From IMG/VR virus record IMGVR_UViG_3300050821_004803, positions 1,113-65,112 of that record: a stretch of DNA of 64,000 nt. One strand, given 5' to 3'. The stretch comes from a virus. Taxonomy: Duplodnaviria; Caudoviricetes. This document shows, in pieces, positions 1-64,000 of this stretch (positions are counted from its first letter, which is position 1; the number at the start of each line of letters is the position of its first letter). The notes below the pieces were generated by a model. That model ran no database searches and was not told where the DNA came from. It saw only the letters and a program-made list of their open reading frames with translations. Made by a program: the position numbers and the translations under genes.

Positions 1-197
1 GGTGAATACGACGAGGATGATGACCACTCTGGTTGGTGACAATTCATGCGCGTCGGTTGCAACTGCTGCACGCTATCCGGCCAATCCAACAATAGGTCGT
101 CGCCTTGTGTGAGTTGTGAGAGACAGCCTTTCTGACACCCAAACATCCGACCCGCGCATTATAGTTTCAAAACGAAGTTTAACCGCAAGGAGGCTGT

Positions 198-440
198 ATG
201 CGATTCACCTTTCAAGCACTACTGAAATCCCCATGTCCATTTTGCCAGGATGTGTGGTGTACGGTCAAAGGAACCCCTAGAAAGCGAGAAGGGGTTAAAT
301 GTCTCAGCAAGGGTCATATGTTGTATGGCGCTGCCGCTGCCACCAGAATGACCTATAAAGAAATTGTGTATGCGGTTCAACATCCGAATTTACCCACAGT
401 GCATAAGGAGGCACTACCGCCTATGAATGTCAAACGCTAA
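198..440 (+). CDS. hypothetical protein (Cys/His-containing)
   Basis: AGGAGG RBS upstream; CPFC...CxxxH pattern. Confidence 0.6.
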   Translation: MRFTFQALLKSPCPFCQDVWCTVKGTPRKREGVKCLSKGHMLYGAAAATRMTYKEIVYAVQHPNLPTVHKEALPPMNVKR

Positions 441-482
441 AACGTATAAATAATCGGCAAACCTAAATTCTGTGAGGTAAGA

Positions 483-518
483 AGGGGTCAATAGAGTGAT
501 CTATTGGCCTTTTCTTTT
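483..518 (+). terminator. rho-independent terminator
   Basis: GGGTCAATAGA-gtga-TCTATTGGCC stem followed by TTTTCTTTT. Confidence 0.7.
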
Positions 519-535
519 GTCTGAACGGGACAGTA

Positions 536-967
536 ATGAGTCGTAATCGAAAATTCCGATGGATTTTCAACGGTCGTTTCCACGAGCAAGTTCCAATAAC
601 ACCCGAGGATGACATGGGTAAAGGTAAGAGCAAACGAAGCAAGTTGAAATTCGATAGAAACAATCCGACCGACCGTGCAATAGCGGAGCTATTTGCTCAG
701 CAGGGAGAAATAATTGACATGTCGGAGCCCGAAGACGACTTAACACGTCCCAACATTCGTATCTATCGCGATGATATCATGCGAGCGGTGGAGACAATGC
801 TTGATCGGTACACATGGCGAGCTGCGAGGGACTTGCGGGAAGAATTTGTCAGAGCACTTGACGGGGTGGTGTCGGGATACCGGGGTGAAGTTGCGCTGAA
901 TCAGTTAGTTAAGAAGGGAACAAAATATGACACGCGACGAAGCACAACAGTTGAAAGTCGGAGATAA
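536..967 (+). CDS. hypothetical protein
   Basis: 143-aa ORF in the co-directional early cluster; true start may be the ATG at 614. Confidence 0.6.
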   Translation: MSRNRKFRWIFNGRFHEQVPITPEDDMGKGKSKRSKLKFDRNNPTDRAIAELFAQQGEIIDMSEPEDDLTRPNIRIYRDDIMRAVETMLDRYTWRAARDLREEFVRALDGVVSGYRGEVALNQLVKKGTKYDTRRSTTVESRR

Positions 968-1382
968 GGTTTACGCCAAAACCGCAGGTTTCCCAACTCG
1001 CACCCTAACTGTGATTTTTAAAGACCAATCAGGTTTGGTGTTACAACCCAACAACGCGGCTTCAACTACAACTATCTATCATTCGCTTAAGGATATTTGC
1101 GGGATGAGGTCGTGGACTCTGTGTAAGCCGTATGTTTTGTTCGATGAGACTATACCAGAGAGTGTGGTTGCAGCAAACTCCACAAGTCTGCGTATACAGG
1201 AACTAGAGAGTGGATATTTTCGTTGCTGCTTTGTTAATGCGGCAGGAGAAGGCCCATCGGCTGTCTTCAGTGAACAACATCTTCGAAATCGCATCGCTCT
1301 TTACACCCGCGCTCTTGAGCACATAAAAACCAGGCCAAACCCCTCTCAACACCAACCCGAACCCGACCCTTACAAGGAGTAG
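927..1382 (+). CDS. hypothetical protein (SH3/KOW-like N-terminus)
   Basis: MTRDEAQQLKVGDKVY N-terminus typical of small phage proteins; tight gene packing. Confidence 0.65.
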   Translation: MTRDEAQQLKVGDKVYAKTAGFPTRTLTVIFKDQSGLVLQPNNAASTTTIYHSLKDICGMRSWTLCKPYVLFDETIPESVVAANSTSLRIQELESGYFRCCFVNAAGEGPSAVFSEQHLRNRIALYTRALEHIKTRPNPSQHQPEPDPYKE

Positions 1383-1383
1383 T

Positions 1384-1911
1384 ATGCTTCTTACATCCGA
1401 ACAACGTAAACAAATGCTTGATGAGGTTCTTAAGGAACATCCCAGATTTCCGGGATTTGACCTGCGTTGGGGTTATGTTAACGCAATCTCTACCGAAAAC
1501 GGTGGGTATTTTGTGCCTATAGAGGATATAGAAGAATGTCTTAATAAGTCCCGGTATGGTACAAAGGAGCACCCTCTTTTGCCGATGTACCCAGAATTTA
1601 GATTAGATTTTGGATGTTCTTTTGTCAGAAAAACACCCACATGTTGCGGAATTATTGATGTTGGAAACTGGGGAACCCATAACGTTACTCCTTCTCAAGA
1701 ACGCAACTTCAAGCTTTTCATTGATTTTTTACACCGACAAAAACAGGGACAGGGGCTGGGTTTAAGAGCGGGAGTTGTTCTGGCTCACACCAATGATAAC
1801 TATGTTGGGGTTAACAAGCTTCTTCGAGAATGCGGTTTCAAAGAACTTAATTTCTTCAACGCCAATTCGGATCACATGATGTCAATGTGGACGCTTGTTT
1901 TACATCCATAA
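1384..1911 (+). CDS. hypothetical protein, possible GNAT-like fold (paralog of 1924-2301)
   Basis: AAGGAG RBS; PTCCG...LRECGF...NANS...WTL pattern shared with the next gene. Confidence 0.65.
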   Translation: MLLTSEQRKQMLDEVLKEHPRFPGFDLRWGYVNAISTENGGYFVPIEDIEECLNKSRYGTKEHPLLPMYPEFRLDFGCSFVRKTPTCCGIIDVGNWGTHNVTPSQERNFKLFIDFLHRQKQGQGLGLRAGVVLAHTNDNYVGVNKLLRECGFKELNFFNANSDHMMSMWTLVLHP

Positions 1912-1923
1912 GGAGGAAACTAA

Positions 1924-2301
1924 TTGTTGGACCCAGAGAAAGTAAAGAGAGCGCGAGCTTACACAGGGCGTGTTGATGATCGTTATTGTATACAGCTGAT
2001 TCAATTTCCTGCTTGTTGTGGTGCGGGCATCGCCTATAATTTTGATATATTCACCCCAGAGGCTACCCAAGCGCAATTTATCATGGATCTGGCTAGTTGT
2101 GGGTGGGGTGTGGTATGTGCCACCACTACAGCTAGTCAGAGAACGGGCAATAAAATTCTGAAATATGTGGGATTTCGTCCAGTATCTGTTACCAAAAACC
2201 CCAACTCCGGTAACAACGTGACATTTTGGGTTCTTGATCTCAAAGAATCCAAGAAGAAGGTGCCTGATGGTACAAATGCTTCGAACTCGTCTAGGCTATG
2301 A
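1924..2301 (+). CDS. hypothetical protein, possible GNAT-like fold
   Basis: AAGGAGG RBS; PACCG...LKYVGF...NPNSG...WVL. Confidence 0.65.
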   Translation: MLDPEKVKRARAYTGRVDDRYCIQLIQFPACCGAGIAYNFDIFTPEATQAQFIMDLASCGWGVVCATTTASQRTGNKILKYVGFRPVSVTKNPNSGNNVTFWVLDLKESKKKVPDGTNASNSSRL

Positions 2302-2443
2302 CGAGGAGGTGGTTGGTTGTCCAACATGCGGAACTGTTCAACACCTTGTTGATGGGGCGATCCATCAATGTGGTGCGGACAATAACCCGCTTGCAGTGAC
2401 AATTGATACAAAACAACTAAAGATTGCACTTCCGGCTGATTAG
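2267..2443 (+). CDS. small Zn-ribbon-like hypothetical protein
   Basis: CPTC...HQC; fills the gap between neighbouring genes. Confidence 0.45.
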   Translation: MVQMLRTRLGYDEEVVGCPTCGTVQHLVDGAIHQCGADNNPLAVTIDTKQLKIALPAD

Positions 2444-2699
2444 TGGGGGTTGTATGATTGTGTCGTTCGTAACACGATGCGGGTCGAAATATCATATCGA
2501 CCACACCAACAACCTTTTTGCTCAAGAGTCTCCGATACTACGGGAGGGTCCTTTGTGGAACAAACCCATCGTTGTGATTGGTAAGCGGGTGGAAATTTGG
2601 ACCTGTCCAGCACACGGTTCGGATTCTGAGGTTGCCCGAGTCATTCAAACAGGAGTTGTGGTGTCTCGGGAGGTCAGTCTTGAATCGTATCTACACTAG
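2424..2699 (+). CDS. hypothetical protein (paralog of 60889-61239)
   Basis: TRCGSKYHID...RVIQT versus TASGSIYHID...RIIET; start probably the ATG at 2454. Confidence 0.6.
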   Translation: MHFRLISGGCMIVSFVTRCGSKYHIDHTNNLFAQESPILREGPLWNKPIVVIGKRVEIWTCPAHGSDSEVARVIQTGVVVSREVSLESYLH

Positions 2700-2964
2700 T
2701 CCTAAGTATTACCGAGAAACGGTCAACCAACAAATCAATCGTTTAGAGGTTGAGTTAGAGGATGCTCGCCTCCGTCATGCCCTGCGGGTGGGTAATCAAT
2801 CTCTCCGCTATCTTGAAACTCGCCGAATGTGTGGCGAAGTGTTTACATCTCTTGAGACAGAGATGATGATGAATACTCAATGTAAGATAGATGGTGTAGC
2901 ACCGGAGTTTATCCCGGCAGTGGTCAGTTTGATTGTCGAAAGGTATGTTCCGAAGGTGGTTTAA
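2578..2964 (+). CDS. hypothetical protein
   Basis: ORF ends 3 nt before the ligase gene; true start probably near 2680. Confidence 0.5.
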   Translation: MVSGWKFGPVQHTVRILRLPESFKQELWCLGRSVLNRIYTSPKYYRETVNQQINRLEVELEDARLRHALRVGNQSLRYLETRRMCGEVFTSLETEMMMNTQCKIDGVAPEFIPAVVSLIVERYVPKVV

Positions 2965-2967
2965 CTT

Positions 2968-4305
2968 ATGAAGCTAATGGGATTTGACGAAATCGTTAAC
3001 CGATATGTGACGTTGGACATGGAGCATTTGGTCAAACAAAAGTGGATACAGGATTGGCGTGACCAGAACTGGGGACTAAGAAATTCGGCAGATTTAACAA
3101 AACTGCTTCCAATGAAACATCCTCACGTCTACGTTCAACCAAACAATATAAAAGGTTGGATGATGATGAGTTTTGTTGCTGCTATTAATGACAATTCCCA
3201 AATCCGTCAAATCGTTTGTAAGATACCCGCCGGAACTATGGTTAAGGGGACGTATTTCAAAGTTACACCCGATATCGCCTTTCGGGACGTAATGACAGGA
3301 ATTGGATACAGCGGGTGGGACCCGGAGATTTTTGTTGAAGATGGTGCCAACAATCTGTTACCCGCTTTCACCTTTCTTCCACCAAAAGACAAGGGTATCC
3401 TACACGGCGCTGGACGGGTTTATTATGATGGTTTCCAGGCCGAATTTACCACAAATCCAATCGGTTGTCATGGACACGGATTTGATTATCTTCGACTCGG
3501 ATTAAAGGGAGTTTTGACTGCGGCACGTAAAAAAGCACTCAAGGCAATTCTTTCAGTAAAGAGCGTTTATCGCATTCCAGATAGCCTTATGATATCGGCA
3601 TCCGACGATCAGGTTGCCCTTGGTTGTAAGCCATCTCAAAATGTTTACGGAACCCTCCCTTATCACAACGAGGCTTCGCGAACACTTCCTTATCGTGTGT
3701 CAGGCGGACACATTCATTTTAGTATAGGTAATGCGCCGCTCGAAGAATCTCAAATCATCAATCGAATAAAGGGAATGGATTTATTTCTTGCCCTCCCCTC
3801 TGTTGGGATTTTTGCGGATGTTGATGATCCATTGCGTCGCGAGTTCTACGGGCGTGCTGGAGAATATCGCACCCCAAAATATGGTTTGGAATACCGAACG
3901 CTGTCTAGCGCGTGGCTTTGCAGCCCAAAACTGGGACACGGGATTATGGATGTGGCTCGTCGCGCTTGCGGAGCCGGATCAAAAGGGGATGTTTACGAGC
4001 TTACAGGAATCAAATCAGAAGCTGTGGTTGAAGCCATCAACTATTGCGACGTTAAAAGCGCTCGAAAGCTTACCGAAAAACTCTGGCCATCTTTCATGAG
4101 AGTCATGGAAGCACCGTGGTATAAAGAACCTCGTTTTGAACGCGCCTACAAACAACTTGTTCACGAGGGGGTTGCCGCCGGATTCCCCAACTACGACAAA
4201 ATCGAAACCAATTGGAAACTTGATGGTGTGTGGGTCCCCCACAGCGATGACTCCCGTGCAACTTTTAATGCTCACTGCACTCAATCCCAATACCGAAATG
4301 CGTGA
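2968..4305 (+). CDS. phiEco32-like COOH-NH2 ligase (amidoligase type 2), copy 1
   Basis: GWDPEIFV, DGFQAEF, GCKPSQNVY, YRVSGGHIHF, RREFYGRAGEYRTPKYGLEYRTLS motifs. Confidence 0.88.
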   Translation: MKLMGFDEIVNRYVTLDMEHLVKQKWIQDWRDQNWGLRNSADLTKLLPMKHPHVYVQPNNIKGWMMMSFVAAINDNSQIRQIVCKIPAGTMVKGTYFKVTPDIAFRDVMTGIGYSGWDPEIFVEDGANNLLPAFTFLPPKDKGILHGAGRVYYDGFQAEFTTNPIGCHGHGFDYLRLGLKGVLTAARKKALKAILSVKSVYRIPDSLMISASDDQVALGCKPSQNVYGTLPYHNEASRTLPYRVSGGHIHFSIGNAPLEESQIINRIKGMDLFLALPSVGIFADVDDPLRREFYGRAGEYRTPKYGLEYRTLSSAWLCSPKLGHGIMDVARRACGAGSKGDVYELTGIKSEAVVEAINYCDVKSARKLTEKLWPSFMRVMEAPWYKEPRFERAYKQLVHEGVAAGFPNYDKIETNWKLDGVWVPHSDDSRATFNAHCTQSQYRNA

Positions 4306-4651
4306 AATAGTCCCCTGTCCGATGTGTGTAGATGGTCGAGAGTTGGATTTAAACTCCGGTCAAATGCATCCGTGTCCCACTTGTGGAGGTCGTGGCGCTC
4401 TGCCGCCAAACGATATCTGCAACTGCGGTCGTCCATGCTTCGTTGAACACAACAACATTCTTTATTGTGGAAATAAGGACTGTCTAACCGAAATCGAACG
4501 CGAAATTCGAGTTCAAGGGCAGTTTTGGGGTTTTTACGCTACGGAGGATGATGATGCCGATTTTAACCCAAACACCTGGGCTATTCATCCTCACCGTATC
4601 GGGGCCTCTCGCATGGGTGGGGCGCGTCAAGACCCGCGAAATTGGAATTAA
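4298..4651 (+). CDS. Cys-rich Zn-finger hypothetical protein
   Basis: CPMC, CPTCGGRG, CNCG, CGNKDC; ATG overlaps the end of the upstream gene. Confidence 0.6.
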   Translation: MREIVPCPMCVDGRELDLNSGQMHPCPTCGGRGALPPNDICNCGRPCFVEHNNILYCGNKDCLTEIEREIRVQGQFWGFYATEDDDADFNPNTWAIHPHRIGASRMGGARQDPRNWN

Positions 4652-4656
4652 ATTTT

Positions 4657-4980
4657 GGGAGAATATCCCCTAACAAAGTCAGAGGAAGGAGAGCATGGAA
4701 ATGCCACGCTTGAAGGGCGATGTTGAATACGGTCTCGTTGTGGGGACAAACCTCCGTCAATCCACCGATTGAGGGTTTCAATATCCGTTCTAGTTGTATG
4801 AAAGACTTATCTGATGAGTAACACCTCTAGTGGCGAATAGCTTACGCTGTAAAAACGGATCATTTGGCCTACTTGTTTCGACAAGCATCCCAATTCCAGG
4901 TGCCTATTCCCTAATCAAACTATGTGGCTACGGCTTTTAGGAAATTCATATGGTTAGACTTTCAGAGGACACATTCTCCC
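4657..4980 (+). ncRNA. putative structured ncRNA (~325 nt)
   Basis: No credible ORF; closed by GGGAGAAT/ATTCTCCC and AAAGTC/GACTTT; internal stems ATCCGTT/AACGGAT, TCAATC/GATTGA, CTTGT-TTCG-ACAAG. Confidence 0.55.
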
Positions 4981-5015
4981 GATACTCTCCTTCTTTGACA
5001 CTCTTTTGAGGTTAT

Positions 5016-5354
5016 ATGCCGCTGTTCTTCACATATGGAAGCTTACGAAAAGGACAGTTTAACCACAGCTTCCTCCTTGCGTTAAAACCCGTCTTCAAGA
5101 GAACCGCGCAAATTAAAGCAGATATGGTGGATTTAAGATTACCCTTTCCAGCAATAAAAGAGGGGTTTGGCCTGGTGGAAGGTGAAATTTATGAGGTAGA
5201 CAAACATGGATTTGCCGAACTGGATCTCCTCGAAGGACATCCTCACTTTTACGAGCGACGCACAGTTACAACCACCGACGGAGATGCTGTTGAAGTCTAC
5301 TTTGGAACAGGGGTCCTTTATCTCCAGGCCAAACCCCTCTCAACTGAGGGTTGA
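5016..5354 (+). CDS. gamma-glutamylcyclotransferase (AIG2-like/GGACT) family protein
   Basis: FTYGSLRKGQFNH, VEGEIYEV, LDLLEGHPHFYER motifs. Confidence 0.9.
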   Translation: MPLFFTYGSLRKGQFNHSFLLALKPVFKRTAQIKADMVDLRLPFPAIKEGFGLVEGEIYEVDKHGFAELDLLEGHPHFYERRTVTTTDGDAVEVYFGTGVLYLQAKPLSTEG

Positions 5355-5406
5355 TGATGATTCAATGTCAGTCCTGATGGCGGAAGGTTATTAAAGGAGA
5401 TTTTTT

Positions 5407-5787
5407 ATGTTTGATTGGTTGTTTGGAAAGAAGAAAACAATGGAACCGTCGTCGGCTCCGATTTTGCCTCATCACATTCCAACTCATGTTGCGATGCCTC
5501 CGAGCGTGCATCCTCCCTTTCACAGTCGTCATGAGCAACCAACTCCAATTCGATTGGTCCACGGGCAGGCTCCTCGACCCGTGGAGGAAGACAATCCTCT
5601 GCCATCTTTTATTGCTGGAGCTGCTTTGGGCGCAATGTTGAGTTCGAATGACGACTCTTCATCAAGTTCTTTCTCCGATTCAACACCGTCTTTTTCTGAT
5701 TCGTCCTCATCTGATTCGGGTTTTAGTTCGGATGGCGGGTTTGGTGGGGGCGACTCCGGCGGTGCTGGTGCAAGTGGAGATTATTAA
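5407..5787 (+). CDS. hypothetical protein with Ser/Asp/Gly low-complexity tail
   Basis: AAAGGAG RBS; C-terminus SSDGGFGGGDSGGAGASGDY. Confidence 0.75.
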   Translation: MFDWLFGKKKTMEPSSAPILPHHIPTHVAMPPSVHPPFHSRHEQPTPIRLVHGQAPRPVEEDNPLPSFIAGAALGAMLSSNDDSSSSSFSDSTPSFSDSSSSDSGFSSDGGFGGGDSGGAGASGDY

Positions 5788-5788
5788 G

Positions 5789-6099
5789 TTCCCTTCGGGG
5801 AAAGTCGTAACGCCCGGATGCTGCCATGTTGTGGGTCCGACAAAAGCGTTGCGCATTAGATTGAGAACGTGAGCCTGGCTCCATGTTAGAGTATTTTTTC
5901 AGTGAGTTGGAGCTACCAGCCTTCTCGAAGAAATATCTCTAGGCGTTTTCTTTCTAGGGTGCATGGAGAAAGCGCACTTTCGGGTGCCCAACTCTCTAGG
6001 GGCGGATACTAGGCCCGATCAGCCTAGCCTGACAAAGAAAGTTCGTACCTGGCCAACGGAGGTTCTTGCAAAGGGCTTGAATGTCTCCGTTGGTTACCA
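5789..6099 (+). ncRNA. putative structured ncRNA (~310 nt)
   Basis: UUCG hairpins at 5789-5802 and 5974-5987; stem 5887-5900/5927-5941; GGCCAACGGAG/CTCCGTTGGTT stem ending in ACCA. Confidence 0.5.
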
Positions 6100-6114
6100 A
6101 TTTTAGGAGCAAAG

Positions 6115-6630
6115 ATGACACTCAAAGTACCTAATTCGATGATTCGTCATGTGTGTTATCAAACAAACTACAGGCTGCCACAGTTGGAAAGGTTAGCTGT
6201 TGAGCGAGCACCGAAGAAGGTTATTCCGATAACGAACATCCGGGGATACACCCCATCTCGGATAACTCTTCGGGAGGGTAAACTAAAGGGAAACCTTCCT
6301 CGGGATGATTACCGCTTTTTTCTGGGAACGTATGGCGGCGACAATGAGATTGGTGTTTGTCGGTGGTGTGGTATAGTAACACACAGTTCTAAAGAACGTC
6401 GTGAGCATGGAAAAAGTACGTGTAAATGTTCTTTGGTTGAGCTGTATGGGATTTTGTTGATCGGTAAAAAATGCGCTATTTGCAACGCCTTTACAGGAGA
6501 AAAATGTTGGGGACTTCCTCTTTGTAAAGACGGATGTCAGAATGAGTGGATGGTTCATGCTTCACCGACATTTAAAATGGCGGCAGATAGGTTGCGTATT
6601 TCAAAAAAGGAGCCAATCTCTACCAAATGA
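6115..6630 (+). CDS. Cys-rich hypothetical protein
   Basis: AGGAG RBS; CRWC, CAIC, LCxxxC. Confidence 0.65.
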   Translation: MTLKVPNSMIRHVCYQTNYRLPQLERLAVERAPKKVIPITNIRGYTPSRITLREGKLKGNLPRDDYRFFLGTYGGDNEIGVCRWCGIVTHSSKERREHGKSTCKCSLVELYGILLIGKKCAICNAFTGEKCWGLPLCKDGCQNEWMVHASPTFKMAADRLRISKKEPISTK

Positions 6631-7169
6631 GAACTTATGATAATCGTTGGTTGGTAAGAGCTTCTACAGCAGCTCAGGGGAATAGGCGGATTCCTTATGC
6701 CGCTTTTTCGGGGAAGTATCCCATTCGAATTTATATTCGACTAATGTTTTATGCGTCAAAACAAGGTCGCTGGATAACCCGATTTAGCTATAACGGACGA
6801 TATTCGTTGTCGGCGATTCGGCAGGGTTTTCGCGAAAGAAATCGGCTTGTAGTGGAGGTGGGTTTAGAGGGTGTTTCTCTCCGTGTCATAGAGTATCATC
6901 GTAATGGGGTTATTTATGAAGGAGATGGAACGAGCGGTCTTTCTTTTTATGGACATAATCACGTTCATTTTCAGTCTGGAAATATCCCTACTCGCAATAG
7001 CACTGCTGTCGTATGGTCGGGTTTGAAGGACCCAGAAATTCCTATTCGTTGCGATTCTTTTGTTATGTTGGTTCCAAAAAGTCAAATTCCAAAAAAGGAT
7101 GATGTGAATGGCTGGCGCATATTGTATAAACAAATGCGTGCTCGTCGATATCGCAATATGGTGAATTAA
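6627..7169 (+). CDS. hypothetical basic protein
   Basis: ATGA overlap with the upstream gene; ends 2 nt before the next gene. Confidence 0.6.
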   Translation: MRTYDNRWLVRASTAAQGNRRIPYAAFSGKYPIRIYIRLMFYASKQGRWITRFSYNGRYSLSAIRQGFRERNRLVVEVGLEGVSLRVIEYHRNGVIYEGDGTSGLSFYGHNHVHFQSGNIPTRNSTAVVWSGLKDPEIPIRCDSFVMLVPKSQIPKKDDVNGWRILYKQMRARRYRNMVN

Positions 7170-7171
7170 TC

Positions 7172-8671
7172 ATGTTACTAGGAACTCAAGTTCGCCGGGA
7201 ATTTGACAGAGCCTTGATACGGGGAGAGAATGTAATGAATCTTCCTTTGGACTGCACCGAGTCTACTAAACTAAAGTGGTTGGAACGTGCCGATAAGGAC
7301 ATAGAAACAGTTAAATGTCCGATTTTGTCGCAAGGCCGCAGGATAAATAATTTTTGTCTAGGTTCAGATCCGGAATTTGTTTTTGCCCGTGAAGGTGGAA
7401 ATCGGATTGATGCGGCAACGTTGGGATTGAAACCTGGTTTGGCGGCGGGGTGCGATCAAAACCAACGTCTCGCTGAGCTTAGAGGTTGGCCTTCTTCTTC
7501 CGTACTTGAACATGTGGCCGGTATCCTGGCATCGTTGCGCTGGATGTATAGGGTATATCCGGATACTAGAGAATATGCTTGGCGAGCAGGTGGGTGGTAT
7601 TTAACAGATGGTATTGGTGGACACGTACACTTTGGGCGTAAACGACCGACTCGTGATCCAGAAGTAAGGGGTTTGGATGGGCTAGCCTTTGCCTTTCGGG
7701 CAATGGGATTTTTTAACAATGCCGAATGGGACCGACGAAATCGAGGTGACGAACACCGACAGGTGTACGGTTTGTATGGGGATATTCGTCCTCAACTACA
7801 TGGATACGAATATAGAACACTTCCTTCCTGGCTTGATACACCTGCTAAAGCATTTATAGTATTAACAGCTTCTAAGTTGGCGATTCTTGACCCAGAGCTT
7901 CTAAGTTCTTGGCCAACTTCTGTTGTTCTGGCGCCTCAAAAGGGCCAGCAGTTGTTGCGGTATTTGGCACGATATTACGCGGGGCGAGACGACGATGCTT
8001 GGATTTTAAAATACATGTTGCAATCACGCTCCACAACTCTTGAAGCTGCTTTTGATGGGATGAGGTTCAACACTAATTTCAAACCATATTGGGGATTTAG
8101 CCCCCGCAATGACACTATCTCCAAACTCCCTTCCAAAATTTTACCTGCGTGTATCGAACCTTGCGCAAGCGAAATAAAGGAGATAGAAAAAAATCTTTTG
8201 GAGTTCAAACCGCTAACTTTTGTTGAAAATGCCCCAACATTCAAAAACGAAATTCCTAAAAATTATTACTGGCTATACGGGGACGGAATACGGGGTCAAG
8301 GACGAGCAGGAGTGGGTGACTTGTTGCATAACATGGTCGGTCACTCATCTTATACCATAGGTTTTGTCTTTGATGAACGGTTTTCGATAAGTCACGATCT
8401 TTATTCCGAGTGGACTCCGGAAGAGCAAAAAATTGTTATAAAAATGTTTGGAAAGTTCTCAATAAATCGAGGACATTCGAGAGTGATTGTACTACCAAGA
8501 AATTTGACGATTGTTCCTGAAATAGCAAAAACCAGAATTTTCTTTTTAAAGATGGGCCTGTTTCCACTATGGACAGTTGAGACAGTAGAAGAGAAGTCAT
8601 TCCAATCGTGGTTGGCTTCTCGGAAAAAACTTACAAAAACTAAACCTCTTGCAGAGGAAAGGACGCTTTAA
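7172..8671 (+). CDS. phiEco32-like COOH-NH2 ligase, copy 2
   Basis: LGSDPEFV, AELRGWPS, GIGGHVHFG, YGLYGDIRPQLHGYEYRTLPSWL. Confidence 0.88.
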   Translation: MLLGTQVRREFDRALIRGENVMNLPLDCTESTKLKWLERADKDIETVKCPILSQGRRINNFCLGSDPEFVFAREGGNRIDAATLGLKPGLAAGCDQNQRLAELRGWPSSSVLEHVAGILASLRWMYRVYPDTREYAWRAGGWYLTDGIGGHVHFGRKRPTRDPEVRGLDGLAFAFRAMGFFNNAEWDRRNRGDEHRQVYGLYGDIRPQLHGYEYRTLPSWLDTPAKAFIVLTASKLAILDPELLSSWPTSVVLAPQKGQQLLRYLARYYAGRDDDAWILKYMLQSRSTTLEAAFDGMRFNTNFKPYWGFSPRNDTISKLPSKILPACIEPCASEIKEIEKNLLEFKPLTFVENAPTFKNEIPKNYYWLYGDGIRGQGRAGVGDLLHNMVGHSSYTIGFVFDERFSISHDLYSEWTPEEQKIVIKMFGKFSINRGHSRVIVLPRNLTIVPEIAKTRIFFLKMGLFPLWTVETVEEKSFQSWLASRKKLTKTKPLAEERTL

Positions 8672-9724
8672 ATGTGTGGAATTGCTGGAGTTAGAACATA
8701 TGGCAAAGAACCCATAACCGCGGTTGAGTTGAAAATTTTGCTCAACAAACTGGAAAGACGGGGAACCCACGCCACCGGAATTGCGTTGCTGACAGCGGGG
8801 CGTATCCATATTTTGAAAGATGCGGTTCCTGCGTGGTCTTTTACGGCGGCTAAAACCACCGATGCTTTTTTGGATGAGTTTCTTACTCCTGAAACCACAA
8901 TGGCGCTTCTTCATACAAGATTTGCCACAGTTGGACCGCCCCAAAACAACGACAACAACCATCCAATGTTTCGCGGACATTCAGCGGTGGTTCACAACGG
9001 ACATATCAATAACCACACACAGTTGTTTTCCAGTGAGAAAGTAGAGCGTTCCTGCGAAACCGATTCCGATATTATTCGGGGCCTGATAGACAAATACGGA
9101 ATGACGGATAAAGGTTTAGAAAGTCTTCCTAAGCTTTCCGGATCAGCGGCTATTGCAGCTTTCTCGGAGGACGATCCCGAAACATTATTGCTGGCCCGGA
9201 GTGGCTCGCCTTTAACTTATGGGGTGAGCACGGTTACTTACAAGTTATGGTGGGCTTCCGAACTCCCGGCAATTCAAGCAGCAGTAAAACCTTTTGTAAA
9301 TGTTCATGGTTTGTGGGCGCGTGGACCAAGACCGGACGTGGCGTACTTCACTATGCCCGATAACACTGCCTATTTGTTGGGACCAAAGGATCATCTTACC
9401 CGTCGTCCATTTAACAGCTGCACGCACTATCAACAACCCGACTATTCCCGCGTATACGGTGAAACTTACGGCAACCGTATGAGAAGCTTTAGTCGCGAAC
9501 ATCAAAGCACTATTCGAAGGGTGCTTCCTGCGTCGTCTAGTGTTGCAACGGTGGACGGCTTCGGTTTCACCCATAAAATTGCTCCCTGTAACCACTGCCA
9601 TACAGCAAACAAAATTTTAAAAGATGAAAAATTTGCTGATTGGCTCTGCACCAACACCGCATGTCGCAAGCCCCTTGACGAACTGGACAAGATTCCAGTC
9701 GATGAATTAAGATGGAGGAACTAG
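8672..9724 (+). CDS. class II (Ntn) glutamine amidotransferase
   Basis: N-terminal MCGIAG, RGTHATG, HTRFAT, NNHP, HNGHINN, ETDSD; C-terminal Zn ribbon. Confidence 0.92.
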   Translation: MCGIAGVRTYGKEPITAVELKILLNKLERRGTHATGIALLTAGRIHILKDAVPAWSFTAAKTTDAFLDEFLTPETTMALLHTRFATVGPPQNNDNNHPMFRGHSAVVHNGHINNHTQLFSSEKVERSCETDSDIIRGLIDKYGMTDKGLESLPKLSGSAAIAAFSEDDPETLLLARSGSPLTYGVSTVTYKLWWASELPAIQAAVKPFVNVHGLWARGPRPDVAYFTMPDNTAYLLGPKDHLTRRPFNSCTHYQQPDYSRVYGETYGNRMRSFSREHQSTIRRVLPASSSVATVDGFGFTHKIAPCNHCHTANKILKDEKFADWLCTNTACRKPLDELDKIPVDELRWRN

Positions 9725-9725
9725 G

Positions 9726-10478
9726 TTGAATTTTCACATTGCCCGCACAGCCTCTACCACAGGTAATCTTCTTCAAACATTAGTCAATCAACAACTGACC
9801 GGCAACACTGATACTGCACATGTTTGTTATGGGGTGGGTAGACCGGACAATGCGAGAACGTTAAATGCGAATTGTTCAAGATATAGCAAGTTAGAACAAG
9901 CCCGACTTCTTTCAGAGGGGTTAGGGCCTGGGGCCTTGCGTGTATTTGACACCATAGAAGGAGCTGAAAATGCAATTCGAGTCGGTGGTAGTCCCCTGTT
10001 TGCTCGGACTTTTGTGCATTCTAGGGGTCGTGATATCCGTCCAGTTTTGGATGCTTGGCAGTGCCGTCCACTCTTTGAACGAGGGAATGTCTTTTTTACG
10101 GGTTTTGTGCCGTCGAATCGTGAGTTCCGGGTATGGATCTACCGACAGCGACATCTTGGCAGTTATGAAAAGATACTTCGTCGCCCGAACGACTGTCAAC
10201 GTCTCGGAAGAAACCACGATAACGGTTTCGACTTCTCAGGGATCGAGGGTGATGACGTTCCCGAAGGGCTCAAAAATATCTCCAGACAAGCTATTAGAAC
10301 CCTTGGTCTCGACTTCGGGGCCGTTGATGTCCTGCAAGGACTAGATGGGGGCTATGTGGTGCTAGAGGTTAACTCAGCTCCAGGGGTCAGCAACGAGCGT
10401 CGTCGTGTCATCCAAGCTCTTGCACATCGAATTACTCGTTGGGCGGCGAATGGTTGTCCAAATAGAAGGGATGAATAA
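9726..10478 (+). CDS. ATP-grasp ligase (phiEco32/RimK-like C-terminal)
   Basis: REFRVWI, RNHDNGFDF, LGLDFGAVDV, VLEVNSAPG. Confidence 0.9.
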   Translation: MNFHIARTASTTGNLLQTLVNQQLTGNTDTAHVCYGVGRPDNARTLNANCSRYSKLEQARLLSEGLGPGALRVFDTIEGAENAIRVGGSPLFARTFVHSRGRDIRPVLDAWQCRPLFERGNVFFTGFVPSNREFRVWIYRQRHLGSYEKILRRPNDCQRLGRNHDNGFDFSGIEGDDVPEGLKNISRQAIRTLGLDFGAVDVLQGLDGGYVVLEVNSAPGVSNERRRVIQALAHRITRWAANGCPNRRDE

Positions 10479-11030
10479 ATGGCTGGAGTAACCAAACATT
10501 ATGTTTTGTTTTCCGCTGACGGGACTTTTTTGGACGTAAAAGCGCTTCCTCCGTTACAACACCTGATCGAGCGCCTCGCGGGGTTGTCTTTGGTTCGACA
10601 AGAATTTCCAGGTATTGTCCGAGAGGTACGAGCTTTATCGACTTCCCGCTCTTGGAGAAAGCGGCTTATCAAAACTTATGAAGTTTATAAGGTGCTTTGT
10701 ACTGCGACAAAAACCAAAGGCTGGAGACTGGCAGAGTACCGTGTTCGCAAGGGACGAGGACTGGGCAGCCACAGTGCCTTCAAGGCGATAGCCTCCAACT
10801 ATCGGGCTTTTTCCGTGCCAAAGAAAGCGGTAAGGGTTACGTTTGCTGATAACCCAAGAGCCAACCGTTGGACCCTTGACAACCCTTTTAACCCTGAAGA
10901 AGGGGTTCCAGAAGGAAATACCGGAACAGCGCAAACAATAACACCGCTGCCACGACATCTAGAGCCACAATTTAATATACAACGGTATATGTCGAATGTC
11001 CCCAGAACCGGAACAGGTCGCACTCCATGA
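10479..11030 (+). CDS. hypothetical protein
   Basis: Starts immediately after the ATP-grasp stop; 183 aa. Confidence 0.65.
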   Translation: MAGVTKHYVLFSADGTFLDVKALPPLQHLIERLAGLSLVRQEFPGIVREVRALSTSRSWRKRLIKTYEVYKVLCTATKTKGWRLAEYRVRKGRGLGSHSAFKAIASNYRAFSVPKKAVRVTFADNPRANRWTLDNPFNPEEGVPEGNTGTAQTITPLPRHLEPQFNIQRYMSNVPRTGTGRTP

Positions 11031-11383
11031 CAGATCGTTGGGATAGAAGAGTGGATTTCGCTTGCAGCAACGTTCTCAGTTACATCGAATCACGCAAAAT
11101 TGTATGCTGCAAAATACACGGAGCTAACCAACCCTTTTCTCTGGTGCAGGATTCAAGTGGATGGAGAAAAGTCTGCAATCAATGCGTTGAAAATTTCTTC
11201 AAAGAGATTGGGGTGCCGGTAAAACCAGAAGTTGTTGATGTGTGTTTTGAGGATGGCTGCACCAACGATGCTAACCCCGCCGCCCGATGTCTTCTATGCC
11301 AAGAGTTGTTTTGCAATATCCATATGACAGATGATTTTGTTTGTCAATCGTGTACAGAAAAGACCGACAATGGACTTACATGA
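11027..11383 (+). CDS. multi-Zn-finger hypothetical protein
   Basis: CKIH, CNQC, CFEDGC, CLLC, CNIH, CQSC. Confidence 0.65.
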   Translation: MTDRWDRRVDFACSNVLSYIESRKIVCCKIHGANQPFSLVQDSSGWRKVCNQCVENFFKEIGVPVKPEVVDVCFEDGCTNDANPAARCLLCQELFCNIHMTDDFVCQSCTEKTDNGLT

Positions 11384-11942
11384 GGCCCCAGGCCAAACCC
11401 CTCTTATAGGAGAGAATCCGGAAAATGCCCTCTACGAAACGTGGAAAAAAGCTTCTGAAGCTGCGCGTCCACCGATTGAGCAAGCGTTGGTTCCACTTCT
11501 ATATCGTCACGCATCCAAGGTTTGTTGGATGGTTCTTCATTCTAATCAGCCTGATTTAATTGGAACGATTATTAATGATGTGTTTCTTGGAATGAGAAAA
11601 TTTAAGGGGGACAGTCTTTTTTCTACTTGGGTTCACGCTCTTGCACTGTATCGGTGTAGAGCGGAACTTCGAAACATTCGACGCAGGAAAGAGGTAAACG
11701 GGATTGTTGATGGGGGTGTTTCGTATAGTGTGAGGGGTTGTCAAGAAACTTCTAGCGTGGTCCAAAATTTGGTGTCCAAGTTGGGTAAACGAGAACAGGA
11801 ATTGGTTCGATTAAAGATTGATGAAGGTTTATCTGACAAAGAAATAGCGGAAGTTCTTGAGCTTCATCCCGTTTATATTCAAAGACTTTGGAAGGCATTA
11901 CGAAAGCGATTGAGGTCGATGTATGGAAGGAAAGCTTCTTAA
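11370..11942 (+). CDS. ECF-type sigma-70 family RNA polymerase sigma factor
   Basis: Region 2 FKGDSLFSTWVHALA; region 4 HTH LGKREQELVRLKIDEGLSDKEIAEVL. Confidence 0.88.
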   Translation: MDLHEAPGQTPLIGENPENALYETWKKASEAARPPIEQALVPLLYRHASKVCWMVLHSNQPDLIGTIINDVFLGMRKFKGDSLFSTWVHALALYRCRAELRNIRRRKEVNGIVDGGVSYSVRGCQETSSVVQNLVSKLGKREQELVRLKIDEGLSDKEIAEVLELHPVYIQRLWKALRKRLRSMYGRKAS

Positions 11943-12975
11943 TTCGTTTCTGTTGGGTGCAGACCCAGAATTGATTCTTCTTGATCCGCCAGCGTTGATT
12001 AATGGCAGTCGAGAACACAAAGCTGGATATCATTATGGGTACGATCATGGTGGCTATGTAATTGAACCACACCCAAGTCCGAGTTTATCGGCGCGAACCG
12101 TGTGTGCGAATATCAAGAAGTCGTTGGATGTGATTTCCAATCGTTTTCCCTCTTATAGACTTAGAGCAGGAGCTTATTACCGCGACCCGGATCGTAGAGA
12201 TGTCACTCTTGGTGGTCATGTGCATCTTGATCTTCAACATCTTTCTGCCGCCCAGTTGAAAGCAATGGACATTTTTGCAACCTCACTTGAAGCCCTTGAG
12301 ATTCTTCCAAGCAAAGAAAACAAGTTGCGTTGTGGGAGCGGTCATGGATATGGAAAATTGGGGGATATCCGTGCTGAACACGGGCATGTAGAGTACCGAT
12401 CGCTTTGTTCATGGTTGTTTAGTCGAAAAACATCCATGCTCTGTATAACTGGTATTAAGCTGGCTGCGGTGGCTCCGGATACCGTCAAATCTGCGGATTC
12501 TTATACCAAACTTTTGCGCTGGTTCGAAGAATTTAAAGGAAAGGATGATGATGTTGATTGGATTCTGGATCGAGAGTATTTCGCGTCATCTTTGGAAGCC
12601 AAGCCAGACGCTAATGTAAAAGCGGTTTGGAAAGTAGACCCCGATAAAGCAAAGGAGTGGGAACAAGAGGTTGCGACAATGGTTCCAACCAATATAGTTA
12701 ACATGGCCGATCTTGAACGGCGGATGCTAACAGAGGATTATTTCCCTAGTGGAGTGGAGTATGAAGAAATTCGTCGTCGTTCTCGGGAGGGTAGTGAACG
12801 AGCAGCTACTCTATGGAGGTTAATTCATCGTACGGAGATTTTAAGGGCCGCCCGATACGCACAACAACCACTTGCGGCCACAAATAACAATAACATGACC
12901 ACAAATAACAATAACTTTGAAAATTTATTGGGCGGGATTCTACAAAACCCGGATCTATATACCGGTCGTCGTTAA
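11923..12975 (+). CDS. phiEco32-like COOH-NH2 ligase, copy 3
   Basis: LGADPELI, VIEPHPSP, TLGGHVHL, YGKLGDIRAEHGHVEYRSLCSWL. Confidence 0.85.
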   Translation: MEGKLLNSFLLGADPELILLDPPALINGSREHKAGYHYGYDHGGYVIEPHPSPSLSARTVCANIKKSLDVISNRFPSYRLRAGAYYRDPDRRDVTLGGHVHLDLQHLSAAQLKAMDIFATSLEALEILPSKENKLRCGSGHGYGKLGDIRAEHGHVEYRSLCSWLFSRKTSMLCITGIKLAAVAPDTVKSADSYTKLLRWFEEFKGKDDDVDWILDREYFASSLEAKPDANVKAVWKVDPDKAKEWEQEVATMVPTNIVNMADLERRMLTEDYFPSGVEYEEIRRRSREGSERAATLWRLIHRTEILRAARYAQQPLAATNNNNMTTNNNNFENLLGGILQNPDLYTGRR

Positions 12976-13033
12976 AAATTTTTCCGCATTTTTTGTGTGG
13001 AATTTGTATCATTTGTAACACTAATAGGCAGAC

Positions 13034-13315
13034 TTGATGAAACCACGAGCTTTCTCTAGGGGTACGGCTCTTAGAGTATTTTGGGTGGATTCTTCTCAAA
13101 CAGCGGGATGGAAATACGATGAAAACATTCCAGTTATGGTTGAGAAGATAGCCACCCTTGGTTGGGTTACGGATACGTCTTCTGATGGAATTAATATGAC
13201 TTCAACTCTTTCAAAACATGGAGGAGTTTTGTCATATATTTCAATTCCCTGGAAGGCCATAGTCCACATTCAAGAATTAAACGAATGGGATCGAGATGCG
13301 AATTTACCGCTCTAA
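13034..13315 (+). CDS. conserved phage hypothetical protein
   Basis: WVDS...GW...TLGW...IPWKAI pattern common in small phage beta-barrel proteins. Confidence 0.7.
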   Translation: MMKPRAFSRGTALRVFWVDSSQTAGWKYDENIPVMVEKIATLGWVTDTSSDGINMTSTLSKHGGVLSYISIPWKAIVHIQELNEWDRDANLPL

Positions 13316-13324
13316 CCGGATAAA

Positions 13325-14080
13325 TTGGCTCTCGCGGTATTAAGATTGGTATTTGATCGTTCTCTCCTCACATTTGATGCCGCCCGGCATCGACATCTCT
13401 ATGACGGTAAACAACTTATTGGTGTAACAACAGCCCTGGGGATGATATCTAAAGGGGATGCGATAACACAATGGGCGGTCAATCAATCACTCGAATTTTT
13501 GACAAATGCATTCGCGCAAGAGGGGGAATATGCGCCTGAGGAAATTCAGGCCTTCTTACTACAAGCTAAATATGCCTGGCGAGCTAAGCGTGATGAAGCA
13601 GCTGATATAGGCACTCAAGCCCACAACTGGATCGAATCTTATTTAAAAGGGGAGAACCCTGATCTTATTTGGCCAAAACATCCCGCTGTACGTAAATCTT
13701 GTGAAGCAGCAGTTAAATGGACGGAGGCCCATCATTGGCAAACAATTGAAATCGAGAAGCAAGTCTACCATCCAAAACTTGGGTACGCTGGAATTCTCGA
13801 CTGGTGGGTTTTCATTGATGGTGTACCCTCCATTCCAGACTGGAAAACTTCCAAAGCTATTTACAGCACCCATCGGTACCAAACTGCAGCCTATCTTAAA
13901 GCGGTTGAACTTGAAACCAGAGAATATATTCGTAACCGCTGGGTCTTGCGAATTGATAAATCTACTGGAGAGTTTGAAGATGTTAAGTTACAACGAGGTA
14001 CCTTAGCCGATGACTGGCGTTGTTTCAAAGCAGCCCTTGCATTATATAAACGTGAAAAGCAGTTAAAAGAGGAGAAGTAA
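13325..14080 (+). CDS. PD-(D/E)xK exonuclease-like protein
   Basis: GTQAHNWIE, EKQV, YAGILD, DWKTS, YQTAAY. Confidence 0.88.
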   Translation: MALAVLRLVFDRSLLTFDAARHRHLYDGKQLIGVTTALGMISKGDAITQWAVNQSLEFLTNAFAQEGEYAPEEIQAFLLQAKYAWRAKRDEAADIGTQAHNWIESYLKGENPDLIWPKHPAVRKSCEAAVKWTEAHHWQTIEIEKQVYHPKLGYAGILDWWVFIDGVPSIPDWKTSKAIYSTHRYQTAAYLKAVELETREYIRNRWVLRIDKSTGEFEDVKLQRGTLADDWRCFKAALALYKREKQLKEEK

Positions 14081-14307
14081 TGTCCCTAGAAAATCGTGAA
14101 TACGAAGTCGAATTGACTGTAACCAGGCATCATCTTTTTACCACGTTTTCTCGTTCTCCGGAGGAGGCTATTGCGGACGCAGAAAATATGTTAGAAGACG
14201 GCGATAATGGGGAAATTGTAGTAACTGAAATTGAAGTTGCTGACGCCTACCCTACTGATGAGCTTTCTTCCGAGGATGATGAGGAGATGGATGACGATAC
14301 CGACTAA
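14080..14307 (+). CDS. small acidic hypothetical protein
   Basis: TAATG coupling; AGGAG RBS; D/E-rich tail. Confidence 0.7.
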   Translation: MSLENREYEVELTVTRHHLFTTFSRSPEEAIADAENMLEDGDNGEIVVTEIEVADAYPTDELSSEDDEEMDDDTD

Positions 14308-15085
14308 TCCTGTACGTATTGGAGGGGTTGGGCCTGGGGTTATTGAATATAAACGAGTTAGCCAAGAACCCCCTAAACGTCTTGTCCTTTCTGTTGATAG
14401 TCCTCCAAAATGGGGTAAAACTCATTTCTGTTTGACCGCTCCAGATCCCATAGCCGTTCATAACCTCGATCTTGGCCTAGAGGGAGTGGTTGAGGCGGAA
14501 GAATTCAAGAGCAAAGAAATCTATGTCTTTGACTATCAAATTCCTATGTCCGCTACACTACCCGGCTCAGAATTTTCGGGAATGGCCGATGCTGCTCAGA
14601 AAGTCTGGAAGGAGTATGTACGCAATTTCCGAGATTCTCTGTCGAAAATGCGGACGGTTGTGGTGGATACAGGGTCGGAGGCGTGGCAACTTGTACGATT
14701 GGCTCGTCTGGGTAAACTCACCTCCGTACTTCCGGTACAATATACAGCAGTCAATGCGGAGTTCCGACAACTTACTCAGATCGCTTTGTCGCAAAACGTC
14801 TGTAATGTTATCTTTACTCACAAGGTAAAGGATGTATATAAGGATGACAAGAAAACGGGCGAGGTAGAGCGAGCGGGTTTTGGAGAAATAGAATACGATG
14901 TTCAAACTGTTCTTAAGGCTTCTAGGGACTACGCAAAGACCGGAGTTGACCAGTTTGGATTGGAGATCGCAGCATGTCGCGCCAATTTATCGGCCACCGG
15001 AAAGAGATTTGTTGGAGCAGATTGCACCTTTGCTAAGGTTGCCGCAGCAATCTATCCGTCCACAACCGAAGAAACCTGGAAATAA
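14291..15085 (+). CDS. AAA_24/Sak4-like P-loop ATPase (recombination/annealing)
   Basis: Walker A SPPKWGKT, Walker B VVVDT, VIFTH; lies next to the nuclease and SSB-like genes. Confidence 0.78.
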   Translation: MTIPTNPVRIGGVGPGVIEYKRVSQEPPKRLVLSVDSPPKWGKTHFCLTAPDPIAVHNLDLGLEGVVEAEEFKSKEIYVFDYQIPMSATLPGSEFSGMADAAQKVWKEYVRNFRDSLSKMRTVVVDTGSEAWQLVRLARLGKLTSVLPVQYTAVNAEFRQLTQIALSQNVCNVIFTHKVKDVYKDDKKTGEVERAGFGEIEYDVQTVLKASRDYAKTGVDQFGLEIAACRANLSATGKRFVGADCTFAKVAAAIYPSTTEETWK

Positions 15086-15098
15086 TTTCATTTTTTAG

Positions 15099-15129
15099 GT
15101 TGTATTAGTACCCATTTTGGATACTAATA
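15099..15129 (+). promoter_or_regulatory. putative phage-sigma promoter GTTGTA-N15-GATACTAATA
   Basis: Same bipartite motif and spacing at 56204-56234(-) and 58239-58269(-); this copy also forms the palindrome TGTATTAGTA/TACTAATACA. Confidence 0.75.
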
Positions 15130-15134
15130 CACAC

Positions 15135-15340
15135 AATCAACAGGAGACAAAGGGTTGTACCTGAGTTGAACGTTGATGGTCAACCTAAAGGGGTTAGAGC
15201 CTGGGTTGGTTGTGCGATAGAACCGGGAAGTCCTTGAAAATATCGGGAACTCCGTTCTGAGGGGTTCGGACCCGTGCCTGGCGAGGCTCCCAAGGTTCTC
15301 CTATCCAACAACCACCCAAGTTTCTAACCCCTTTATTTGT
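15135..15340 (+). ncRNA. putative rod-shaped ncRNA containing the complement of the dispersed motif
   Basis: 13-bp perfect closing stem 15186-15198/15323-15335 plus nested stems; no ORF; upstream promoter motif; contains AAGGGGTT-AGA-GCCTGG and GAGGGGTT-N9-GCCTGG. Confidence 0.7.
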
Positions 15341-15631
15341 TTGGAGATAGCTTTGGAGAATTTTATTATGAATACGATTATAGTCGTTATAATGCTATCA
15401 TCCTGGCATCTCCACCGGCACGCTCAACTACCTCCAGTTGAAGTACCCCCCACCATTGAGCAACAAAGAGAAGACTATGCCCAAGCACTGGGAGGATGTT
15501 CGTATCAAGACGGAATTTATTTCTTCTCTGGTAAAGATAAAGAAATAGGTATGTCTGATAAATCCTGCGGTGAGGCATATGAAGACTGGCGACATCGCAA
15601 TACACCAGCCGTTGTTATGAGCAGAGTTTAG
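15341..15631 (+). CDS. small membrane-anchored/secreted hypothetical protein
   Basis: Hydrophobic N-terminus (likely start 15368); two Cys. Confidence 0.55.
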   Translation: MEIALENFIMNTIIVVIMLSSWHLHRHAQLPPVEVPPTIEQQREDYAQALGGCSYQDGIYFFSGKDKEIGMSDKSCGEAYEDWRHRNTPAVVMSRV

Positions 15632-15638
15632 AGGTTCA

Positions 15639-15917
15639 ATGTACAGAACCAATCGCAGTATTTTGAAAGAAATTTTACTTGAGGTGAAAAATTTGTCAGC
15701 AACTATTGTAACTCGTGCAGCTTTCGATGCGGCTCTTACGGCTGCAGTAACCACCATTCAGACCGCCATCAGCGACCTGCAGGCCAAGATTGCTGCGGGC
15801 GGAGTAACGACTCCAGAAGATTTTACAGCGGAACTTACTACGCTTCAGGGACTCGTTAGTACGGCGACTGCTGCGGACCCCGGTCCACAGGCCGCTTCCA
15901 CAACGTCCGGCAGCTAA
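15639..15917 (+). CDS. Ala/Thr-rich helical hypothetical protein
   Basis: GAGG RBS; coiled-coil-like composition. Confidence 0.6.
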   Translation: MYRTNRSILKEILLEVKNLSATIVTRAAFDAALTAAVTTIQTAISDLQAKIAAGGVTTPEDFTAELTTLQGLVSTATAADPGPQAASTTSGS

Positions 15918-15983
15918 CTAAACTCCAAAGCTTTTATCCGATGAGCTTTATCAACGGAATATTGAACTAATTGGGAGCGCTCA

Positions 15984-16403
15984 TTGTCAGGAACAGCATG
16001 GACTGAAGTAGATTTATCAACAATACCCACAGATAATGCAATTATTCCGGAAGGTAAGTATACGTTTGAACTTCTTCCCGGAGCACGCTATTCAAAGTGG
16101 GATGCAGGACGTATTGAATTTGCAGGAAAGGTTTCGGGTGGCGAGTTTCCTAATAAGGTGATTTACTCTAGCTACCCCGATCCTGAAAAGGTAGGAAATT
16201 GGGTTCACGGAGTTTTCGTTCGTATGCAAAACGCTGCAGGTGAAGGCTATGAAATTGAACCCAACGAAGATCCGGTTGCTTATTTAAATCGTGTTGCTGG
16301 TATTCATTTTGTTGCAAAGGTACTTCATCGTACTTACGACAAAGATGGAGAAAGCGTCACCAAGGAAGACCTGAAAATTGGTAGCATTTCGCCAGTTAAG
16401 TAA
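15984..16403 (+). CDS. putative ssDNA-binding protein (DUF669-like)
   Basis: IPEGKY N-terminal motif, beta-rich, follows the nuclease and Sak4-like ATPase. Confidence 0.6.
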   Translation: MSGTAWTEVDLSTIPTDNAIIPEGKYTFELLPGARYSKWDAGRIEFAGKVSGGEFPNKVIYSSYPDPEKVGNWVHGVFVRMQNAAGEGYEIEPNEDPVAYLNRVAGIHFVAKVLHRTYDKDGESVTKEDLKIGSISPVK

Positions 16404-16424
16404 AGAACTGTGGATGATGACTTT

Positions 16425-16448
16425 GGGCACCTCCGGGTGCCCTTAGTT
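16425..16448 (+). terminator. GC hairpin, probable terminator
   Basis: GGGCACC-TCCG-GGTGCCC followed by TTAGTT. Confidence 0.45.
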
Positions 16449-16463
16449 ATAGGAGAGTGGTTT

Positions 16464-16574
16464 ATGTTGGATCATATTGGATGGGTCATTTGTTTCGTTA
16501 TTGTTGTAGTTGCGATTTTTTGTAGCAAAGGACGGTTTCCTGACGATGACGATCCCCAACACCCAGCCTGTTGA
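16464..16574 (+). CDS. 36-aa single-TM peptide (not in ORF track)
   Basis: AGGAG RBS; MLDHIGWVICFVIVVVAIFCSKGRFPDDDDPQHPAC. Confidence 0.5.
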   Translation: MLDHIGWVICFVIVVVAIFCSKGRFPDDDDPQHPAC

Positions 16575-16693
16575 ATGCGACTGTCAGTGTCATAAATTGC
16601 GTGGCCACAACCAAGTAACGTTTTGTGGTTTTTGTTGGACTTGTCACACCTATCGCGATAAACGCGGATTAATTAAATTAAGGGAGCCTACAG

Positions 16694-16825
16694 ATGCCGT
16701 TGAAGACAGGCAAGAGTCAGAAAGTAGTTAGTGAAAACATAAAAACCGAGATGGGTGCAGGACGACCGCAGAAACAAGCGGTGGCAATTGCGCTCAGTAA
16801 AGCTGGAAAGAGTAATAAAAAGTGA
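16694..16825 (+). CDS. conserved small basic phage protein (not in ORF track)
   Basis: [43 protein letters not shown] matches the widespread QKQAVAIAL phage peptide; GGGAG RBS; GTGA overlap with the next gene. Confidence 0.8.
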
Positions 16826-17469
16826 AAGTAGTTTGCATATCCGATACTCATGACGTTCACTATCCAGAACTTCCGGAAGGGGATATGCTGATTCACGCTG
16901 GGGACGTTTCTTTAAACGGAAGTCCCCAAGAAATTACGAGATTTTTAGATTGGTTTGAAAAACAACCTCATCGACATAAAATTTTTGTAGGTGGTAATCA
17001 CGACCGTTCGTTGGAGCAATACGGATGGGGATTTTTCGAGCGAAAAGGCATTACGTACCTCGAAAACTCCTCCACAAAAATTGAAGGTTTTAAAATATTT
17101 GGTTCTCCTGCCTCTCGTACCTTTGGTCACATCTGCGCTTTTATGCGAGAGGAAGAAGCCCTACGAAGACTTTGGCTGGGTCTTGATGGCACTCACGATA
17201 TAGTTATCACCCACAGTCCGGCCAAGTGGTTTAGAGATTCTGAAGCCGATGGTGTGCCTCTGGGCAGTGAATCGCTAGCAGAATTTCTTCGATACGCCAA
17301 TCCCTTACTCCACGTATGCGGACACATACACGGCGGATACGGACAAACGGAGCACAAAGGAACTCAGTACGTAAACGCATCGCACCTGGATGTTACGTAC
17401 CGAAAGTTCAATGCTCCTATTGTAGTAGACCTAGAAGATATAAAGAAAAAAATAAACTCCAGGCCCTAA
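16822..17469 (+). CDS. calcineurin-like metallophosphoesterase (239FB-like)
   Basis: SDTH, HAGD, GGNHD, ITHSP, CGHIH. Confidence 0.92.
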
Positions 17470-19883
17470 CCCCTCTGGGAGCCAACCTGAAAGTTTGTGA
17501 AATAGCGGCTTGTGCTGGGTGTCCGCTAAGAAAGAAAAATCCAGATGCTATATTTGTTCCTCCTCGTGTTGGCAGTAATCTTCGTTTGGAGATTGGTGAC
17601 TACCCAGGACGTGTCGCTGCAGAGCTTGGACATCCCCTTGGTGGTGGCTCCGGTGGCTGGCTCACGTCGATGTATTCTAAAGCCGGTCTTGAAGAAAAAG
17701 AAAACTCTGTCCTAAACGTAATTCAATGTAAACAACCCGAAGAGGAGTTTCCGAAAAATGAGCATGAGGCCATCGAGCACTGCCGAAAAGCCCACGTGGA
17801 ACCCTTCCTTGCATCCAAACCTTGGACTCGTGTTGATGTGTTTGGAGAATATCCGCTCAAATATATTCTCCAAAAGAATCTTGAAATCTCTAGATGGCGT
17901 GGAACTATTTTATCCGTACCAGCTCTCGACAATTCAAAGATTGCTATTCCTACCTTCCATCCTAGATATATCGCCAAAGATCAAGCCATGTTCCCGGTGG
18001 CGATTAATGATCTACGGAAAACGCTCACCGTTGAACCAGAATATTATAACATTTATCCCTCCCTCAACGATGTCAGACAATTTCGATCAACCCGCTTTGC
18101 TTTTGACATTGAAACAAATGGATGGACAAAAGAGATCAACATTGTTGGACTTTGTTCAGAAGATTATAGGGTAATAGTTGTACCATTTATCGGAGAGTAT
18201 GTTGACGAGTTACGACGCATATTTGCAAACGCCACAGAAGTCATTGGTCAGAATCTGGTTCAGTTTGACTTACCTGTGTTGGCTCACAATGGCATTTATA
18301 TTCGTGGCCCTGAAGAGTGTGTGGTATGGGATACGATGCTTATGCATCATCTACGCTTCCCAGTATTCCCCCACGATCTTGAGTTCATTGGCAAACAATT
18401 TACGAACAAAGGCGCATGGAAAGCCGATAAAGTTTCTTTCGAAACATATTGCGCGAGAGACGTTGATGTCACCTGGCGATCCTTTCATCCGCTTAAAGAA
18501 CTTTTGGTTCAAGCCGGTCTCTTAGATAACTATAAATATATCAGTTGGCCGCTGGCTAAAATTTGCAAATTGATGACCGATATAGGTTTATCCCGATCAT
18601 TCAATCGAATTGCTAAACTTCGGGATGAGCTACACGAAATTATCAAAGTACAAGAGGGGTTATTGCCTGGGCATCTTAGAACTTTTACTAAGTATGTAAA
18701 CAAGCGAAAACCGGCTCCCGAAGGTACAGTCAACGAAAAAGGCAGACTAGTTAAGTATATTTATGAGCCGGTAGCGGAGGTTGAGGTTCCTTGGCGGTCG
18801 TCGGCTGTCAAAATGAAATTCCTCTATGAGGAGCTTCGGGACGCTAAGGGTAAAAAGCTTGAAGTGGTTAAACACATCAAGACGAAACAACCCACAACCG
18901 ACAAAAATGCCCTTGACAAGTTGTATGTTCGTCATAAACTACCGGAACTTCGGGCACTTAAAGAGCTTCAACGCTGTGCCACACTGTTGCAGGGTTTTGC
19001 TAAAGAGGACTTAAAAGTAAACGATGTCTTACACCCATCTTTCAACCCCCACGGAACAGAAACAGGACGTCTTAGTTCGAGTGGTCCTAACATTCAGAAC
19101 CAGCCAAGCGCTGTGCGATATTCTTACGTCCCAAGAAATGCCGGAGGAAAGATTGTCTCGGTTGATTACTCGGGCATTGAAAACCGACTCGTTGCGGATT
19201 TTGCGAGAGATCGAAAACGTAGAGAGTGGTTCAAAGACATCAATTTCTCTGAACATAAATACCTAGCGGCTCTTATTGAAGGAATTGCTTATGAAGAAGT
19301 CGTCAAATCCAAGGACAAAGATTCTCCTTATGCAATGGCGAAAGTCATTGTCCACGGGTCTGACCGTCTCATGGGTGCTAAGAAAATTGCCGCCCAATAT
19401 GACCTTGACATTGATCGAGTAAAAGATTTTCAAGCAATTTGGAAGAGAGAAATCTCGGATACTATTGCTTGGCAATCCCGAGTAGGAGCAGAGGCTGCTA
19501 GGATCGGCTGGCTCTCTAACCCCTTCGGGCGTAAGTTGTGGTTGTGGGAAAGCAATTCAATAACTAAGGCGGTGTCGTTTATGCCTCAGTCCACAGCTGC
19601 TGATGTTATCTTTCGGGCTATGATTGCGCTTATGTATGAGCGCATTGGATGGCCAAAAGAGTGGGCATTAAAGATTGCACCGTACGTGGAATCGTTGCCT
19701 GAAGGGGTCCTACTGCTGGCCCAGGTACACGACGAATTGTTGTGTGAAACCGAAAATGCAGATCAAGTAAATCCTACACTAGAGGTTCTGGAACGGGTGA
19801 TGACGCAACCCTGGCCAGAGTTAAACGGGTTGTCCCTTCCTATAGGGAAGGCGTCAGGTGATTCTTGGGGAGATTGTGAATGA
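17316..19883 (+). CDS. polA: family A DNA polymerase with N-terminal UDG-like domain and 3'-5' exonuclease
   Basis: UDG-like CAGC, GDYPG, NVIQC, PTFHP; Exo DIET, NLVQFD, YCARD; Pol TGRLSS, DYSGIE, QSTAAD, VHDE. True start probably near 17487. Confidence 0.93.
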   Translation: MRTHTRRIRTNGAQRNSVRKRIAPGCYVPKVQCSYCSRPRRYKEKNKLQALTPLGANLKVCEIAACAGCPLRKKNPDAIFVPPRVGSNLRLEIGDYPGRVAAELGHPLGGGSGGWLTSMYSKAGLEEKENSVLNVIQCKQPEEEFPKNEHEAIEHCRKAHVEPFLASKPWTRVDVFGEYPLKYILQKNLEISRWRGTILSVPALDNSKIAIPTFHPRYIAKDQAMFPVAINDLRKTLTVEPEYYNIYPSLNDVRQFRSTRFAFDIETNGWTKEINIVGLCSEDYRVIVVPFIGEYVDELRRIFANATEVIGQNLVQFDLPVLAHNGIYIRGPEECVVWDTMLMHHLRFPVFPHDLEFIGKQFTNKGAWKADKVSFETYCARDVDVTWRSFHPLKELLVQAGLLDNYKYISWPLAKICKLMTDIGLSRSFNRIAKLRDELHEIIKVQEGLLPGHLRTFTKYVNKRKPAPEGTVNEKGRLVKYIYEPVAEVEVPWRSSAVKMKFLYEELRDAKGKKLEVVKHIKTKQPTTDKNALDKLYVRHKLPELRALKELQRCATLLQGFAKEDLKVNDVLHPSFNPHGTETGRLSSSGPNIQNQPSAVRYSYVPRNAGGKIVSVDYSGIENRLVADFARDRKRREWFKDINFSEHKYLAALIEGIAYEEVVKSKDKDSPYAMAKVIVHGSDRLMGAKKIAAQYDLDIDRVKDFQAIWKREISDTIAWQSRVGAEAARIGWLSNPFGRKLWLWESNSITKAVSFMPQSTAADVIFRAMIALMYERIGWPKEWALKIAPYVESLPEGVLLLAQVHDELLCETENADQVNPTLEVLERVMTQPWPELNGLSLPIGKASGDSWGDCE

Positions 19884-20182
19884 ACGTAGAAGTTGGTAAA
19901 GTGGCTTTTATGAAGACCAGCGACGAACCTGTTTTTGTGTTGGAGATTGATGGAAAGGTAGCCCGTGTTCGTAGACCGGTGCAGACAGAGGATGGGGTTT
20001 TTCATCGTACCGAAACCTTCGAACTCCGGGAGCTACATACGAAGAAGGCTGCGATTGTTGCAGAGATGGAACTTAATAGGTTTATGCTGGAACAGCGGGA
20101 TCAACTTGCCGATGAGCGACGTAAAGCATCAAAGGATGCCGGTGATCCCTTTTCGGAACCGAAGGAATCCTTTCTTAACTAG
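19880..20182 (+). CDS. hypothetical protein
   Basis: ATGA overlap with the polymerase gene. Confidence 0.7.
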   Translation: MNVEVGKVAFMKTSDEPVFVLEIDGKVARVRRPVQTEDGVFHRTETFELRELHTKKAAIVAEMELNRFMLEQRDQLADERRKASKDAGDPFSEPKESFLN

Positions 20183-21330
20183 TGGACCTCAACATCCCGG
20201 ATTGTCTACCGCATGATAGTTGGTTCCGACGTTGGATGGATATATGGCCCACGTCGGAATCACCTAAGCCATTTATTTTATTCTCTGCGATGGCGATGTT
20301 TGGGGCTTGTTTAGGAAGACGAGTTTGGTTGGATCAAGACATACATCAGGTTAGGCCAATGCTTAATGTGCTGTTGATTGGTCCCTCGGGAATTGGCAAG
20401 AGTACCGCTGTAAAAATTGCCAAACGTCTTCTTCCATACGTACCAGAAAGCCATCGTGCCCAGTTTATTGAGGGTGGGTCTACAAAAGAAAAGCTCCATC
20501 AGGATTTGCTAGATCAACCAAAAGCAATCTTATTTGCGCAAGAACTGGCAGCATTCTTTTCCAAAGAAAAATATAAGGAAAACCTGATACCATATGTCAC
20601 TAATCTTCTCGACTATGAAGACGTTATTGAACTTAGAACTCGTCGAGATGGTACTAGCCGTGTTATTGAACCTAGCGTTTCTATCATTGGTGGCTCTACA
20701 CTGGAGTGGTTGCAAAATATGCTTCCTGATAGCGCTGTCAGCGGCGGTTTTCTTGCACGTTTCCTTATTCTTAACGAGGATTCTAAGGGACAGAAAATTG
20801 CGAATCCTCATCGCTTGTTGTCAAGCCGTTCTAAGGCAGCACTCGAAGTAACTCGCAACAAAGTCTACTCGGACTTCTCCGATCTCTTCACAGTCCACGA
20901 AGGCAATATGGACTACGAAGATTACGAAGCTGCTGAAACCTATGCAAAGTGGTATAACGCCTATCAACCCGAAACTGGATATCTTGCTCCGTTCGCTGCA
21001 AGAGCTGGAGAGCTTATCCTCCGCTTGTCGATGCTCCTTGCTATATCATCCAGACGAACTACCATCTCAGCGACAGACATTACTAGCGGTATTGCGCTCT
21101 ACGCTTACGTTGCAAGCCGCCTTGGGCGAGTTGTTGTAGCGACTAATGTGCAGGGTAAGGTCGGTGAATTGGTCAGAAGTACGGTTAGTGGAGAGGGGTT
21201 GGGGCCTGGCTCTATTGTGGGCTTGCTCCGAGTTCAAGCTCCATATTCTGATATCGAAAAACACTTAGAGGGACTTATATACTCTGGATCTCTAACTAAC
21301 GAAGAAGGAAAGATCAGACATTCCGAATGA
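20182..21330 (+). CDS. DUF3987/YfjI-like P-loop NTPase, putative replicative helicase
   Basis: GPSGIGKST, ELAAF, SIIGGST, GGFLARF; position after the polymerase; no primase domain visible. Confidence 0.75.
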   Translation: MDLNIPDCLPHDSWFRRWMDIWPTSESPKPFILFSAMAMFGACLGRRVWLDQDIHQVRPMLNVLLIGPSGIGKSTAVKIAKRLLPYVPESHRAQFIEGGSTKEKLHQDLLDQPKAILFAQELAAFFSKEKYKENLIPYVTNLLDYEDVIELRTRRDGTSRVIEPSVSIIGGSTLEWLQNMLPDSAVSGGFLARFLILNEDSKGQKIANPHRLLSSRSKAALEVTRNKVYSDFSDLFTVHEGNMDYEDYEAAETYAKWYNAYQPETGYLAPFAARAGELILRLSMLLAISSRRTTISATDITSGIALYAYVASRLGRVVVATNVQGKVGELVRSTVSGEGLGPGSIVGLLRVQAPYSDIEKHLEGLIYSGSLTNEEGKIRHSE

Positions 21331-21381
21331 CGCAGGGCATTAAGATTACCCCCAGGCCAAACCCCTCAGAAGGATAAACTT

Positions 21382-22161
21382 TTGGCCAACAAACCGAATT
21401 TGTGGGTTTGTTTGTTCGACCTACACCACCCAAAGGTCCACAAACCTACTTGGAATGCTGCACTTGATTTTATTCAGAAGAATTCTAAGAAGATTGCTGG
21501 GGTCTACTTCGGTGGCGACCAGTTTGATAACTCGGAAATCTCCCACCATAACGCAGGTAAACCTCTCTATAAACCAACAGGGAGTTATGCAAAGAATACA
21601 GAATCCTTTGATAAGGATATTCTTTGGCCGTTAGAGAATGTTCTTTCCAAAGGTACTACAAAGATTTGGCAGATAGGTAACCATGACGATTGGGAGCTAC
21701 AGTTTGTCGAGAGCCACCCAGAATTTGAGGGAGCGGTGGAGCGTCCAATCCTTCTTAAGCTGGAGTCGCGAGGTTGGGAGATTATCCCTTGCGGCTCTGG
21801 TTATCAGCTGGGTAAGCTCACTCTTATACATGGGGAGACTCTTTCAGGGGTGGGTAATCAGGCTGCAGGTTATCACGCGAAAAAAGCCGTGGAGACTTAC
21901 TGTGGAAGCGTTCTCTACGGGCATATGCATTCACCTCAATCTTACACGAAGGTGTTGCCTCACCATCAGACAGATAAGTGGCAAGGAATCTGTGCCCCCA
22001 TATTGGGCGCGACCAATCCTGGATACCTACGTAACAGACCTACAGCTTGGCTCAATGGTTTCTGTGTGGTCGAGATGCAAGAAAACGGAAACTTCAACGT
22101 TTATTCCGTTGTGGTAGTTGGCGGAAAATTTAGCTTTGGTGGGGTGGTTTATGGAAAGTAA
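21382..22161 (+). CDS. metallophosphoesterase/nuclease
   Basis: DLH, GGDQFD, GNHD, HG, YGHMH, W.NGF. Confidence 0.85.
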   Translation: MANKPNLWVCLFDLHHPKVHKPTWNAALDFIQKNSKKIAGVYFGGDQFDNSEISHHNAGKPLYKPTGSYAKNTESFDKDILWPLENVLSKGTTKIWQIGNHDDWELQFVESHPEFEGAVERPILLKLESRGWEIIPCGSGYQLGKLTLIHGETLSGVGNQAAGYHAKKAVETYCGSVLYGHMHSPQSYTKVLPHHQTDKWQGICAPILGATNPGYLRNRPTAWLNGFCVVEMQENGNFNVYSVVVVGGKFSFGGVVYGK

Positions 22162-22552
22162 AAGACCACCCTTGACGGTGGCTATTGATTTTGATGGTAC
22201 TCTTTGTGATGCTTGCTTTCCGGATATTGGTACAATAAAAGAGGGGGCACGTGAAGCGCTTCAGTTCTTTAAGGATTTGGGCTATCGTATCATTATTTAC
22301 TCGTGTCGTACTTGCCATTGGCACCACGACATATTCGGTGGCAGTGTTGATGAACCCTCAATGGAACGGACAACAGTTAGGCAAATGGTTGCTTGGCTGG
22401 ATTCCAATGGTCTGCCTTATGATTTGGTGGATGATGGTAGCCGAGGAAAGGTTGTCGCCGATTACTACATAGATGACAAAGCTATACGATTTGACAATAA
22501 CTGGCCAGAGATTCAGTTTTTTGTAGGGGTGTCCCATGCCGCTTCCAACTGA
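22151..22552 (+). CDS. HAD-superfamily hydrolase
   Basis: AIDFDGTL, IYSCR, K.VADYYIDDKA. Confidence 0.85.
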   Translation: MESKRPPLTVAIDFDGTLCDACFPDIGTIKEGAREALQFFKDLGYRIIIYSCRTCHWHHDIFGGSVDEPSMERTTVRQMVAWLDSNGLPYDLVDDGSRGKVVADYYIDDKAIRFDNNWPEIQFFVGVSHAASN

Positions 22553-22901
22553 TCCAAAGGATCGAAAGAAAACCCCTCTTTGGTCTGGGTTAGTTAAATA
22601 TTTTCCAGATGCCCTTATTGCGGTATCTCAAGTATCCTACGCTGGAAATGAACAACATAACCCAGGCGAACCTCTTCACTGGGCGCGAGGGAAATCAATG
22701 GATCAAGAAGATACTTTGCTTCGTCATCTATGGGAAAGTGGGACAGTGGATATTGATGGACACAGACACTCAGCAAAAGTTGCTTGGCGCGCCCTTGCCA
22801 TGCTCCAACTGGAAATCGAACGAACCAGCGTTCCAGACGCAACCGGAACTAGTGAAGACCTGTCCCAGATGCTACTCCCTTTTGATGGAAAGTCGCTGTA
22901 A
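22536..22901 (+). CDS. dATP/dGTP diphosphohydrolase-like protein (DUF5664-like)
   Basis: FPDALIAVSQVS..GNEQHNPGEPLHW..KS....LLRH...H.AKVAWRALA pattern. Confidence 0.78.
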   Translation: MPLPTDPKDRKKTPLWSGLVKYFPDALIAVSQVSYAGNEQHNPGEPLHWARGKSMDQEDTLLRHLWESGTVDIDGHRHSAKVAWRALAMLQLEIERTSVPDATGTSEDLSQMLLPFDGKSL

Positions 22902-22960
22902 GCTTATTTGTTATACCTGTAACTTTTATTTGTCGTGCTCAGACTTTTACTAGGAGAAAA

Positions 22961-23305
22961 ATGAAACTCTACACCTTTGCACTATTTGTCGCATTTGCAA
23001 CATCTGCCATTGCACAAAATCTTCCCAGCACCCCAATCCCGGAACCTGCTCGTACTCAGATTGAACTAGCCATAACAAAGCTAGACAAAACTCAACTACA
23101 GGCGCAGGTTGTCCAGTCCCAAGCAAAAGCGGCTATGGACCAACTTCAATCGGATTTTGCTACCGAACAAAGGGCACTTAACGATCTGGTTGCTGCGGAG
23201 AAGAAGGCTCTGAAACTCCCCGATAATGCTGTGATGGACCAAAAAACTTTTACTTTTAGCGTTCCAGCAGCATCGAAGGCAGCAACACCAGAACTTAAGA
23301 AGTAA
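22961..23305 (+). CDS. secreted coiled-coil hypothetical protein
   Basis: AGGAG RBS; signal peptide MKLYTFALFVAFATSAIA. Confidence 0.7.
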   Translation: MKLYTFALFVAFATSAIAQNLPSTPIPEPARTQIELAITKLDKTQLQAQVVQSQAKAAMDQLQSDFATEQRALNDLVAAEKKALKLPDNAVMDQKTFTFSVPAASKAATPELKK

Positions 23306-23320
23306 GAGGGGTTTGGCCTG

Positions 23321-24256
23321 GTGCGTGGAACTATACACAATCTTCAGGCTCGGTTTGAGAATTACGTTGCACTAACGGCTTCTCAACCTACCAGTGTTCG
23401 ATATTCAAAGGCTTTAAATAACTTCTTTGACCATTTCACGGACAAGTTTGATCCGGAGGATTTCTCAAGGAAAGATATTGAAGATTATAAGATATATCGA
23501 CTTCGCGAGAAAGTCTCTTCCAAAACGGTCAACTACGAAGTTCAAGTAGTGAAGTCGTTCTGGAATTGGCTTGTGCGAATGGAGGCGAGTCCTTACAATC
23601 CTTGTACCACCACTAAGCGGCTGAAGGAAGTTGAGCCAGCAAAAAGATCGTTGAGCCTTGAGGATCAAGAGAAAGTGTATGAAGCAGTATCTACTTTTGG
23701 CTCTCCTTTGGATAATCTACTTGTTGGTCTTGCCCTTTCTACTGGTTTGCGGGCAGAAACTCTTATACGGCTCGAAACCGCGGATGTTGACTTTGAAACA
23801 GCTACTCTCCGAATTCCTGCCGCAAAAATGAAAGCCGGACGGAACCACGAGGTTCCAATCCGGCAGGATGTAATGGAGCTGATTAAAGAATTACCCGAAG
23901 GAAGATTCTTCAATGGTTACTCACGTACTGCACGTAGTTTATCTGACCGCTTTAGTCGTATCCTCCGTCGTAGCGGTATTTTGGGTCATCGCGGATTACG
24001 CACCGCCAGGAGATCATTTGCTACAACACTTCTTCGAACGGGTACGGACATCGGTCTGGTACAAACGCTCATGGGGCACCGATCCGTTCTAACGACTTCA
24101 CGATACTTAACTGTGGCTGATTCTGCTACGACCAAAGCTGCGATTGACCGTTTACCGAAGGGAGCTTCAAATGATTCACATGCTTCTAACCCTAACACTG
24201 TTGATGGTACCAACACCGAAACCACCGGAACCAACACAGATTCCACTATCAATTAA
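23321..24256 (+). CDS. tyrosine recombinase/integrase (XerC/D-like)
   Basis: TGLR, KMK, RTARRSFAT (HxxR variant), LMGH, TSRY; N-terminal core-binding domain. Confidence 0.9.
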   Translation: MRGTIHNLQARFENYVALTASQPTSVRYSKALNNFFDHFTDKFDPEDFSRKDIEDYKIYRLREKVSSKTVNYEVQVVKSFWNWLVRMEASPYNPCTTTKRLKEVEPAKRSLSLEDQEKVYEAVSTFGSPLDNLLVGLALSTGLRAETLIRLETADVDFETATLRIPAAKMKAGRNHEVPIRQDVMELIKELPEGRFFNGYSRTARSLSDRFSRILRRSGILGHRGLRTARRSFATTLLRTGTDIGLVQTLMGHRSVLTTSRYLTVADSATTKAAIDRLPKGASNDSHASNPNTVDGTNTETTGTNTDSTIN

Positions 24257-24395
24257 AACCGTCTGCAAACAACTGGATGGCTTTTACTCTGAAACCACGG
24301 GTATGTGTTATCTACCAATGTCTTTACCTCAACCAACCCCCGCGCCCCTTAGCGAGAGAACCGTATCGCTCGGTGCAGCAATGGGAGGTGGCTAG
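24171..24395 (+). CDS. small Pro-rich secreted hypothetical protein
   Basis: GGGAG RBS; hydrophobic N-terminus; two Cys. Confidence 0.4.
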   Translation: MIHMLLTLTLLMVPTPKPPEPTQIPLSIKTVCKQLDGFYSETTGMCYLPMSLPQPTPAPLSERTVSLGAAMGGG

Positions 24396-24586
24396 GCGGG
24401 TTTGCGCGGAACACCCAAATGCCGCAGTTTGGCTGCCTAGAACTCCCGGTAACTGGGAGCAGTTTGCTTGTCCTGATGTTATGAAAATTTACGATCCTGG
24501 TATTGACTTGATCGACCAGTACATCAAGATAGATAAGCTTATACAAAAGCCACCAGGCTAAACCCCTCTTTTAGGGACTTATATAC

Positions 24587-24615
24587 TTGACTTCCGTAAG
24601 GAACTCAGGTATCTT
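24587..24615 (+). promoter_or_regulatory. sigma70-like promoter
   Basis: TTGACT-N17-TATCTT, followed after 6 nt by the ATG at 24622 (leaderless). Confidence 0.6.
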
Positions 24616-24621
24616 TAAGTC

Positions 24622-24900
24622 ATGAGCAAGAGTACAATCCGGCTGTTTTCGCGCAACGGTCGGCACTGGAGGAACAATATGGGCATACGATTCTCAAAGA
24701 TACGACGCTGGTTCAACTGGCGGTCACCGGACTCAAGCGAGAAGTTAGAGCACGAGAGGCTATTGACATTGGCCCGTGCGAATGTGGCGCGTGAATATGG
24801 CACAGACCATTGCGGTTGCTCCGATGTCATGCCGTGCGTGTGTTCCATGGTTTCCATTGAGTATTCTCGCCTCAAATCGTTCAGGAAGTCAAGTATATAA
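24622..24900 (+). CDS. hypothetical protein inside the IR-bounded cassette
   Basis: 92-aa ORF whose stop is the end of the right IR; overlapped by antisense ORF 24615-24857. Confidence 0.4.
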   Translation: MSKSTIRLFSRNGRHWRNNMGIRFSKIRRWFNWRSPDSSEKLEHERLLTLARANVAREYGTDHCGCSDVMPCVCSMVSIEYSRLKSFRKSSI

Positions 24901-24910
24901 ATCCCCTCTT

Positions 24911-27900
24911 TTATTTAAGTGTATCACTGTAAGACTGTATCTCGTTTAGTTTATCTTCCTGTTCCTTGCCGCTTAACTCCTTTGAAATTCTGGAGACAAC
25001 GACGGGGAGCAGGGTTTTCTTTTCTTCAGGAGAGGCAACTTTCCAAATATTCCACAGTTGTTCCGGATCGCGAACCTCGTTGACCCACGTAAGTAGCTGG
25101 GGTTTACTGAGACTGTCATAAAGATGTTTAATTGCGCCGGGTTGAATTTTGCCCGCTTCTACGGCAGCTTGAATTTGGTCTGGAGTAACCTGTCCCGAGG
25201 CAACTTTGTTTCGCAACTCCACAAACTGCCGTTGTCTATCTAACATTGCAGGAGACTGTCCTCCCGTTGCTTTGGTGTTTAGATAGTAGGAATAGGCCAA
25301 ATTTTCTGCTGAAGTTCGGCCCACCCAGCGAGGTGCCGGAAGAATACCTGCAAAAGATTCCCAGTTGGAACTCTGGTTACGTAACTTAGACTCTTGGAGA
25401 TTTCCAAATGAAAATGGAACAAACTGATGAGCCATATAAGCTAAGGTACTCGCCGCCTGAGCTGCTGGAGAACTCCCCGGATCGCGTATGGTTTTGTGAT
25501 AATAGTCCTGATTCAGGACTATATCAGCAAGGGTACTTATATCGGGGGCGGCTTTGTGTTCGATTGTATGAAAGGGGTCGTGGTATAGATTTACAAAGTC
25601 ATATACGTAGGTTTTTGGGTATACCCGATTATCCTCTCCCTGAACCGTCTTAGTGCCATCTTTAGGAAAGAAGAAGTCTACACCTTGAGCCATCTGGCCG
25701 GTATGCATGTAGTGGTAGATAGCGTTTACTGTCATCGTGCCCAGCACCATAGCACCTGTGTAGGCGGTACGATTAGAAACATTAAACCCTTTACCCTTCG
25801 ACGCATCGCTAACGGATTTCGCCAAGTCAAGCATTCCTCCACCGACTTCGCGAATAGTCCCAATGTTCCAACCAGGGCTACGAACAGCTAGAGTGGCCAA
25901 ATCCTGAACAGTTTTATTCATAAACATGTTCTGATAGCTAACCTGTCCAAAACGATTATCTACAGAGTCCCATGCCTTTTGCATCTCTCGGTTTATAACT
26001 TCTGCGGGCTGTCCTTCATATTGCTCGTGTATTTGTTGGGACATTTTGTAGAAAGCCCCAAGCTTCACTCTGGGAACAAAGTAATTCATCAAAGGCCATG
26101 CCGTTGTCTCAACTCCAGCTCGTAGAAGATCAAGCGAAGCCTTCACCCCTGCTACGGCTCTGGTTGAAGGTGGAAGCAGAGCGTCTCCAGCTAGCTCGTA
26201 GTTTTTACGGAAGCGATCCATTGTCGCAAGATGGAACTTTGGATCTTGAAGGACATTCGCCCGAGCCGCCTCTAAATCGTTCGCAAGCTGTGCATACTCA
26301 AGAGATTTTGTACTTCCCGGATCGCGATACTCCAGCAGACCCTTAGTGCCATTCCAAACATCTTCGGCAGCGGGAATAATAAAGCTTCCACCCTTGATAC
26401 CGTCAAGAATGCCTTTGGCAAACATAGGAGCGTCGCCGATTTTTATTCCTTGCAAGCTACGACGAAGACCAACAGCCATCGTAGTAAAGCCTGAATTAAG
26501 AATTGTTTCAACTCCGTGAAAAGCCGAGAGTCCCAACTGAAATTGATTAGCCAAACTATTGGTTGATTTTAAGGCATCAAACAAAGAGAAATTGGTATAC
26601 GGAACTTTCCACTTACCACGAAGACCTTGGCTTATAAAATTATTAAACTGTCGTGCGGCAGCGGGCGGTGCCCAGTAGGAACCCCCACCGATATTGCTAA
26701 ACAGTTTATCATCTAACTTCTCCCAACCCGTAGGAGGAGTTTCCTCACCTTGGTAGAAGTGAACTATACCACCGTCAATCATCGCATTCTTATATTCGTG
26801 AGCCATCGAATACCGATTCATTTGTTCGGTAATCATCATTGCAGCGCGAATAGGATTCGTTGTAGTCGGCTGTAGTCCAGCCTTTAAAGCGTCACTGTAG
26901 TATTCATACATCTTCTGCTTTAGAAAGTTAGTGTCGCCTTGGAAGTTACGATTACCAACCCAGCTATCGGAGAAGGACTTCCCCTTTGCTTGATTCTCCC
27001 ACAGACCCGGCATGTAGTTGACGAAAAAGTTCTGGAGGTTCCCGCTGGTAGCTGTGACCCTTTCACGAGCGGCATCCATAACGGTACGGAGTCTCGATGC
27101 TACCTCGTTGGGGTCCAATACCGGACCGTTTTTCGCCTCCCACTTTGCGACGTAATCGGAATCTATGGGATGGAAAGCGTCCGACGACTGGGCCAACCCT
27201 CGGGTCATGTTATCCCAGAAATGGTCCTGGTCGTGGATAGGAAGCTCGTTCATAAACCGCTCCAAATGATCGAAGCCTTGTCTAATAATGGCGTTATCCC
27301 TATCCATTTTGCCTCCGACCTCACGGAGAGTGCGTCCAGAAAATTCACGCACCTGCGCATCCAGCCCTTTGCCGGTCCAGTTTTTCCACATGTCAACAAG
27401 AGAGTCATGAAGATTATCAGATCGGCCTACGGCAGCCTTGAGGGAGTTGACACGCTCCAATAACTCATTATGGGCTTCAAGCTGTCGTTGATAAATGTCG
27501 GGATCAGTAGAGAAGGGAACTGTGGCATCAATACGATCTTGGAGGCTGTCAGCCCACAAACCAGCTTTCTTTTTAATCAACTCACTCTGAGACATCGCTT
27601 CCCAACGAGTTAACTGGTTGTGAGCTACGTCCTGATTAATAGCCAAGGCTTGTTCGGGCGTATAAGGACGCTGCGGTTTGCCGTACGCTAAACCAAGTCC
27701 ACCACTCTTATCGGGTTTAATTTCCTGAGATCGCACCGCATCAATTCCCTTAGCCAAAGAGAAATCATCTTCAGCATATTTGGATTTAGCAAATATTTCC
27801 AGAGCGTTCTTATAGAACTTCTGACGCTGACCAACCGGCACAGCTTCAGCCACACTCTTCTGGATTAGATCAATCTTCGGACCAACATTTAGATACTTCT

Positions 27901-30505
27901 GGAGTAGTTCATCCTCCAAACCGGTTGTTCTTATCCCCTCGTACGGGGTCGGCCTCCGGGTGGGAGGCTTGGTTGTGGTCTCCTTGGTCGCACCGGCTGT
28001 CGTAGAGGATTCTTTACCTGCGGAGGTTTTGCCCTCTGCGCCGGTCGTGGCTTCAGTCGATTTCTCACCAAACAACTCCTGCGGCAATAGCCGCTTGACA
28101 CTGGGCGACAGGGCATCTAACTGAGCACGTAACCCAGACGAAACCCCTCCAGCTTTTTCAATTTCACCAATCAAACCTTTGGCGGCTCCAAGTGTCTTTG
28201 CTTGAAAGCTATCAAGGGCTTTTTGTTTTAACGAACGTTCAAATTCTGCAACATCACTTCCGGCTTTGGCGCTGGTGTCAATATCCCCAACAGACATACC
28301 GTGAGGATTGGATTCGGGTGTACCAATCAAATCCGTAAGCTGGGCTTGCGACGGCGAATTCTCCGGTTCACTTCCTCTCTTCATTGCTTCTAGCTGGGCT
28401 AAATCTTCCGATGGTACGTGAGGAGAACTCTTGCTAGTACGCAAGAAAAGATCGCGAGGTTGTTTACCAAGCGCTGCCGTCAGATTCTTCAAATTGATGG
28501 GAGCGATGTCACTACCCAATGCTTTCGGAGCAAAAGGTGCCTCTGGATGCTCAGCAGGAAGATCAACTGGACCTGGATACTTTAAATACGGCTCATTCTC
28601 CGGTTGTGTAAGACGAAAGGATTTTCCACTTTGGATGACATCATTAAGACGATTTTTGAAAGACTCGGAGATATTAGGATCGTTAATGAGTTCCAAAGCC
28701 CGGACTTGGGATTTATAAAGACTATCTTCTTCCTCCTCCGGAGTGGTTCTTCCACCGTTAGGAAGCCTACCTCCTTCTGTCCGGAGTCGATCTGCTTGCG
28801 CATCAGAGAAGATTTGCAGCTGAGGTTCTGTCCCAAGTGTAGCTCCGCGACGCTGTTCCAAACGGGACATTTGATCCGGCGTGAGGTTCTTGCCAACGTC
28901 TTCGCCACCCAGAATCTTACTAACCTGTGCAGCTACATTTGTCGGGATTGCACCATCTGGATCGCGAGTCTCCCGCATGGCAATATCAATGGCGTGGGAA
29001 GCCTGCTCCCCAGTACGAAGTTGGGCGGTGCGGATAAGCTGCCCTAACATGGGACGCAACTTATCTTCAAGTTCTGGAGAACCTGTTGAGAGGGGTTTGG
29101 CCTGGGGCTTACCTAAGTTCGCGACCGGACTCTCTTCTAGAGGGGTTTCTGTTGTAGGAAGTTTGACTTCCTCAATTCCTTTGGCGGGTTCTGCCGGGAT
29201 AACAACTTTATCGACCAGAATTTGGGCTTTTGCCTTTGCTATAACTGCCCTAGAATCAACAAGTTTTGAGGACGGTTTTTCTGCTGTTTTAGGCAAAACG
29301 TTCTCAGTGGCCGCAGGAGGCGTCGCTGCGACTTCGATGGGGGGTTGGGCCTCCGCTTTAGCCTCGGGAGCAGCAGGGGGCGCTACCGCCTCAGTGCTGG
29401 GCATCTCACCGACGATTTGATTGCTGAGATAGTGGCCTGGGGCAGAAGTTGCCCGACCCCCGGAGATGGTAGATAGTTCCACCGGAACTTTACCTTCGGT
29501 GGGAGTCTCGCTCACCTTAGTGTCAACTGTGGGATTGCCGTTAGCATCTTCGAAGTTCTGATACTCAAACCCAGCAACCTTCGGGTTTGTGTTGGCGAGC
29601 TTCATTTCTCCGTTACGTATAATAACACGCTTCCCCGGAAGCGGAGTTTGATTCCATTTATGGAGGGCATCTGCCATTGCCGGATCAACATGAACAATTT
29701 TTGAAACCGAAGGACCGGCAGGAGTCCCAAGAGCCTGGGCCTTCCGTGTCTGTGCATCCGGGATTGTTGAGGCTGAAGGACTTGGAGATGTTGGTGAGGA
29801 TTCTGAAGGGGGAGACAACTTATTCTCTTGAAGAGATTTCGCCTCCCCAGCAGCCCCACCAAGAACCATAGCCCCGCCTTGTGCAAGACGTTGACCGTAT
29901 TCGAGATTAGATTCTTCTGGTTTCTTTGGTGTTACAACATCTACAGCACCAGATGCAGCAAAAGCACCACCCGTTAAAGCACCAACCCCCTGGGCCACCT
30001 TACCAACAGCTCCCGGAAGTGCTCCAGCACCGCCAGTTGCGGCTAAACCCACAGATAGCGGCGTGAGTAGTATCTTTGCAGCATCCGCTCCAAAACCTTC
30101 TAGGCCCTTACGAACTGCGGTTAGGGCGGGATGGTTTGCATCTTCCAACGACGGAGCGGATTCAGAGTCAGCTTTCTGTTGCGCTATTGTTTCACGAAGA
30201 TGACCAATGTTGAGTGGTTTATTAGCCCACCCCCATAGACGCGAAAATGCGTCCGGCTGGGGGGTAGCCGGTGTTTGTGTTGGAGGGGTTACAGCCTGGG
30301 GGGGTTTATAAACCCCAAGTTGTTTGTTGCCATACTTAGCATCCCACAAATCCGCCTTAGCGTCGTCGGGAATGCCGAGTTTTCCAACCCGTTGTTGGAA
30401 GTCGTTTTGGTCTTTCGCTCCGTTGAACGCATCCCACGCATCTGCGCGAGTGCTATCTTCGGTAGGCAGGGACTTTAGATAGCCCTGAAGATCATTGTCC
30501 GGCAT
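24911..30505 (-). CDS. large internal virion/DNA ejection protein
   Basis: 1864 aa, mostly helical, last gene of the podovirus-like structural operon. Confidence 0.75.
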   Translation of the reverse strand: MPDNDLQGYLKSLPTEDSTRADAWDAFNGAKDQNDFQQRVGKLGIPDDAKADLWDAKYGNKQLGVYKPPQAVTPPTQTPATPQPDAFSRLWGWANKPLNIGHLRETIAQQKADSESAPSLEDANHPALTAVRKGLEGFGADAAKILLTPLSVGLAATGGAGALPGAVGKVAQGVGALTGGAFAASGAVDVVTPKKPEESNLEYGQRLAQGGAMVLGGAAGEAKSLQENKLSPPSESSPTSPSPSASTIPDAQTRKAQALGTPAGPSVSKIVHVDPAMADALHKWNQTPLPGKRVIIRNGEMKLANTNPKVAGFEYQNFEDANGNPTVDTKVSETPTEGKVPVELSTISGGRATSAPGHYLSNQIVGEMPSTEAVAPPAAPEAKAEAQPPIEVAATPPAATENVLPKTAEKPSSKLVDSRAVIAKAKAQILVDKVVIPAEPAKGIEEVKLPTTETPLEESPVANLGKPQAKPLSTGSPELEDKLRPMLGQLIRTAQLRTGEQASHAIDIAMRETRDPDGAIPTNVAAQVSKILGGEDVGKNLTPDQMSRLEQRRGATLGTEPQLQIFSDAQADRLRTEGGRLPNGGRTTPEEEEDSLYKSQVRALELINDPNISESFKNRLNDVIQSGKSFRLTQPENEPYLKYPGPVDLPAEHPEAPFAPKALGSDIAPINLKNLTAALGKQPRDLFLRTSKSSPHVPSEDLAQLEAMKRGSEPENSPSQAQLTDLIGTPESNPHGMSVGDIDTSAKAGSDVAEFERSLKQKALDSFQAKTLGAAKGLIGEIEKAGGVSSGLRAQLDALSPSVKRLLPQELFGEKSTEATTGAEGKTSAGKESSTTAGATKETTTKPPTRRPTPYEGIRTTGLEDELLQKYLNVGPKIDLIQKSVAEAVPVGQRQKFYKNALEIFAKSKYAEDDFSLAKGIDAVRSQEIKPDKSGGLGLAYGKPQRPYTPEQALAINQDVAHNQLTRWEAMSQSELIKKKAGLWADSLQDRIDATVPFSTDPDIYQRQLEAHNELLERVNSLKAAVGRSDNLHDSLVDMWKNWTGKGLDAQVREFSGRTLREVGGKMDRDNAIIRQGFDHLERFMNELPIHDQDHFWDNMTRGLAQSSDAFHPIDSDYVAKWEAKNGPVLDPNEVASRLRTVMDAARERVTATSGNLQNFFVNYMPGLWENQAKGKSFSDSWVGNRNFQGDTNFLKQKMYEYYSDALKAGLQPTTTNPIRAAMMITEQMNRYSMAHEYKNAMIDGGIVHFYQGEETPPTGWEKLDDKLFSNIGGGSYWAPPAAARQFNNFISQGLRGKWKVPYTNFSLFDALKSTNSLANQFQLGLSAFHGVETILNSGFTTMAVGLRRSLQGIKIGDAPMFAKGILDGIKGGSFIIPAAEDVWNGTKGLLEYRDPGSTKSLEYAQLANDLEAARANVLQDPKFHLATMDRFRKNYELAGDALLPPSTRAVAGVKASLDLLRAGVETTAWPLMNYFVPRVKLGAFYKMSQQIHEQYEGQPAEVINREMQKAWDSVDNRFGQVSYQNMFMNKTVQDLATLAVRSPGWNIGTIREVGGGMLDLAKSVSDASKGKGFNVSNRTAYTGAMVLGTMTVNAIYHYMHTGQMAQGVDFFFPKDGTKTVQGEDNRVYPKTYVYDFVNLYHDPFHTIEHKAAPDISTLADIVLNQDYYHKTIRDPGSSPAAQAASTLAYMAHQFVPFSFGNLQESKLRNQSSNWESFAGILPAPRWVGRTSAENLAYSYYLNTKATGGQSPAMLDRQRQFVELRNKVASGQVTPDQIQAAVEAGKIQPGAIKHLYDSLSKPQLLTWVNEVRDPEQLWNIWKVASPEEKKTLLPVVVSRISKELSGKEQEDKLNEIQSYSDTLK

Positions 30506-30511
30506 GAGTCC

Positions 30512-31813
30512 TTAGTGTCTGAAGGGGTTACTGTTGGTTTGCGGTGTTGACGGTTGGGCTTGTGGAGTTCCGCCCCCGGTAATTGCTTGTCTTCCTGCCC
30601 GAACTGTTTCCAATTTGGTTTGAAGCTCCGATAGATAAGCTTTATGTTTGGCAGAGCCGGGGACCAATAAGTCACCTTTTTCGTTATACTGAACGCCGCC
30701 TTTTTGTGAGGAGGCTATTTGCTTATTAATTTGGGCTTCCTGTCGGTCGAGTTCCCTGAGTTGATAGGTTTGCTGAGGAGTTAGCTTAGGGGTCGAACTC
30801 CCAGTACCACCCGAACCAATGTGTATAGAAGTTGAGGGAATAGCCTTAACACTGCGAGCACCCGAAGATTTGGCATTAGAAACTCCTGTTAACCACTGAG
30901 TCTCAACATGTTGTCTTTCTTCGGGGGTTATTTGAGAGGCATCGCCATGATGAAGAGTTGTAAGAGCTTCCTCAGCTTTGTTGAAGTACGCAGCTTTATT
31001 AACGGCTTCGGGATCTTCTCCTAAAGACGGATCAACAGTCCACTTTAACTTACCTGGATTATCCGGATCTTCTTCAGCAACAAGCTGTTGACCGAGGGCA
31101 TTCTTTCTAGGAGGAATCGCGCTTAGTCGCTCCGCCCTAGTCTGGGCGTTAGTCCCCGCAACCTTTGCCATAGCTTCGTGGTAATTACTAAGGGACTGAG
31201 CTGAGGTATGCGCATCAGCATCCTTCTGAAGCTGTGCAACCATTCCGGCCTGTTGGAAGGGGGCCGTTAATTGGTTGTTCTGCTGTTGCGCAGATGCGGT
31301 ATCACTTTCCTGTATACCCCTTACCCCTCCTACCAGACTTTGTAGGAAATTCATACCAGGATGACTATATGCCAAGCCCCGAAGACCGTGCTCCAATAAT
31401 CCAGAAAGTACGGGATGCTTTACAAACGCTTCAGGATTATGTACGAACAAGTTTGAGTCAGGAGGAGTATCTGTCGGGTGGACTCCGTATTGGCCGAGTA
31501 ATTTCTGTACTTCAGGCGATTCAAAGGTCGCTTGGTCCATCACGCCAGGAGCCACAGACGGCAAACCAGACCCAGGCCCAACCCCTCTCTGGCCTCCTGG
31601 GTTCTCGTTGCGTGGGATATATGGACGATTGCGGTACTCAGGGATATTGGGTTTACTCGCCCCGGGTTTCATTGGTGTGGACGCACCTGGAGCAGCACCG
31701 CCAATCCCCGGATCACCGTAACCATCAGGAGGGGAACCAGCAGCAGCAAATACACCTCCAAGCCCAAGTTGAGCACCAAGCGCGCTAATTATTGGATTAT
31801 CGATAAATCCCAT
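30512..31813 (-). CDS. internal virion/ejection protein
   Basis: Gly/Gln/Pro-rich; TAATG coupling gives start 31813; position in operon. Confidence 0.65.
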   Translation of the reverse strand: MGFIDNPIISALGAQLGLGGVFAAAGSPPDGYGDPGIGGAAPGASTPMKPGASKPNIPEYRNRPYIPRNENPGGQRGVGPGSGLPSVAPGVMDQATFESPEVQKLLGQYGVHPTDTPPDSNLFVHNPEAFVKHPVLSGLLEHGLRGLAYSHPGMNFLQSLVGGVRGIQESDTASAQQQNNQLTAPFQQAGMVAQLQKDADAHTSAQSLSNYHEAMAKVAGTNAQTRAERLSAIPPRKNALGQQLVAEEDPDNPGKLKWTVDPSLGEDPEAVNKAAYFNKAEEALTTLHHGDASQITPEERQHVETQWLTGVSNAKSSGARSVKAIPSTSIHIGSGGTGSSTPKLTPQQTYQLRELDRQEAQINKQIASSQKGGVQYNEKGDLLVPGSAKHKAYLSELQTKLETVRAGRQAITGGGTPQAQPSTPQTNSNPFRH

Positions 31814-32388
31814 TAGAACTGAACTCCTCCACCAGACCAACCACCAGTTCCACCACCGCCTCCACCATATCCACCGGAGAAGCTCCCACCACCGAGCATA
31901 CTTCCAAGACCGGGCATGGCGAGATTAAGACCCACTCCAGCAATTTGACCAAGGATGCTTCCAAGACCTTGACTTTGGGTCTGTACGGTATTTTGTCCCG
32001 TTTGTAAAGGCTGATACGCCTGCATTGAACTAAGCGCCCACTGGCGATTTTGTAGAGCGCTGTTGAGTGTACTGTTGAAAGCGTTACTTTGAAGTTGGGA
32101 ACCCTGACCCGCTGTACGGTTGATCTGGGATTGCAGGAAACCACCCGAGTTACCAAGTAAACCACCGCCCGTACGCAAATTGCTTGTTACGTTCGACATA
32201 TTACGCTGTGTAATAGCACTGGCGTTGTTTTGCGCCATTCCCAGTTGATTCTGGAAAAATGAACTAGCTAAGGGGTTTTGAGCATAGTTATTCAATCCGG
32301 ATGCCAACGTCGGTTGGAAAGAATTATAGTTTGCCATCCCCGCCGGGTTATACTGGTTAGCCGTATTGGTGGTAGTTTTACTGGACAT
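31813..32388 (-). CDS. small ejection/pilot protein (P22 gp7-like position)
   Basis: MSSKTTTNT start, Asn/Gln-rich, Gly-rich hydrophobic C-terminus. Confidence 0.65.
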   Translation of the reverse strand: MSSKTTTNTANQYNPAGMANYNSFQPTLASGLNNYAQNPLASSFFQNQLGMAQNNASAITQRNMSNVTSNLRTGGGLLGNSGGFLQSQINRTAGQGSQLQSNAFNSTLNSALQNRQWALSSMQAYQPLQTGQNTVQTQSQGLGSILGQIAGVGLNLAMPGLGSMLGGGSFSGGYGGGGGGTGGWSGGGVQF

Positions 32389-32726
32389 TAAAGAACCTTC
32401 TTAAACCGAAGTTCCGGCTCTCGACTAGTCGGGGTAGCTCCCCAATGCTCAAGAACCTTTATATATTTTTCATCTGTAACGGGTACGTTGAAATAAATCT
32501 CCCGCACTCCTTGAAAGCGCAGAATACTTTCAAGATTCATAGCAAAGATTGAACGTCGCATGGAACTAGAGTCTTCTCCAAACCACATCGGATCAATCTC
32601 AGTACAGGTACGAATTACGGCAAAATCTTTTCCGCCGTATGTTAACACGTCGCTATTAGGGGTAATGTCGGAACGATCAGCAAATACTTCGATCTCTTCC
32701 GGTGTGGCTTTGCGAATAATATCCAT
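32388..32726 (-). CDS. GNAT-like virion assembly protein
   Basis: Sits between tail and ejection genes; IYFNV...VLEHWG...LRFKKVL. Confidence 0.5.
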   Translation of the reverse strand: MDIIRKATPEEIEVFADRSDITPNSDVLTYGGKDFAVIRTCTEIDPMWFGEDSSSMRRSIFAMNLESILRFQGVREIYFNVPVTDEKYIKVLEHWGATPTSREPELRFKKVL

Positions 32727-32744
32727 TTGTCCTTGTGAGAGGGG

Positions 32745-32993
32745 TTATGGCCTGGGTTTACGTGCGTAGGTAAAGTTTACTGGGGGGTTTTGATCCAACG
32801 CAATATCCAGTTTGTCTGCAATCTTTCCCAGACAGTTATTGATATATGGAATATGTATAAGAGCTAGATCACTAACAAAATGCTGGGTATTATCATAGTC
32901 CCGGAACCAGGTATACAAAACTCGAATTAATGCTGCACATAGAGCCAACGCTCCGAGGGCATAGTAGGCGTTAGTAATCCAGTCGTGAGTCAT
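32745..32993 (-). CDS. single-TM hypothetical protein
   Basis: N-terminal hydrophobic helix. Confidence 0.6.
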   Translation of the reverse strand: MTHDWITNAYYALGALALCAALIRVLYTWFRDYDNTQHFVSDLALIHIPYINNCLGKIADKLDIALDQNPPVNFTYARKPRP

Positions 32994-33169
32994 TTAAGTC
33001 CATTCGGTTTAACGAGAGTTGGATTCTTTGCCAGGAGGCTAGCTAGTGTTGCGGTAAGGGTTTTGATTTGGAGATCGTGTTGAGATAGCTGTTGTTCTTT
33101 ATCATCTGCCCATTTATTTACGAGATTCGTAGAAACAGGGTTGTTTATGTCGGTGAGTTTTAAAGGCAT
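32990..33169 (-). CDS. 59-aa hypothetical protein (not in ORF track)
   Basis: MPLKLTDINNPVST...; TAATG and ATGA coupling on both sides. Confidence 0.6.
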   Translation of the reverse strand: MPLKLTDINNPVSTNLVNKWADDKEQQLSQHDLQIKTLTATLASLLAKNPTLVKPNGLK

Positions 33170-35604
33170 TATACTCTCGTTTGTGGGAAGAATTCAAACT
33201 GGAATTGACGGAGAACCGTCTGGTTTATTGACAGTCCGGTAGAGCTGTTGGTAAAAAAACGCACTCTATGATAGCGCCCGAAAGTTCCGGTACCGGCTAA
33301 GAAAAATTTCTGGGTGTGCAGTGGGCCAATTACGATGGGACCCGTCTTTACTGGTGCCGGTGGGGAAAAGGCAAGATAGTCCAGATTGGCGGAGTTATTA
33401 GAAACCCACACAGAAACGTTCGTGTTTGGATCTTCTGTCCAAACCTCCATCTCGTTTAACACCACGCTGGTTGCGGTATCCATAAGGTTGATCCAGCTCG
33501 TTTCGACCGTCCACGGGATATCTGAAATTGGGTTAGAGAAAACAGCTACGTCATTGGTAGCATTTGGATCTAGATATTGCAAGGTGTTTTCTGCTGTAGA
33601 AGATACGGTGCCTTGAAATATCATATACATTCTTTGAACGCCGTTGACGAGGGTATACGAAAAAATGGGAATAGGAACCCCATTCAAATCACCCTCCAAC
33701 TGTCTATTCCAGCGATACCAACCGTTGGACTTCGTATCAAAAATCAAGAAGCTAGGAAATGATCCCGAAGTATTCTCTAAAGAGAATACCACAAAGCTAT
33801 AGGGTCCGTAGGAAATTGATTGAACGTGTGTGACCCCGTTTGTCGTAGCAATGATTAGGTTATTTATTGCTCGACCAACCTCGTTGTAGGTGTTGAAATC
33901 CGACAACATGACCTTGTGATCTGCGGTAACCCACATGTAACCAGCAGGAATGTTATCCTTGTATACAACTGTCCAAGTATCCTGAGATAGAACTCCCACA
34001 CCACGAAAAATCGTTTCGGGAATGGTGAAATTGGAAGAACTTGTTCCTAACAAACGATAAATGTTATTGGAAGTGCCTAGATATAAGGTAGTGCCATCCG
34101 ATAATAGAGCGTTAATTTCTTCAAGATCGTACGAAATATCCAGTACGTTATCGGCGGGCCAGGCTTCTTCCCATTTTGAAGTAATCAACCCTGTAGAAGT
34201 TGTGACCTCATCAATGCTCTTGCTGAAGTACAAACTCTTTCCATCGGTCATAAACAACCGTCCTTGGTGGACGATGGGTTTGTTTAAAGTGCTTAAAGGC
34301 GGGGTGTTATTGAAAATTCCAATTATATTTCCGTTAGAATCCACATCTACCCACAAATTGTTGGTAAGCAATGTAGGACCACTGGAAATTATGTTATTGT
34401 AGGTTTCCGGAACCACATCGTTAAAGCGCAGGGTGTAGTTACCCCCGCCCAACGTAAAGGCGGATAGAGCAAAGATATTTAATTGATACATATGGTCGAT
34501 GTCACCACCATCAGAAGTGGCCATAACAACAACAGTATCAACCTGCGGATCAACACTCCCACTTGGAATCGTTAAGAACAACTCAATTTGGTCGCAACCT
34601 TGATTAAGAATAGCGCTCGCAAATTCAGGATCACCGATTATGGTATTGGCTGATGTGGGATATTTAAAAGTAGCTTGACTGTAAATATAGTCGGAGGTGT
34701 GCCCAGTTACGCTATTCTGAAACGCTATACCGTAGGTTCGTCCAACGTTAAGCTGTATTGGACCCACCATAACGACAGCAATAACTTTTTGATAAGTCAA
34801 GGTGTCGGTTGAATCGGTTCCAATAATTGCTACTGCACTAGCTCCACCGCCCCCACCAGTAAAACTAACATTGGGTGGACTAGTATAGCTCCCACCGGAA
34901 GCGGTCATGATGATGTTATAAATACCCCCACCCATGCCACCAACAATCGGAGTTGTTGAACAAGTTGCAGCAGCTCCAGAACCCCCACCACCACTAAATA
35001 CAACTCCGGCAGATACGAAACCGTTTCCTATAGTAGCGGTTCCTGTAACATTCATAAAATCTTGGAAACCCACCGCAATCCCAGTTGGAGCTAAAAAACC
35101 CCAACGAGAGTTTGTATTAATTGCATTCTGGCTAAAATCAATCTTTTGAGGATTGTTTCCAAATACCCCATTAGCAGCATACAACCAATCTCGACTAACA
35201 GCAGCGTACAAGTCCCCAACATTAGAAAAAGGATTAAAACTAAAAGCGGGAGTTCCTACCTCATCAAAGATTGGAAAAATATTTTGTCCATCCGTTCCAA
35301 GGACGAGACGCATATCCACGCTACCACTGAAAGTCGCATCTGCTGCAACTGTGTAACCAAACATTCGTTGGAAGGTGTGGTTTGGGTTGAAGGTTCCTCC
35401 GGAAGTATTAAAGCCCCAGCGTCTTTGAAAAGCCCCCGATAATGTCGGCATAACATTCAACAAATCCACAAACGAAGACGGATTCATCGCCGTTGGATCG
35501 GTAAACTGATCTATCGTGGCACCGGAAAAACTACCAAAGGCGAGTCTTTCGAGTCGTCTTGGGTTGTACATTGAAAAGCCGGTGCTAACCTGGTTCTGAG
35601 CCAT
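33169..35604 (-). CDS. tail nozzle/DNA stabilization protein (tubular B/gp10-like)
   Basis: 811 aa beta-rich; HQGRLF...LYFS, LYLGT, GVGVLS propeller-like motifs; synteny. Confidence 0.75.
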   Translation of the reverse strand: MAQNQVSTGFSMYNPRRLERLAFGSFSGATIDQFTDPTAMNPSSFVDLLNVMPTLSGAFQRRWGFNTSGGTFNPNHTFQRMFGYTVAADATFSGSVDMRLVLGTDGQNIFPIFDEVGTPAFSFNPFSNVGDLYAAVSRDWLYAANGVFGNNPQKIDFSQNAINTNSRWGFLAPTGIAVGFQDFMNVTGTATIGNGFVSAGVVFSGGGGSGAAATCSTTPIVGGMGGGIYNIIMTASGGSYTSPPNVSFTGGGGGASAVAIIGTDSTDTLTYQKVIAVVMVGPIQLNVGRTYGIAFQNSVTGHTSDYIYSQATFKYPTSANTIIGDPEFASAILNQGCDQIELFLTIPSGSVDPQVDTVVVMATSDGGDIDHMYQLNIFALSAFTLGGGNYTLRFNDVVPETYNNIISSGPTLLTNNLWVDVDSNGNIIGIFNNTPPLSTLNKPIVHQGRLFMTDGKSLYFSKSIDEVTTSTGLITSKWEEAWPADNVLDISYDLEEINALLSDGTTLYLGTSNNIYRLLGTSSSNFTIPETIFRGVGVLSQDTWTVVYKDNIPAGYMWVTADHKVMLSDFNTYNEVGRAINNLIIATTNGVTHVQSISYGPYSFVVFSLENTSGSFPSFLIFDTKSNGWYRWNRQLEGDLNGVPIPIFSYTLVNGVQRMYMIFQGTVSSTAENTLQYLDPNATNDVAVFSNPISDIPWTVETSWINLMDTATSVVLNEMEVWTEDPNTNVSVWVSNNSANLDYLAFSPPAPVKTGPIVIGPLHTQKFFLAGTGTFGRYHRVRFFTNSSTGLSINQTVLRQFQFEFFPQTRV

Positions 35605-36257
35605 TAACCTTTAAAATCTCCTGCCTTCATTGCTTCATATTGGGCTTTATATACCTGATAGTCTTCCGGATTCTTGAGATACGCCGCTGCTAACGAGTTA
35701 ACACCTGCAACCATCATATCAAGACCGTCATTGGGGATTAAAAGAGGGTCCGTTAGGTTACTGACAGTAACTACCTCGTTCTCATAATACACTTCGTAAG
35801 TTCCCTGAAATGCGGCTTTCTGAGGAGCCGGAAACAAAATAAGCGTGTTGGCCGACGCTAAAGATAGTCGTTGATAATAATTCGGCCACTGAGTCATTGT
35901 AGTAGCACTCAAGAGAGCATCAGGAATCTGCGCAGGCTGTCCTGCCGAGGCATCTTGTTTAACCGAGGGCAAACCAAGACTTTCATACGGAAGAAGAACC
36001 CTATCAAAAGTCCTATCATACACCGAGATGATACGCCGAATTCCGTCCGACGCCCCCGACAACGAATAACTACTGACGTTTAGCGTGGTTGAAAGCGTAG
36101 TCACGTTTCTGGTAAGATAATTATAAAGACTCGTATGCAGGGCATCCTTATGAATACGATCTACCCACGGAATTATAATAGCCGCATCGGGTGCAGTGGC
36201 GGCAAGAACTTGCCGCATATCAGAACTCACCGCATTAACAACATCTTGAACTTGCAT
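35604..36257 (-). CDS. head-tail adaptor-like protein
   Basis: PNYY...LILFPAP...Y, DPLLIP...GV pattern. Confidence 0.7.
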   Translation of the reverse strand: MQVQDVVNAVSSDMRQVLAATAPDAAIIIPWVDRIHKDALHTSLYNYLTRNVTTLSTTLNVSSYSLSGASDGIRRIISVYDRTFDRVLLPYESLGLPSVKQDASAGQPAQIPDALLSATTMTQWPNYYQRLSLASANTLILFPAPQKAAFQGTYEVYYENEVVTVSNLTDPLLIPNDGLDMMVAGVNSLAAAYLKNPEDYQVYKAQYEAMKAGDFKG

Positions 36258-36296
36258 TAGGGTCCTTTAAAAGTTGAGAGGGGTTTTGGACTGGGG

Positions 36297-37763
36297 TTAT
36301 TGGGTTAGGAAGGAGTAGCCGGATTGGGTGCCAATTTGATATTGAGTTGCGGGGTCAGATAGAATAACATCGTTGTTACGGAAGTTGATTCGCAAGTCAC
36401 GTCGCATCTGGGCGAGTCCTTCCATAAACTCCTTCTTCCAAACGCCAATCTTTACACCGAGGTCATCCGCCTTGCTTGTGTAGAGATTGGCGTAGTAGTT
36501 TACACCGGCCACAACTACATCAAAATACTGGTAAGGGATCTGTAAGAACTGGGTGGGTGTCGTTATTTGAGTCCGCTGCTGTTGGTAGTGGAAGCCTATA
36601 ACATAGCCCAACAGAGGGGCAATGGAACTGGTTGAGGGTGGCAGAGGGGAAGGAAACCTAAAATTGCTAGCAGGCCCTCGATTGGTGGTAAACAAAGTCC
36701 CGTTCGTCAGTACACCAAGTTGCCAAGCAATTCCAGCAGAATCACTAAGAATTAATCCCGGGACGTGAGGACCAACAACAGCTGTCGTGGTAAGGTTGCC
36801 TAGCGAATCCAAACCGACTTCCCATACCTGTCCAGAAGTGTCAGTTAGGAAAATTGACCCCGGTATAGATCCCCCCAGCTGTGATGTGGCCGTCAAAGTT
36901 CCTGTTAGTTGAACAGTAATCCCGAACAGTTGATCCAACGAATTCAACACATTGTACTGAAGCATTGGACCAATCGTATCCGTTACGCCTGTTGAAGGTT
37001 CGGTCCAAATAGACCCAACGGCTATAGGCGTAGAGTTTTGAAGGTAGAAAGGCGAATTAAGGCTGGTAGCAACATAGACGTTGTAGAAGCCATAAGTCAC
37101 CAGACTAGCCGAAGAGACATCAAGTTCCGGAGTATCCACCGTCAAGAGATTACCAGCAGGAACGACGATGTTACTATACTGAACACAGGGGAGACTCTCG
37201 TTCCCCGTAGAATCTACAATGGTTACGAGTATGTAATAATTTCTCTGCCAGGCCAAAACCCCTCCAGCAGTATAGTTACATACGGGTGACGAGGGAATCG
37301 GAGTATAGGCGTTATTGTTATCCGGCGGAGGATAAAGATGGAGGACTCCAGGGAAGTTGTACTCGTGTAGATAGGTCCGTGGTTGGGAGGATCGGAAAGT
37401 TCCATCCTTGAATTTGAGGGTGGCTGTAGTCAAAACACTCGTCGAATCCTGGGTAAGTTGTCGCTGATTGGTAAAATCAAACACGTAGTCCGGAATTATT
37501 GAAGCGATATTGGAAATGTTTAGACCGGTTTGTACGCATCCAGGGGGTGGGTTTCCAGTGCCAATCCAATAATCACTAGCGTCAGGTTGTGTAATAAACC
37601 GTTGTTCCTCTGAACGCAGGAAAATCCATTGGGATTCGCGTAGCATACGAAGATGGACTCGATTAAGGTAGTCCATGAGGGCAGTGCGATTAGTAGTTTG
37701 AACCTGACCATCTTGAATCACGGAATCAATCACAGATCCGGCGGTAATGGTATAATTACTCAT
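36297..37763 (-). CDS. adaptor/tubular A-like protein with internal insertion
   Basis: LMDYLNRV..W.FL, PRTY, LHLYPPPD, LQIPYQYFDVVVAG; paralogous to 35604-36257. Confidence 0.7.
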   Translation of the reverse strand: MSNYTITAGSVIDSVIQDGQVQTTNRTALMDYLNRVHLRMLRESQWIFLRSEEQRFITQPDASDYWIGTGNPPPGCVQTGLNISNIASIIPDYVFDFTNQRQLTQDSTSVLTTATLKFKDGTFRSSQPRTYLHEYNFPGVLHLYPPPDNNNAYTPIPSSPVCNYTAGGVLAWQRNYYILVTIVDSTGNESLPCVQYSNIVVPAGNLLTVDTPELDVSSASLVTYGFYNVYVATSLNSPFYLQNSTPIAVGSIWTEPSTGVTDTIGPMLQYNVLNSLDQLFGITVQLTGTLTATSQLGGSIPGSIFLTDTSGQVWEVGLDSLGNLTTTAVVGPHVPGLILSDSAGIAWQLGVLTNGTLFTTNRGPASNFRFPSPLPPSTSSIAPLLGYVIGFHYQQQRTQITTPTQFLQIPYQYFDVVVAGVNYYANLYTSKADDLGVKIGVWKKEFMEGLAQMRRDLRINFRNNDVILSDPATQYQIGTQSGYSFLTQ

Positions 37764-40149
37764 GTATGATTCGATTTCCTATGATATGTATATGTCCCAT
37801 CATACTTCGGGTAATGGGAGGGGGTCCTGTAGCAAATTCGACTGCGCCAATTGCAGGAGGACTGGGTCTGGTAACTCCAAAGTAATCAGCAGTTATTCCA
37901 CTAATTGTCACACCCGCGCCCGTAAGAAGGCTTCCTGAAGCGGGATAAAAACTATCCCCCGAGCTAGCATTATGTGGATTGAAAGAATCTAGTTGAGTTT
38001 CACTAACCCAAGTTTGAGAAGGTTGAACAACCAATCCCGGACTTACGCAAGTCTCCCCGGAATAGGTGCAAGCACCTGCGCCACTTTTGAAGTTCCACAT
38101 GTTATTATTGCTGCGAATTGTCCATTGGGTATCATCCGAATCGCCAGCATTTCCCTGACAAGCGGAATAGCAAATAAAGGTGATTGTTAGACCGTTCCAT
38201 GAAATGTTGTTAGGATTGGTGTAGCCATTGAAGGTGTTGTTACGCATGATTCTGGGAGCACCACCTCCACCACAGGTCACCGGAGTAACGGCAGAAATTG
38301 TAATAATAATACCGGAAGCTGATGGGGTAGTTGCATCGTAGACATAATTGTCGCTGAAGGGGGCGGAATTCGTAGCGGCTTGAAATGCAGTTAACAAGGA
38401 TACTCCTGTAACGACACCCCCACCTCCTACCGAGGTAACTTTAACTGTTCCTTCAGCTCCAACCCACAGGATATCATTTACATTCGCTCCGCTGCCTCCG
38501 TTTGCTACAGAAACTGCGGTAGGTTGTGTGAAACAAGCAAAATCAAAAGCTACGTTTTGACTGGCTACAGTGAAACTGTTGTTGTCTAGTTCAAACGATC
38601 CTACGACCGGCCATACCACCGCAATAGCAGAACCATCCGCTCTACATCTATCGGCATTATTAATACCCTGATTGTATGTAGAGGGTGCTCCAACAAGAGG
38701 TTGTGCATTACGACGGCAGTTATCGTTGGTAACCGTATTCTGCATCAACCAGGTGCCGGTACCCCCTAAGTTAGCTTTCCAGGTCTGTCCCCCATTGTTT
38801 CCTGCGTATGAGTTAGTAATAGTAACATGACCAATTGAGGTATGCGGTCCGAAGAAAGCATCCTTAACATTCCAAGCCATCTCACAATGATCGCAAGACA
38901 TCGACGCTAGAAAAGAATTCTGTCCGCTCCAGGCATCCCCAAAACCGTTATCCAAAATACTATACCCAATCAAAGCTGGATAGGTGTGGGTAATTGGATA
39001 TTCTTGATTATACCCATTAAAATCCATAGTCACATAGCTAGCTACAATTGTAGATGTGGGCGCATTTGGAAAGCCGGTACTATTGGGACCGCCGGGGCCT
39101 AAGTCAAAGTTCCATCCCGCAAAGGCGTTGTAGGACGAATTAACCCTAGTCATCGTAATTAATCCACCCAGGGGTCCGTAAATACCGGAAGAACTAAAGC
39201 CGTGAATCCAAACATCCTGCAATAGGATATCGTGCATAGCGTTGTCAGTCCGAATGCCGTTAGCGGCGAAATCATCATATGGCACGCCCCCTGAACACGA
39301 AATTGGATATGCGGGAGTGCCCGTTGTAATACAATTGGGGCCAAGGTTGGTGAACGTTGCTCCAGCGCTTGTAGTCGTTCCACCAATAGTCCCATTCCAA
39401 CTCGGTGTTCCGCTAGCCTGCGATGTTCCTGCCGTAGTCACACTCTGGGTGTTGGTTCCGTCGAAGATCGTTTGCCCCAACGTATAGGCGTTGGAATTAG
39501 CAAAAGCTGTTCCACCATCTACTTTGTTATGGGTCGTTAATTCAATACCTTCAATATCAACAAAAGACGAACCTTGTAGCTGCAAGGTCCACACCAAACC
39601 CATTCCACCAAAGAGCTGGGTTTCGTTTGTAGTTCCATATGGTTGATCGGTGGGATTAATTGGAGTACAGGTGTAGGTCCCGTAAGCGCAGCCACCCAAG
39701 ATTTGGGTATGTGCTCCGGAGGTACCAGATGGAATTGGCGGAGGAAAACAGGATGAATTAGGGTTACCAGAACCACACCACTCGTTCGGAGGTGCGCCAC
39801 TGTTATCATTATCGTAGCCAATTCGACAATCAGGGTCAGACGGATTTTGCTGTGAACTAAGGTGGGTGCAACCACGAATAACAACAATATCCCCACCTAC
39901 TATAACCCAAGCATTTGCATTTCCACTATTGTCTGACCACAAATAACGGAAATCGTTGAAGGCGCAGTGCTGGTTCGTGCCCGAGCCGGGATAGGCCACG
40001 TCAGCCTGGCCATCGCACTGTCCGGTAGTAACAGCAGAAGAGAAACGTGTTCCTCCATCTACACGAACGAACCACGTGGTAGTGGCATGTGCAAACCCTG
40101 CAGTAAATAAAAGAATAAAAAACAGCGCCAATCTAGTCGAATATCTCAT
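37756..40149 (-). CDS. secreted beta-helix-like protein (tailspike/depolymerase-like) with signal peptide
   Basis: Signal peptide MRYSTRLALFFILLFTAGFAHA; TTWFVRVDGG start; C-terminal DYFGVTRP..PAIGAVEF. Confidence 0.7.
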   Translation of the reverse strand: MRYSTRLALFFILLFTAGFAHATTTWFVRVDGGTRFSSAVTTGQCDGQADVAYPGSGTNQHCAFNDFRYLWSDNSGNANAWVIVGGDIVVIRGCTHLSSQQNPSDPDCRIGYDNDNSGAPPNEWCGSGNPNSSCFPPPIPSGTSGAHTQILGGCAYGTYTCTPINPTDQPYGTTNETQLFGGMGLVWTLQLQGSSFVDIEGIELTTHNKVDGGTAFANSNAYTLGQTIFDGTNTQSVTTAGTSQASGTPSWNGTIGGTTTSAGATFTNLGPNCITTGTPAYPISCSGGVPYDDFAANGIRTDNAMHDILLQDVWIHGFSSSGIYGPLGGLITMTRVNSSYNAFAGWNFDLGPGGPNSTGFPNAPTSTIVASYVTMDFNGYNQEYPITHTYPALIGYSILDNGFGDAWSGQNSFLASMSCDHCEMAWNVKDAFFGPHTSIGHVTITNSYAGNNGGQTWKANLGGTGTWLMQNTVTNDNCRRNAQPLVGAPSTYNQGINNADRCRADGSAIAVVWPVVGSFELDNNSFTVASQNVAFDFACFTQPTAVSVANGGSGANVNDILWVGAEGTVKVTSVGGGGVVTGVSLLTAFQAATNSAPFSDNYVYDATTPSASGIIITISAVTPVTCGGGGAPRIMRNNTFNGYTNPNNISWNGLTITFICYSACQGNAGDSDDTQWTIRSNNNMWNFKSGAGACTYSGETCVSPGLVVQPSQTWVSETQLDSFNPHNASSGDSFYPASGSLLTGAGVTISGITADYFGVTRPSPPAIGAVEFATGPPPITRSMMGHIHIIGNRIIHE

Positions 40150-40640
40150 GGTGTTGCCACCGTACAAGAACCGGTTCCAGTAACTTGAAACGTTCCATCG
40201 GAATAGTTAGTTACGGCGACGTTGCTCGTAGTACAGGAGATTGTTGATGTTACCGTGGGAGTAGTTGGAGGGGGTGTAGAAACCAAGGCCGGGATGGTTT
40301 TCGGTGTTTGAGCAACCCCATTTATACTGTATCCTACTGTGTAGGCTGTTGATTGCTGTTGAAATACAATAAACTTTTGCACATTGGGTGCAGGGTCAAA
40401 ACCACAAAGAGCGAGATTGGGTGTGGTATAGCTTACAATAAGCGGTAATTTTGGCGCAGTAATCGTCGTTGGACACCAAGTTGAACCAACCCCGAATTGT
40501 GCAACCGCTGTGGATGAAGAAATAGCAGTAATAGTGCAGGTTTCTGCGCATACTTGGACTGCATTTGCAATCTCCGCAACTGGAGTATTGGCTGGGGTTG
40601 TTTGAAATAACAACATCAATGCAAAGGTAAGAATTCCCAC
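40146..40640 (-). CDS. secreted Cys-containing hypothetical protein
   Basis: AGGAG RBS; hydrophobic N-terminus; Thr/Pro-rich linker. Confidence 0.65.
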   Translation of the reverse strand: MGILTFALMLLFQTTPANTPVAEIANAVQVCAETCTITAISSSTAVAQFGVGSTWCPTTITAPKLPLIVSYTTPNLALCGFDPAPNVQKFIVFQQQSTAYTVGYSINGVAQTPKTIPALVSTPPPTTPTVTSTISCTTSNVAVTNYSDGTFQVTGTGSCTVATP

Positions 40641-40649
40641 AATTATCTC

Positions 40650-41465
40650 CTAAATTGCATAGCAGGCCAACGAATAGGCCCCTATTCCGGTTGTACTGGT
40701 ACCATTCAAGAAACCGACCTCAGCAATAATTCCATTAAAAGAATCGCCCCCGTCACCCTCACCAATTAGGTTAGTAGGCTGAGTTAGCGCTCCTGCCTGT
40801 GTTCCTGAGCCATCGCTAGAACAAGTCCCCCCTGAACAGATAAAAAATGCCCACGCACCTGAGGTACTGTTCCATTGACCTACTACTGTAGTTGGACTAG
40901 TGGTAGAAATAGTAGCTGTCCCAACACCCAAAGAAACCACTCCAGCCACTAACAGCTCCTGATGAAGTGAACTATTTATCCGATATTCCATTGCCCCCGG
41001 TTGTCCCCCAATTATTGCAAGAGAAGCCCCACTGGTTGCGGGTTGAACAACAGCAAAGAAGGTATAAGTAGTAACCGTAATTGGAATGGATGTTCCAAAG
41101 GTTAAAACCCGGTTACTGGTAAAACCGTTGTAGGTCATTGCTGGGAGGGTGTTAATTTGATTGGTGTTATAAATCGGCTGTAGTCCGCCGGTACTTTGAG
41201 TTGCAGCATTGCTAGCCACAATTTCAGCCAAATTATTAACACCCGATCCATTAGTTGCAACCGTTGTCCCTGCTGCATCAACCCACCAATCGTAGGTCAT
41301 AGTAGGATGACTGGTACAAACGGGACCGCTACCACCCGTTGTAGGGGAATGTCCCCCAGAAGGAAGTGATTGATAATCTCGCAAGAGGGGTTTGGCCTGG
41401 AGGGGGTTTGTTTGCTGAAGTAACAAAACTATTGCTAGGAGTGTTTTTAGCGTATAACCCTCCAA
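40650..41465 (-). CDS. concanavalin A/LamG-like domain protein with hydrophobic N-terminus
   Basis: QPIYNTNQINTLPAM, YTFFAVV, IG....FNGIIAEV pattern. Confidence 0.65.
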   Translation of the reverse strand: MEGYTLKTLLAIVLLLQQTNPLQAKPLLRDYQSLPSGGHSPTTGGSGPVCTSHPTMTYDWWVDAAGTTVATNGSGVNNLAEIVASNAATQSTGGLQPIYNTNQINTLPAMTYNGFTSNRVLTFGTSIPITVTTYTFFAVVQPATSGASLAIIGGQPGAMEYRINSSLHQELLVAGVVSLGVGTATISTTSPTTVVGQWNSTSGAWAFFICSGGTCSSDGSGTQAGALTQPTNLIGEGDGGDSFNGIIAEVGFLNGTSTTGIGAYSLACYAI

Positions 41466-44400
41466 TCAATAGTAACGGCACCTGGAGTAATGGAACCGGC
41501 GCTCCAATTACATACATCAAAGTTAACGTTACCGGATGTCAAATAAGGTGTAATACTCAAACCTCCGGATGTGGATGGAACGTATCCTGTGACAGCTTTG
41601 ATGCTACCGCTAGGGTTCCACATGATGGAATCAGCTGCTGTAATACCTGTTACGGCTATCGTGGTTGTATTGCAAGCACCAGAAGCAATTGCGGCTGTAT
41701 TTAGTGCTGAGGCTGCCGTGGCTACCGTAAGACTATAGGGAACAAATCCACCAGAGGGTCCAACAGAAACCTGTCGAACTCCGGCTTTTATGCAGTCAGT
41801 AAAGGAGTTAGAAGTGGTATTCAAGACGCAGGTAGAGTCTCCACCAGAACCTTGAGTCCACGTATCCTGGGGGTTATTGACGGTGTCGGTAGATTGAAAG
41901 CCCCCCGTTGAAGTTACTTCCCAACCAATACCATTAGCCAGGGCTTCCCAGGGATGAGCAGCAGAACCAGAGGCCGTATTAAAAGATCCTATTGCCCCCG
42001 TACCGGTGTTGCTAGCAGTATCTATCCATTTCATAAGAGCTACGCCACTTCCCGTAGTTGCGTTATACTGGAAAGTGCTGGTATTTGCTGCCATCGTTAA
42101 AGAAAGATTGGTTGTGGGATTACCTATCGCAGACCAAAGAGTACCACCCGATCCGCTAAAGGTACAGGTTGTACTGGTACAAGAAACTCCGGAGCCCGTG
42201 AACGTAAAAGCTCCGGTGGTACTGTTGATACTAAGAACCCCGCTTCCACTTCCGGGACAAGCTCCGTTTGTTGAGCTACAAGCAATACCTCCGTTTAGAC
42301 TAACAACTTGTGTCCCCGCATTAACAGATAAAACACAAGTTGTAGCGTTGGTAGTCATACAAAAATTATTCCCAACAGAATACCAGAAGTTAGTTTGAGT
42401 AAAGACACCTGGAGTACCACTCTCTCCATACCCAACGGACCCTTGTTGCGACCCCGTGTGGTCATACAAATTAATAGCTGCATAGGAACTGGTTGAGGTA
42501 CTTTGAATTTTTAAAGTATTCTGGAAGGTATTGGTACCCGTAAAAGTCTGAGTCACAGCTAGCTGTGCGAGACTTGATACCCCGATACCGCTGTCTTCGA
42601 GCTGATTCCCGCCGACTGACAAATTGACAAAATCCCCAGCTGTCCCAGCAACAGGAAGAAAGTAGTTTCCAGAAAAAGCAGGTGCTACAATTGAAAGACC
42701 AAATTTAAACTGAGCCAAATTGCGATCTTCTACAATTGTACCACCAGTAAATTGACTGTCGTTGAATAATCCAGTTATCTGCGTAGTATGCATTCCGAAA
42801 TTTTCAAAGCATATAATGTATACACCCCCGCACGGAATATACGGTGTCAGGGTGTCCAAATCCCCAACTTGTTCAATTTGTAATACATTTCCCAGCGGTC
42901 CAATTAGATTAGCGAACGGAGGCAATGCCTTATAACCTCCACTTATTCCACTGTTGATATACTCACTCCACGGATGAGCATTACGCCAATTGATAACCGG
43001 ATGAGCGTAACTAGCACCGCCTCCAGTAGCGTTGAAGGTTATATCAATTCCTTTGGATGTGTAGCTAGGATTATCAGGGCTTGCTTGAGTAGATTCAAGT
43101 GCTATCATTCGTTCCGCATAAGCAGTAGGTGGCGGCGATGCGATAAGGTCTCCTGCATTTCCGGAATCTGCAGTAGTGACGACGTTGCCAGTAGTAAAGG
43201 GAACTTCGAACTGAGTTCCTGAAAGTCCAGTACTAGATACGGTCAACGCTTGCCCATTCAAGAAAGTAGCATTACTTAGACCAGAAAATAAAACAGTTTG
43301 TCCTGCTATGAAAGAATTCGTCGCTGTCAACGTTACAACATTAGAACTCACTGAGTATGCCGTAATGTTAGCTGTTCTAAATGGGACGTTATTGGCTTCC
43401 AATACTTCCGTAACCCCATCATGATAAAGACTCATTATCAGAGCGCCGGGATATACATGATAACCTGAAGTAACTGTCTCTGGTTGTACACCTGGTATCG
43501 GCAGTCCGTTGCCCCGTATACCGATAACTTGACGAAAACCTAAGATAAGACAGTTATGGGTTTTATCGGTGCAGGTTGAGCTACCTCCTGATACATCGGC
43601 CCCAAAAACAATATAATCGGTTAAATAAAATCCGTTTGATGGTGCGTTATCTGCATCAAAAGATAACAGTCCCTGAGTTCCACCGAAGAATACATAATCC
43701 CCAGCCACGTGAGGTTCGGCGTTTTTTACCGTTATTGTTTGCACACCGCTAACAGGAGCACTAACCGCCGTTACTTGTACCTGTTCTGGACCATAGTTAG
43801 ATGCAATCCAAGCAACATATGGAAGTCCAGTAGTAGGAAGTGTCTTACTGTCGTGCACAGTACACGCCACTGTACGAGAAACGGGAGGACCTAACACACT
43901 ACTAAGATTTCCATCCAGCAAGGCGTTAAGAACGCATATTCCGGTAGAAGCTGTGACAGAGCCGGTCACTGCCATGCTCCCTAAACCAAGAGCATTACTT
44001 TCCCACGTTGTACTTTGCGTTCCCGCTAGATTACCAGAAGAAATTGTATGACTAAGGTTCATTAAAAAACCACCTTGAATCAAAGAAGGTTCGGAACCAT
44101 GATTACAATTTACAACAGGTGCGATATCACCAGTACCGGTGGTCGAAGTAACGGAACCACCGCAATAACCACCAAACTGAGTGCCATTAAGATTCATTCC
44201 CGCAAGACATTCATCTGACGGCGCTACACACCCACCAGGACTCCCACCATAGGCATATATTTTAGCATAATCCCCTATAGCTCGACTATAATAAAAGATG
44301 GTCAAGCCCTGCCCAATACCGCTACTCCATTTAATTCCATTAATAATCATGCTTGTATGAGAACGCCAACCGGCCTCATCATTCGGGACCCCAGACGCGT

Positions 44401-45466
44401 TGCCCCTGTCCTCGCCATAGCCCCACATTTGAGCATAGCTTTGAAAAGCTGGACCATTAGCCGCTAAACCACCCTGAGAATAGTTACTAGCAAGACCGTT
44501 TGCTTCAGCTTGAGATGTAAAAGAAGAAGATCCAATAGTAGCTACAAAAGTTCCGGACGTAGTTCCAGAAACCGCACTAACAGTCCAAGTTCCATTAAAA
44601 GCCCCCGAGCCATTTCTAGTATTGGTGATTGTAACAGAATCACCTACAACGGGCGCGGGACTAACGGAACCGGGAATAGCTACCCACGTAAAAGTTGCAA
44701 CACCGGACGTAGCTACGGTATTTGTAATATTGTAAACCGGATTGGAGGTGTTATTAACGCCAAAAAAAGCCGGTTGACCTGTATTTTGAGCAAACATACC
44801 GATACTGGTTGAGGCAAAAATATTAGGTACATTAACCGTATTACTGGAGGGTGTGACAGTAAAACCCGGGATAGTTTGAGCAGCCGTACCCGCAGAATCG
44901 GCAAACTGCACCGCAAAAGATGGCCCTACAACACCCCCACTTCCGCCAACAGGCGAACAATTACCATTTAACTGTGGAACATTTGTAGAAACCCCGCAGC
45001 CAGTTCCTATCCATAGCCCCGACACATCTCCCGACAATGCGGCTCTAGAAGTCGTTGAACTGATGCCGTATACCAGTGCACCCGTAGGAAGAGTGGCTCC
45101 TCCACCGCCACCACTAGTGCAAATATAGGAACCCGAATAAGAACAGTATTGGGGTGTTATGGTACGATTATCTATAATCCCTACGTTAGTACAACCTACA
45201 ACAGCGGGAATACTCACACTGGAGTTAGTACCAACCAACACAACCACGTTCTCCGGAGACCCGGTTGCACAGGCAGCACTGGTGGCTTGTTGAACAGTCG
45301 GATAGACAGTACTGCCTGCATAAAAAGTATTGTTAATTTGAGGAAACTGATTCTGCTTCAAAAAGATATTCGAAGTTTCCAAAGCAGGAAAATTCAGAGT
45401 TTGAGCATCGACAACTTCGACTCCCAGCAAGCAACAAACTAAAATCATCCAAAGCCAACGTTTCAT
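41447..45466 (-). CDS. tail fibre/spike-like protein with signal peptide
   Basis: 1339 aa, G/S/T-rich; YPTVQQA, GVLSINSTTGA, LAVTQTFTGTNTF fibre-like motifs; signal MKRWLWMILVCCLLGVEVVDA. Confidence 0.7.
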   Translation of the reverse strand: MKRWLWMILVCCLLGVEVVDAQTLNFPALETSNIFLKQNQFPQINNTFYAGSTVYPTVQQATSAACATGSPENVVVLVGTNSSVSIPAVVGCTNVGIIDNRTITPQYCSYSGSYICTSGGGGGATLPTGALVYGISSTTSRAALSGDVSGLWIGTGCGVSTNVPQLNGNCSPVGGSGGVVGPSFAVQFADSAGTAAQTIPGFTVTPSSNTVNVPNIFASTSIGMFAQNTGQPAFFGVNNTSNPVYNITNTVATSGVATFTWVAIPGSVSPAPVVGDSVTITNTRNGSGAFNGTWTVSAVSGTTSGTFVATIGSSSFTSQAEANGLASNYSQGGLAANGPAFQSYAQMWGYGEDRGNASGVPNDEAGWRSHTSMIINGIKWSSGIGQGLTIFYYSRAIGDYAKIYAYGGSPGGCVAPSDECLAGMNLNGTQFGGYCGGSVTSTTGTGDIAPVVNCNHGSEPSLIQGGFLMNLSHTISSGNLAGTQSTTWESNALGLGSMAVTGSVTASTGICVLNALLDGNLSSVLGPPVSRTVACTVHDSKTLPTTGLPYVAWIASNYGPEQVQVTAVSAPVSGVQTITVKNAEPHVAGDYVFFGGTQGLLSFDADNAPSNGFYLTDYIVFGADVSGGSSTCTDKTHNCLILGFRQVIGIRGNGLPIPGVQPETVTSGYHVYPGALIMSLYHDGVTEVLEANNVPFRTANITAYSVSSNVVTLTATNSFIAGQTVLFSGLSNATFLNGQALTVSSTGLSGTQFEVPFTTGNVVTTADSGNAGDLIASPPPTAYAERMIALESTQASPDNPSYTSKGIDITFNATGGGASYAHPVINWRNAHPWSEYINSGISGGYKALPPFANLIGPLGNVLQIEQVGDLDTLTPYIPCGGVYIICFENFGMHTTQITGLFNDSQFTGGTIVEDRNLAQFKFGLSIVAPAFSGNYFLPVAGTAGDFVNLSVGGNQLEDSGIGVSSLAQLAVTQTFTGTNTFQNTLKIQSTSTSSYAAINLYDHTGSQQGSVGYGESGTPGVFTQTNFWYSVGNNFCMTTNATTCVLSVNAGTQVVSLNGGIACSSTNGACPGSGSGVLSINSTTGAFTFTGSGVSCTSTTCTFSGSGGTLWSAIGNPTTNLSLTMAANTSTFQYNATTGSGVALMKWIDTASNTGTGAIGSFNTASGSAAHPWEALANGIGWEVTSTGGFQSTDTVNNPQDTWTQGSGGDSTCVLNTTSNSFTDCIKAGVRQVSVGPSGGFVPYSLTVATAASALNTAAIASGACNTTTIAVTGITAADSIMWNPSGSIKAVTGYVPSTSGGLSITPYLTSGNVNFDVCNWSAGSITPGAVTIDWRVIR

Positions 45467-45642
45467 GGTGTTGCCCCCTTAAAGCTATCTGATTTCCACA
45501 ACGCAAACGCCCCCATGATTATCGACTCCCCAACGGCCAAACCATGTACAGAAAGAACAACTCCAATGCCCATAGCAACAAATGCCCAGACATTGGAGTT
45601 AACCGAATTAACGGCAAGAACGAAATTTTGGAAACGACTCAC
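45463..45642 (-). CDS. putative holin (two TM segments, not in ORF track)
   Basis: 59 aa ...VWAFVAMGIGVVLSVHGLAVGESIIMGAFALWK...; directly downstream of the lysin; ATGA coupling to the next gene. Confidence 0.55.
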   Translation of the reverse strand: MSRFQNFVLAVNSVNSNVWAFVAMGIGVVLSVHGLAVGESIIMGAFALWKSDSFKGATP

Positions 45643-45694
45643 GAACCACCCACTAATCTTTAGAATGCCCCCTTAGAGGGGTTTGGCCTGGCGG

Positions 45695-46147
45695 TTATTG
45701 GTATTTAGGAACCCTGGCAAGAACCTCCGCAGGATAGGCGGTGTTCGATCCTCCATTCCACAGTAGGAGGGCCTTCGTTACATCGTTGTTTGCTGCCTGT
45801 AGTTTCTTTTGAAGGACAGCCAAACCCCATGTTATTCCTGTGTCGGGGTCGCATAGAGCCGCCATATCCCCCCTATAGCCCGCAGAACGGACTGTTTCTC
45901 CCATTGTTTGGAATAGACCCCAACTAATCGAGCGGGCTATCTTTTCCGTAGGAGTTAGATTTTGTGGAACTTCATACCGCTGATAAAAGGCTGGTTCGTA
46001 TCGGATCGCCCAAGGGTTCCAAGCACTTTCTTGCTCAACAACAGCGCACGCTAAAGCAGGATCAAGACCAAGGGTACTTGCCTTGGCCTTTACTGCCGCA
46101 ATTAATGTGGGATTAACTGAAGGTCTCCAAACGCCGCTGTCGTGCAA
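45695..46147 (-). CDS. lytic transglycosylase (SLT) endolysin
   Basis: VEQES catalytic Glu, SWGLFQTMG, WNGG. Confidence 0.88.
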   Translation of the reverse strand: MHDSGVWRPSVNPTLIAAVKAKASTLGLDPALACAVVEQESAWNPWAIRYEPAFYQRYEVPQNLTPTEKIARSISWGLFQTMGETVRSAGYRGDMAALCDPDTGITWGLAVLQKKLQAANNDVTKALLLWNGGSNTAYPAEVLARVPKYQ

Positions 46148-46400
46148 CTTCTACAGCGCGAATTGCGTTGGCATCCTGACGAGGCTGCAACAGCCTCCGA
46201 TTGCCGACTTCGTAATCATCCAAACATTTTTCAACCGTGTCCGCACGCTCCTTATCAAGGTAATACGTACCTGGACCGTAGTTCTCGTGGTTGATACGAA
46301 CCCCTGGATGAGGCATATTAAACATATCAATATCCGGAACCGTTACATACCGATGAGTTGCTTTAACAGCCTCTACAACGGGATTATCGACTTTCGCCAT
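46113..46400 (-). CDS. hypothetical protein
   Basis: AAAGGA RBS; 95 aa. Confidence 0.65.
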   Translation of the reverse strand: MAKVDNPVVEAVKATHRYVTVPDIDMFNMPHPGVRINHENYGPGTYYLDKERADTVEKCLDDYEVGNRRLLQPRQDANAIRAVEVARQRRLETFS

Positions 46401-46459
46401 TTGTTTCCTTTCAAAGTAGAGAGGGGCTACAACCCCAGGCCATAACCCCTCTCGTCTAT

Positions 46460-46681
46460 TTACGAACCTGTCTGATCTGCGCCACCATACATCCCGTTGG
46501 GTTCGCCGGGCGAAGAGGCCCCGCCAGCTCCAGGAACGGTGCCGTTATCAACAATAGGAACGTGGGGCGTAATAGGACTACGCATACCCATGTCCCGCTT
46601 CTGGTCAAGCATCCCGTGACCCATCGCACGATGAATTTCATGAACCTCGTGGTCTGGGCGGGACTGTTCAAACTTACTCAT
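46460..46681 (-). CDS. hypothetical protein
   Basis: AAGGAG RBS before ATG 46681 (MSKFEQ...). Confidence 0.6.
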   Translation of the reverse strand: MSKFEQSRPDHEVHEIHRAMGHGMLDQKRDMGMRSPITPHVPIVDNGTVPGAGGASSPGEPNGMYGGADQTGS

Positions 46682-46683
46682 AG

Positions 46684-46845
46684 TTATTCTCCTTCGGCCC
46701 CGGTGCAACAAGCAATGCCTTCAGCATTCCAGTAGATATCGTGGGTCGTTGTTTTGTCTTGCTGCTCTTCTTCTACGGCTATAGGTGCTGTTGGAAACCA
46801 AGTGACAGCATCTTCGTCCGTCCTGTCCTTACCAATGAATCCCAT
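46684..46845 (-). CDS. 53-aa acidic hypothetical protein (not in ORF track)
   Basis: AAGGAG RBS; MGFIGKDRTDEDAV... Confidence 0.55.
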   Translation of the reverse strand: MGFIGKDRTDEDAVTWFPTAPIAVEEEQQDKTTTHDIYWNAEGIACCTGAEGE

Positions 46846-46856
46846 AGTCTCTCCTT

Positions 46857-46887
46857 AAAAGGCGGGGGCCATTAAGACCCCCATCCT
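46857..46887 (-). terminator. terminator after the major capsid gene
   Basis: Minus strand GGGGGTC-TTAAT-GGCCCCC...TTTT. Confidence 0.6.
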
Positions 46888-46889
46888 AG

Positions 46890-47903
46890 TTAGTTATTGA
46901 CCGAGGAAGCTCCAGCAGAGCGAACCTTATAAATCCAGGTCTGGTTGGTGATGATGGTCTTGAAAGCAAACTTCCAACCCATCTTACGAGACTGCTGCAG
47001 GGGATCGGACTGCCCGCCCGGAGCAACCACATATACCTTGAGGTTCTGGAGGTCACTAATCTGATAGGCGTGCTTCGCAATTGCAAAGGCGCTATAGATT
47101 TTGTTGGCCGCACCAGAAGTCGCCTGCGTAGTCGCTGCGAATGCCGGAGCGTTGGAACGAACTACTCGGAAGCCCGCCAGCTGATCCACCTCGCCACGCC
47201 AGATTTTATCGGGCGCAACAAGTTGGTGAGAGGCTTTATAGTCGGGATCTTTCAGGATGGAAGCATACGCCTGAGACGCAGTGACAAGAACATAGTCACC
47301 GGAGTCCATAGGGCGTCCGCCAGCATCATTAAGAAGCGCATCCAAAGCAACCAAATCAGCATAACCAATAGTGTCGGAAGCGGTAAGAGTGGCATCGGAA
47401 ACCTTGCCGTTGGGGTAGTAAACGGAAGTTGCGGCGTTAAGCACATTAAAAATCAACTGATCGTAGACTTCAGCTGCCTGAAGGGACAGAAGATACATGG
47501 TCTTCTGAACAATCGGGTGCTTTGCAGTTAGTTCTCCGAGATCGGAGATACGGGAGAGGAAACCGTACTGTTCAGCTACCGCGTCAAACTGATTTAGAGT
47601 AAGACCGACAGCATCCGGCGCAATTCCTTCCGTAAGCTGTACGGGAGATGCCGGGGTAACAAACTTCTCTTCACGAACAAACTGAATCGTTTTCGAAGAG
47701 TTACTTGGAATTGGTGCAAGCTCCCCAAACTGGTTGAGGATGGTGTAAAGCTCCGCAACTTCCAGAAGCTTAGCAGAAAAGTAAGTCTGAAGGTCGGCAG
47801 CCACGTTACCAGCAACTCCAGCCGTGCCCGTAGTTACGGTCACAACGTCAGCGCCGAAGCCCACCAAGCTTAGAGCAAACCCAAAAATTTTGTTAAAAAG
47901 CAT
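46890..47903 (-). CDS. major capsid protein (N4-gp56-like family)
   Basis: IPSNSSKTIQF, LTEGIAP, QYG, GEVDQLAGFRVV, SDPLQQSRKMGWK. Confidence 0.9.
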   Translation of the reverse strand: MLFNKIFGFALSLVGFGADVVTVTTGTAGVAGNVAADLQTYFSAKLLEVAELYTILNQFGELAPIPSNSSKTIQFVREEKFVTPASPVQLTEGIAPDAVGLTLNQFDAVAEQYGFLSRISDLGELTAKHPIVQKTMYLLSLQAAEVYDQLIFNVLNAATSVYYPNGKVSDATLTASDTIGYADLVALDALLNDAGGRPMDSGDYVLVTASQAYASILKDPDYKASHQLVAPDKIWRGEVDQLAGFRVVRSNAPAFAATTQATSGAANKIYSAFAIAKHAYQISDLQNLKVYVVAPGGQSDPLQQSRKMGWKFAFKTIITNQTWIYKVRSAGASSVNN

Positions 47904-47919
47904 TAGATTACCTTTCGGA

Positions 47920-48753
47920 TTAAAACCGAAGGTTTTCCACACCGCGAGCTTCCTGCTCTTCTATAATTGCCTTACGACCTTCCTTTGTGTAAAAGGAGGG
48001 TTGTGCAGCCCTAGTAGTAGGAGGAGGTGTTGCGGGAGTTGAAGTTACCGTCGGTCGCGCCACAACAGGAGTGGTTGATCCACTCACAGGTGCGCTTTTC
48101 GGCAGGTTCCTTCCGGCTGACGCATCAACCGCCATACGATAAAGTTGTGCAAGGTCTCCAGATCGCTCCGGATACTGCTCTGAGATCTGGATACTTTGTT
48201 TAAGCAACGGAAAAGCGTCTAGCGTTTTCTGATAAGCTTCTGAATGCAAAAACTTCCGAATTTCCGGAACTTCCTGCTCCAATCCTTCAATCGCCTGCGA
48301 TTTAACCACAGAAGCAATGATGGGGGCATAAGGGGCCAGACGTTCATCGACGAATTTACCTTGTACCTTCAGAAGTTCATCCTCATTCTTAGCACTCTTG
48401 ATATCCTCAAAATATTTCTTAGGATTAGCAATATAGCTAATTAACGCTGGATCATCCTGTTGCTCAGACTTTTTCTTAAGCGGGTCGTTGTTGGTCGCCT
48501 CAAGAACTTTCTGCCTGAGTTCGGCAATCAACGCATCTTTGTGCTCGATTCCCTTGACTGCATCATCTACCGTTTTATAAACCGTTCCCGTTGCTGTCTT
48601 TAGGAGAGGTTCAGCCTCGACTGGAGTTACTTCAGTTGCGGTCTGCGGTTGGGTTACTGCGGTGGGTTTGACTTCCGGATTTGCGAAAATCTCATCTAGC
48701 GTAAGATCACTAGGAGCATCGTCGAAATTGAAGTCTGCGGGTGTTACTGACAT
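47920..48753 (-). CDS. capsid scaffolding protein
   Basis: Helical, acidic N-terminus; immediately upstream of the capsid gene. Confidence 0.7.
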   Translation of the reverse strand: MSVTPADFNFDDAPSDLTLDEIFANPEVKPTAVTQPQTATEVTPVEAEPLLKTATGTVYKTVDDAVKGIEHKDALIAELRQKVLEATNNDPLKKKSEQQDDPALISYIANPKKYFEDIKSAKNEDELLKVQGKFVDERLAPYAPIIASVVKSQAIEGLEQEVPEIRKFLHSEAYQKTLDAFPLLKQSIQISEQYPERSGDLAQLYRMAVDASAGRNLPKSAPVSGSTTPVVARPTVTSTPATPPPTTRAAQPSFYTKEGRKAIIEEQEARGVENLRF

Positions 48754-48801
48754 GTGCTTTCCTTGTGGGATTTCATGTTAAAATTAGGTCTTGTGAACCT
48801 A

Positions 48802-49185
48802 TTAGACGCTCTCATAAAGAGCGAAAACTTTGTCGAACTCGACTTTCTCATAGGGCTTCGCAAGTGCCGCCCTAACTTCGGACTTTTTGGCAATAGCCCG
48901 ATTTACCTCAGCCTCGTCATAACCTATCCAATAAATACCCAACTGAAGACGATCATAGTCTCGGAGCGTGTCCTGGGGTTGTTCGAGCTTGGCGCGTAAC
49001 GCAGCCTTTTGAAGGCGCTTACGATTCATTAAAGTTACGAAACCGGGATGGTTGATAAGGGAACGAACTGACTCTTCATCGTCAATATTTTCATTAAATC
49101 TCTTTTCAACTTCGACTACAAGAGGTGTGTTAGAGCTAAACCACCAGGCCCTAACCCCTCTAAACCATTTCTTAATGTGGAACAA
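48802..49185 (-). CDS. hypothetical protein between portal and scaffold
   Basis: SLINHPGF motif; position typical of podovirus head operons. Confidence 0.65.
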   Translation of the reverse strand: MFHIKKWFRGVRAWWFSSNTPLVVEVEKRFNENIDDEESVRSLINHPGFVTLMNRKRLQKAALRAKLEQPQDTLRDYDRLQLGIYWIGYDEAEVNRAIAKKSEVRAALAKPYEKVEFDKVFALYESV

Positions 49186-51295
49186 CGCCCATTCCTTCTA
49201 GCCCCAAAGCATTCGCGCCCTGTTGCTGTCCAGTTAATTTTGCTTCTGAGAGAGAATCTGCGCCTGGTATTTTCCCCTCATGTTGCACATGAGGAGGCCG
49301 TCCACCCCTATCTTTAAGTCCACCAGAGGGGTTTGGCCTGGTGGCACTACTCACTTTTTTTGAGGCACCACCAGACCCGCCCCCACGCCCCAAACCAAGT
49401 TTGGCGTGCGCTTCAGCAATTGCAATCTGGGATTCGGTTTGAACTACTTCCTGCATCAACATTTCGCGACGTTGTTCTTGCATCGCCTCCTGTTGTTCCA
49501 TTTGGACTTCCTGGTCACTCTTCAGGAGTTCGTCGATATTCCTGATTTCCATAACCTTACCAAGTTCTCGGAGACCCTCACCCTGACGCCAGTAGGGAGA
49601 CTGAGCAGCTTGAGCCATAAAAGCCATGAGGTTGCGCTGTCGTACTGTTTTGGAAGTGGCATAGTTGGCTGCAACAAGATTGAATTCAAAATTTCCTATG
49701 ATGGACTGGGGATCAATCACCTGCCATTTAGGGATTGCCGGACCAGCGGGGTTCTTGGTAATCAGAACCTCCTCTTGGTCTGTCATAAACTGCTGTATCA
49801 TGCTTGCGCACATAAACAACAGGGGTTGGAGGATGTCCACTTCGAGATTGCGAATGAACATTTTAAAACGAAAGTTGCTTTCGTTGATTACGCTGGAAAT
49901 ACCGGTAGCCGTTTTATTGTTAGTCGGGCTTCCAGAACCCTTCGCATAAAAGTCCGACACTCCAGAGGTCATCTCAATCATGCCCTTGTAGAGGTCTAAA
50001 ATTTCATAGTCTCCCGCGCTAGGAGTAAAAATCGGGAGAGGGAACAATACCTCGCCGGGATTGCCGTTAACAGGCACTTTCCCACCGGGGACGTTCATTT
50101 GATTCAGAGCTTCATGGTCGATATCGGCATTAACATCGTAGGCAAATCGTCGATTGATTCCCAAGTTCCAGTTGTCCGTGACCATGTTAACAAATTTGTT
50201 GAGAGACTCATTAAGATCGGAGATGATCTCCACCCCACCAAGTCCGTATAGTTCATTTGGGAGCTTGATGAAGCTGGTATGGAGAATGGCGTTCCGCTGA
50301 TGGTCAAAAGGATTAGGCCCATGCCAAAGTACCTCATTACCTTCGTAAATTTTTCTTTTATAAGCGGACAAATTTGTTGCACGGAAGCTTGCTCGAAGAT
50401 CCTTCCAAGCCATCGCTTCTTTGTCATCTCCAAAGGCGATAGTAGTAACTGTGCCTTCGTAGACATTCCATAGTTCGGCGTAACGAATAATTACGCTCTC
50501 GTAGTCATCAGGACAAACAACTTTCAATCGAGCTTCGATACGAGCCATTGCATCAGGATAATAAAGCGGCTGTCCCTTTGCCTGGGTATACGCTTCATTC
50601 TCCCGTTTCATTTCGATCCAGGTGCGCTCGGTTAGTTGGGCAAGAATACCCCCATCCGGATCACACATTAAATCATAAACATCAATAGGAGTAATTCTAG
50701 GACAAGCCATCGGTACAGCGAAGGGCTTAATTGGCCCCATCTGCATGGCTGGCTGACCGGTGGAAGGATCAATAACAGGTTGACCATCTTGACCCGTTAT
50801 CGGAACCATCGAGGGCTTTAGAACTGTTTTAAAATCCCAATTCCAATCAACCTTAATTCCACCATGACCGTAGATGACAATGTTACGAACCAGCGACTCA
50901 AAAGCATCAAGTAGGTTAGCCTCTTGGAGTTTCTTCAAGAGAATCAAACTCATTGCATCGGAAGCCGCGTCGTCAGCCTGTGTTGCCCCGTCAACTTCAA
51001 ACCACGGATCAAATGAAAAGAACGCATCCATCACACGGGAGACAATAGTCTCAACGTTTGATAGCGCGTAAGGGACAAATGTATTAGCCCGGTTAGTTAC
51101 ATTATCCGGGAATTTTTGTGCGTCTCGCTGGCCCACATACTGTCTATAGAATGTGGCTCTTCGCTGGTCGTATTGCCGACGAAAGTCAAGCATACGAACC
51201 AGATATTTGAGAACCTTACTACGAAGCAGGGCATCTGCCGGATCTTCCGGGTTGGATACACCAGCATTAACAGGATCGGGTCTTAGATTTAGCAT
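49172..51295 (-). CDS. portal protein (P22-like)
   Basis: 707 aa; YGHGGIKVDW, ELYGLG, TATGIS, Gln-rich C-terminal barrel. Confidence 0.9.
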   Translation of the reverse strand: MLNLRPDPVNAGVSNPEDPADALLRSKVLKYLVRMLDFRRQYDQRRATFYRQYVGQRDAQKFPDNVTNRANTFVPYALSNVETIVSRVMDAFFSFDPWFEVDGATQADDAASDAMSLILLKKLQEANLLDAFESLVRNIVIYGHGGIKVDWNWDFKTVLKPSMVPITGQDGQPVIDPSTGQPAMQMGPIKPFAVPMACPRITPIDVYDLMCDPDGGILAQLTERTWIEMKRENEAYTQAKGQPLYYPDAMARIEARLKVVCPDDYESVIIRYAELWNVYEGTVTTIAFGDDKEAMAWKDLRASFRATNLSAYKRKIYEGNEVLWHGPNPFDHQRNAILHTSFIKLPNELYGLGGVEIISDLNESLNKFVNMVTDNWNLGINRRFAYDVNADIDHEALNQMNVPGGKVPVNGNPGEVLFPLPIFTPSAGDYEILDLYKGMIEMTSGVSDFYAKGSGSPTNNKTATGISSVINESNFRFKMFIRNLEVDILQPLLFMCASMIQQFMTDQEEVLITKNPAGPAIPKWQVIDPQSIIGNFEFNLVAANYATSKTVRQRNLMAFMAQAAQSPYWRQGEGLRELGKVMEIRNIDELLKSDQEVQMEQQEAMQEQRREMLMQEVVQTESQIAIAEAHAKLGLGRGGGSGGASKKVSSATRPNPSGGLKDRGGRPPHVQHEGKIPGADSLSEAKLTGQQQGANALGLEGMGVVPH

Positions 51296-51600
51296 TAAGT
51301 GCGGCTAACGATACTCAGGTTAAACGAGGATGCAGCAGCGGCAAAGACGGCAATCGCAGTGTTGGTACCCATATCAAACAATTCGACGGTGTTAGCCGGA
51401 AGATAGATGTCTTGAGCTGTAGCCGTCGTGATGGAAGAGTCACCAAAACGAATGTTAACGGCAACTGTCGCAACTACTCGAATAACAACATTATTCCCCA
51501 ATTGAAAAACACCAACAGCTCCCGTTCCAATAGCGGTGGTAGAGGAGCCGGTTCCAGAATCAGAACCTCTAAAAATCGGAATAAACAAGGGTGTTGCCAT
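51295..51600 (-). CDS. small beta-rich virion protein
   Basis: IRVVAT..VNIRFG....AT..DIYLPANTVE pattern. Confidence 0.6.
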   Translation of the reverse strand: MATPLFIPIFRGSDSGTGSSTTAIGTGAVGVFQLGNNVVIRVVATVAVNIRFGDSSITTATAQDIYLPANTVELFDMGTNTAIAVFAAAASSFNLSIVSRT

Positions 51601-51914
51601 TAATTAGACTCCACTTTAACTTCGGCATGACGAAGTGCTTGAAAATCCCACCGACCAGCCTCAACCTCTTCAACAACCTTATGGAGCACCTCGTCCAGTT
51701 CATCCAAACGCTGTGCTCGCTTATCAGGCGGAGTGGTAGCTAGATCGTGGAAATACATTACAAAGCAGCATTTTGGGCAACCCATGTGAGGTTTCTCCCC
51801 AACGGTACCCGCTTTAGATGGGCCAAAATACATATGGGTTCCGCAATAAAGCGCAACCTTTTGGGGGTCCACCACTTCGTTAAGATAATCTTGCTGTTCT
51901 TTCGTCAGAGCCAA
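51600..51914 (-). CDS. hypothetical protein (CxxH...CxxC)
   Basis: TAATG coupling to the next gene. Confidence 0.6.
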   Translation of the reverse strand: MALTKEQQDYLNEVVDPQKVALYCGTHMYFGPSKAGTVGEKPHMGCPKCCFVMYFHDLATTPPDKRAQRLDELDEVLHKVVEEVEAGRWDFQALRHAEVKVESN

Positions 51915-52182
51915 ATAATTGCCTCAATTGAAATGCGAAAAGAGTAGTTCTACAACCCAACATAAAGGTCATCAACCAAAGATGGTTATGACAAACAAGG
52001 ATAACGCCCACAGTAGGAATCAAAACACTGGTAAAGATTCCTTCGGCTATACCGAACTTTAAAGCAGCCCACCTTGCAAATGGGTTAAGCTCTGCTTCGA
52101 TTCCTATGTGGGGAAGACGTTTGGCGGTAAACCAAACATCAAATAAAGCAAACGACAGATACAACAAAACCGCTACAAACAT
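51880..52182 (-). CDS. membrane protein (DUF5658-like)
   Basis: Three hydrophobic segments; D..FT......ELNPF motif. Confidence 0.6.
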   Translation of the reverse strand: MFVAVLLYLSFALFDVWFTAKRLPHIGIEAELNPFARWAALKFGIAEGIFTSVLIPTVGVILVCHNHLWLMTFMLGCRTTLFAFQLRQLFGSDERTARLS

Positions 52183-52625
52183 CAGAGACGCGCTAAAGTA
52201 ATCTCAAGAACACAGTTAGCGAGACCTGTGAGAGTTCCCGAAAGAACAATTCCCAACCTATCAAGCGCCTGCAGCTGGGTCCCAGAAGTTCCACCTGTAG
52301 TAATAATATTACTAGGGGCGGTACTCTGAACCGTGTTTGCAGTCCCGTTAAGAGCCATTGCAGTCGTCAAGATCGCAATACCAGAACCGGGTGCAGTCGT
52401 ACCCGTAAGACGCTCAAGGTTAACAGTTGCACCAGAACCACCGGCAACAGCGTGAACCTCACGAACAGCAATGACGGCATAGTTAGACGGGCAGATAAAC
52501 ACATACTCTGTAGTGGCCGAACTAGCCGAAAGGTTAACTACCTGATGAACGGCATTGAGGATCTTATTAGGTCCGCAATATGACGCATCACCAAGGTACG
52601 CGATTTCACCTCTAAAAAGACTCAT
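52182..52625 (-). CDS. beta-rich virion (cement/decoration-like) protein
   Basis: GGAGAG RBS; A/G/T-rich beta composition. Confidence 0.6.
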   Translation of the reverse strand: MSLFRGEIAYLGDASYCGPNKILNAVHQVVNLSASSATTEYVFICPSNYAVIAVREVHAVAGGSGATVNLERLTGTTAPGSGIAILTTAMALNGTANTVQSTAPSNIITTGGTSGTQLQALDRLGIVLSGTLTGLANCVLEITLARL

Positions 52626-52637
52626 GTATTCTCTCCC

Positions 52638-52985
52638 TTACTTGAGGATGAAACCAGCGAAAGTCAGAGTATTTGCAGAGGTTCCTGCGCCGGAAAGATT
52701 AACCGTGCAACCGGTGTTGGTGATAGCAGACACAAGAACTGCAGGAACGGTAACCCCAGCCTGAGTTCCACCAGTAATAGCGATAGTTACCCCACGCGGA
52801 GTAAACGGAAGAGTATTAGTACCGTCGATAAAATTAAGGGTGAAAGACGTGCTTGAACCGTCCAGGATTGCCGTAGCAAGAAACACATAAACGAGTTCTG
52901 CCTTGCTACCACCATCAGCAAGAATCTGCCCGCTCGCGACGGGTCCCTGATTGAAATAACTTGCATTAACTGCTGTAATTGCCAT
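52638..52985 (-). CDS. beta-rich virion protein
   Basis: AAAGGA RBS; LPFTPRGV...VSAITNTGCTV pattern. Confidence 0.6.
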   Translation of the reverse strand: MAITAVNASYFNQGPVASGQILADGGSKAELVYVFLATAILDGSSTSFTLNFIDGTNTLPFTPRGVTIAITGGTQAGVTVPAVLVSAITNTGCTVNLSGAGTSANTLTFAGFILK

Positions 52986-53186
52986 TCTTTTTTCCTTTAA
53001 TTGGAGATTCTATTGCTGAGAGGGGTTTGGCCTGGTAGATATTGGATCACCCCCGATTACTCGCCTCGTTCGAACATTTCGTCTGTTGGACATCCACTAG
53101 CAAACCAGATTGCGTATACTGTATCTGGGCTTAACTTCGTGTAGGCTTTCAGTATTTCTAAAAGTTCTGGACTAAAGTAAATCGGA

Positions 53187-54722
53187 CTAGCTGTAGCTGT
53201 TATTTGGGTTGTACGTTGAGCTTCCGGTTCCATGTTTGTTTCCTTTCGGTCTCGTTGAAAGGAGGTACTGTGTTGCGTTGATAAGGTGGTCGTTCTTTTT
53301 TTGGGGTTTGTCTTTCGATGTACCCTTCAAAGGTCCCTTACCATAGAAGTCCCACGAGTAGGCTTCTATCTCTGCTAAAAATTCAGGCTGTTCTCCGACA
53401 ATGAAAAGTTTTGGGTTCCTACTGTTTGCGTCAAGAGTTGCTGATAGATACTCCTGCATCGTGTCTCGTCCGAAATCCTCGGCCCGAGGTGCCAAACGGA
53501 CGGGAACATTTGCATCTCTGTAAAGCATGAAACCCTGTTTGTGAGTTTCAGCGTTTCTAGCAACTCCCCAGTAGGGGTCCAGCAACCAGGTGTCGATCTT
53601 GTCTCCTGCACATCGCACGAGCATGTTCTTGGCGTGGTCACTAACAATTAGATCCCTTTCGTAATACACCCGATAGATATAAACGTCATTCCTTGGGGAG
53701 ATGGCCGCCCACACAGCAGCCGTTGTCCCCGTTGCCGCCGGATCAATGGAAACAATACGTCGCCAGTCCGGGGGCAGACTTTGTTTCTTTAGGACATGCT
53801 TATCGCGGTCCCATTGAGAATATACAAGTCCCGCTCGTCTGATAAACTCTCCGCGTAGCCGAGCACCCTCTTCAACATGCCCAGCCCACTTTTGCTTCAT
53901 CAAAACTTTTTCAGCTTCGGGTATGAAGGGGTTGTTCAAGCTATTGAGGCTAATGAACACCACATCCTTGCGGATACCCTTTAGAAATTCTTTGTGTAGC
54001 TCATACACCCAGGGCTTCTTTGAGCCAGAACCCACATCATTTAGCGGGGTGAGGGTTATGAGAATCTTTCCAGCGCAATCAAGAGTTCGCTGGAACAACT
54101 CATCGAACACATCTTCGTCACATTCTTCATCAATCCAAACCAGATCAACTGAAGCCGATTGCATTTTCTCGCGCCCGGAGTCTGCGGACTTACACGTCAG
54201 AGAGGATTTTCGTCCATTGACATCAACCTGTATCTGGAATTCTGAATCTGACACTCGGACAATGTAAGGGCTAGGAGGAGAAGGTAGTAACCCCGGATGC
54301 TGGTGTCCCCTTCGGAGTTTCTCGTTCCAGATAACATCGCGGATAACCGAGAAATCAAGCCCCACTGCCCACACGTTACATCCATGTTCGGGAATCGGAA
54401 GGTCTTTTACGTACCGCCAACTTGGTTCATCCCTAAAGTATTCTTTGCCCATGAGCCATGCCACGGCCATGAACGCCCCACGTTCGGTCTTTGAGGAGCG
54501 GTTACCACCGATGAACCCGAAGATTTTGACATCTTCTGTGAATCTGGCAAAGTCTTGTTCAATACTGTCAAAGAAAATCCTGTAGTCCGGGTTTGGATCG
54601 CTACTCCAATACTTCGCGTAGTGTTGCTGCTGACGACGTTCTTCTAGTGCATATATCGCAAGTAGGGCATCTTCAACACCGTAACCCGCGAGTTTTTGAT
54701 AGGCTTGTTCAAGATCGGCCAT
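53187..54722 (-). CDS. terL: terminase large subunit
   Basis: Walker A GGNRSSKT, Walker B VWIDEE, TLTP, RNase H SIDPA, DHLINATQY. Confidence 0.93.
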   Translation of the reverse strand: MADLEQAYQKLAGYGVEDALLAIYALEERRQQQHYAKYWSSDPNPDYRIFFDSIEQDFARFTEDVKIFGFIGGNRSSKTERGAFMAVAWLMGKEYFRDEPSWRYVKDLPIPEHGCNVWAVGLDFSVIRDVIWNEKLRRGHQHPGLLPSPPSPYIVRVSDSEFQIQVDVNGRKSSLTCKSADSGREKMQSASVDLVWIDEECDEDVFDELFQRTLDCAGKILITLTPLNDVGSGSKKPWVYELHKEFLKGIRKDVVFISLNSLNNPFIPEAEKVLMKQKWAGHVEEGARLRGEFIRRAGLVYSQWDRDKHVLKKQSLPPDWRRIVSIDPAATGTTAAVWAAISPRNDVYIYRVYYERDLIVSDHAKNMLVRCAGDKIDTWLLDPYWGVARNAETHKQGFMLYRDANVPVRLAPRAEDFGRDTMQEYLSATLDANSRNPKLFIVGEQPEFLAEIEAYSWDFYGKGPLKGTSKDKPQKKNDHLINATQYLLSTRPKGNKHGTGSSTYNPNNSYS

Positions 54723-54730
54723 TTAAAATT

Positions 54731-54840
54731 TGGAGCCTTCTCTCCGGCTGTCACACCACTCTTTAACGGGTAGCCCGGAAGCAGGTGTCGCTTATTAGAG
54801 GATTACCTGGCACTTTCACCTTAGGAGTGTAGTAGCCCCA
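54731..54840 (-). ncRNA. small structured RNA, possibly C4-antisense-like
   Basis: Minus strand GGGGCT-ACTACACTC...GAGTGGTGT-GACAGCCGGAGAGAAGGCTCCA. Confidence 0.35.
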
Positions 54841-54852
54841 GGCTAAACCCCT

Positions 54853-55326
54853 CTAACTTGGAAAACTATAAACGCACTTACCAATCAAATACGGAGACAA
54901 ATGAAGTGTTTCCGGAGTCACAAGGTTCGAGTATTCTGAAAGAACGTTCAACATTTGTAGTCCACCAGCCAAAGCCGATTCAAATACGAACATACTACAA
55001 ATTTCCGTTCCTTCGGAAGATAAATTCTTGTGAAGAAACAACCCCGCAATATCTTTGAAGTCGTAAGGAGTACCAATTTTGGATCGCGCAAAGGCCATCA
55101 TTTTGGTATATTGATCGTCGGCTACTGGAATTTCATATCGACGCTCACGGGAAACCTTAGTATAGTCAGCGGGTCGTTCTTGAACCCCGCCTTTTGCATG
55201 AGCACCGATATAAGAACCCGTCTCGGTGATAATTTCAACGTGAGACCACTCCGAGAATGTTACTAGTCGAATCGCATCTGATATCGGATCGGATTCGGTT
55301 ATAAATCGAATCTTAAATAAAGCCAT
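54853..55326 (-). CDS. permuted papain-like NlpC/P60 (YiiX-like) protein
   Basis: WSHVEI, IGTPYD, EICS, VTPE. Confidence 0.8.
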   Translation of the reverse strand: MALFKIRFITESDPISDAIRLVTFSEWSHVEIITETGSYIGAHAKGGVQERPADYTKVSRERRYEIPVADDQYTKMMAFARSKIGTPYDFKDIAGLFLHKNLSSEGTEICSMFVFESALAGGLQMLNVLSEYSNLVTPETLHLSPYLIGKCVYSFPS

Positions 55327-55327
55327 C

Positions 55328-55756
55328 TTAGGTAGCAGGGGTAGACGTAACTGTGGTTCCGGCCCCAAAAGAATTCAACAGATCAGCAACCGAACTCGTG
55401 ATAGCGGTGAGAGCGGAATTATAAAGCGCCAGATTTGCTGGAGTCTTACCCGCAAATAACGGATTCGAGAGAATCGCCTGCTCCACACCAGGAACCGCAG
55501 CGACAAGTTTCTGTGCGCCGGTACCCGAACTTGCCCCAACCGCAGTAGCGACTTGTTCCACACCAACCACAGAACCCAGGATCGCATTAAATGTGTTAAT
55601 TCCGACAGCTGCACCGGGATTAGAAGCAGCCACGACACTCTCAACTGCACCCGCAGCCGGAGCCAACGCTGCTTCAATCTGAAGAGCCTTAGCAGCTCCC
55701 GTGGTGAAGAAGCTACCAAGCTTCTGTAGAAACGTTTTTACGGCAGAAACAGACAT
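55328..55756 (-). CDS. Ala-rich hypothetical protein
   Basis: AAGGAG RBS; amphipathic helices, GAQKL. Confidence 0.65.
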   Translation of the reverse strand: MSVSAVKTFLQKLGSFFTTGAAKALQIEAALAPAAGAVESVVAASNPGAAVGINTFNAILGSVVGVEQVATAVGASSGTGAQKLVAAVPGVEQAILSNPLFAGKTPANLALYNSALTAITSSVADLLNSFGAGTTVTSTPAT

Positions 55757-56185
55757 TTAGTTCTCCTTAGAAATCGTGGACGGCTCAAATTTCTTCCTGA
55801 GCTGCGCCAAATCTTTTGCTGAAAGGTCTTGAAAGATATTAACGTTGGCGTTGTCGCTAGTCCAACCTTTGAGTTTTGCCAACTGGATAATTCCATTTAG
55901 CGCTTTGTCTTCTTGGCCCTTTTCAATCAGCTTGATAATCGCGAAAATAGCCATACCCTCAGCAGCAGTCTTTGACATGCTAGGATCGTTGGCTAGTTCC
56001 TTGTAGTAGATATTTCGACGAACCCGGTAGGTTTCTTGGAATGCCTGTGTGCGCAAGACATTCTCACATTCCTTCTGGGTAAGACCCAAATCCTTCCGAC
56101 AAGTATAATTAAACATAGACACGCCCTCTCGAATCATCGAGTCGGCGCAGTCACTATACCAGTGTTCGGTAGGTTTAATAGGCAC
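55757..56185 (-). CDS. terminase small subunit (probable)
   Basis: Helical 142 aa; ALNGIIQLAKLKGW; upstream of terL and just downstream of the promoter motif. Confidence 0.6.
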   Translation of the reverse strand: MPIKPTEHWYSDCADSMIREGVSMFNYTCRKDLGLTQKECENVLRTQAFQETYRVRRNIYYKELANDPSMSKTAAEGMAIFAIIKLIEKGQEDKALNGIIQLAKLKGWTSDNANVNIFQDLSAKDLAQLRKKFEPSTISKEN

Positions 56186-56203
56186 TTTTTGGTCTTTGTG
56201 CTA

Positions 56204-56234
56204 TATTAGTATCCACAAGGGCCGTAAATACAAC
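56204..56234 (-). promoter_or_regulatory. putative phage late promoter GTTGTA-N15-GATACTAATA
   Basis: Points into the terS-terL-portal operon; same boxes as 15099 and 58239. Confidence 0.75.
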
Positions 56235-56236
56235 AT

Positions 56237-56524
56237 TTATTTTGACAAAAACTTATTAAATATCTGGGTTAGGTGTTGGGTAACGACGCCATCAGAGGCG
56301 TGCCTAGCTAAGAAGGAGTTAAATTTAGTCACCTGGACAGTCAAAAGCTTACCCGTAAAAGTGATTGCAAGGTCAACATCGTGGGTAGATACCGAACCGA
56401 AGAGAGGGGTTTGGCCTGGCTCTGTGGTGATAGCAAACTTGGTGAAGTCCTGTTGGTCAGATTTGACTTTTTCAAGCAGGGTGTTAAACTGATCCTGGGT
56501 ACACGGGAAATCTACTGTAACCAT
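56237..56524 (-). CDS. hypothetical protein
   Basis: TAATG coupling with the upstream gene. Confidence 0.6.
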   Translation of the reverse strand: MVTVDFPCTQDQFNTLLEKVKSDQQDFTKFAITTEPGQTPLFGSVSTHDVDLAITFTGKLLTVQVTKFNSFLARHASDGVVTQHLTQIFNKFLSK

Positions 56525-56925
56525 TAAACCTTTTCCTTTGGATATTTTAGGCGCATAAAAGCCTTTGTGGTGTCTACAACAACCATTTCTTCAAGTTGTC
56601 GCTTGGTTTTCTTGGTGGTCATGGCGCAGGTGAGGCAATGCACCATCTCATGCACTACGTCGGTTTCGCGCTCTCGTTTGGAGTCTTCAGCCAGCGCCGG
56701 AAGATAGAAGTCGAAATTAGCTACTCGGTACTCCCATAGAGGTCGAACTCTGGCTCGAACGTTGGGATTATCGGCAAACTCGGTCGTTTTGAACTTGAGG
56801 AAGAACTCCCAGTGTTCAAGACCAAGTACGGGCTTCCAATAGTCAATGTAGGTAAGTATTTCTTGGTAGAGGTGTTTGTAGCCGGACTCAAGTCCGTCGA
56901 AGGGTTTGATTTTAGTTTTTCCCAT
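56524..56925 (-). CDS. HExxH Zn-metallopeptidase-like protein
   Basis: VVHEMVHCL; GGAG RBS. Confidence 0.7.
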   Translation of the reverse strand: MGKTKIKPFDGLESGYKHLYQEILTYIDYWKPVLGLEHWEFFLKFKTTEFADNPNVRARVRPLWEYRVANFDFYLPALAEDSKRERETDVVHEMVHCLTCAMTTKKTKRQLEEMVVVDTTKAFMRLKYPKEKV

Positions 56926-57971
56926 TTAGCGGGGGTCTCCATAAGGAAACGGCGTGCGTCGTCTCCAAGGGCGTCATGTTTAGTCTTTTCAATGCTAAGG
57001 TTACGTCCTCCCTCGTCGCCGCCTCCCCAGAAACAAGTATCCACGTCAGGGCGGATTGTTCGGTAGAAGTGTCGGGCTTGGTCCATAGTGTGCCACGATA
57101 GATCACGGGGTTGTAGTCCAACCCAACCATAATATTGGTTTTTTCGTATAAAGGTTTCGAGAAATTGGCCGTTCGGACCAATAATTCCACAGGTGAGGGA
57201 TTTGATATCCCCTCGTCGGATCTTGTTGAAGAGTTCTCGTCCGGGTGGATACATGACGCGATGAAGTGCAGGCCACTCAGGGTACCTATCGCCATACCCC
57301 CAAGGACGAGTAGTTCCAGTATTTCGTGGGGAACGCGGGTCGAATATCCAAGCGAATGTGTAGATGCGAAGATCAAAGCAGCAACGAATACAAAAAAGCT
57401 GGTAATGCTCAATATTCCGGAGAACTTGCTCATAGGCTTCCTTTTTGAACGGTACAAAAGCTAAAAAATCGTCTTTACGTGTGAGACGCCAAGAGAAGTC
57501 AAACATCTTCCAATCCCCGCACTGGCAACATCTACGACCCAAAAGATGGGCTATCCGAATCCATAGTCGCGTGACCTCCATCTTGTCTTCAAGAGCGGGC
57601 CACGGAAACAGTCCTCCGGCTTTGTGCCAAGCCTGGATACGGTCTAACTTAAGAAGAAAGGCTTTCTTGTGGGCATCCATCTTCTTTTTCTTCCGAGCAT
57701 ACCACCCTACCCAATCTGGGTGAGTCAGTTCTTTCCATGTCCCGTCAGTAAGTTGTATCCAGATTGTTTTTGGAGGTTTGCGTTCTTTCAGTCGTTTCTG
57801 GGATTTCTGGGAGTCGCTCCGCTGGGCATTCAGGAGCTTTTGCTTCTCCAGAAGTTGGGCTTTGTCCTCCGAAGCCAAGGATGCGTAACGCTCTCTCTGC
57901 TTCCTGTTTCTCTCTTCCAGCTCTTCCACCGTAGCGTTTTTCCAGTCTTTGGGCACGAGTAGTCCTTTCAT
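56721..57971 (-). CDS. basic protein with degenerate HNH-like Zn finger
   Basis: LLGRRCCQCG...YQLFCIRC; charged N-terminus. Confidence 0.55.
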   Translation of the reverse strand: MKGLLVPKDWKNATVEELEERNRKQRERYASLASEDKAQLLEKQKLLNAQRSDSQKSQKRLKERKPPKTIWIQLTDGTWKELTHPDWVGWYARKKKKMDAHKKAFLLKLDRIQAWHKAGGLFPWPALEDKMEVTRLWIRIAHLLGRRCCQCGDWKMFDFSWRLTRKDDFLAFVPFKKEAYEQVLRNIEHYQLFCIRCCFDLRIYTFAWIFDPRSPRNTGTTRPWGYGDRYPEWPALHRVMYPPGRELFNKIRRGDIKSLTCGIIGPNGQFLETFIRKNQYYGWVGLQPRDLSWHTMDQARHFYRTIRPDVDTCFWGGGDEGGRNLSIEKTKHDALGDDARRFLMETPAKWEKLKSNPSTDLSPATNTSTKKYLPTLTIGSPYLVLNTGSSSSSSKRPSLPIIPTFEPEFDLYGSTE

Positions 57972-58233
57972 ATCTTTGACTTAGGCAGTGTTTACAGTGT
58001 AGGGTTAGTTGTTCGGCAGGAATCAGTCCTTGAGTAAAGTTCTGATAAATAAGGTCCTTACGAGCAGACTTAAACCACTGGAGTTGGCTAGCCTCGTATT
58101 CCGCACTCACCTCGACATACAGCTTCCAAAAGTCTTTTTCGTCGCAAGTAGAACAAACACCACCCTTTAAAACTTTTATCAGGTGGATAAGTTCGTTCTC
58201 GAAGGAGGTTTTTCTACCGTTTTGTATTACCAT
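57745..58233 (-). CDS. degenerate HNH-like Zn-finger protein
   Basis: LKGGVCSTC...LTLHCKHC; ATG 58233 lies just downstream of the promoter motif. Confidence 0.55.
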   Translation of the reverse strand: MVIQNGRKTSFENELIHLIKVLKGGVCSTCDEKDFWKLYVEVSAEYEASQLQWFKSARKDLIYQNFTQGLIPAEQLTLHCKHCLSQRYERTTRAQRLEKRYGGRAGREKQEAERALRILGFGGQSPTSGEAKAPECPAERLPEIPETTERTQTSKNNLDTTY

Positions 58234-58238
58234 AGGCT

Positions 58239-58269
58239 TATTAGTATCCACAAAGCCGTCCAGTACAAC
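58239..58269 (-). promoter_or_regulatory. putative phage-sigma promoter GTTGTA-N15-GATACTAATA
   Basis: Head of the whole minus-strand gene block. Confidence 0.75.
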
Positions 58270-58280
58270 CTGTCATTTTC

Positions 58281-58546
58281 GGTGCAACAAATCGACAACA
58301 TTTCAAAAGATGGGTGGCGAATAAACAAGAGTATTATATAATAACTATATATTTTGACCGTGTTATAAGATTATGTGTTGTTGCTTATACGCCGTCCGTC
58401 TTTTACAGAGTTGTCGATTTGTTGCACCTACGCCAGGCCAAAACCCCTCTAAAAGGTATGAGGGGTTAGCCTGGATTACGTGCAAGTGTTGTAGAATGTG
58501 TAGGTTATGCGACTTATAACTCGGCCTACGGCCTCACTATAAGTCT
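58281..58546. other. origin-like non-coding region
   Basis: 19-bp perfect IR 58281-58299/58410-58428 around an AT-rich core; back-to-back motif pair 58433-58474; hairpin GACTTATA/TATAAGTC. Confidence 0.55.
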
Positions 58547-58751
58547 TTTGTTTTCATAGGGTTAAAGTAAAATCGAAAATCCAAAATTCCAAATCACAGT
58601 TCTGGGAGAGGGGACCCATTTTAATGAAACATAAGGCGAGCGATAAGCCTAAACCCTTTGTTATCAGTACCTTTTCGCGTGTGGCGACGCACGTAGAGAA
58701 TAGTTTATTCTTTGCAAGTGGCTTTGTTTTGTTATACATACGAGGTGTCTG

Positions 58752-58764
58752 TAAGTCGTTGATT
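58752..58764 (-). promoter_or_regulatory. IHF-like binding site
   Basis: AATCAACGACTTA matches WATCAAnnnnTTR; weaker look-alikes near 58484, 58540, 58650 and 58716. Confidence 0.45.
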
Positions 58765-59067
58765 CTAAAGGCTTTATGCCTGACAGAGCGAACGGATGCA
58801 AACTAGGTCATGACAAAGCGCCAAAAAGGCGAAGAAAAAGCGAAAATTGCCGGAGCGAATCGACCCGGAAAGTGCAATCGGCTCTCGACTGCTGCCGTGA
58901 CTGGCCCGGTTGATGTTTGTCGGTTGAGTAACGGACCTACGAGTCCGACAACGTTCCGAGTGGACAGCGGGGAAGGTGAAAATCCTTCCCCCGCACTCTA
59001 CACAGGATGCATACGCATCGTTCGTACTGTGATTGACAACCTAACAGACTAAGCGATAGGGGGCAAC

Positions 59068-59256
59068 ATGAACGATTATTCCTCTACACTGGCTAAGTTA
59101 TTCGGTTGGCGTTTGATGGGCGACATTACCACGGACGAGTATGTCACGTTGGTAGTTGAAACGCAGCGTTTGTTACTTGCAGGTAAACTAACAATCACTG
59201 CGCATTGGCCATATATCTGGGAATCTCCGGAGGTGTTGTATGGCTCAACCCGTTGA
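59068..59256 (+). CDS. hypothetical protein
   Basis: AGGGGG RBS; first gene of the right-hand + strand block. Confidence 0.5.
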   Translation: MNDYSSTLAKLFGWRLMGDITTDEYVTLVVETQRLLLAGKLTITAHWPYIWESPEVLYGSTR

Positions 59257-59683
59257 CGCCACTTGCAGACTCTGTTTCAAACTACGTCGTGATTGCGAGT
59301 GTATCGCAGGGCGACGTGGGGGCAAACAGATTGACGACTTTCATCCAGCCTTTGCCATTGCTCACGAGTACATCCGTGAAGAGATGTTCTTTGGCAAGGA
59401 AAAGCACAAGACTGCACTCGAACTTCTCAAGTCATCCAAGGCTATGTACCTTGAGGATTACATTCAATCTCATGGGCGGAATCTTGAAGGATTTGAGCGT
59501 ATGCGTCTTGACAAAGACGACCTTAGGCTTGAACGTATGGCTGATGGCCGATTATTCGCTACCATGCAAAAAATGCGTGATAGGCGAAGCAACGGACCTA
59601 CTACGCAAGGGAGAGCGGCAGAATCGAGTCGTGAGGTAATTGCACGATTCAAGGCTGCCCGTAGTTTGCCCCAAGCAACGTAG
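59240..59683 (+). CDS. hypothetical protein
   Basis: GGAGG RBS; CRLC...CEC. Confidence 0.65.
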   Translation: MAQPVDATCRLCFKLRRDCECIAGRRGGKQIDDFHPAFAIAHEYIREEMFFGKEKHKTALELLKSSKAMYLEDYIQSHGRNLEGFERMRLDKDDLRLERMADGRLFATMQKMRDRRSNGPTTQGRAAESSREVIARFKAARSLPQAT

Positions 59684-59728
59684 ACTCTACCGTAATCCAA
59701 CGCAACATCTTGCACTCACCCAATCACG

Positions 59729-60169
59729 GTGAGAGAAAGTAAGTGTGTTATGCCTACTCCTATCGTTACCGTATCGCAACCAATCAAGACTCGTGAGCAA
59801 ATGAATCAAGCTTTGAGCGAACTTTTGTCGTCCGATCATGTTGATTGGACTAACATTGGCGTCGTGAAGCCTCACGAGGAACGCACCGAAGCTGGTGCAA
59901 AGACGGGTGAGATTCTTGGTATGTATCTCACATCGCAATTCCGTCTTCCGGGTGTCCACGCCGCAACCTTCGATGGAGACAAGTTCTACACGAAGAATCT
60001 GGCCGTAAAGGTCGATTTCTTCAAACTCTCCGAGTCCGAGTTTGCTGTCACACCCACCGCTGCCAAGTCCGAAGCTGCCAGCATCGACGCTGGTACGCTC
60101 AAGGAACGCATCGCACAAGCGAAAGCTTATGCGGCAACCAAGACTCAGAAAGTTGCATCTCCCGCTTAG
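59729..60169 (+). CDS. hypothetical protein (probably highly expressed)
   Basis: Biased codon use; followed by a strong terminator; likely start 59750. Confidence 0.7.
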   Translation: MRESKCVMPTPIVTVSQPIKTREQMNQALSELLSSDHVDWTNIGVVKPHEERTEAGAKTGEILGMYLTSQFRLPGVHAATFDGDKFYTKNLAVKVDFFKLSESEFAVTPTAAKSEAASIDAGTLKERIAQAKAYAATKTQKVASPA

Positions 60170-60194
60170 TCTGTTAGGTTCACCTTGCACTCGC

Positions 60195-60231
60195 CCCACC
60201 TTCAGAACACCGAAGGTGGGTTTTTTTTTTT
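60195..60231 (+). terminator. rho-independent terminator
   Basis: CCCACCTTC-N8-GAAGGTGGG followed by T11. Confidence 0.9.
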
Positions 60232-60678
60232 GCTCTGGCGAAAAAAGCGAAAGAAAAGCAAAGGCATCCCGAACGGCTGAAAATCGCACTCGAACCCGTC
60301 AGCCAGATGCCCCGCAATCGAGCGGAAACGGGCCTAGAATCCACCGAAACGGCAATCAAGCCACTACCCCACCGGAAAATCGAGAAAATCGCACTTAGCT
60401 CGATTTTGAGCCAAATTGGAGGCTTCATCATGTATGCGCATATCACACTCGCAGTCAGCTTCGGAGTCATCTTGGGTTGTATGGTATGGGCGAGCGTACA
60501 TGACGCGCGACGTACACATACGCGCGTACTACCTCGTGCGCGCCATTACGTAGGCCCGCACCCTGTCATGCGCACACGCATATAGCACACATGCAGGTGT
60601 TACGTGAAGCGCGCAGCGGTATTGTATCACTCAACTTCCTTGGCTCACACCTTAGACCTCCTCGTAAGGAGTTTGCCA

Positions 60679-60947
60679 TGATCTACAAACATGTATTTGT
60701 ATTCCAGACAGATGCCCCGTTAGACCAGCACCACCATAACCTAGTGGACAAGTTGTTCTTCCACATCGGCGCACAACTGTGCCACACCTTTGATCTACGG
60801 GCCTGTGTAAATCAACCAGCCAATCAACCCATCAAGATTCCTAACGCATTGTCAAATGGACAATCCTACACGCTAAGCGAGGAGGAACATGCTACGACTA
60901 ACAACAGCGAGTGGAAGCATTTACCACATCGACACAACCAATCGTAG
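60679..60947 (+). CDS. hypothetical protein
   Basis: AAGGAG RBS before the ATG at about 60678 (MIYKHV...), within ORF 60591-60947. Confidence 0.5.
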
Positions 60948-61239
60948 GTGGGCGCGTGTCCACCACTCCCCACACTCAACTGGCCTACGCACGGAACAAG
61001 GCACATTTACACAAATATCGCCCATACGCATCAACCAATGCCTTGTGATTGCTGCGCCGCCCATTGACAAACGTTGTAGCGTGCGTATCATCGAAACCAG
61101 TGAGATCACCTCAATTGACTACACCCCGGACCTACTCATACACATTCCGCAACGGCTTATGTTAGCGGATATCAACCCCCAGGCTAACCCCTCTCAACGT
61201 TTGACTCTGGATAAAATTGTTGAAGAATACGGAATGTAG
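60889..61239 (+). CDS. hypothetical protein (paralog of 2424-2699)
   Basis: GGAGG RBS; TASGSIYHID motif. Confidence 0.7.
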   Translation: MLRLTTASGSIYHIDTTNRRWARVHHSPHSTGLRTEQGTFTQISPIRINQCLVIAAPPIDKRCSVRIIETSEITSIDYTPDLLIHIPQRLMLADINPQANPSQRLTLDKIVEEYGM

Positions 61240-61655
61240 ATGGCGAGTGGGACGCTTAGGCTTATGAGCGTTCAGTTTGCCAATGGGCGACAGTATGTGC
61301 CCATTTGAGGGTAGGAACACCAACGGACTACAGTCAGGCTGACTAACGTATCACAACTCCGCATTGGTGCAAAACCTACCTTCAAATGGTTACATATTAT
61401 GTTTGAAGTCCTTCCACGTAACTGCCACCATAGTGCAACCTTGGAAAAGGCCACACCTATTGTGATAGTGGAAGCCTTCCAGCGACACACAGCCTACGCT
61501 TAGGCTAGAACATTCTCCATATCCTGCGTCCAGCTCCACAGGCAGGGACAGTATAGAGTGGGGGGAACATAAACTCTCATTGGAAGATGCCTGTGTGTCG
61601 TTTTATGCTTAGTCACAACCGGAGTCCGGCAATGAAGACTCAATCCCGAGAGGAT
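61240..61655 (+). ncRNA. putative structured ncRNA (~400 nt)
   Basis: Stems 61301-61315/61375-61389, 61411-61417/61468-61474, 61483-61492/61591-61600; no + strand ORF. Confidence 0.55.
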
Positions 61656-61660
61656 GACCA

Positions 61661-62107
61661 ATGATGAGACAGCATTTAACGCAAGTTTCAAAAATCAATG
61701 ATTTGTATCAGGGTCTATGTGACTGTGGAACCGCTTGGACGGCTACGAAGTATATTTCGCGTTGCCCCGTCCAAGCCGATGAGGACGCATCTCCTGAAAA
61801 AGAAGTGGTCCAAGGGGAGGGGAGAGCGCCCGAGATAGTGATTGCAAACATCACCGTCGGTCAGGCGTACGAATGTGGACGGCGGCAATTCTTGGGGCCG
61901 ATGGAGTACTACAAAAGTAAGTATGAAAAAACCTTGGCCGAACTCACCGCACTCAGGAACGCTGAGACGCCAGAGAGTGCGTGGAATAGGGCAATCAAAG
62001 CAATTCTCTCAACACTTCGTCTCTACGAGGATAATCCAGAGTTTGGGATTTATTTAGAGACATTACCCTACACCCCACCTAACCCTCAGACTGGACAGGA
62101 AAAATGA
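61661..62107 (+). CDS. hypothetical protein
   Basis: GAGG RBS; coupled to the next gene. Confidence 0.6.
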   Translation: MMRQHLTQVSKINDLYQGLCDCGTAWTATKYISRCPVQADEDASPEKEVVQGEGRAPEIVIANITVGQAYECGRRQFLGPMEYYKSKYEKTLAELTALRNAETPESAWNRAIKAILSTLRLYEDNPEFGIYLETLPYTPPNPQTGQEK

Positions 62108-62412
62108 GAATGTATCACATTACAGACCGCGACTTTGAAGACTTCTATGCGTTGATGGAGAAGATCGAGTCCGACAGCAAGTTGGCGTATGGTAACGGTC
62201 CTGTCGTCAACCAGAAATATGTTCTTGAGGAACTTCGCCGTAATTATCGCTATTACTTTATCGGTTGGCGAAACCGCATGATGGGCGGAGATACTTACTT
62301 TCGTGGTCCAGATCCGCCTCGCGATGATACGCATAAATACATCCGCGCTGAGATCGATAGACTACAAAGATTATTGCCCAAGGCGGACCCTCAGATAGCG
62401 ACAGACTCTTAA
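62104..62412 (+). CDS. hypothetical protein
   Basis: AGGA RBS; ATGA overlap. Confidence 0.65.
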   Translation: MRMYHITDRDFEDFYALMEKIESDSKLAYGNGPVVNQKYVLEELRRNYRYYFIGWRNRMMGGDTYFRGPDPPRDDTHKYIRAEIDRLQRLLPKADPQIATDS

Positions 62413-62424
62413 AGGAACACTCCG

Positions 62425-62823
62425 ATGAAACGAATCCTTCAACTCGGAACTTTCGGCCTATGCGTGGCAACCCTCCAGGCCCAAACCCCTCTATCCCCAC
62501 CACATGACCATAAATTCTTCGACAAAACCAACCTCTCGTTGTTCTCGGCGGATTTCCTCACCCGCACACTTGACGCAAAAACCACGGAAGACTTCCTACA
62601 CAATCCCTGTGGATGCTTCCACGAGCAAAACATTCCTTTCGCCACTGGTACCCGTGTTGGCACGTATGGTTATTCGCTGGGCATTGCTGGGGTTGTTGTT
62701 GGCTTGTCTTATGTTGCTCACCGCACAGGTCATCATAAGCTAGAGCGATTAATTCCGCTTGAAGATGTGGGATATGATGGACGATTGGTTATCAACAATA
62801 TCAAGTTGAACAGGAGCAAATAA
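62425..62823 (+). CDS. secreted/membrane hypothetical protein
   Basis: Signal peptide; KFFDKTN...HRTGHHKLER motif. Confidence 0.7.
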   Translation: MKRILQLGTFGLCVATLQAQTPLSPPHDHKFFDKTNLSLFSADFLTRTLDAKTTEDFLHNPCGCFHEQNIPFATGTRVGTYGYSLGIAGVVVGLSYVAHRTGHHKLERLIPLEDVGYDGRLVINNIKLNRSK

Positions 62824-63033
62824 GTGGCTCGCGGACCTCTTCATAACGTATATCGGCGCACCTATCATGTTGCGTGCGCTCTTGAATCGTCCAAACGCCC
62901 CATTGAACGGCAGTTCTCGGTGTTGATGCACAAAATATCTCACGCACTCCACGATATTCAAACAGGAGAAAATCCTGAAGTTTCTATTAAACGAGCGTTG
63001 GAAGAAGAAAAAATCCTACGTAGATACTTATAA
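62824..63033 (+). CDS. hypothetical protein
   Basis: AGGAG RBS; abuts the upstream stop. Confidence 0.5.
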   Translation: MARGPLHNVYRRTYHVACALESSKRPIERQFSVLMHKISHALHDIQTGENPEVSIKRALEEEKILRRYL

Positions 63034-63112
63034 AGAGGGGTTGGGCCTGGTGGAAGTGGGTACCATACAACGAGCAACGAAGAACGGTTATTGTTGAAAA
63101 GGGGACCAAAAA

Positions 63113-63463
63113 ATGCGTAAGCTCATTATTAAAGAATCGAAGTGGTATCGCGGGTTAGGTTCTGGCTCGCGGTTGTTGGTCCCGCTAGACGGTCGCATGT
63201 GCTGTTTGGGATTTGATTCGTTGGCGTGTGGAGCTACGGAGCAACAAATCCTTGGCGTCACATTTCCGTCGAATCTCGTCCCAACATTGGAAAAGCAGAA
63301 GTGGTTGTATATCTGCAATCCCAGCGCTCGCGACATGGGTTCCTACCAAAGCCGTATTGCAGAGGTGAATGACGACAGAAACATCACAGAGAGCGAACGC
63401 AAAAATCTCCTATCTGAGCTATTCCGTGAAGGTGGCAACATCGAACTCGTCTTTGTCCCATAA
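63113..63463 (+). CDS. conserved phage hypothetical protein
   Basis: W.RG....L....GRMCCLG...ND pattern. Confidence 0.7.
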   Translation: MRKLIIKESKWYRGLGSGSRLLVPLDGRMCCLGFDSLACGATEQQILGVTFPSNLVPTLEKQKWLYICNPSARDMGSYQSRIAEVNDDRNITESERKNLLSELFREGGNIELVFVP

Positions 63464-63514
63464 CCCCCACGCAGCCCTCCCCAGAACTGACATAACTCAC
63501 CAAAGGAGAACCAA

Positions 63515-63790
63515 ATGATTGTCAAAGCAGCAAAAGTTGAAGTCAAGGAAGTGGAAGAAGAGGGTCTTATTTGCTTTCTTGAGAAACAGGTGTTGTTGTT
63601 TTGTCTCAACTACATCTACGCGGGTAAACTTGTGGGCGTGAACGACACTTTCGTCAAGCTTGATGATGCAAAGGTCGTTTATCAAACAGGGTCCTTTACT
63701 TCGAAAGGCTATGCCGACGCACAATCCGTCCCAGGTAATGTTTGGTACGTGCAGCGTTCCGCTATTGAATCTTTTGGCGCGGGAAAGTAG
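63515..63790 (+). CDS. Sm/LSm-like small beta-barrel protein
   Basis: AAAGGAG RBS; YIYAGKLVGVND..VKLDDA..VY.TG...AIESFG. Confidence 0.7.
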   Translation: MIVKAAKVEVKEVEEEGLICFLEKQVLLFCLNYIYAGKLVGVNDTFVKLDDAKVVYQTGSFTSKGYADAQSVPGNVWYVQRSAIESFGAGK

Positions 63791-63797
63791 GACTTCC

Positions 63798-64000
63798 ATG
63801 TTGCGAGCACGGAAACAACGCTGGTCTTGGTCTGGGTCTGGGTCTTGGTCTGGATCTAGGTCTTGGTCTGGGTCTGGGTCTTGGTCTGGGTCTAGGTCTT
63901 GGTCTGGGTCCGGGTCTGGGTCTGGGTCTGGGTCTGGGTCTAGGTCTTGGTCTTGGTCTGGGTCTTGGTCTTGGTCTGGGTCTGGGTCTGGGTCTGGGTC
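63798..64000 (+). CDS. (W/G/R)S dipeptide-repeat protein, truncated by the window end
   Basis: MLRARKQR then WSWSGSGSWSGSRS... encoded by tandem (T/G/A)GGTCT hexamers. Confidence 0.65.
   Translation, partial: MLRARKQRWSWSGSGSWSGSRSWSGSGSWSGSRSWSGSGSGSGSGSGSRSWSWSGSWSWSGSGSGSG

What the first reader, a model, noticed from the sequence alone, without database searches (positions are those of the whole stretch)
1330..63050. Genome-wide bipartite motif CCAGGC-N1-3-AACCCCTC, 33 copies on both strands
Seen: 15 forward and 18 reverse copies (coordinates in the repeat feature), 11 of them the exact 17-mer CCAGGCCAAACCCCTCT. The two halves are nearly invariant while the spacer varies in length (1-3 nt) and sequence. 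Copies occur in either orientation relative to transcription and are often inside essential genes (portal, polymerase, helicase-like, ejection). Inference: this fits poorly with promoters, RBSs, terminators or mycobacteriophage-type stoperators, which are oriented with transcription. A variable gap suits recognition of ssDNA or base-pairing by a two-segment RNA better than a rigid dsDNA-binding protein.
Basis: seen in the sequence. Interest (0 to 1): 0.92.

Follow-up and report, generated by a model that had tools for sequence, protein, structure and literature searches.

The report
Conserved two-block signal in soil phage
A 16-25 base, two-part DNA signal is scattered about every 2 kb over both strands of an uncultured soil phage and kept at the same places in distant relatives; it most likely marks where gene units start, but what reads it is unknown.

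Summary
All 11 exact 17-mers are there.

It is not a host repeat. It is the hallmark of a clade of uncultured phiEco32/SU10-like soil podoviruses: four relatives carry 13-21 copies of CACCAGGC-N3-6-ACCCCTC plus a lineage-specific 3' tail.

Place and orientation are conserved although the genomes are only 65-73% identical even in their best genes. This holds for antisense copies and for copies inside genes, where the DNA is kept while the encoded amino acids change.

The element is directional:
- 28 of 93 copies have a ribosome site and start codon 8-35 nt after the CCCCTC end, against 5 of 93 behind the other end.
- Sense to antisense is 62:31.
- In early/middle arms the strands alternate, and close inverted pairs with identical spacers form 16-28 bp stems.

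No phage RNA polymerase was found, and the phage sigma factor is poorly conserved.

Best reading (0.4): a clade-specific promoter-like signal for the start of transcription units. Rivals are RNA punctuation stems, operator or roadblock sites, and nick, priming or recombination sites. The reader of the motif is unidentified.

The parts
1330..1345 (+). copy, sense; in the 3' end of ORF 927-1382, 38 nt before the ATG of 1384-1911
5160..5175 (-). copy, antisense; inside GGACT gene 5016-5354 (read as EGFGLV); divergent partner of 5324 with the same spacer
5324..5339 (+). copy, sense; last 30 nt of the GGACT gene, 67 nt before the ATG at 5407
9915..9931 (-). copy, antisense; inside ATP-grasp gene 9726-10478 (EGLGPG), made by substitution, not insertion
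11388..11403 (+). copy, sense; in gap 11384-11429 just before the ECF-like sigma gene; G001 has a sense copy before its sigma gene too
14322..14337 (-). copy, antisense; 15 nt after the stop of 14080-14307, at the unconserved N-terminus of the AAA_24 gene
15188..15204 (-). near copy (AACCCCTT), antisense; in gap 15086-15340
17459..17475 (+). copy, sense; end of metallophosphatase gene 16822-17469, just before the PolA coding start
18654..18670 (-). copy, antisense; inside PolA between the exonuclease and polymerase domains (EGLLPG); relatives lack it
21193..21209 (-). copy, antisense; 3' part of DUF3987 helicase gene (EGLGPG); divergent partner of 21352
21352..21367 (+). copy, sense; in gap 21331-21381, 14 nt before the start of 21382-22161; same place in G003
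23306..23321 (-). copy, antisense; fills the whole gap between 22961-23305 and the Xer-like integrase gene; same place (-8/-9) in G001 and G003
24553..24568 (+). copy, sense; downstream of the integrase, over the stop of 24277-24561; a sense copy follows the integrase in G001 and G003 too
28134..28149 (+). near copy (CCAGAC), antisense; inside the 1864-aa gene
29090..29105 (-). copy, sense; inside the 1864-aa gene at aa 467 in a P/A/T-rich linker; same place in G001, G002 and G003 with different encoded residues
30283..30299 (-). copy, sense; 1864-aa gene at aa 69
31572..31587 (+). copy, antisense; inside the 442-aa gene at +261 (RGVGPG); antisense copy at +232 to +261 in 4 of 4 genomes
32739..32755 (-). 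copy, sense; 12 nt before the ATG of 32388-32726; same place (-21 to -24) in 4 of 4 genomes
36278..36294 (-). near copy (CCAGTC), sense; in gap before SU10-adaptor gene 35604-36257; exact copies at this place in G001, G002 and G003
37248..37264 (+). copy, antisense; inside tail gene 36297-37763 (GGVLAW)
41385..41400 (-). copy, sense; in gap between the 1339-aa gene and 40650-41384
45676..45691 (-). copy, sense; in gap upstream of the 1339-aa gene; sense copies at the matching place in G001-G004
46435..46451 (+). copy, antisense; in gap after 46460-46711; same place in G002
49144..49160 (+). copy, antisense; just after the portal stop, in the start of 48802-49185; convergent with 49326; same pairing in L088
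49326..49341 (-). copy, sense; unconserved C-terminal tail of the portal gene (TRPNPS); relatives have a sense copy just after the portal
53020..53035 (-). copy, sense; in gap after the terminase gene, 34 nt before the ATG at 52985; a sense copy between terminase and this gene in 5 of 5 genomes
54838..54853 (+). copy, antisense; in gap upstream of the terminase gene
56404..56419 (-). copy, sense; inside ORF 56237-56524
58433..58449 (+). copy at the divergence point of the two arms, pointing into the rightward early arm; faces 58460 across 10 nt
58460..58474 (-). copy at the divergence point, pointing into the leftward late arm
61179..61193 (+). copy, sense; 3' end of ORF 60889-61239
62475..62491 (+). 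copy, sense; 5' part of ORF 62425-62823
63035..63050 (-). copy, antisense; in gap 62824-63112

Best explanation
The motif is a clade-specific, directional cis-element of an uncultured phiEco32/SU10-like soil podovirus lineage. Its full form is about 22-25 bp: (C/A)C-CCAGGC, a spacer of 1-6 nt that usually ends in A, then ACCCCTC and a lineage-specific 3-4 nt tail. I read it as the start signal of the phage's transcription units, a promoter or initiator-like site read on DNA. Initiation would fall at or just after the CCCCTC end, so that the short leader still carries the ribosome-binding site. Copies pointing against the genes would be the same signal used backwards. In the early/middle arm they sit upstream of almost every sense copy, which creates back-to-back pairs whose transcripts would fold into long stems between cistrons. 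Shown: the existence, directionality, association with gene starts, positional conservation, DNA-level selection inside genes, and co-evolving tail. Inferred: that the signal acts in transcription initiation, who reads it, and what the antisense copies do.
For: (1) Size, asymmetry and information content. Conserved columns span about 22-25 positions with no separate upstream -35-like block. From recall, that is the format of phage-polymerase-type promoters rather than of sigma-70 sites.
(2) Directionality. 28 of 93 copies in five genomes have a Shine-Dalgarno sequence plus a start codon with an ORF of 50 aa or more 8-35 nt after the CCCCTC end. Only 5 of 93 do so behind the CCAGGC end, and random positions give 5.4% (p = 5e-14 and 0.57). 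The shortest distance is 11 nt, so the ribosome site is never overlapped.
(3) Orientation. Sense to antisense is 62:31 (p = 0.0017), and 33:11 in the late arms.
(4) Place. 13 of 28 gaps of 20 nt or more in the window hold a copy. Copies stand at the divergence point of the two arms, pointing into each arm (58433 +, 58460 -), and at the head of the leftward early arm in G002, G003 and G004.
(5) Conservation. Place and orientation are conserved in relatives whose best genes are only 65-73% identical in DNA. Sense copies lie 21-31 nt before the 112-aa gene (4 of 4 genomes), before the SU10-adaptor gene (4 of 4, counting the window's near copy), between terminase and the next gene (5 of 5), and before the sigma gene (window and G001).
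(6) Co-evolving tail. The lineage-specific tail (GTCA in G003/G004, CCCA in G001, T-CAAC here) is present in single copies as well as pairs. From recall, promoters of T7, T3 and SP6 differ between phages in the same way.
(7) No competing signal. Sigma-70-like promoter matches are at chance level in the three stretches scanned, 1-40000 and 44001-64000 (22, 31 and 24 found against 21.5, 29.6 and 25.5 in shuffles); 40001-44000 was not scanned. The motif is the only repeated candidate signal found.
(8) Known precedent. phiEco32-like phages redirect the host polymerase with their own sigma factor to compact, unusual promoters (PMC8948821, passages read). This phage has an ECF-like sigma gene.
Against: (1) One third of copies (31 of 93) point against the genes, and some of these are conserved in place: inside the 442-aa gene (4 of 4 genomes) and 8-9 nt before the integrase start (3 of 3). 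A plain promoter does not predict this.
(2) A sense copy conserved in 4 of 4 genomes sits in the middle of the last gene of the late arm, the 1864-aa gene, where a promoter has no obvious gene to serve.
(3) No phage RNA polymerase was found by Pfam, PHROGs, PDB sequence search or catalytic-motif scan.
(4) The sigma factor is a poor candidate reader. It is only 28% identical between the window and G001, its region-4 recognition helix is not shared, and G005 has an equally similar sigma (31%) but no motif. Two blocks 1-6 nt apart also cannot be -35 and -10 elements.
(5) The same signal occurs in early, middle and late arms, which is unusual for a class-specific promoter.
(6) The variable spacer is unlike T7-type promoters.
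(7) In the window itself the association with starts is weak (4 of 30).
(8) No transcript 5' ends could be read, because only assembled contigs of two soil metatranscriptomes were available.
Confidence: 0.4

Rival explanations
1. RNA punctuation. Sense copies (S) and antisense copies (S*) are complementary modules within polycistronic transcripts. S*/S couples fold into long double-stranded stems between cistrons that are cut by host RNase III or stabilise mRNA ends, as at the RNase III sites of the T7 early region. The variable spacer is then simply an internal loop between a 6-bp and an 8-9-bp helix.
For: In early/middle arms the strands alternate: G000 14 of 17 transitions (p = 0.006), G001 12 of 13 (p = 0.002), G004 8 of 10. 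Close inverted pairs have identical spacers in 8 of 19 cases against 2.55 expected; all 8 are divergent pairs 59-148 bp apart, 7 of them in relatives' early regions and one in the window (5160/5324, over the end of the GGACT gene), and their 2-nt 5' flanks match in 7 of 8, the window pair (CA/CT) being the exception. An orthologous pair changed on both sides, TATAA/TATAA in G004 9565/9642 against TTATA/TTATA in G001 49554/49645. Predicted stems have energies of -52 to -87 kcal/mol. In G004 the antisense member follows the stop codon of the upstream gene and the sense member precedes the next ribosome site. Tolerance of spacer length fits pairing.
Against: RNase III needs no particular sequence, yet all copies share about 20 fixed bases and a lineage-specific tail, single copies included. 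Late arms hold mostly unpaired sense copies (33:11). Long-range couples do not have matching spacers. The one single-base mismatch in a close pair (G004 12030/12111) gives C-A on the gene-sense RNA and G-U only on the antisense RNA (my reading). Pairs even closer together (29-39 bp) are not matched.
Confidence: 0.2
2. Binding sites of a phage-encoded (or host) double-stranded-DNA-binding regulator. These would be operator, roadblock or insulator sites spread over the genome, comparable to the stoperators of cluster A mycobacteriophages, possibly acting in a polar way and in pairs.
For: There are 13-32 asymmetric sites per genome. They are enriched in short intergenic gaps and at gene ends, conserved in place and carry a co-evolving tail. 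An antisense copy fills the gap in front of the Xer-like integrase gene in 3 of 3 genomes, where insulation from upstream transcription would make sense. An integrase is present, so a temperate life style is possible.
Against: No repressor or other DNA-binding candidate was found among the 55 different ORFs scanned by Pfam. A rigid DNA-binding protein should not tolerate spacers of 1-6 nt. From recall, stoperators are all in one orientation. Polar association with starts (28 against 5) is not required by this model. Sites inside long genes would block their own expression.
Confidence: 0.15
3. Sites of a DNA transaction: strand-specific nicks, primer synthesis or replication restart, recombination hot spots for module exchange, or action of the Xer-like tyrosine recombinase.
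For: Copies are spread more evenly than random in the window (largest gap 4.6 kb; P = 0.0009 for exact copies, 0.0055 with near copies). They are kept even inside long genes by substitutions in linkers, as if a site were needed every few kb. Both strands are used. Known nick consensus sequences of phages are similarly long, bipartite in phiKMV, and conserved in place among relatives (PMC3517423, passages read). The nearest cultured terminases include phage tf and LUZ24-like phages, but at only 23-25% identity. The integrase gene is flanked by inverted copies in 3 of 3 genomes.
Against: All known nick systems put their sites on one strand only; here 15 lie on one strand and 18 on the other. Evenness is not significant in G001 (P = 0.10-0.13). 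The motif has no dyad symmetry, as a tyrosine-recombinase core site would. Direct repeats of a recombination site would delete essential genes. G005 has an integrase homologue but no motif. The helicase is not shared between the window and G001. Polar association with gene starts is unexplained.
Confidence: 0.15
4. A selfish miniature element (MITE-like, with inverted ends) or a repeat borrowed from the host.
For: Early-region pairs look like a miniature element: perfect inverted ends of about 24 bp around 59-148 bp. The integrase gene is flanked by inverted copies.
Against: The exact 17-mer occurs once each in 79 stretches of 596 billion bases of bacterial and archaeal genomes. My arithmetic gives about 69 expected by chance, no stretch has more than one motif-like copy, and apparent clusters are orthologous genes of related species. 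Coding copies arose by substitution, not insertion. Most copies are single. Places are orthologous across deep divergence rather than polymorphic.
Confidence: 0.05

Closest known systems
Promoters of phage single-subunit RNA polymerases (T7, T3, SP6 type); recalled, no call
   Same: An asymmetric signal of about 23 bp with very high information content, many copies per genome, often overlapping the end of the upstream gene, differing between related phages at a few positions in all copies at once.
   Different: No such polymerase gene was found here. One third of copies are antisense. Spacer length varies. The signal is present in all temporal arms.
Promoters of the phage sigma factors of phiEco32 (tAATGTAtA, six sites) and 7-11 (GTAAtg-16-aCTA, eight sites); PMC8948821, passages read
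   Same: The phage is of the same broad type (SU10-type portal and adaptor, phiEco32-type COOH-NH2 ligases, its own sigma-like gene). The host polymerase is redirected to compact non-sigma-70 signals that sit at syntenic places.
   Different: Here there are 30 or more copies of a 22-25 bp two-block signal on both strands and in all arms. The sigma is only 28% identical between two genomes that share the motif. A relative with a sigma homologue has no motif.
Start-associated sequences (SAS) and extended SAS of cluster K mycobacteriophages; PMC3203893, passages read
   Same: An asymmetric repeat of unknown function just upstream of start codons of a subset of genes, conserved by gene family across the cluster. 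About half are accompanied by inverted repeats with a variable spacer, whose consensus differs between sub-lineages.
   Different: The SAS is 13 bp, contains the ribosome site, lies 3-7 bp from the start, occurs almost only in one orientation and only in the non-structural half. Here the ribosome site is outside the motif, a third of copies are antisense, and copies also lie inside genes.
Stoperators of cluster A mycobacteriophages (L5 repressor sites); recalled, no call
   Same: Tens of asymmetric sites over the whole genome, in short gaps and near gene ends.
   Different: Stoperators are 13-14 bp with fixed spacing and a single orientation relative to transcription, and have a known repressor. 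None of this was found here.
Consensus sequences at localized single-strand nicks of T5, phiKMV-like phages and tf; PMC3517423, passages read
   Same: A sequence-defined, phage-specific site in several to 14 copies. The phiKMV consensus is bipartite. Places are similar among related phages, and the function is unknown.
   Different: Sites of those systems are on one strand only. Here both strands are used, copies are associated with gene starts, and nicks are untested.
RNase III processing hairpins between T7 early genes, and PeSL cassettes of T4-type phages; recalled, no call
   Same: Repeated structured or regulatory cassettes between early genes. The early-region pairs here would give 16-28 bp stems.
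   Different: Most copies here are single and cannot form a local hairpin. All share one fixed sequence.

Membership tests
T7-type phage-polymerase promoter | Phage encodes a single-subunit RNA polymerase | tested here: not met
   No RNA polymerase family among 55 different ORFs scanned by Pfam and 18 scanned by PHROGs. No PDB relative of the 1864-aa and 1339-aa proteins. No double-psi-barrel catalytic motif in any ORF of 60 aa or more in G000w or G001. A very divergent enzyme cannot be excluded.
T7-type phage-polymerase promoter | Conserved asymmetric signal of about 20-23 bp with fixed internal spacing | tested here: inconclusive
   Length and asymmetry are met. Fixed spacing is not met: the spacer is 1-3 nt in the window and 3-6 nt in relatives.
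T7-type phage-polymerase promoter | All copies co-oriented with the genes they serve | tested here: not met
   62 sense and 31 antisense copies in five genomes.
phiEco32/7-11-type phage sigma promoter | Phage sigma-like gene present | tested here: met
   ORF 11331-11942 gives weak hits to Sigma70_r4_2 and ECF, to sigma-E regions 2 and 4 in PDB and to phrog_1740.
phiEco32/7-11-type phage sigma promoter | Signal compatible with sigma geometry (a single -10-like element, or -35/-10 elements 16-17 bp apart) and start site 6-9 bp downstream | tested here: not met
   Two blocks lie 1-6 nt apart with no further conserved block upstream. A start 6-8 nt after CCCCTC would fall in or past the ribosome site for the copies only 11-12 nt from the start codon.
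phiEco32/7-11-type phage sigma promoter | Reader co-conserved with the signal | tested here: not met
   The sigma is 28% identical between the window and G001, which share the motif, and 31% identical to that of G005, which has none. The recognition helix differs in all three.
Stoperator-type repressor sites | Single orientation relative to transcription, and a repressor gene | tested here: not met
   Orientation is 62:31. No repressor-like family was found. Binding is not testable here.
Localized nick sites (T5, phiKMV, tf) | All sites on one DNA strand | tested here: not met
   15 copies on + and 18 on - in the window; 15 forward and 17 reverse in the record.
Localized nick sites (T5, phiKMV, tf) | Physical nick at the consensus in virion DNA | not testable with these tools
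   This needs virion DNA. The phage is known only from metagenomes.
Cluster K SAS/ESAS | Motif includes the ribosome site and lies 3-7 bp from the start codon | tested here: not met
   The Shine-Dalgarno sequence lies between the motif and the start codon; the shortest distance from CCCCTC to the start is 11 nt.
RNase III intercistronic hairpins | Local inverted repeat giving a stem of about 20 bp or more between cistrons | tested here: inconclusive
   Met for 10 folded pairs (-52 to -87 kcal/mol). Not met for most copies, which are single.
Host repeat (REP/Correia type) or MITE | Many copies in a host chromosome; insertions with filled and empty sites | tested here: not met
   79 single hits in 596 Gb, about the chance number. 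Coding copies arose by substitution. Places are orthologous. Only one species-representative genome each was searched, and only with the exact 17-mer.

The most novel reading that the evidence does not exclude
The element is not an ordinary promoter. It is a genome-wide, two-block address read with a flexible gap, as single-stranded nucleic acid or by pairing between its own sense and antisense copies. It punctuates the phage genome or its transcripts on both strands at conserved places, including inside genes. That would be a phage signal system with no described counterpart: no phage polymerase, no conserved sigma, alternating strands, matched inverted pairs and an even spread.
Probability: 0.2. 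Interest if true: 0.85.

Novelty: new variant of a known kind. Interest (0 to 1): 0.66.

Why it matters
Tailed phages of soil bacteria are almost unstudied at the level of gene control. Here a single signal with high information content organises a whole clade of uncultured phiEco32/SU10-like podoviruses and has been held in place while the surrounding DNA diverged almost to saturation.

If it is a promoter, it defines a new promoter specificity with an unknown reader. The polymerase would not be phage-encoded, and the spacing would be flexible. Such a signal could be exploited as an orthogonal expression element.

If it is not a promoter, it is a new kind of genome-wide phage mark. The antisense copies conserved inside genes, the strand alternation and the matched inverted pairs are the features that no known system explains.

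Either way the motif is a ready-made handle. It is a search pattern for this clade in metagenomes, and bait for pull-downs and 5'-end mapping.

Tried and rejected
**Host repeat.** The exact 17-mer gave 79 single hits in genome contigs. All carried one motif-like copy per stretch, and the apparent enrichment in Caldilineaceae is the same orthologous gene in related species. It gave 0 hits in viral contigs (the window's own record may be left out). Rejected, with the caveat that the true host may not be in the collection.

**Chance or codon usage.** Rejected.

**Known RNA families and tRNAs.** 0 Rfam hits in the window and in three relatives' loci, and 0 tRNAs.

**Sigma-70 promoters and intrinsic terminators.** Counts are at shuffle level in the three stretches scanned (1-40000 and 44001-64000).

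**Pairing of the motif with 16S rRNA as a translation enhancer.** Duplex energies with four 16S genes (Acidobacteriota, Betaproteobacteria, Dehalococcoidia and Planctomycetota by their record titles) were -21.8 to -26.8 kcal/mol. These fall within the range of 100 shuffled motifs (means -21 to -22, minima -27 to -30). Rejected for these taxa.

**Hidden phage RNA polymerase.** None found.

Weakened.

**Clade-specific reader gene by presence and absence.** Genes shared by the window and G001 but absent from the motif-less G005 and G007 are a 171-aa ORF, AAA_24, a metallophosphatase, a MazZ-like protein, the 442-aa protein, the SU10 adaptor, and small ORFs of 82 and 101 aa. None looks like a nucleic-acid reader.

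**Equivalent motif in motif-less relatives.** G005 and G007 have no dispersed repeat and nothing conserved upstream of the orthologous genes. L107 (portal piece 66% identical) has 0 copies in 11.3 kb, but it has five TGATTCTAA sites in its first 1.7 kb, two of them right before start codons. Not followed further.

**Mosaic break-points at motifs.** The genomes are too diverged (65-73% identity in the alignable parts) to test this.

**Insertion origin of coding copies.** Rejected.

**Expression.** Two soil metatranscriptome runs hold parts of the phage, but only as assembled contigs at low depth. Contigs cannot show starts. One contig end (45671) lies 5 nt beyond the copy at 45676-45691, and two contigs run across the copy at 53020-53035. 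I give neither any weight.

**Papers.** A full-text search for the two 8-mers returned only unrelated papers, so I found no description of this motif. Searches gave the three papers that I read in passages. Supplementary files were not opened; Table S2 of PMC8948821 (promoters of phiEco32-like phages) and the nick tables of PMC3517423 may bear on the comparison.

Full report
**What is there.** The window is bases 1113-65112 of a 65,112-bp IMG/VR virus record that CheckV rates complete. CCAGGC-N1-3-AACCCCTC occurs 30 times, 14 on + and 16 on -, against 0.01 expected from dinucleotide shuffles. The 17-mer CCAGGCCAAACCCCTCT occurs 11 times. The two halves are tied to each other: 30 of 36 AACCCCTC sites and 30 of 45 CCAGGC sites belong to a full copy. 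The flanks carry no longer repeat, only weak extensions (CC or CA before CCAGGC, T and often CAAC after CCCCTC). Shuffling synonymous codons inside genes lowers the count from 30 to about 13, and 11 copies lie wholly outside the shuffled genes. The roughly 17 copies that overlap genes are therefore not a by-product of protein sequence.

**The genome.** Genes run rightward in 1-24,900, leftward in 24,911-58,251 and rightward again from about 59,200.
- The leftward arm is the late arm. It holds terminase, an SU10-type portal, major head protein, SU10 adaptor, tail genes and very large probable ejection proteins of 1339 and 1864 aa.
- The rightward arm holds small early ORFs, then three phiEco32-type COOH-NH2 ligases, an amidotransferase, an ATP-grasp protein, GGACT, an ECF-like sigma factor, an exonuclease, AAA_24, PolA with an N-terminal UDG-like domain, a DUF3987 helicase, phosphoesterases, a MazZ-like pyrophosphohydrolase and a Xer-like tyrosine recombinase with its catalytic residues.
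- It is thus a distant phiEco32/SU10-like podovirus. No cultured phage is close: terminase is at most 25% identical and portal at most 22%.
- Two soil metatranscriptome runs hold parts of it.

**Not a host repeat.** The 17-mer hits 79 stretches in 596 Gb of bacterial and archaeal genomes, once each. My arithmetic gives about 69 expected by chance. No stretch has a second motif-like copy.

**A clade-wide signal.**
- A portal search found 27 related viral loci.
- Relatives whose portals are 59-79% identical carry the same two blocks with a longer spacer, CACCAGGC-N3-6-ACCCCTC, followed by a lineage-specific tail: GTCA in G003 and G004, CCCA in G001 and L096, TGTAG/CATAG in G002, and T-CAAC here.
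- Counts with CCAGGC-N1-6-ACCCCTC are 21 in G001 (64.9 kb, complete), 13 in G002 (43 kb), 14 in G003 (35 kb), 15 in G004 (33 kb) and 0 in G005 (67 kb, complete, portal 53%).
- G005 and G007 have no dispersed repeat of any kind and nothing conserved at the orthologous gene starts.
- L107 (portal piece 66% identical) has 0 copies in 11.3 kb.
- Within the clade the alignable DNA is only 65-73% identical, so a block of about 20 invariant bases is under strong selection.

**Place and orientation are conserved.**
- Sense copies lie 21-24 nt before the 112-aa gene in 4 of 4 genomes.
- They lie 21-31 nt before the SU10-adaptor gene in 3 relatives, with the window's CCAGTC near copy at the same place.
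- A sense copy lies between terminase and the next gene in 5 of 5 genomes.
- Others lie just after the portal, upstream of the 1339-aa gene region, and before the sigma gene in the window and G001.
- A sense copy sits inside the 1864-aa gene at residue 437-476 in 4 of 4 genomes, in a P/A/T-rich linker. Because the window's spacer is shorter, the same DNA blocks encode KPL here and NPS in the relatives. Selection therefore acts on the nucleotide sequence.
- Antisense copies are conserved too: at +232 to +261 of the 442-aa gene (4 of 4), and 8-9 nt before the integrase start, whose GTG is the complement of the CAC that precedes CCAGGC (3 of 3). A sense copy follows the integrase.
- Coding copies specific to the window (ATP-grasp, PolA, helicase, tail, portal tail) align without gaps to relatives and sit in poorly conserved segments. 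They arose by substitution, not insertion.

**Directionality.**
- Over five genomes, 28 of 93 copies have a Shine-Dalgarno sequence and a start codon opening an ORF of 50 aa or more 8-35 nt after the CCCCTC end. Only 5 of 93 do so on the other strand behind the CCAGGC end, and random positions give 5.4% (p = 5e-14 and 0.57). Distances cluster at 11-30 nt and are never below 11.
- In the window alone the effect is weak (4 of 30).
- Relative to the local direction of genes, 62 copies are sense and 31 antisense (p = 0.0017). The split is 33:11 in late arms and 29:20 in early/middle arms.
- 13 of 28 gaps of 20 nt or more in the window contain a copy.

**Alternation and pairs.**
- Along early/middle arms the strand of successive copies alternates: 14 of 17 transitions in G000 (p = 0.006), 12 of 13 in G001 (p = 0.002) and 8 of 10 in G004. 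Late arms do not alternate.
- Many antisense copies sit 59-148 bp upstream of a sense copy.
- Of 19 close inverted pairs, 8 have identical spacers against 2.55 expected. All 8 are divergent pairs 59-148 bp apart: 7 in relatives' early regions, one in the window. Their 2-nt flanks match in 7 of 8; the window pair has CA/CT.
- An orthologous pair is TATAA/TATAA in G004 and TTATA/TTATA in G001.
- As RNA these pairs fold into uninterrupted stems of up to 28 bp, with energies of -52 to -87 kcal/mol for the ten pairs folded.
- In G004 the antisense member follows the upstream stop codon and the sense member precedes the next ribosome site.
- Pairs in late regions, even at 29-39 bp, are not matched.
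- Copies are more evenly spread than random in the window (largest gap 4.6 kb; P = 0.0009 for exact copies and 0.0055 with near copies). This is not significant in G001 (P = 0.10-0.13).

**Who reads it?**
- No phage RNA polymerase was detected.
- The ECF-like sigma factor has regions 2 and 4. It is only 28% identical between the window and G001, its recognition helix is not shared, and the motif-less G005 has an equally similar homologue.
- Two blocks 1-6 nt apart cannot be -35 and -10 elements.
- The integrase is better conserved (49-52% identical within the clade). However, G005 has a homologue at about 31% and no motif, and the motif has no dyad symmetry.
- Genes shared by the motif-bearing complete genomes and missing from G005 and G007 include nothing that looks like a nucleic-acid reader.
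- The tail, which is lineage-specific in single copies as well as pairs, nevertheless argues for a co-evolving reader.

**Interpretation.** The combination fits best with a promoter or initiator-like start signal of transcription units: size, asymmetry, polarity towards gene starts, presence at the heads of both arms, syntenic conservation, a co-evolving tail, and the absence of any other repeated signal (sigma-70-like matches are at chance in the stretches scanned). This is in the spirit of the unusual promoters that phiEco32-like phages use with the host polymerase (PMC8948821, passages). I give it 0.4.

Several features make it atypical:
- the conserved antisense copies;
- the copy in the middle of the last late gene;
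- the flexible spacer;
- use of the signal in all temporal arms;
- the lack of a credible reader.

The rivals are as follows.
- An RNA-level reading, in which sense and antisense copies form processing stems, explains the alternation, the matched pairs and the flexible spacer. It does not explain the fixed sequence, the tail of single copies or the late arms (0.2).
- Operator or roadblock sites (0.15) and DNA-transaction sites such as nicks, priming or recombination (0.15) remain open. Known nick systems differ in using one strand only (PMC3517423, passages).
- A selfish element or host repeat is nearly excluded (0.05).

**Comparison with what is known.** The nearest described phenomena are T7-type promoters (recalled), the phiEco32 and 7-11 sigma promoters, the SAS/ESAS repeats of cluster K mycobacteriophages, which are also start-associated, conserved and of unknown function (PMC3203893, passages), stoperators (recalled) and phage nick consensus sequences. 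The element fails at least one defining feature of each. I found no description of this motif: a full-text search for its 8-mers returned only unrelated papers.

**Verdict.** The finding is a real, strongly selected, clade-wide signal. I file it as a new variant of phage-specific regulatory repeats, with a substantial chance of being something not yet described.

Noticed in passing
window 63,800-64,000 (right end of the record): Tandem hexamer array, (GACCCA/GACCAA)n read on the - strand, with 15 overlapping copies of GACCCAGACC. The record ends inside it, so this is probably an assembly break rather than a true genome end.
   Followed up: partly
window 46890-47942; G002 15468-17456, G003 11900-13546, G004 27375-28906: The major head protein gene is one ORF in the window, but matches two separated ORFs in three relatives, with 0.7-1.2 kb between them. 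No Rfam intron family was found in those loci. An intron, an intein, an inserted gene or a frameshift remain undistinguished.
   Followed up: partly
window 21382-22901, 17316-19883, 2968-12975: A MazZ-like dGTP/dATP diphosphohydrolase (22536-22901) is the best-conserved protein of the clade (69-71% identical) and is absent from the motif-less relatives. It sits with HAD-like and metallophosphoesterase genes. PolA has an N-terminal UDG-like domain. Three COOH-NH2 ligases, an amidotransferase, an ATP-grasp protein and GGACT are present. Together these hint at non-canonical nucleotide or DNA chemistry.
   Followed up: no
window 23321-24256: A Xer-like tyrosine recombinase with catalytic Arg, His and Tyr lies in a phage type that is otherwise lytic. 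It is flanked by inverted motif copies in three genomes, and its GTG start is part of the motif's flank.
   Followed up: partly
window 61064-61091 (+) and 60195-60220 (+): The one near-consensus sigma-70-like promoter (TTGACA-16-TATCAT, 11 of 12) and a strong intrinsic terminator (9-bp GC-rich stem plus T10) both lie in the early arm.
   Followed up: no
L107 1-1700: A relative without the motif has five copies of TGATTCTAA on both strands in 1.7 kb. Two lie right before a ribosome site and start codon, and two are followed by a TATAAT-like hexamer at promoter distance.
   Followed up: partly
G002 5755 (-), G003 467 (-), G004 16929 (-) downstream flanks: The copy at the head of the leftward early arm is followed within about 35 nt by a shared palindromic ATGGG(A/T)CCC(AT) element, possibly an operator.
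   Followed up: no

Follow-up and report, generated by a model that had tools for sequence, protein, structure and literature searches.

No DnaG-type or AEP-type primase was detectable in the complete genome of a 65-kb podovirus-like soil phage, which has an integrase and encodes its own family A DNA polymerase and a putative replicative helicase, and we infer that its DNA chains are begun without a classical primase encoded by the phage. Such an absence, if true, is unusual, because Kazlauskas 2016 (PMC4889955) counted a primase gene in 98% of the dsDNA viruses that have a DNA polymerase gene. The window analyzed here, 64,000 nt in length (G000:C1:1113-65112), belongs to a record of 65,112 nt with a CheckV completeness of 100, and both ends of the contig carry the same unique stretch and a hexamer repeat. 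A preliminary description of the window had allowed for a primase gene outside it, but the remaining 1,112 nt held only ORFs of 89 aa or less.

Search for a primase

Domain searches assigned a primase to 0 of 70 ORFs with PHROGs and to 0 of 40 ORFs with Pfam, and six-frame scans of the genome with seven primase-related Pfam models gave no match at E ≤10. Models for DnaG, TOPRIM and the CHC2 zinc ribbon (PF13362, PF13155, PF08275 and PF01807) were among these, and as positive controls they matched in 9 to 14 of 14 reference genomes. The AEP-type models PF09250 (Prim-Pol), PF01896 (DNA_primase_S) and PF08708 (PriCT_1) were likewise negative. PriCT_1 scored 4.5e-12 on its phage N4 control, but the Prim-Pol model failed on N4 as well, whose gp43 reportedly holds an AEP domain, and the searches are thus not fully sensitive. 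Regular expressions found neither AEP motif II (sGxGxH) nor the TOPRIM pattern (E...DxDxxG). Nine of 10 large minus-strand proteins, and all 10 proteins of a further set, had no family match. Within the sensitivity of these tools, the earlier statement that the window has no TOPRIM/DnaG or AEP primase motif was borne out.

The replication module and its relatives

The module at 13325-21330 lies on the plus strand. It opens with a PD-(D/E)XK-type exonuclease, a recombination nuclease (13325-14080; phrog_298 exonuclease, E = 7.2e-33; no Pfam match), followed by a Sak4-like AAA_24 ATPase (14231-15085; PF13479, E = 4.6e-10 over residues 57-247; phrog_124, E = 1.4e-5). A 139-aa SSB-like protein with 17 homologues (15984-16403) had no family match by sequence and was assigned an OB fold from its AlphaFold (AF2) model (pLDDT 80.8), for which the top Foldseek matches were PrgE (3.5e-4) and Bacillus subtilis SsbA (5.9e-4). 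A calcineurin-like metallophosphoesterase (16822-17469; PF00149, E = 1.6e-12; phrog_1649) precedes the polymerase, and a second metallophosphoesterase (21382-22161, plus strand; phrog_221, E = 3.5e-14) lies beyond the helicase. A phage sigma factor gene is located at 11331-11942. The nuclease, AAA ATPase, non-coding RNA, SSB-like protein, UDG-PolA and DUF3987 protein that had been named from the sequence were all confirmed by Pfam, PHROGs, AlphaFold/Foldseek and RNA contigs.

The polymerase ORF (PolA; 17316-19883) probably has its real start near 17480, and joins a family-4-UDG-like domain (PF03167, residues 93-233), a 3'-5' exonuclease domain of the DNA_pol_A_exo1 type (PF01612, 259-389) and a DNA_pol_A family A polymerase domain (PF00476, 495-852). 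Its 239 homologues at E ≤1e-20 were mostly of 790-830 aa, spanning 92-93% of the ORF, with many on contigs of 60-72 kb, and the clade consensus retained GEAPG and HPAY in the UDG domain. A conserved 100-aa "middle" protein (19880-20182) is encoded next, its start overlapping the stop of PolA and its own stop overlapping the start of a stand-alone DUF3987 (MCM-like) protein of 382 aa (20182-21330; PF13148, E = 2.8e-16, residues 98-312), the putative replicative helicase. The 100-aa protein matched nothing in Pfam or PHROGs; it was modeled as four beta strands forming a barrel and one long helix (pLDDT 77.9), with no fold match at E ≤0.001. Homologues occupied the same place in a relative, L084 (47% identity), and in a more distant relative, G001 (47% over 59 aa), and in both the gene order was kept. 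The DUF3987 protein matched PHROG families named "DNA primase", but the best of these, phrog_3022, aligned over profile positions 382-668 of 788 only, which we read as the helicase part.

The opposite strand carries, as its next gene, one for a giant virion protein. An ORF of 1,864 aa had no PHROG or Pfam match and no RNA polymerase motif B by regular expression, and its nearest atlas clusters were the polyvalent-protein families LPD38, LPD3 and PBECR3; the product looks like a polyvalent virion protein.

Two cultured relatives, Polaromonas phage Tiera and Microcystis phage Mel-JY34, and the sequence vir526 combine PDDEXK_1 and/or AAA_24 with PolA and DUF3987-only proteins (418, 396 and 496 aa); in the two cultured phages the set comprises exonuclease, AAA_24, PolA and DUF3987-only helicase, as in the phage studied here. 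Six-frame scans for Prim-Pol, Toprim_2 and PriCT_1 matched none of the three, and no small ORF lay between their PolA and helicase genes. Among the few relatives examined, the primase-less module is thus a trait of the clade, and the cultured Tiera and Mel-JY34 could serve for testing the priming question.

An abundant RNA and a dispersed motif

Between the Sak4-like and SSB genes lies an abundant structured non-coding RNA at 15140-15345 (ends approximate), putatively on the plus strand. The metatranscriptome evidence for it consists of assembled contigs. The segment 15086-15345 folds at -99.7 kcal/mol versus -73.8±5.1 for shuffled sequences (z = -5.1). RNA-library contigs from two metatranscriptome runs covered 15177-15327 (depth 178.4) and 15151-15327 (depth 13.7), a 5- to 80-fold excess over the depth (2-5) at which other phage contigs were present in these runs. 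Fold and contigs together support the earlier call of a non-coding RNA. Rfam gave no match at gathering score in the window and none at E ≤5 in 14900-16900; there was no tRNA or tmRNA, and the RNA matched no Rfam family (6S, Y RNA, tmRNA, tRNA or others). Its core at 15259-15284 (plus strand) reads GAGGGGTT, 8-10 nt, GCCTGGCGA. The core was kept in L086 (1712-1738) and L097, and altogether in three related sequences, although the flanking stems differ.

Both halves of a dispersed 15-19-base motif are present in this core, as GAGGGGTT and GCCTGG, with an order and polarity matching those of the motif. The pattern GGGGTT-N0-3-RSCCTGG occurred 30 times in the window versus 0.02 expected, and a slightly looser pattern had 34 copies genome-wide. 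Mean spacing was 3.4 kb on one strand and 4.3 kb on the other. The preliminary description had noted sites every few kilobases on each strand, and these are real. Both strands were more evenly spaced than chance: the plus-strand G-rich set had a CV of 0.40 (none of 20,000 simulations was as even) and the minus-strand set a CV of 0.49 (P = 0.003). Orientation alternated along the genome (P = 0.004), and both properties held under a null that sampled sites from gene junctions.

Within and beside the module, copies were found at 14324-14337 (plus strand), upstream of the probable true start of the Sak4-like gene and with a counterpart at the matching place in L085; at 15190-15204 (plus), in the outer stem of the RNA; at 17459-17473 (minus), at the phosphoesterase/PolA junction; and, as a looser copy, at 18656-18670 (plus) within PolA. 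An inverted pair is formed by 21195-21209 (plus), inside the helicase gene at its 3' end, and 21352-21365 (minus), 22 nt past its stop codon. The junction copy and both members of this pair kept their positions in L084, and motif positions in general were partly kept in relatives of ~67% nucleotide identity. G001, whose exonuclease homologue is 37% identical, had neither the motif nor an RNA-sized gap, and no RNA at the locus. In Tiera and Mel-JY34 there was no long dispersed motif (top 13-mer counts of 2 and 3 versus 13 in the phage studied here). The motif is genuine and particular to this lineage. Since the two cultured phages show neither a detectable primase nor such a motif, primase absence and motif are not coupled, and the co-occurrence of primase absence with a dispersed motif, for which a survey had been proposed, fails in them.

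Our leading, if tentative, reading is that the motif is a gene-expression signal of the lineage, unrelated to replication. It would then be a site for a phage factor such as the sigma factor, a terminator or RNA-processing signal, or one of paired stems bracketing genes, and the RNA would be a regulator or a decoy with the same sequence. Position along the genome is consistent with this: 13 of 32 copies were intergenic (4.0 expected, a 3-fold enrichment), 18 of 32 were no farther than 70 nt from a gene boundary (6.9 expected), and a back-to-back divergent pair (58433-58474) occupies the 1-kb non-coding region between two gene blocks, the main divergent intergenic region. In G001, where the sigma factor homologue has just 28% identity, the dispersed sequence is another 20-mer, which shares GGGGTT and forms a comparable divergent pair (19478-/19846+). 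Inverted pairs also bracket the integrase cassette (23308/24553), the large terminase (54838/53022) and the lysozyme (46435/45678), and several sense-direction G-rich copies end in GTG, a plausible start codon. Against it, copies faced with and against transcription in nearly equal numbers, no second conserved element was present within 45 nt on either side, 19 copies were intragenic and in several reading frames, and the evenness on each strand exceeds what a preference for junctions gives. Even spacing and alternation fit a genome-wide, strand-specific DNA function better, as a purely gene-expression role predicts neither. On balance we rate a role in gene expression or at the RNA level, held with less than even confidence, above one in priming, which seems unlikely even when all replication-linked versions are counted. 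Beyond replication, the RNA, which is abundant, conserved and outside the known families, and the unusual statistics of the motif, even on each strand and alternating, merit study in their own right.

How DNA chains may start

For a phage that starts DNA chains without a classical primase, leading strands may begin in recombination-dependent replication, from 3' ends that the exonuclease, Sak4-like protein and SSB generate and pair, or alternatively from transcripts of the host RNA polymerase. Lagging-strand primers may be supplied by the DnaG of the host or by some non-canonical activity of the phage.

Conventional replication with a diverged primase among the unassigned ORFs is the best surviving alternative, though we consider it improbable. 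Candidates would be early ORFs of 170-200 aa, a 416-aa ORF (56721-57971) or a domain in one of the giant virion proteins. Most ORFs have no family, the failure of the Prim-Pol model on N4 implies that diverged AEPs escape such tools, and diverged primases that were missed are, beside non-canonical priming, one of the explanations offered for primase-less phages in Kazlauskas 2016 (PMC4889955). Speaking against a hidden primase, PHROGs, Pfam, all seven six-frame scans and the regular expressions were negative, and PriCT_1, which does detect N4 gp43, was absent here and in three relatives. Of the module ORFs, two were modeled, one as an OB fold and the other as a small beta barrel, neither of them a primase fold, and the 1,864-aa protein resembles the polyvalent virion type.

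A further step, which we think somewhat less probable again, would be sequence-programmed priming at the ~34 evenly spaced, strand-alternating motif sites, the classical primase having been given up. Either the DUF3987 helicase or the abundant RNA would open the DNA at the motif, and the first nucleotides would come from PolA with its 100-aa partner or from the processed RNA itself.

The first of these sources has a model in SCCmec elements, where, as described in Bebel 2020 (PMC7581432), the A-family polymerase CCPol primes de novo when bound by a small, largely beta "middle protein" (MP) encoded between the polymerase and a 3'-5' helicase, and the helicase binds a DNA sequence beside its own gene that is the preferred priming site. 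By analogy, PolA and the 100-aa protein might form a non-canonical primase-polymerase like CCPol-MP, with start sites, possibly the dispersed motif, picked by the helicase. The phage resembles the CCPol-MP-Cch2 operon in that a small beta-rich protein without known family is encoded between an A-family polymerase and a helicase, an order kept in L084 and G001; in showing no detectable DnaG/AEP primase; and in a specific sequence next to the helicase gene, the inverted motif pair at its 3' end that L084 retains. It differs in that CCPol belongs to the bare "TV-Pol" group without both exonuclease domains, whereas the phage PolA carries a proofreading 3'-5' exonuclease and a UDG-like domain, and in that the phage helicase is of the DUF3987 family and not the Primase_Cterm/D5_N type; the likeness to MP itself is known from gene order and a model. 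Moreover, if vir526, Tiera and Mel-JY34, which have no small ORF at this place, are primase-less too, such a pair would not be the general answer. We accordingly regard this version as quite improbable. Were priming non-canonical in any form, it would be a third way to start DNA chains in phages and might yield a useful primase-polymerase.

The least probable version, to which we give very little credence, is the original suggestion that the RNA anneals to the C-rich motif strand, perhaps through the Sak4-like ATPase, and offers a processed 3' end to PolA. The location and abundance of the RNA, the conservation of both motif halves in its core while the stems vary, the even and alternating arrangement of 34 copies, their partial retention in relatives and the joint absence of motif and RNA-sized gap from G001 are compatible with it, but the cultured primase-less relatives have no such motif, G001 has a different 20-mer and no RNA, pairing would be 8 + 6 bp with a bulge, and the contigs leave the RNA strand unassigned. 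The core is also internal, the apparent end of the RNA at 15327 being ~45 nt away, so that the RNA could prime only once cut. In ColE1 RNA II and the T7 origin transcripts, an RNA made by RNA polymerase is processed and gives a 3' end to a family A polymerase, as could happen here. These transcripts act in cis at one origin, whereas the phage would need one RNA in trans at ~34 sites, and we know of no trans-acting primer RNA.

Comparison with known systems

Taken as a whole, the module might be an N4-type replication-recombination set minus N4's primase domain, a reading to which we give slightly less than even weight. The N4 record lists gp39 (DNAP), gp42 (exonuclease), gp43 (primase, the "dns" helicase-primase), gp44 (Sak4-like) and gp45 (SSB), and as in the phage studied here, exonuclease, Sak4-like ATPase and SSB accompany the polymerase. 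Both also have a PolA with an N-terminal UDG-family domain, described for N4-like PolAs in Missoury 2026 (PMC13697223), a DUF3987 helicase, and a giant virion protein as the product of the next opposite-strand gene. DUF3987 is presented in Kazlauskas 2016 (PMC4889955) as an MCM-related replicative helicase often fused to or adjoining a primase, and N4 dns as a helicase with a C-terminal AEP; in our scans gp43 comprised DUF3987 (39-376) and PriCT_1 (652-705). It is this C-terminal AEP/PriCT_1 part that the phage helicase does not have. The gene order also differs, phmmer with 11 N4 proteins against the six-frame ORFs found only PolA below E = 0.01 (8.5e-6), the 1,864-aa protein carries no virion RNA polymerase signature, and the UDG domain of the clade keeps GEAPG and HPAY, whereas the catalytic residues are reportedly gone from the UDG domains of the N4-like type.

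[quoted passage not shown] Like them, the phage studied here combines its own DNA polymerase and helicase with no detectable primase, but it belongs to another clade, and its small genome of 65 kb has an evenly spaced motif as well as an abundant RNA encoded among the replication genes.

Replication module and primase search

Pfam and PHROGs searches bore out the gene set described for positions 13325-21330, identifying an exonuclease (13325-14080; phrog_298, E 7e-33), an AAA_24/Sak4-like ATPase (14231-15085), a metallophosphoesterase (16822-17469), a single ORF with UDG, 3'-5' exonuclease and family A polymerase (PolA) domains (17316-19883) and a 382-aa DUF3987 protein (20182-21330), with a second phosphoesterase at 21382-22161. 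The 139-aa ORF at 15984-16403 matched no Pfam or PHROG family; it had 17 homologues, and its predicted fold (pLDDT 80.8) best matched SSB-type OB folds among known structures, the four matches at E<=0.001 being two PrgE chains and two B. subtilis SsbA entries, which supports its earlier labelling as an SSB-like protein. For the PolA ORF, 239 homologues were found at E<=1e-20; among the 120 listed, all shared at least 43% identity, most were 790-830 aa long and many lay on 60-72 kb contigs. As these homologues span 92-93% of the ORF, translation probably starts near 17480. The UDG motifs GEAPG and HPAY were kept in the clade consensus, with GDYPG in the present phage. Between the SSB-like gene and the first phosphoesterase was a 73-aa cysteine-rich ORF (16510-16731; CDCQCH ... 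CGFCWTCH), which had no match in a PHROG search and may bind zinc. Further downstream lay a HAD-like phosphatase (22118-22552) and a phrog_27780 member (22536-22901).

A caveat in the preliminary description, about genome sequence lying beyond the window, carries little weight. The source record was 65,112 nt long with a CheckV completeness of 100%, the window being its bases 1113-65112, and a unique stretch plus a GGTCTK hexamer repeat was present at both record ends, indicating that the contig wraps around. The 1112 bases outside the window held no ORF longer than 89 aa. The GGTCTK tandem array spanned 63787-64000 and genome positions 30-120, where the contig ends overlap, with eight overlapping 88-nt copies reported; the assembly probably broke inside it.

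The earlier reading that no TOPRIM/DnaG or AEP primase signature is present held in a narrower wording. In searches of PHROGs with 70 ORFs and Pfam with 40 ORFs, 'DNA primase' names arose from the DUF3987 protein alone, and the best such family, phrog_3022, was aligned only at profile positions 382-668 of 788, which we take to be the helicase portion of proteins that fuse primase and helicase. The whole genome, scanned in six frames with seven models (Prim-Pol, DNA_primase_S, PriCT_1, Toprim_2, Toprim_3, DNAG_N and the DnaG zinc ribbon), returned no match at E<=10, while control genomes gave signal, and no AEP motif II or TOPRIM pattern was picked up by crude regular expressions. An atlas search with a 416-aa ORF gave no usable match. 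Prim-Pol and Toprim_2 scans also returned no match in phage N4, although its gp43 is reported to carry a C-terminal AEP (Kazlauskas et al. 2016, PMC4889955), and for this reason the defensible wording is 'no recognisable primase' rather than 'no primase'.

Three database phages, vir526 and the cultured Polaromonas phage Tiera and Microcystis phage Mel-JY34, matched PolA and DUF3987 by tblastn. They encoded DUF3987-only proteins of 496, 418 and 396 aa, respectively, as well as PDDEXK_1 nucleases and AAA_24 ATPases, and gave no match in three six-frame primase scans. In blastp of the present phage's ORFs against vir526 and Tiera, only PolA and DUF3987 matched. The module was also found in G001, a more distant complete relative of 67 kb (identities: TerL 54%, MCP 64%, PolA 47%, DUF3987 46%), where regular expressions found no TOPRIM pattern and two short glycine-rich AEP-pattern matches, both without an upstream DxD. 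A module without a recognisable primase is thus common to the few relatives examined, two cultured phages among them.

An abundant RNA within the module

The preliminary description placed a non-coding RNA inside the module, and both folding and expression agreed. Downstream of the Sak4-like gene, a 280-nt gap folded at -99.7 kcal/mol compared to -73.8±5.1 for shuffled sequences, its opposite strand folding about equally well, and neither Rfam nor a tRNA search gave a match. Contigs lying exactly on this element were present in two soil metatranscriptome runs belonging to different studies of a single year: in one, a contig at 15177-15327 had a depth of 178.4 compared to 2-5 for the six other phage contigs of that run, and in the other, a contig at 15151-15327 had a depth of 13.7 compared to ~2.5 for the two others. 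The comparison covered 9000-28999, and stretches without a contig carry no meaning. This 5- to 80-fold excess is beyond what DNA carry-over can explain. Both contigs ended at 15327, a strand-blind contig bound that may differ from the true RNA end. A -35/-10 pair read by eye upstream of the RNA is a candidate promoter; a promoter/terminator scan of 14800-15700 did not pick it up and found no terminator.

Homologues of the element followed the Sak4-like gene in two related sequences, L086 and L097, with differing stems and a retained core (CTGAGGGGTT, 8-10 nt, GTGCCTGGCGAGG, then CCCAAG). A consensus fold of the three had poorly aligned flanks and a covariation term of +1.68 and gave no support for the fold, covariation with three sequences being uninformative. 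A looser core pattern found 28 loci in viral contigs, one of which (L097) was a true relative, and a gap of this kind was absent from the locus in G001. In L086, an ORF resembling HNH/AP2-type homing endonucleases by eye was inserted directly after the element (~1870-2400).

A dispersed, evenly spaced motif

The genome carried a dispersed two-part motif, (A)GAGGGGTT, 0-3 nt, GGCCTGG, with 30 copies under the strict pattern against 0.02 expected; a looser one gave 34 across the genome, 32 of them in the window. Copies occurred in both orientations, and their flanks (45 nt each side) held no further conserved element. An origin as a host repeat was rejected: the exact 17-mer was absent from viral contigs and had 79 single matches in genome contigs, where our own rough estimate for chance is ~70. 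A role as recombinase (shufflon-like) sites was unsupported, as cross-placed pieces of DNA contigs were short motif matches only, with no rearranged junctions.

Four of the five copies at 17459-23308 had counterparts in the related sequence L084 (~67% identical; our mapping of the alignment), and copies 11388 and 14324 were retained in L097 and a further related sequence, L085, respectively. None of these copies was found in G001, which had a dispersed 20-mer of its own (CCTACCTAAAAAGGGGTTCA; nine copies in both orientations, including a divergent pair at 19478/19846) sharing GGGGTT alone with the motif; the longer form was present at 9 of its 11 AAAGGGGTT sites. The phage's ECF-like sigma factor (11331-11942; phrog_1740, E 5.6e-7; Sigma70_r4_2), only 28% identical to its G001 homologue, is a candidate reader of this lineage-specific motif. 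A tyrosine integrase gene (23321-24256; phrog_1, E 8.7e-44) and a 94-aa ORF were bracketed exactly by inverted copies at 23308(+) and 24553(-) (region 23308-24566), and in G001 a copy of its own motif also lay just upstream of the integrase homologue.

Several features of the motif would be explained at least as well by a signal for gene expression or RNA processing as by the priming sites proposed in the preliminary description: 13 of 32 copies were intergenic (4.0 expected) and 18 of 32 lay no more than 70 nt from a gene boundary (6.9 expected), inverted pairs bracketed single genes, and a divergent back-to-back pair was present at 58433/58462. Genic copies occupied several reading frames. 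Spacing favours priming: the plus-strand G-rich set (n=19) had a coefficient of variation of 0.40 compared to 0.93±0.19 for random placement, with none of 20,000 simulations equally even, and the other-strand set (n=15) one of 0.49 (P 0.003). Against a null drawn from gene junctions the evenness persisted (0/20,000 and P 7e-4), and orientation changed 26 times around the circle (17.3 expected, P 0.004). Even spacing on each strand and alternating orientation point to a genome-wide, strand-specific DNA function. Even so, we consider replication-linked readings of the motif, taken together, unlikely. The back-to-back pair adjoined a perfect 19-nt inverted repeat (58281-58299/58410-58428) around a 110-nt AT-rich stretch, in a 1-kb non-coding region between divergent gene blocks; 58281-58428 is a candidate for an origin or for a divergent promoter region.

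Possible routes to chain initiation

Primases are carried by 98% of polymerase-encoding dsDNA viruses, and for the few exceptions named, either the primase was missed or priming is non-canonical (Kazlauskas et al. 2016, PMC4889955). Of the routes considered, we rank highest one in which chains would start without a classical phage primase, through recombination-dependent replication and host functions or through a non-canonical phage activity; this may well be the case, though we put it somewhat short of an even chance. A hidden, diverged primase ranks second and seems improbable: Prim-Pol and Toprim_2 can miss such a protein, as in N4, but PriCT_1, which detects N4 gp43 (4.5e-12), had no match here.

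Third, and more doubtful still, PolA and a small protein might together act as a primase, by analogy with the SCCmec operon CCPol-MP-Cch2, in which an A-family polymerase turns primase on association with MP, a small, mostly beta 'middle protein', and the helicase binds a sequence adjoining its own gene at which priming is also favoured (Bebel et al. 2020, PMC7581432). The likeness is one of architecture only: a 100-aa ORF (19880-20182) begins at the PolA stop codon and overlaps the helicase start with its own stop. It had homologues at the equivalent position in L084 (47% identity) and G001 (47% over 59 aa) and no family in Pfam or PHROGs. Modelled from an alignment of three sequences only (pLDDT 77.9), it showed a long helix plus four beta strands and had no PDB match at E<=0.001, the top rows being SH3-like barrels that bind nucleic acids. 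A predicted complex of PolA residues 56-855 (36-row alignment) with this protein (3-row alignment) scored 0.00, which counts neither way. In contrast to the present PolA with its 3'-5' exonuclease, CCPol has no exonuclease domain; the two helicases belong to different families, and no such small ORF was found in vir526, Tiera or Mel-JY34.

Least probable is that the abundant RNA supplies a primer at motif sites, despite the negative primase search, the location of its gene within the module and the presence of both motif halves, in order, in its core. Within the RNA, the motif-like core occupies an internal position, and no long dispersed motif is present in either Tiera or Mel-JY34, both cultured and lacking a recognisable primase, so a missing primase needs no motif as its explanation.

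Comparison with N4 and other podoviruses

Outside the module, the phage encoded three phiEco32-type COOH-NH2 ligases (2968-4305, 7172-8671 and 11923-12975), clustered with a gamma-glutamyl cyclotransferase (5016-5354), a glutamine amidotransferase (8672-9724) and a RimK/ATP-grasp-like protein (9726-10478); with the UDG-fused PolA, this cluster and the HAD-like phosphatase and phrog_27780 member further downstream might hint at DNA or metabolite modification. Together with an SU10-type adaptor protein (35604-36257, minus strand; PF24175, E 2.9e-9), the ligases connect the phage's virion and early genes with podoviruses of the phiEco32/SU10 kind. A 1864-aa protein (24911-30505, minus strand) had no Pfam or PHROG match, and we rejected it as a virion RNA polymerase with the motif as its promoters. 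Its nearest atlas clusters contained the polyvalent-protein families LPD38, LPD3, PBECR3 and MuF_C, and it probably represents a multi-domain virion protein that is ejected; Tiera and Mel-JY34 encoded giants of ~1845 and ~1894 aa at the matching position.

In N4, the same functions are encoded by DNAP gp39, exonuclease gp42, primase gp43, Sak4-like gp44 and SSB gp45, with the giant virion protein gene next on the opposite strand. When 11 N4 proteins were compared with six-frame ORFs of the present genome (phmmer), PolA alone matched at E<0.01; an N-terminal UDG domain is carried by N4-like PolAs (Missoury et al. 2026, PMC13697223). DUF3987 is a replicative helicase related to MCM and is often found fused to or adjoining a primase (Kazlauskas et al. 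2016, PMC4889955), and whereas N4 gp43 combines DUF3987 with PriCT_1, the helicase here consists of DUF3987 alone. On gene content, the module is a new form of the N4-type replication-recombination module, without a recognisable primase part.

Follow-up and report, generated by a model that had tools for sequence, protein, structure and literature searches.

The window, by which we mean the whole 64,000-nt stretch of DNA from an uncultivated soil phage analysed here, contains a separate small-RNA gene on the plus strand at 15133-15342, with a putative phage-sigma-type promoter, a 5' hairpin, a long rod and a terminal U-tract. The gene lies among recombination genes, and its promoter class recurs far downstream:

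13325-14080, plus strand: RecB/Cas4-type exonuclease gene of the upstream recombination module (phrog_298, E = 7e-33)
14231-15085, plus strand: Sak4-like ATPase/annealase gene (single PHROG match, phrog_124, E = 1.4e-5)
15099-15129, plus strand: RNA promoter GTTGTA-N15-GATACTAATA, reading GTAtta-(15)-aCTAATA
15133-15342, plus strand: predicted primary transcript, ~205-210 nt, with the start taken from the promoter and the end from the U-tract past the rod
15150-15327, strand not given: stretch covered by metatranscriptome contigs of three runs, the minimum extent of the RNA
15984-16403, plus strand: DUF669-like (SSB-like) gene; in 4/4 genomes no other conserved gene comes between it and the RNA
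56204-56234, minus strand: promoter class, copy 2, ahead of the structural-gene operon (motif match)
58239-58269, minus strand: promoter class, copy 3, ahead of ORF 56721-57971 of 416 aa (motif match)

A sequence-only reading of this DNA had placed the RNA between Sak4-like ATPase and SSB-like genes. The position holds, but the gene names are less firm, as SSB comes from DUF669 likeness in the protein Atlas and Sak4 from one PHROG match. The Atlas likeness (feature score 0.94-0.95, TM 0.72 to DUF669 clusters) is a lead; the gene gave no Pfam or PHROG match, and a profile search returned no solved relative. The DUF669-like protein is 42-50% identical in the alignment, and Sak4-like homologues of 46-48% identity lie directly upstream of the RNA in three related genomes (G001, L027 and L153), where the exonuclease gene is also syntenic. 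A single-sequence scan of IMG/VR for Sak4 found none. The Sak4-like gene likely starts near 14342, just past a dispersed motif site at 14323-14337 (see below). The gene immediately 3' of the RNA is not conserved. The region had been called free of ORFs; two trivial minus-strand ORFs (41-43 aa) overlap it.

Contigs confined to the RNA region, running from 15150 or 15177 to 15325 or 15327, were present in all three soil metatranscriptome runs. In run X1 the contig spans 15177-15327 at a depth of 178, compared with 2.2-4.6 for contigs of the neighbouring downstream genes; in run X2 it spans 15151-15327 at 13.7, compared with 2.4 for a downstream gene; and in run X3 it spans 15150-15325 at 4.95, with the downstream genes uncovered. 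Where neighbours are covered (X1 and X2), RNA depth is 6-40 times theirs, falling ~40-fold past the rod, and the Sak4 gene has a depth of 0, with 14300-15080 free of contigs in all runs. The RNA is therefore a real, discrete and abundant transcript, far above the neighbouring mRNAs; its strand and ends are predicted, as the contigs carry no information on either. The transcript that the sequence-only reading had supposed is thus present, but a processed 3' end just after GCCUGG, which it had put as a question, is contradicted by contigs of all three runs, which extend to 15325-15327.

The promoter motif GTTGTA-N15-GATACTAATA before the RNA, noted already in that reading, occurs three times in the window against 0.00 expected copies. 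The relatives have this class before their RNAs too, with a -35 box particular to each. In G001 the promoter reads GTAAAA-(15/16)-tCTAATA, and the class is also found before the homologue of a structural-operon gene; there are 3-4 class copies per genome. The list from a generic sigma-70 scan does not include the RNA promoter. Late promoters of the phiEco32-like phage 7-11 have the form GTAAtg-(16)-aCTA, with a start 6-9 bp downstream, and are read by a phage sigma factor (PMC8948821). The present class is alike in its bipartite box, its few copies and its place before structural genes. Both sequence and positions fit a phiEco32/7-11-type promoter, and a candidate sigma-like ORF (11331-11942) gives only sub-threshold Pfam matches, below the cut-offs. 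Since the class also precedes the structural operon, the RNA promoter is probably read by the phage's putative ECF-like sigma factor.

The RNA is linked by sequence to a motif, (a/g)GAGGGGTT-N1-3-GCCTGG, of which the window holds 30 perfect dispersed copies when the split copy in the RNA is excluded. The perfect sites, with strand, are:

1330-1344 minus, 5161-5175 plus, 5324-5338 minus, 9916-9931 plus, 11388-11402 minus
14323-14337 plus, 17459-17474 minus, 18655-18670 plus, 21194-21209 plus, 21352-21366 minus
23307-23321 plus, 24553-24567 minus, 29091-29105 plus, 30284-30299 plus, 31572-31586 minus
32740-32755 plus, 37248-37263 minus, 41386-41400 plus, 45677-45691 plus, 46435-46450 minus
49144-49159 minus, 49327-49341 plus, 53021-53035 plus, 54838-54852 minus, 56405-56419 plus
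58433-58448 minus, 58461-58474 plus, 61179-61192 minus, 62475-62490 minus, 63036-63050 plus

The pattern AGGGGTT-N1-12-GCCTGG matched 32 times against 0.02 expected. With the wider pattern GGGGTT-N0-12-GCCTGG there were 34 matches in the 65,112-bp record, of which a single one has a spacer above 3 nt, confirming that the RNA holds the sole long-spacer copy; the reversed control gave 0 matches in the same record. The motif is close to all-or-none, with three one-mismatch and three two-mismatch sites beside the 30 perfect ones, and 21 perfect, one one-mismatch and three two-mismatch sites in G001. Spacers are 1-5 nt across genomes and mostly 2-3 nt in the window, where copies are divided between the strands (16 plus, 14 minus) and lie from 29 to 4593 nt apart. 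The largest gap, 4592 nt, is well below the random median of 7954 nt (P = 0.002). Intergenic positions are over-represented among the sites (window, P = 0.0014; G001, P = 2e-6), and several sites lie deep within genes. The sequence-only reading had taken the RNA to carry the complement of the motif. This must be reversed: the plus-strand RNA holds the motif itself, so that at any site only the opposite DNA strand is its complement.

The plus strand of 15130-15345 folds into a rod of -85.9 kcal/mol (z = -4.77; none of 200 shuffles as stable). The minus-strand fold is weaker (-80.0 kcal/mol, z = -3.96), and the plus strand folds better than the minus in 4/4 homologues; the z-score of the L005 RNA is -5.19. 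Four independent MFE folds gave the same architecture, and a repeat search recovered the rod that had been drawn by eye, with 35-nt arms at 15186-15220 and 15301-15335 that are 83% complementary. Its parts are:

15136-15177, plus strand: 5' hairpin H1 (MFE folds), unconserved in sequence, with one or two hairpins here in each homologue
15186-15220, plus strand: 5' arm of the rod (P1/P2) with motif copy 1, AAAGGGGTT-AGA-GCCTGG (15188-15204), mostly base-paired
15232-15254, plus strand: 5' strands of the apical domain, namely P3 15232-36, P4 CGGG 15244-47 and P5 UCCG 15251-54
15237-43 and 15248-50, plus strand: internal-loop side J5 (AAAAUAU) and bulge AAC, within those 5' strands
15255-15266, plus strand: apical loop UUCUGAGGGGUU, with the left motif half GAGGGGUU at 15259-15266, invariant in 4/4 homologues
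15267-15274, plus strand: 3' strands of P5 (CGGA) and P4 (CCCG), which take up the long spacer (9 nt, 15267-15275) except for its last nucleotide
15275-15281, plus strand: 3' side of the internal loop, U-GCCUGG, the right motif half, invariant in 4/4 homologues (unpaired probability 0.94)
15282-15342, plus strand: 3' strands of P3 (15282-86), P2 and P1 (to 15335), then the U-rich tail UUUAUUUGUUU (folds and sequence)

The split motif is as first described, with GAGGGGTT at 15259-15266, GCCTGG at 15276-15281 and 9 nt between, and in the fold CGGG at 15244-15247 does pair with CCCG at 15271-15274; the ninth spacer nucleotide, U15275, starts J3. The only invariant unpaired nucleotides of the RNA are GAGGGGUU, in an apical loop of 12-14 nt, and, along one strand of the 7-9 by 7-9 nt internal loop, UGCCUGG; these two sequences are the halves of the dispersed motif, in order. 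In the thermodynamic ensembles of the four RNAs the right half is exposed (unpaired probability 0.94, 0.98, 0.61 and 0.96) and the left half partly so (0.51, 0.60, 0.35 and 0.62). Copy 1 is buried (0.00 for its left half and 0.18 for its right). This normal-spacer copy in the 5' arm is real, as had been noted, but starts with AAAGGGGTT, one mismatch from the GAGGGGTT found elsewhere. A normal-spacer copy occupies the same position in 4/4 homologues, and the pairing of its right half varies among them (a CC bulge, a CU/UC mismatch or full pairing). The 3' arm has no perfect motif on the other DNA strand in any of the four.

Homologous RNAs were found in 3/3 relatives that cover the locus (L005/G001, L027 and L153), at the same site between the Sak4-like ATPase gene and the DUF669 gene. 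All three keep both segments and carry the dispersed motif, in keeping with the tie between RNA and motif drawn in the sequence-only reading. RNA and motif thus co-occur in 4/4 genomes, and neither was found at the loci searched in 13 more distant relatives. Repeated 9-mers in one of the distant relatives (L021) were considered as a different dispersed motif and rejected because all lie on one strand and are codon-bias-like.

When the RNAs were aligned by hand from coordinates, double changes appeared in 9 of the 12 pairs compared, and every pair is standard. Tool counts, from an alignment fitted to a model (in which P3 is partly out of register, which lowers its counts), gave 7/12 pairs changing on both sides (0/500 shuffles reach this number), 89.4% of cells pairing versus 72.5% when shuffled, and a co-variation score of 0.625 versus at most 0.194 in slid controls. 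When the whole RNA was aligned with MAFFT, the 3' arm came out poorly. In 4/4 genomes the two segments are separated by 9-11 nt that form standard pairs with bases further 5', with compensatory changes. Helices P3-P5 co-vary. The RNA loops and the motif are both invariant across the four genomes, and spacer lengths alone differ (normal/long 2-3/9, 4/11, 4/11 and 4/10), tracking one another loosely; a strict rule that the long spacer is the normal one plus 7 fits three genomes and fails in L153 (10 versus 4).

These data are best read as a new family of small RNA that acts in trans and is known so far from one small clade of soil podoviruses of the phiEco32/SU10 kind. We propose to define the family by its locus, its compensated helices and the invariant GAGGGGUU and UGCCUGG, all of which are present in 4/4 members (window, L005, L027 and L153). 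The family model, R1, found no further member in 24 sources (355,846 nt). The window has no gathering-score match to any known Rfam family, 6S included. A lax Rfam scan of the RNA region returned only a chance miRNA-like match at the promoter palindrome, and lax scans of the relatives returned only tRNAs or hairpin-type miRNA matches elsewhere; ARAGORN reported no tRNA or tmRNA in the window. Blastn of 14000-17000 against the phage database gave no match, and the phage polymerase has distant relatives only (at most 25% identity). Literature on phage 6S mimics, dispersed repeats, phiEco32 transcription and Sak4/DUF669 yielded no RNA carrying a dispersed phage motif. The sequence-only reading likewise named no described phage system of this kind; such an absence does not prove that the system is unpublished.

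A 6S-like RNA would bind the polymerase carrying the phage sigma factor, with the A/U-rich side of the internal loop (UAAUAAAU in L005 and L027) imitating the melted -10 box CTAATA. The transcript is indeed an abundant rod of ~200 nt with an internal loop, possibly expressed late, and J5 partly resembles the -10 box. The resemblance is weak in the window and in L153, however; the internal loop lies in the apical third of the rod, whereas 6S RNAs, which bind the polymerase holoenzyme and serve as template for a product RNA, have a large bubble at the centre between long helices; no 6S model (RF00013 and related) matched 14900-15700 with an E limit of 10, or L153, L027 and L164 with one of 5; and the link to the motif would be left unexplained. 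We know of no 6S RNA whose conserved loops equal a dispersed DNA motif, and consider a 6S-like function most improbable.

Alternatively, the locus could be a cis-acting replication element, i.e., an origin at which the transcript would prime replication from an R-loop, in the manner of T4 oriF/oriG or ColE1, with the stable RNA as a by-product. Its place among replication and recombination genes in 4/4 genomes, its own strong promoter and two motif copies within 100 bp would suit an origin. The cumulative GC skew does not turn at 15.2 kb and instead follows gene direction, G-U pairs and co-variation suggest that it is the RNA fold that is under selection, and an origin would not explain why the loops equal the dispersed motif. 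We regard this alternative as very unlikely.

Several motif copies form inverted pairs (5159/5340 and 21194/21366 in the window, four in G001, others in L027 and L153) that make perfect stems of 20-27 bp. The rod might then be one such pair, with no function in trans, that serves as a terminator or attenuator, or a transcribed palindrome of the REPIN or MITE type; the ~40-fold drop in depth past the rod agrees with termination. The interiors of the other pairs are unrelated and unconserved, however, and one pair lies inside a real GGACT gene. The interior structure of the RNA is kept and its loops are invariant, though the Sak4 proteins are just 46-48% identical, and the gene that follows the RNA is not conserved. 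REP/REPIN or MITE origins were rejected on these unrelated interiors, on a motif copy in the polymerase gene that arose by substitution and not insertion, and on the lack of a RAYT/Y1 transposase (PF01797; 0/2 complete genomes, G000 and G001). A rod with no trans function is thus highly improbable.

The distribution of sites relative to genes bears on an antisense role, in which the loops would pair with CCAGGC-N-AACCCCUC in mRNAs of genes to which the motif is antisense, often 15-70 nt upstream of a start codon. Such pairing would control translation or cause RNase III/E to cut where genes meet, and the same duplex could form in cis from inverted motif pairs. Enrichment at gene junctions, the perfect stems of the inverted pairs and the location of all six antisense sites of the plus-strand gene block just upstream of a gene start are consistent with such a role. 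The apical loop also resembles an antisense recognition loop: CUGA stands directly 5' of GGGGUU in 3/4 apical loops, which would fit the YUNR U-turn of such loops. Sites within ORFs of the window are nearly even in orientation, however (10 on the same strand as the gene, 13 opposite), so that about half of the perfect sites would have no role, and the sites deep within genes also argue against it. We consider an antisense RNA improbable.

Bases flanking the DNA sites are conserved, tGG upstream (in G001, L027 and L153) and TG downstream, and have no counterpart in the RNA loops. Base pairing alone therefore cannot specify the sites, and recognition must be at least partly by protein. The main rival to a pairing role is a decoy, in which a motif-binding phage protein would be titrated, loaded or released by the abundant late RNA, copy 1 offering the motif double-stranded and copy 2 single-stranded in loops. 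Parallels are TFIIIA, which binds the 5S gene as well as 5S RNA, and 6S RNA, which binds RNA polymerase. The unmatched flanks imply a protein reader, both copies are at fixed positions in 4/4 RNAs, and the high abundance of the RNA suits titration; a comparable all-or-none motif in Cluster O mycobacteriophages is described with no RNA invoked in the available part of the source (PMC4351075). Against a decoy, double-stranded RNA is a poor mimic of B-form DNA, the homologues do not agree in how the right half of copy 1 is paired, and copy 1 is broken in a variant metatranscriptome contig (G15203T). A candidate protein was not found: the 416-aa ORF behind the third promoter copy was considered as a partner on account of its promoter class and rejected, as it has no homologue in G001. 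We judge a decoy unlikely, though worth taking seriously.

We tentatively favor bipartite pairing of the two RNA loops with the complementary DNA strand of the motif, a reading that we hold to be plausible but short of probable. The loops would anneal to that strand once it is single-stranded or unwound, and the short DNA spacer (1-5 nt) would cross the bulged 7-9-bp helix P4/P5 that separates the loops. Because every site has one complementary strand, pairing would let sites work in either orientation and would require them to be perfect, with the conserved flanks read by a protein partner. The CUGA that precedes GGGGUU in 3/4 apical loops, which would suit a recognition loop of the YUNR type, speaks for pairing here as well. 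The exonuclease/Sak4/DUF669-SSB module would be the likeliest user of the RNA, because the RNA gene lies inside it in 4/4 genomes and its machinery makes single strands. During recombination-dependent replication or the repair of breaks, the RNA may then tag or engage the phage genome every ~4.6 kb or less. Besides the unmatched flanks and the failure to find an effector among the genes scanned (see below), two observations stand against pairing with DNA: the loops are at opposite ends of an 8-9-bp helix, yet most window sites have a 2-3-nt spacer, and copy 1 is conserved yet buried in P1, which the model leaves unexplained.

Exact dispersed phage motifs have been known for years without explanation, as in Cluster O mycobacteriophages. 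In this phage the motif is linked to a molecule that lends itself to synthesis and experiment, an abundant and structurally conserved RNA with its gene within a recombination module, and the family, absent from Rfam 15, adds to those known. If the RNA reads the DNA motif, a virus would be recognizing its own genome by an RNA guide in a new way, with no known guide-dependent enzyme family present; as a decoy, the RNA would be a phage-made mimic of DNA sites. Either way, the function of a dispersed motif becomes testable with a ~200-nt RNA, a 16-nt oligonucleotide and three small proteins.

The closest dispersed motif for comparison is the 17-bp repeat 5'-TGTTCGGNNNCCGAACA of Cluster O mycobacteriophages, with 34 invariant and 3 one-mismatch copies and no known function according to the part of the source available (PMC4351075). 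In that text the repeat is alike in having more than 30 copies per genome, almost all perfect, with a free central spacer and a location between genes or near gene ends, and unlike in being a palindrome with a fixed 3-bp spacer for which no carrier RNA is mentioned. The present motif, in contrast, is asymmetric, has a 1-5-nt spacer and recurs by halves in the loops of an abundant RNA. For the neighboring genes the nearest parallel is the Healer module, as a DUF669 SSB and an AAA recombinase form a published phage recombination-repair pair (PMC13687109). The RNA gene likewise lies between Sak4-like AAA and DUF669-like genes, the latter here an Atlas lead; the available part of that source mentions no RNA component. 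Among ~70 ORFs scanned for effectors there was no Cas- or Argonaute-like match, and the protein g21382, considered as a partner, looks metallophosphoesterase-like. Two other known systems were rejected: CRISPR arrays or repeat mimics, as there is no array and the short tandem arrays at 43610 and 48643 and the GGTCTG hexamer array at 63823-64000 are the only ones; and phi29 pRNA, as there is no Rfam match and the phage has an SU10/P22-type portal and a 65-kb genome.

Bipartite guides held in the loops of structured RNAs are known from IS110 bridge RNA and box H/ACA guide RNAs. Like these, the phage RNA is structured and ~180-200 nt long, with two unpaired, helix-separated segments that could jointly specify one target, leaving a few unpaired target bases between the segments. 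Unlike a bridge RNA, it would have ~30 targets in its own genome and not a donor/target pair, and unlike both it places one segment in an apical loop and the other in a single side of an internal loop, not the two on opposite sides of one loop. The IS110 DEDD/serine recombinase (PF01548) matched in 0/2 genomes (G000 and G001), whereas control genomes were detected, and the same two genomes lacked a retron-type reverse transcriptase (PF00078) and, at E <= 0.01, TnpB (PF07282).

Outside the clade, no other IMG/VR contig carries the exact motif. The genome-contig matches listed (at least 120) are nearly all single chance hits, and the sole genome among them with three full sites is that of an Acidobacteriaceae bacterium (L065, 3.9 Mb), which has no others and in which all three lie within 5 kb; a host-wide signal is therefore not supported. 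The three sites lie inside a small integrative element with a tyrosine integrase, an AAA_25 protein and a serine recombinase, which has no clear homology to the phage; the double pattern of the RNA was found in 0/401 genomes of that bacterial family. A bolder reading, which we think improbable, is that the ~30 exact, evenly spaced sites are a signature of self that would be read by RNA and not by protein alone: an RNA-specified Chi-like signal on the strand exposed by the exonuclease, Sak4 and DUF669 proteins, which would halt resection and start recombination or replication on phage DNA only, and the bacterial element, with the same signature, would pass as phage DNA. Chi sites are 5-8 nt long, host-wide and read by protein alone. 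The phage motif differs in its 14-19 specified bases and, among the matches listed, in its confinement to a phage clade and one integrative element. It is like Chi-type signals in being a short, exact and evenly spread sequence that occurs in both orientations and could be read on single-stranded DNA, and in that its RNA gene adjoins an exonuclease and a recombinase.

The candidate noncoding RNA between the Sak4-like ATPase and DUF669-like genes is transcribed, as the sequence-only reading had proposed. A contig confined to the element was present in all three soil metatranscriptome runs, which come from three study codes; such contigs reveal neither the strand nor the true ends of the RNA.

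Contigs of the RNA (window positions)
15177-15327, run X1, depth 178
15151-15327, run X2, depth 13.7
15150-15325, run X3, depth 4.95

Contigs of downstream genes have depths of 2.2-4.6 in X1 and 2.4 in X2, and the Sak4 gene upstream has zero cover, a pattern that DNA contamination would not give. The element is an abundant RNA. That it is a mere terminator or palindromic element is very improbable, and this would not account for everything observed. The plus strand is favoured by the promoter, by the U-tract behind the rod and by G-U pairing within conserved helices, as well as by folding, which is better on the plus than on the minus strand in all four homologues. The contigs end at 15325-15327 in all three runs, ~10-15 nt short of the U-tract, which hints weakly, at best, at 3' processing there; their extent rules out a processed end just after GCCUGG, a point that the sequence-only reading had raised as a check. 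In X3, a variant contig has two base differences, at 15185 and 15203. The latter, G15203T, breaks GCCTGG of the normal-spacer motif copy in the 5' arm (copy 1) without a compensating change in the 3' arm, and at a depth below 5 may be an error.

On the plus strand, 15130-15345 folds into a 5' hairpin and a long rod (-85.9 kcal/mol, z = -4.77; 0 of 200 shuffles as stable), and the minus-strand fold is weaker. The helices described from the sequence, and both motif segments, are all present where they had been placed. Using a polymerase scan, a Sak4-alignment scan and a two-copy DNA pattern, we found three further members of the RNA family: L005 (= G001), a 64,907-bp genome with terminal repeats; L027, a 37-kb metagenome contig; and L153, a 6.1-kb viral contig of 39% GC. 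Gene order is the same in all four (small ORF, exonuclease, small ORF, Sak4-like ATPase, RNA, DUF669-like gene); in some genomes, inserts separate the last two. In G001, tRNA genes flank the RNA gene and an HNH/AP2-type endonuclease ORF lies directly downstream (L005 6548-6620, 6917-7780). Homing endonuclease genes are common neighbours of conserved genes.

Folded independently, the four RNAs take the same shape. In a hand alignment by coordinates, the apical helices P3, P4 and P5 contain standard pairs only in all four, with changes on both sides in 9 of 12 compared pairs. A covariance model of the apical domain matches these four RNAs and one duplicate locus only (24 sources, 355,846 nt). 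In the model-fitted alignment, which holds four sequences and has P3 partly out of register, 89.4% of pairing cells are filled by pairs vs 72.5% in shuffles, 7 of 12 pairs changed on both sides (reached by 0 of 500 shuffles), and the co-variation score is 0.625 vs at most 0.194 with slid partners. The structure is thereby suggested but not statistically proven.

While the surrounding sequence changes, the four RNAs have two unpaired stretches in identical form: (C/A)(U/A)GAGGGGUU, at the end of a 12-14-nt apical loop, and U-GCCUGG, in the 3' strand of an internal loop with an A/U-rich 5' strand. The 9-11 nt between them constitute most of the 3' strands of P5 and P4, the last 1-3 nt (a single U; UGU in L027) being unpaired and opening the internal loop. 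Across the four homologues, GCCUGG has predicted unpaired probabilities of 0.94/0.98/0.61/0.96, and GAGGGGUU has 0.51/0.60/0.35/0.62; copy 1, at the base of the rod, is predicted to be mostly paired.

These stretches correspond to the halves of the dispersed motif, which is real: AGGGGTT-N1-12-GCCTGG has 32 matches vs 0.02 expected, and the halves GAGGGGTT and GCCTGG give 30 perfect sites, besides 3 that have one mismatch and 3 that have two. A long (9-nt) spacer occurs in a single copy, the one inside the RNA, in line with the sequence-only reading. Every RNA-bearing genome has the motif (34 copies in G000, the full record; 22 in G001; 6 in 10.7 kb of L027; 4 in 6.1 kb of L153), and G002, a 7.3-kb fragment outside the RNA locus, has 5. 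In the loci examined from more distant relatives, neither the motif nor the RNA was found. The halves are constant and the spacer sequence is free, with a length of 2-3 nt in the window, 4 in G001 and L027, and 4-5 in L153.

It is possible, and we propose it tentatively, that the RNA loops pair with the complementary DNA strand of motif sites, the two loops annealing to one site. Several observations suggest this reading: (i) The only invariant exposed bases of the RNA are the two motif halves. (ii) The DNA sites are exact copies in either orientation, and their spread is even. Of the 30 window sites, 16 are plus-strand and 14 minus-strand, with no relation to gene direction (within ORFs, 10 same and 13 opposite), and the largest gap is 4592 nt vs a random median of 7954 (P = 0.002; P = 0.13 for the even-spread test in G001). 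(iii) The loop has an antisense-like form. (iv) The RNA gene lies inside a module generating single-stranded DNA; DUF669 and an AAA recombinase form a published repair pair (PMC13687109). However, the loops are at opposite ends of an 8-9-bp helix and window spacers span only 2-3 nt, the flanks of the DNA sites would be protein-read, conservation of the buried copy 1 is left unexplained, and no effector was found. G001 sites have extra conserved flanks (tGGGAGGGGTT...GCCTGGTG), which are absent from the RNA loops. A decoy for a motif-binding protein would cope better with copy 1 and the flanks, but it lacks a candidate protein and needs RNA to imitate DNA; we consider it rather unlikely. It is improbable that the RNA is an antisense sRNA targeting junction sites in mRNAs, and this would account for the evidence only in part.

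Sites are enriched between genes: 7 of 30 fall in the 5.8% of the window that is non-ORF sequence (P = 0.0014), and 10 of 21 are intergenic in G001 (P = 2e-6). Intragenic motifs arose by substitution, not insertion, for example in the polymerase gene and in a GGACT gene with two copies. Positions are mostly unconserved between relatives; therefore, sites turn over. One site is position-conserved in three genomes (window 23307-23321, G001 20707-20722, L004 6988-7001). In the window and G001, the GTG start codon of the tyrosine integrase begins with the last G of this site, so the GAGGGG of the motif may double as the integrase ribosome-binding site. Inverted pairs, convergent or divergent, exist among the sites and give perfect stems of 17-27 bp. 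The interiors are unrelated (12-170 nt), the free spacer is the same or nearly the same within a pair, and one pair is inside a real GGACT gene.

Inverted motif pairs
Window: 5159-5340, 21194-21366, 49141-49344, 58433-58474
G001: 26763-26829, 42603-42719, 44579-44740, 49556-49660
L153: 4944-5030

Among the first 120 matches listed in a prokaryote scan (one genome per species), almost all were single chance matches, the exception being an Acidobacteriaceae MAG. Its three copies, the only ones it has, fall within 5 kb and are spaced 2-3 kb apart in a small integrative element (L065, L151, L152; G004 contig C7, ~32-40 kb) that also encodes a tyrosine integrase, an AAA_25 protein and a serine recombinase; the RNA was not found there. 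This is no more than a hint of Acidobacteriaceae as the host group and of a satellite-like element sharing the phage signature.

The RNA is preceded by one of three window occurrences of the promoter GTTGTA-N15-GATACTAATA. Relatives have the same layout, each with its own -35 box, and in each one copy precedes the RNA.

Promoter copies
15099-15129, plus strand, before the RNA
56204-56234, minus strand, before the structural operon
58239-58269, minus strand, before ORF 56721-57971
G001, GTGGGTAAAA-N13-CGTCTAATA, four copies
L027, GTGAGTCAAAA...CGTCTAATA, two copies
L153, GGTACACAAAA...GGTACTAATA, two copies

The family has 3-4 copies per genome, with the -10 box CTAATA common to the relatives and the -35 box phage-specific, as if it had co-evolved with a sigma factor. 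The layout resembles the bipartite late promoters of the phiEco32-like phage 7-11, GTAAtg-(16)-aCTA, which are read by a phage-encoded sigma and have starts 6-9 bp downstream (PMC8948821). We therefore infer that the RNA is probably a late-class transcript dependent on a phage sigma factor. A second promoter-like box in L027, ACTAATGTATAG (6085-6105, downstream of the RNA and ahead of the DUF669-like gene), closely resembles the single-element phiEco32 consensus tAATGTAtA given there (PMC8948821).

The 65,112-bp IMG/VR record, of which the window is bases 1113-65112, has a CheckV completeness of 100%. It encodes an SU10/P22-type portal, a large terminase, a family-A DNA polymerase, a primase and a tyrosine integrase; ORF 11331-11942 has below-threshold ECF-sigma matches. 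Three phiEco32-like COOH-NH2 ligases, a glutamine amidotransferase, an ATP-grasp protein, a GGACT protein and a protein with a dATP/dGTP diphosphohydrolase N-terminal domain (2968-12975 and 22536-22901) suggest base or nucleotide modification chemistry. By gene content, including the portal and ligases, we place the phage as a distant phiEco32/SU10-like podovirus. With 14000-17000 as the query, no DNA-level likeness to any reference-collection phage was found, and its polymerase is at most 25% identical to that of any deposited phage. The hexamer GGTCTG, in ~30 tandem copies (63823-64000), reaches the very end of the record.

The Rfam check that had been proposed gave no family match for the RNA; a 6S-like RNA is scarcely probable and would leave some of the evidence aside. 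Both complete genomes (G000, G001) lack a reverse transcriptase, IS110 recombinase, TnpB and Y1 transposase, and no CRISPR-like array was found. A role as cis origin or primer is highly doubtful and does not cover all the evidence; no GC-skew turn marking an origin was found. For every guide-RNA or rod-RNA family considered, the RNA lacks the defining features tested. For the DNA side, the nearest precedent is the unexplained 17-bp dispersed repeat of Cluster O mycobacteriophages (PMC4351075), and T4-type PeSL cassettes offer another case of dispersed phage motifs; in the literature consulted, no link of such a motif to an RNA was found. Given this and the missing family features, we rate the arrangement of RNA plus genomic signature, whose function is inferred, as new in kind.
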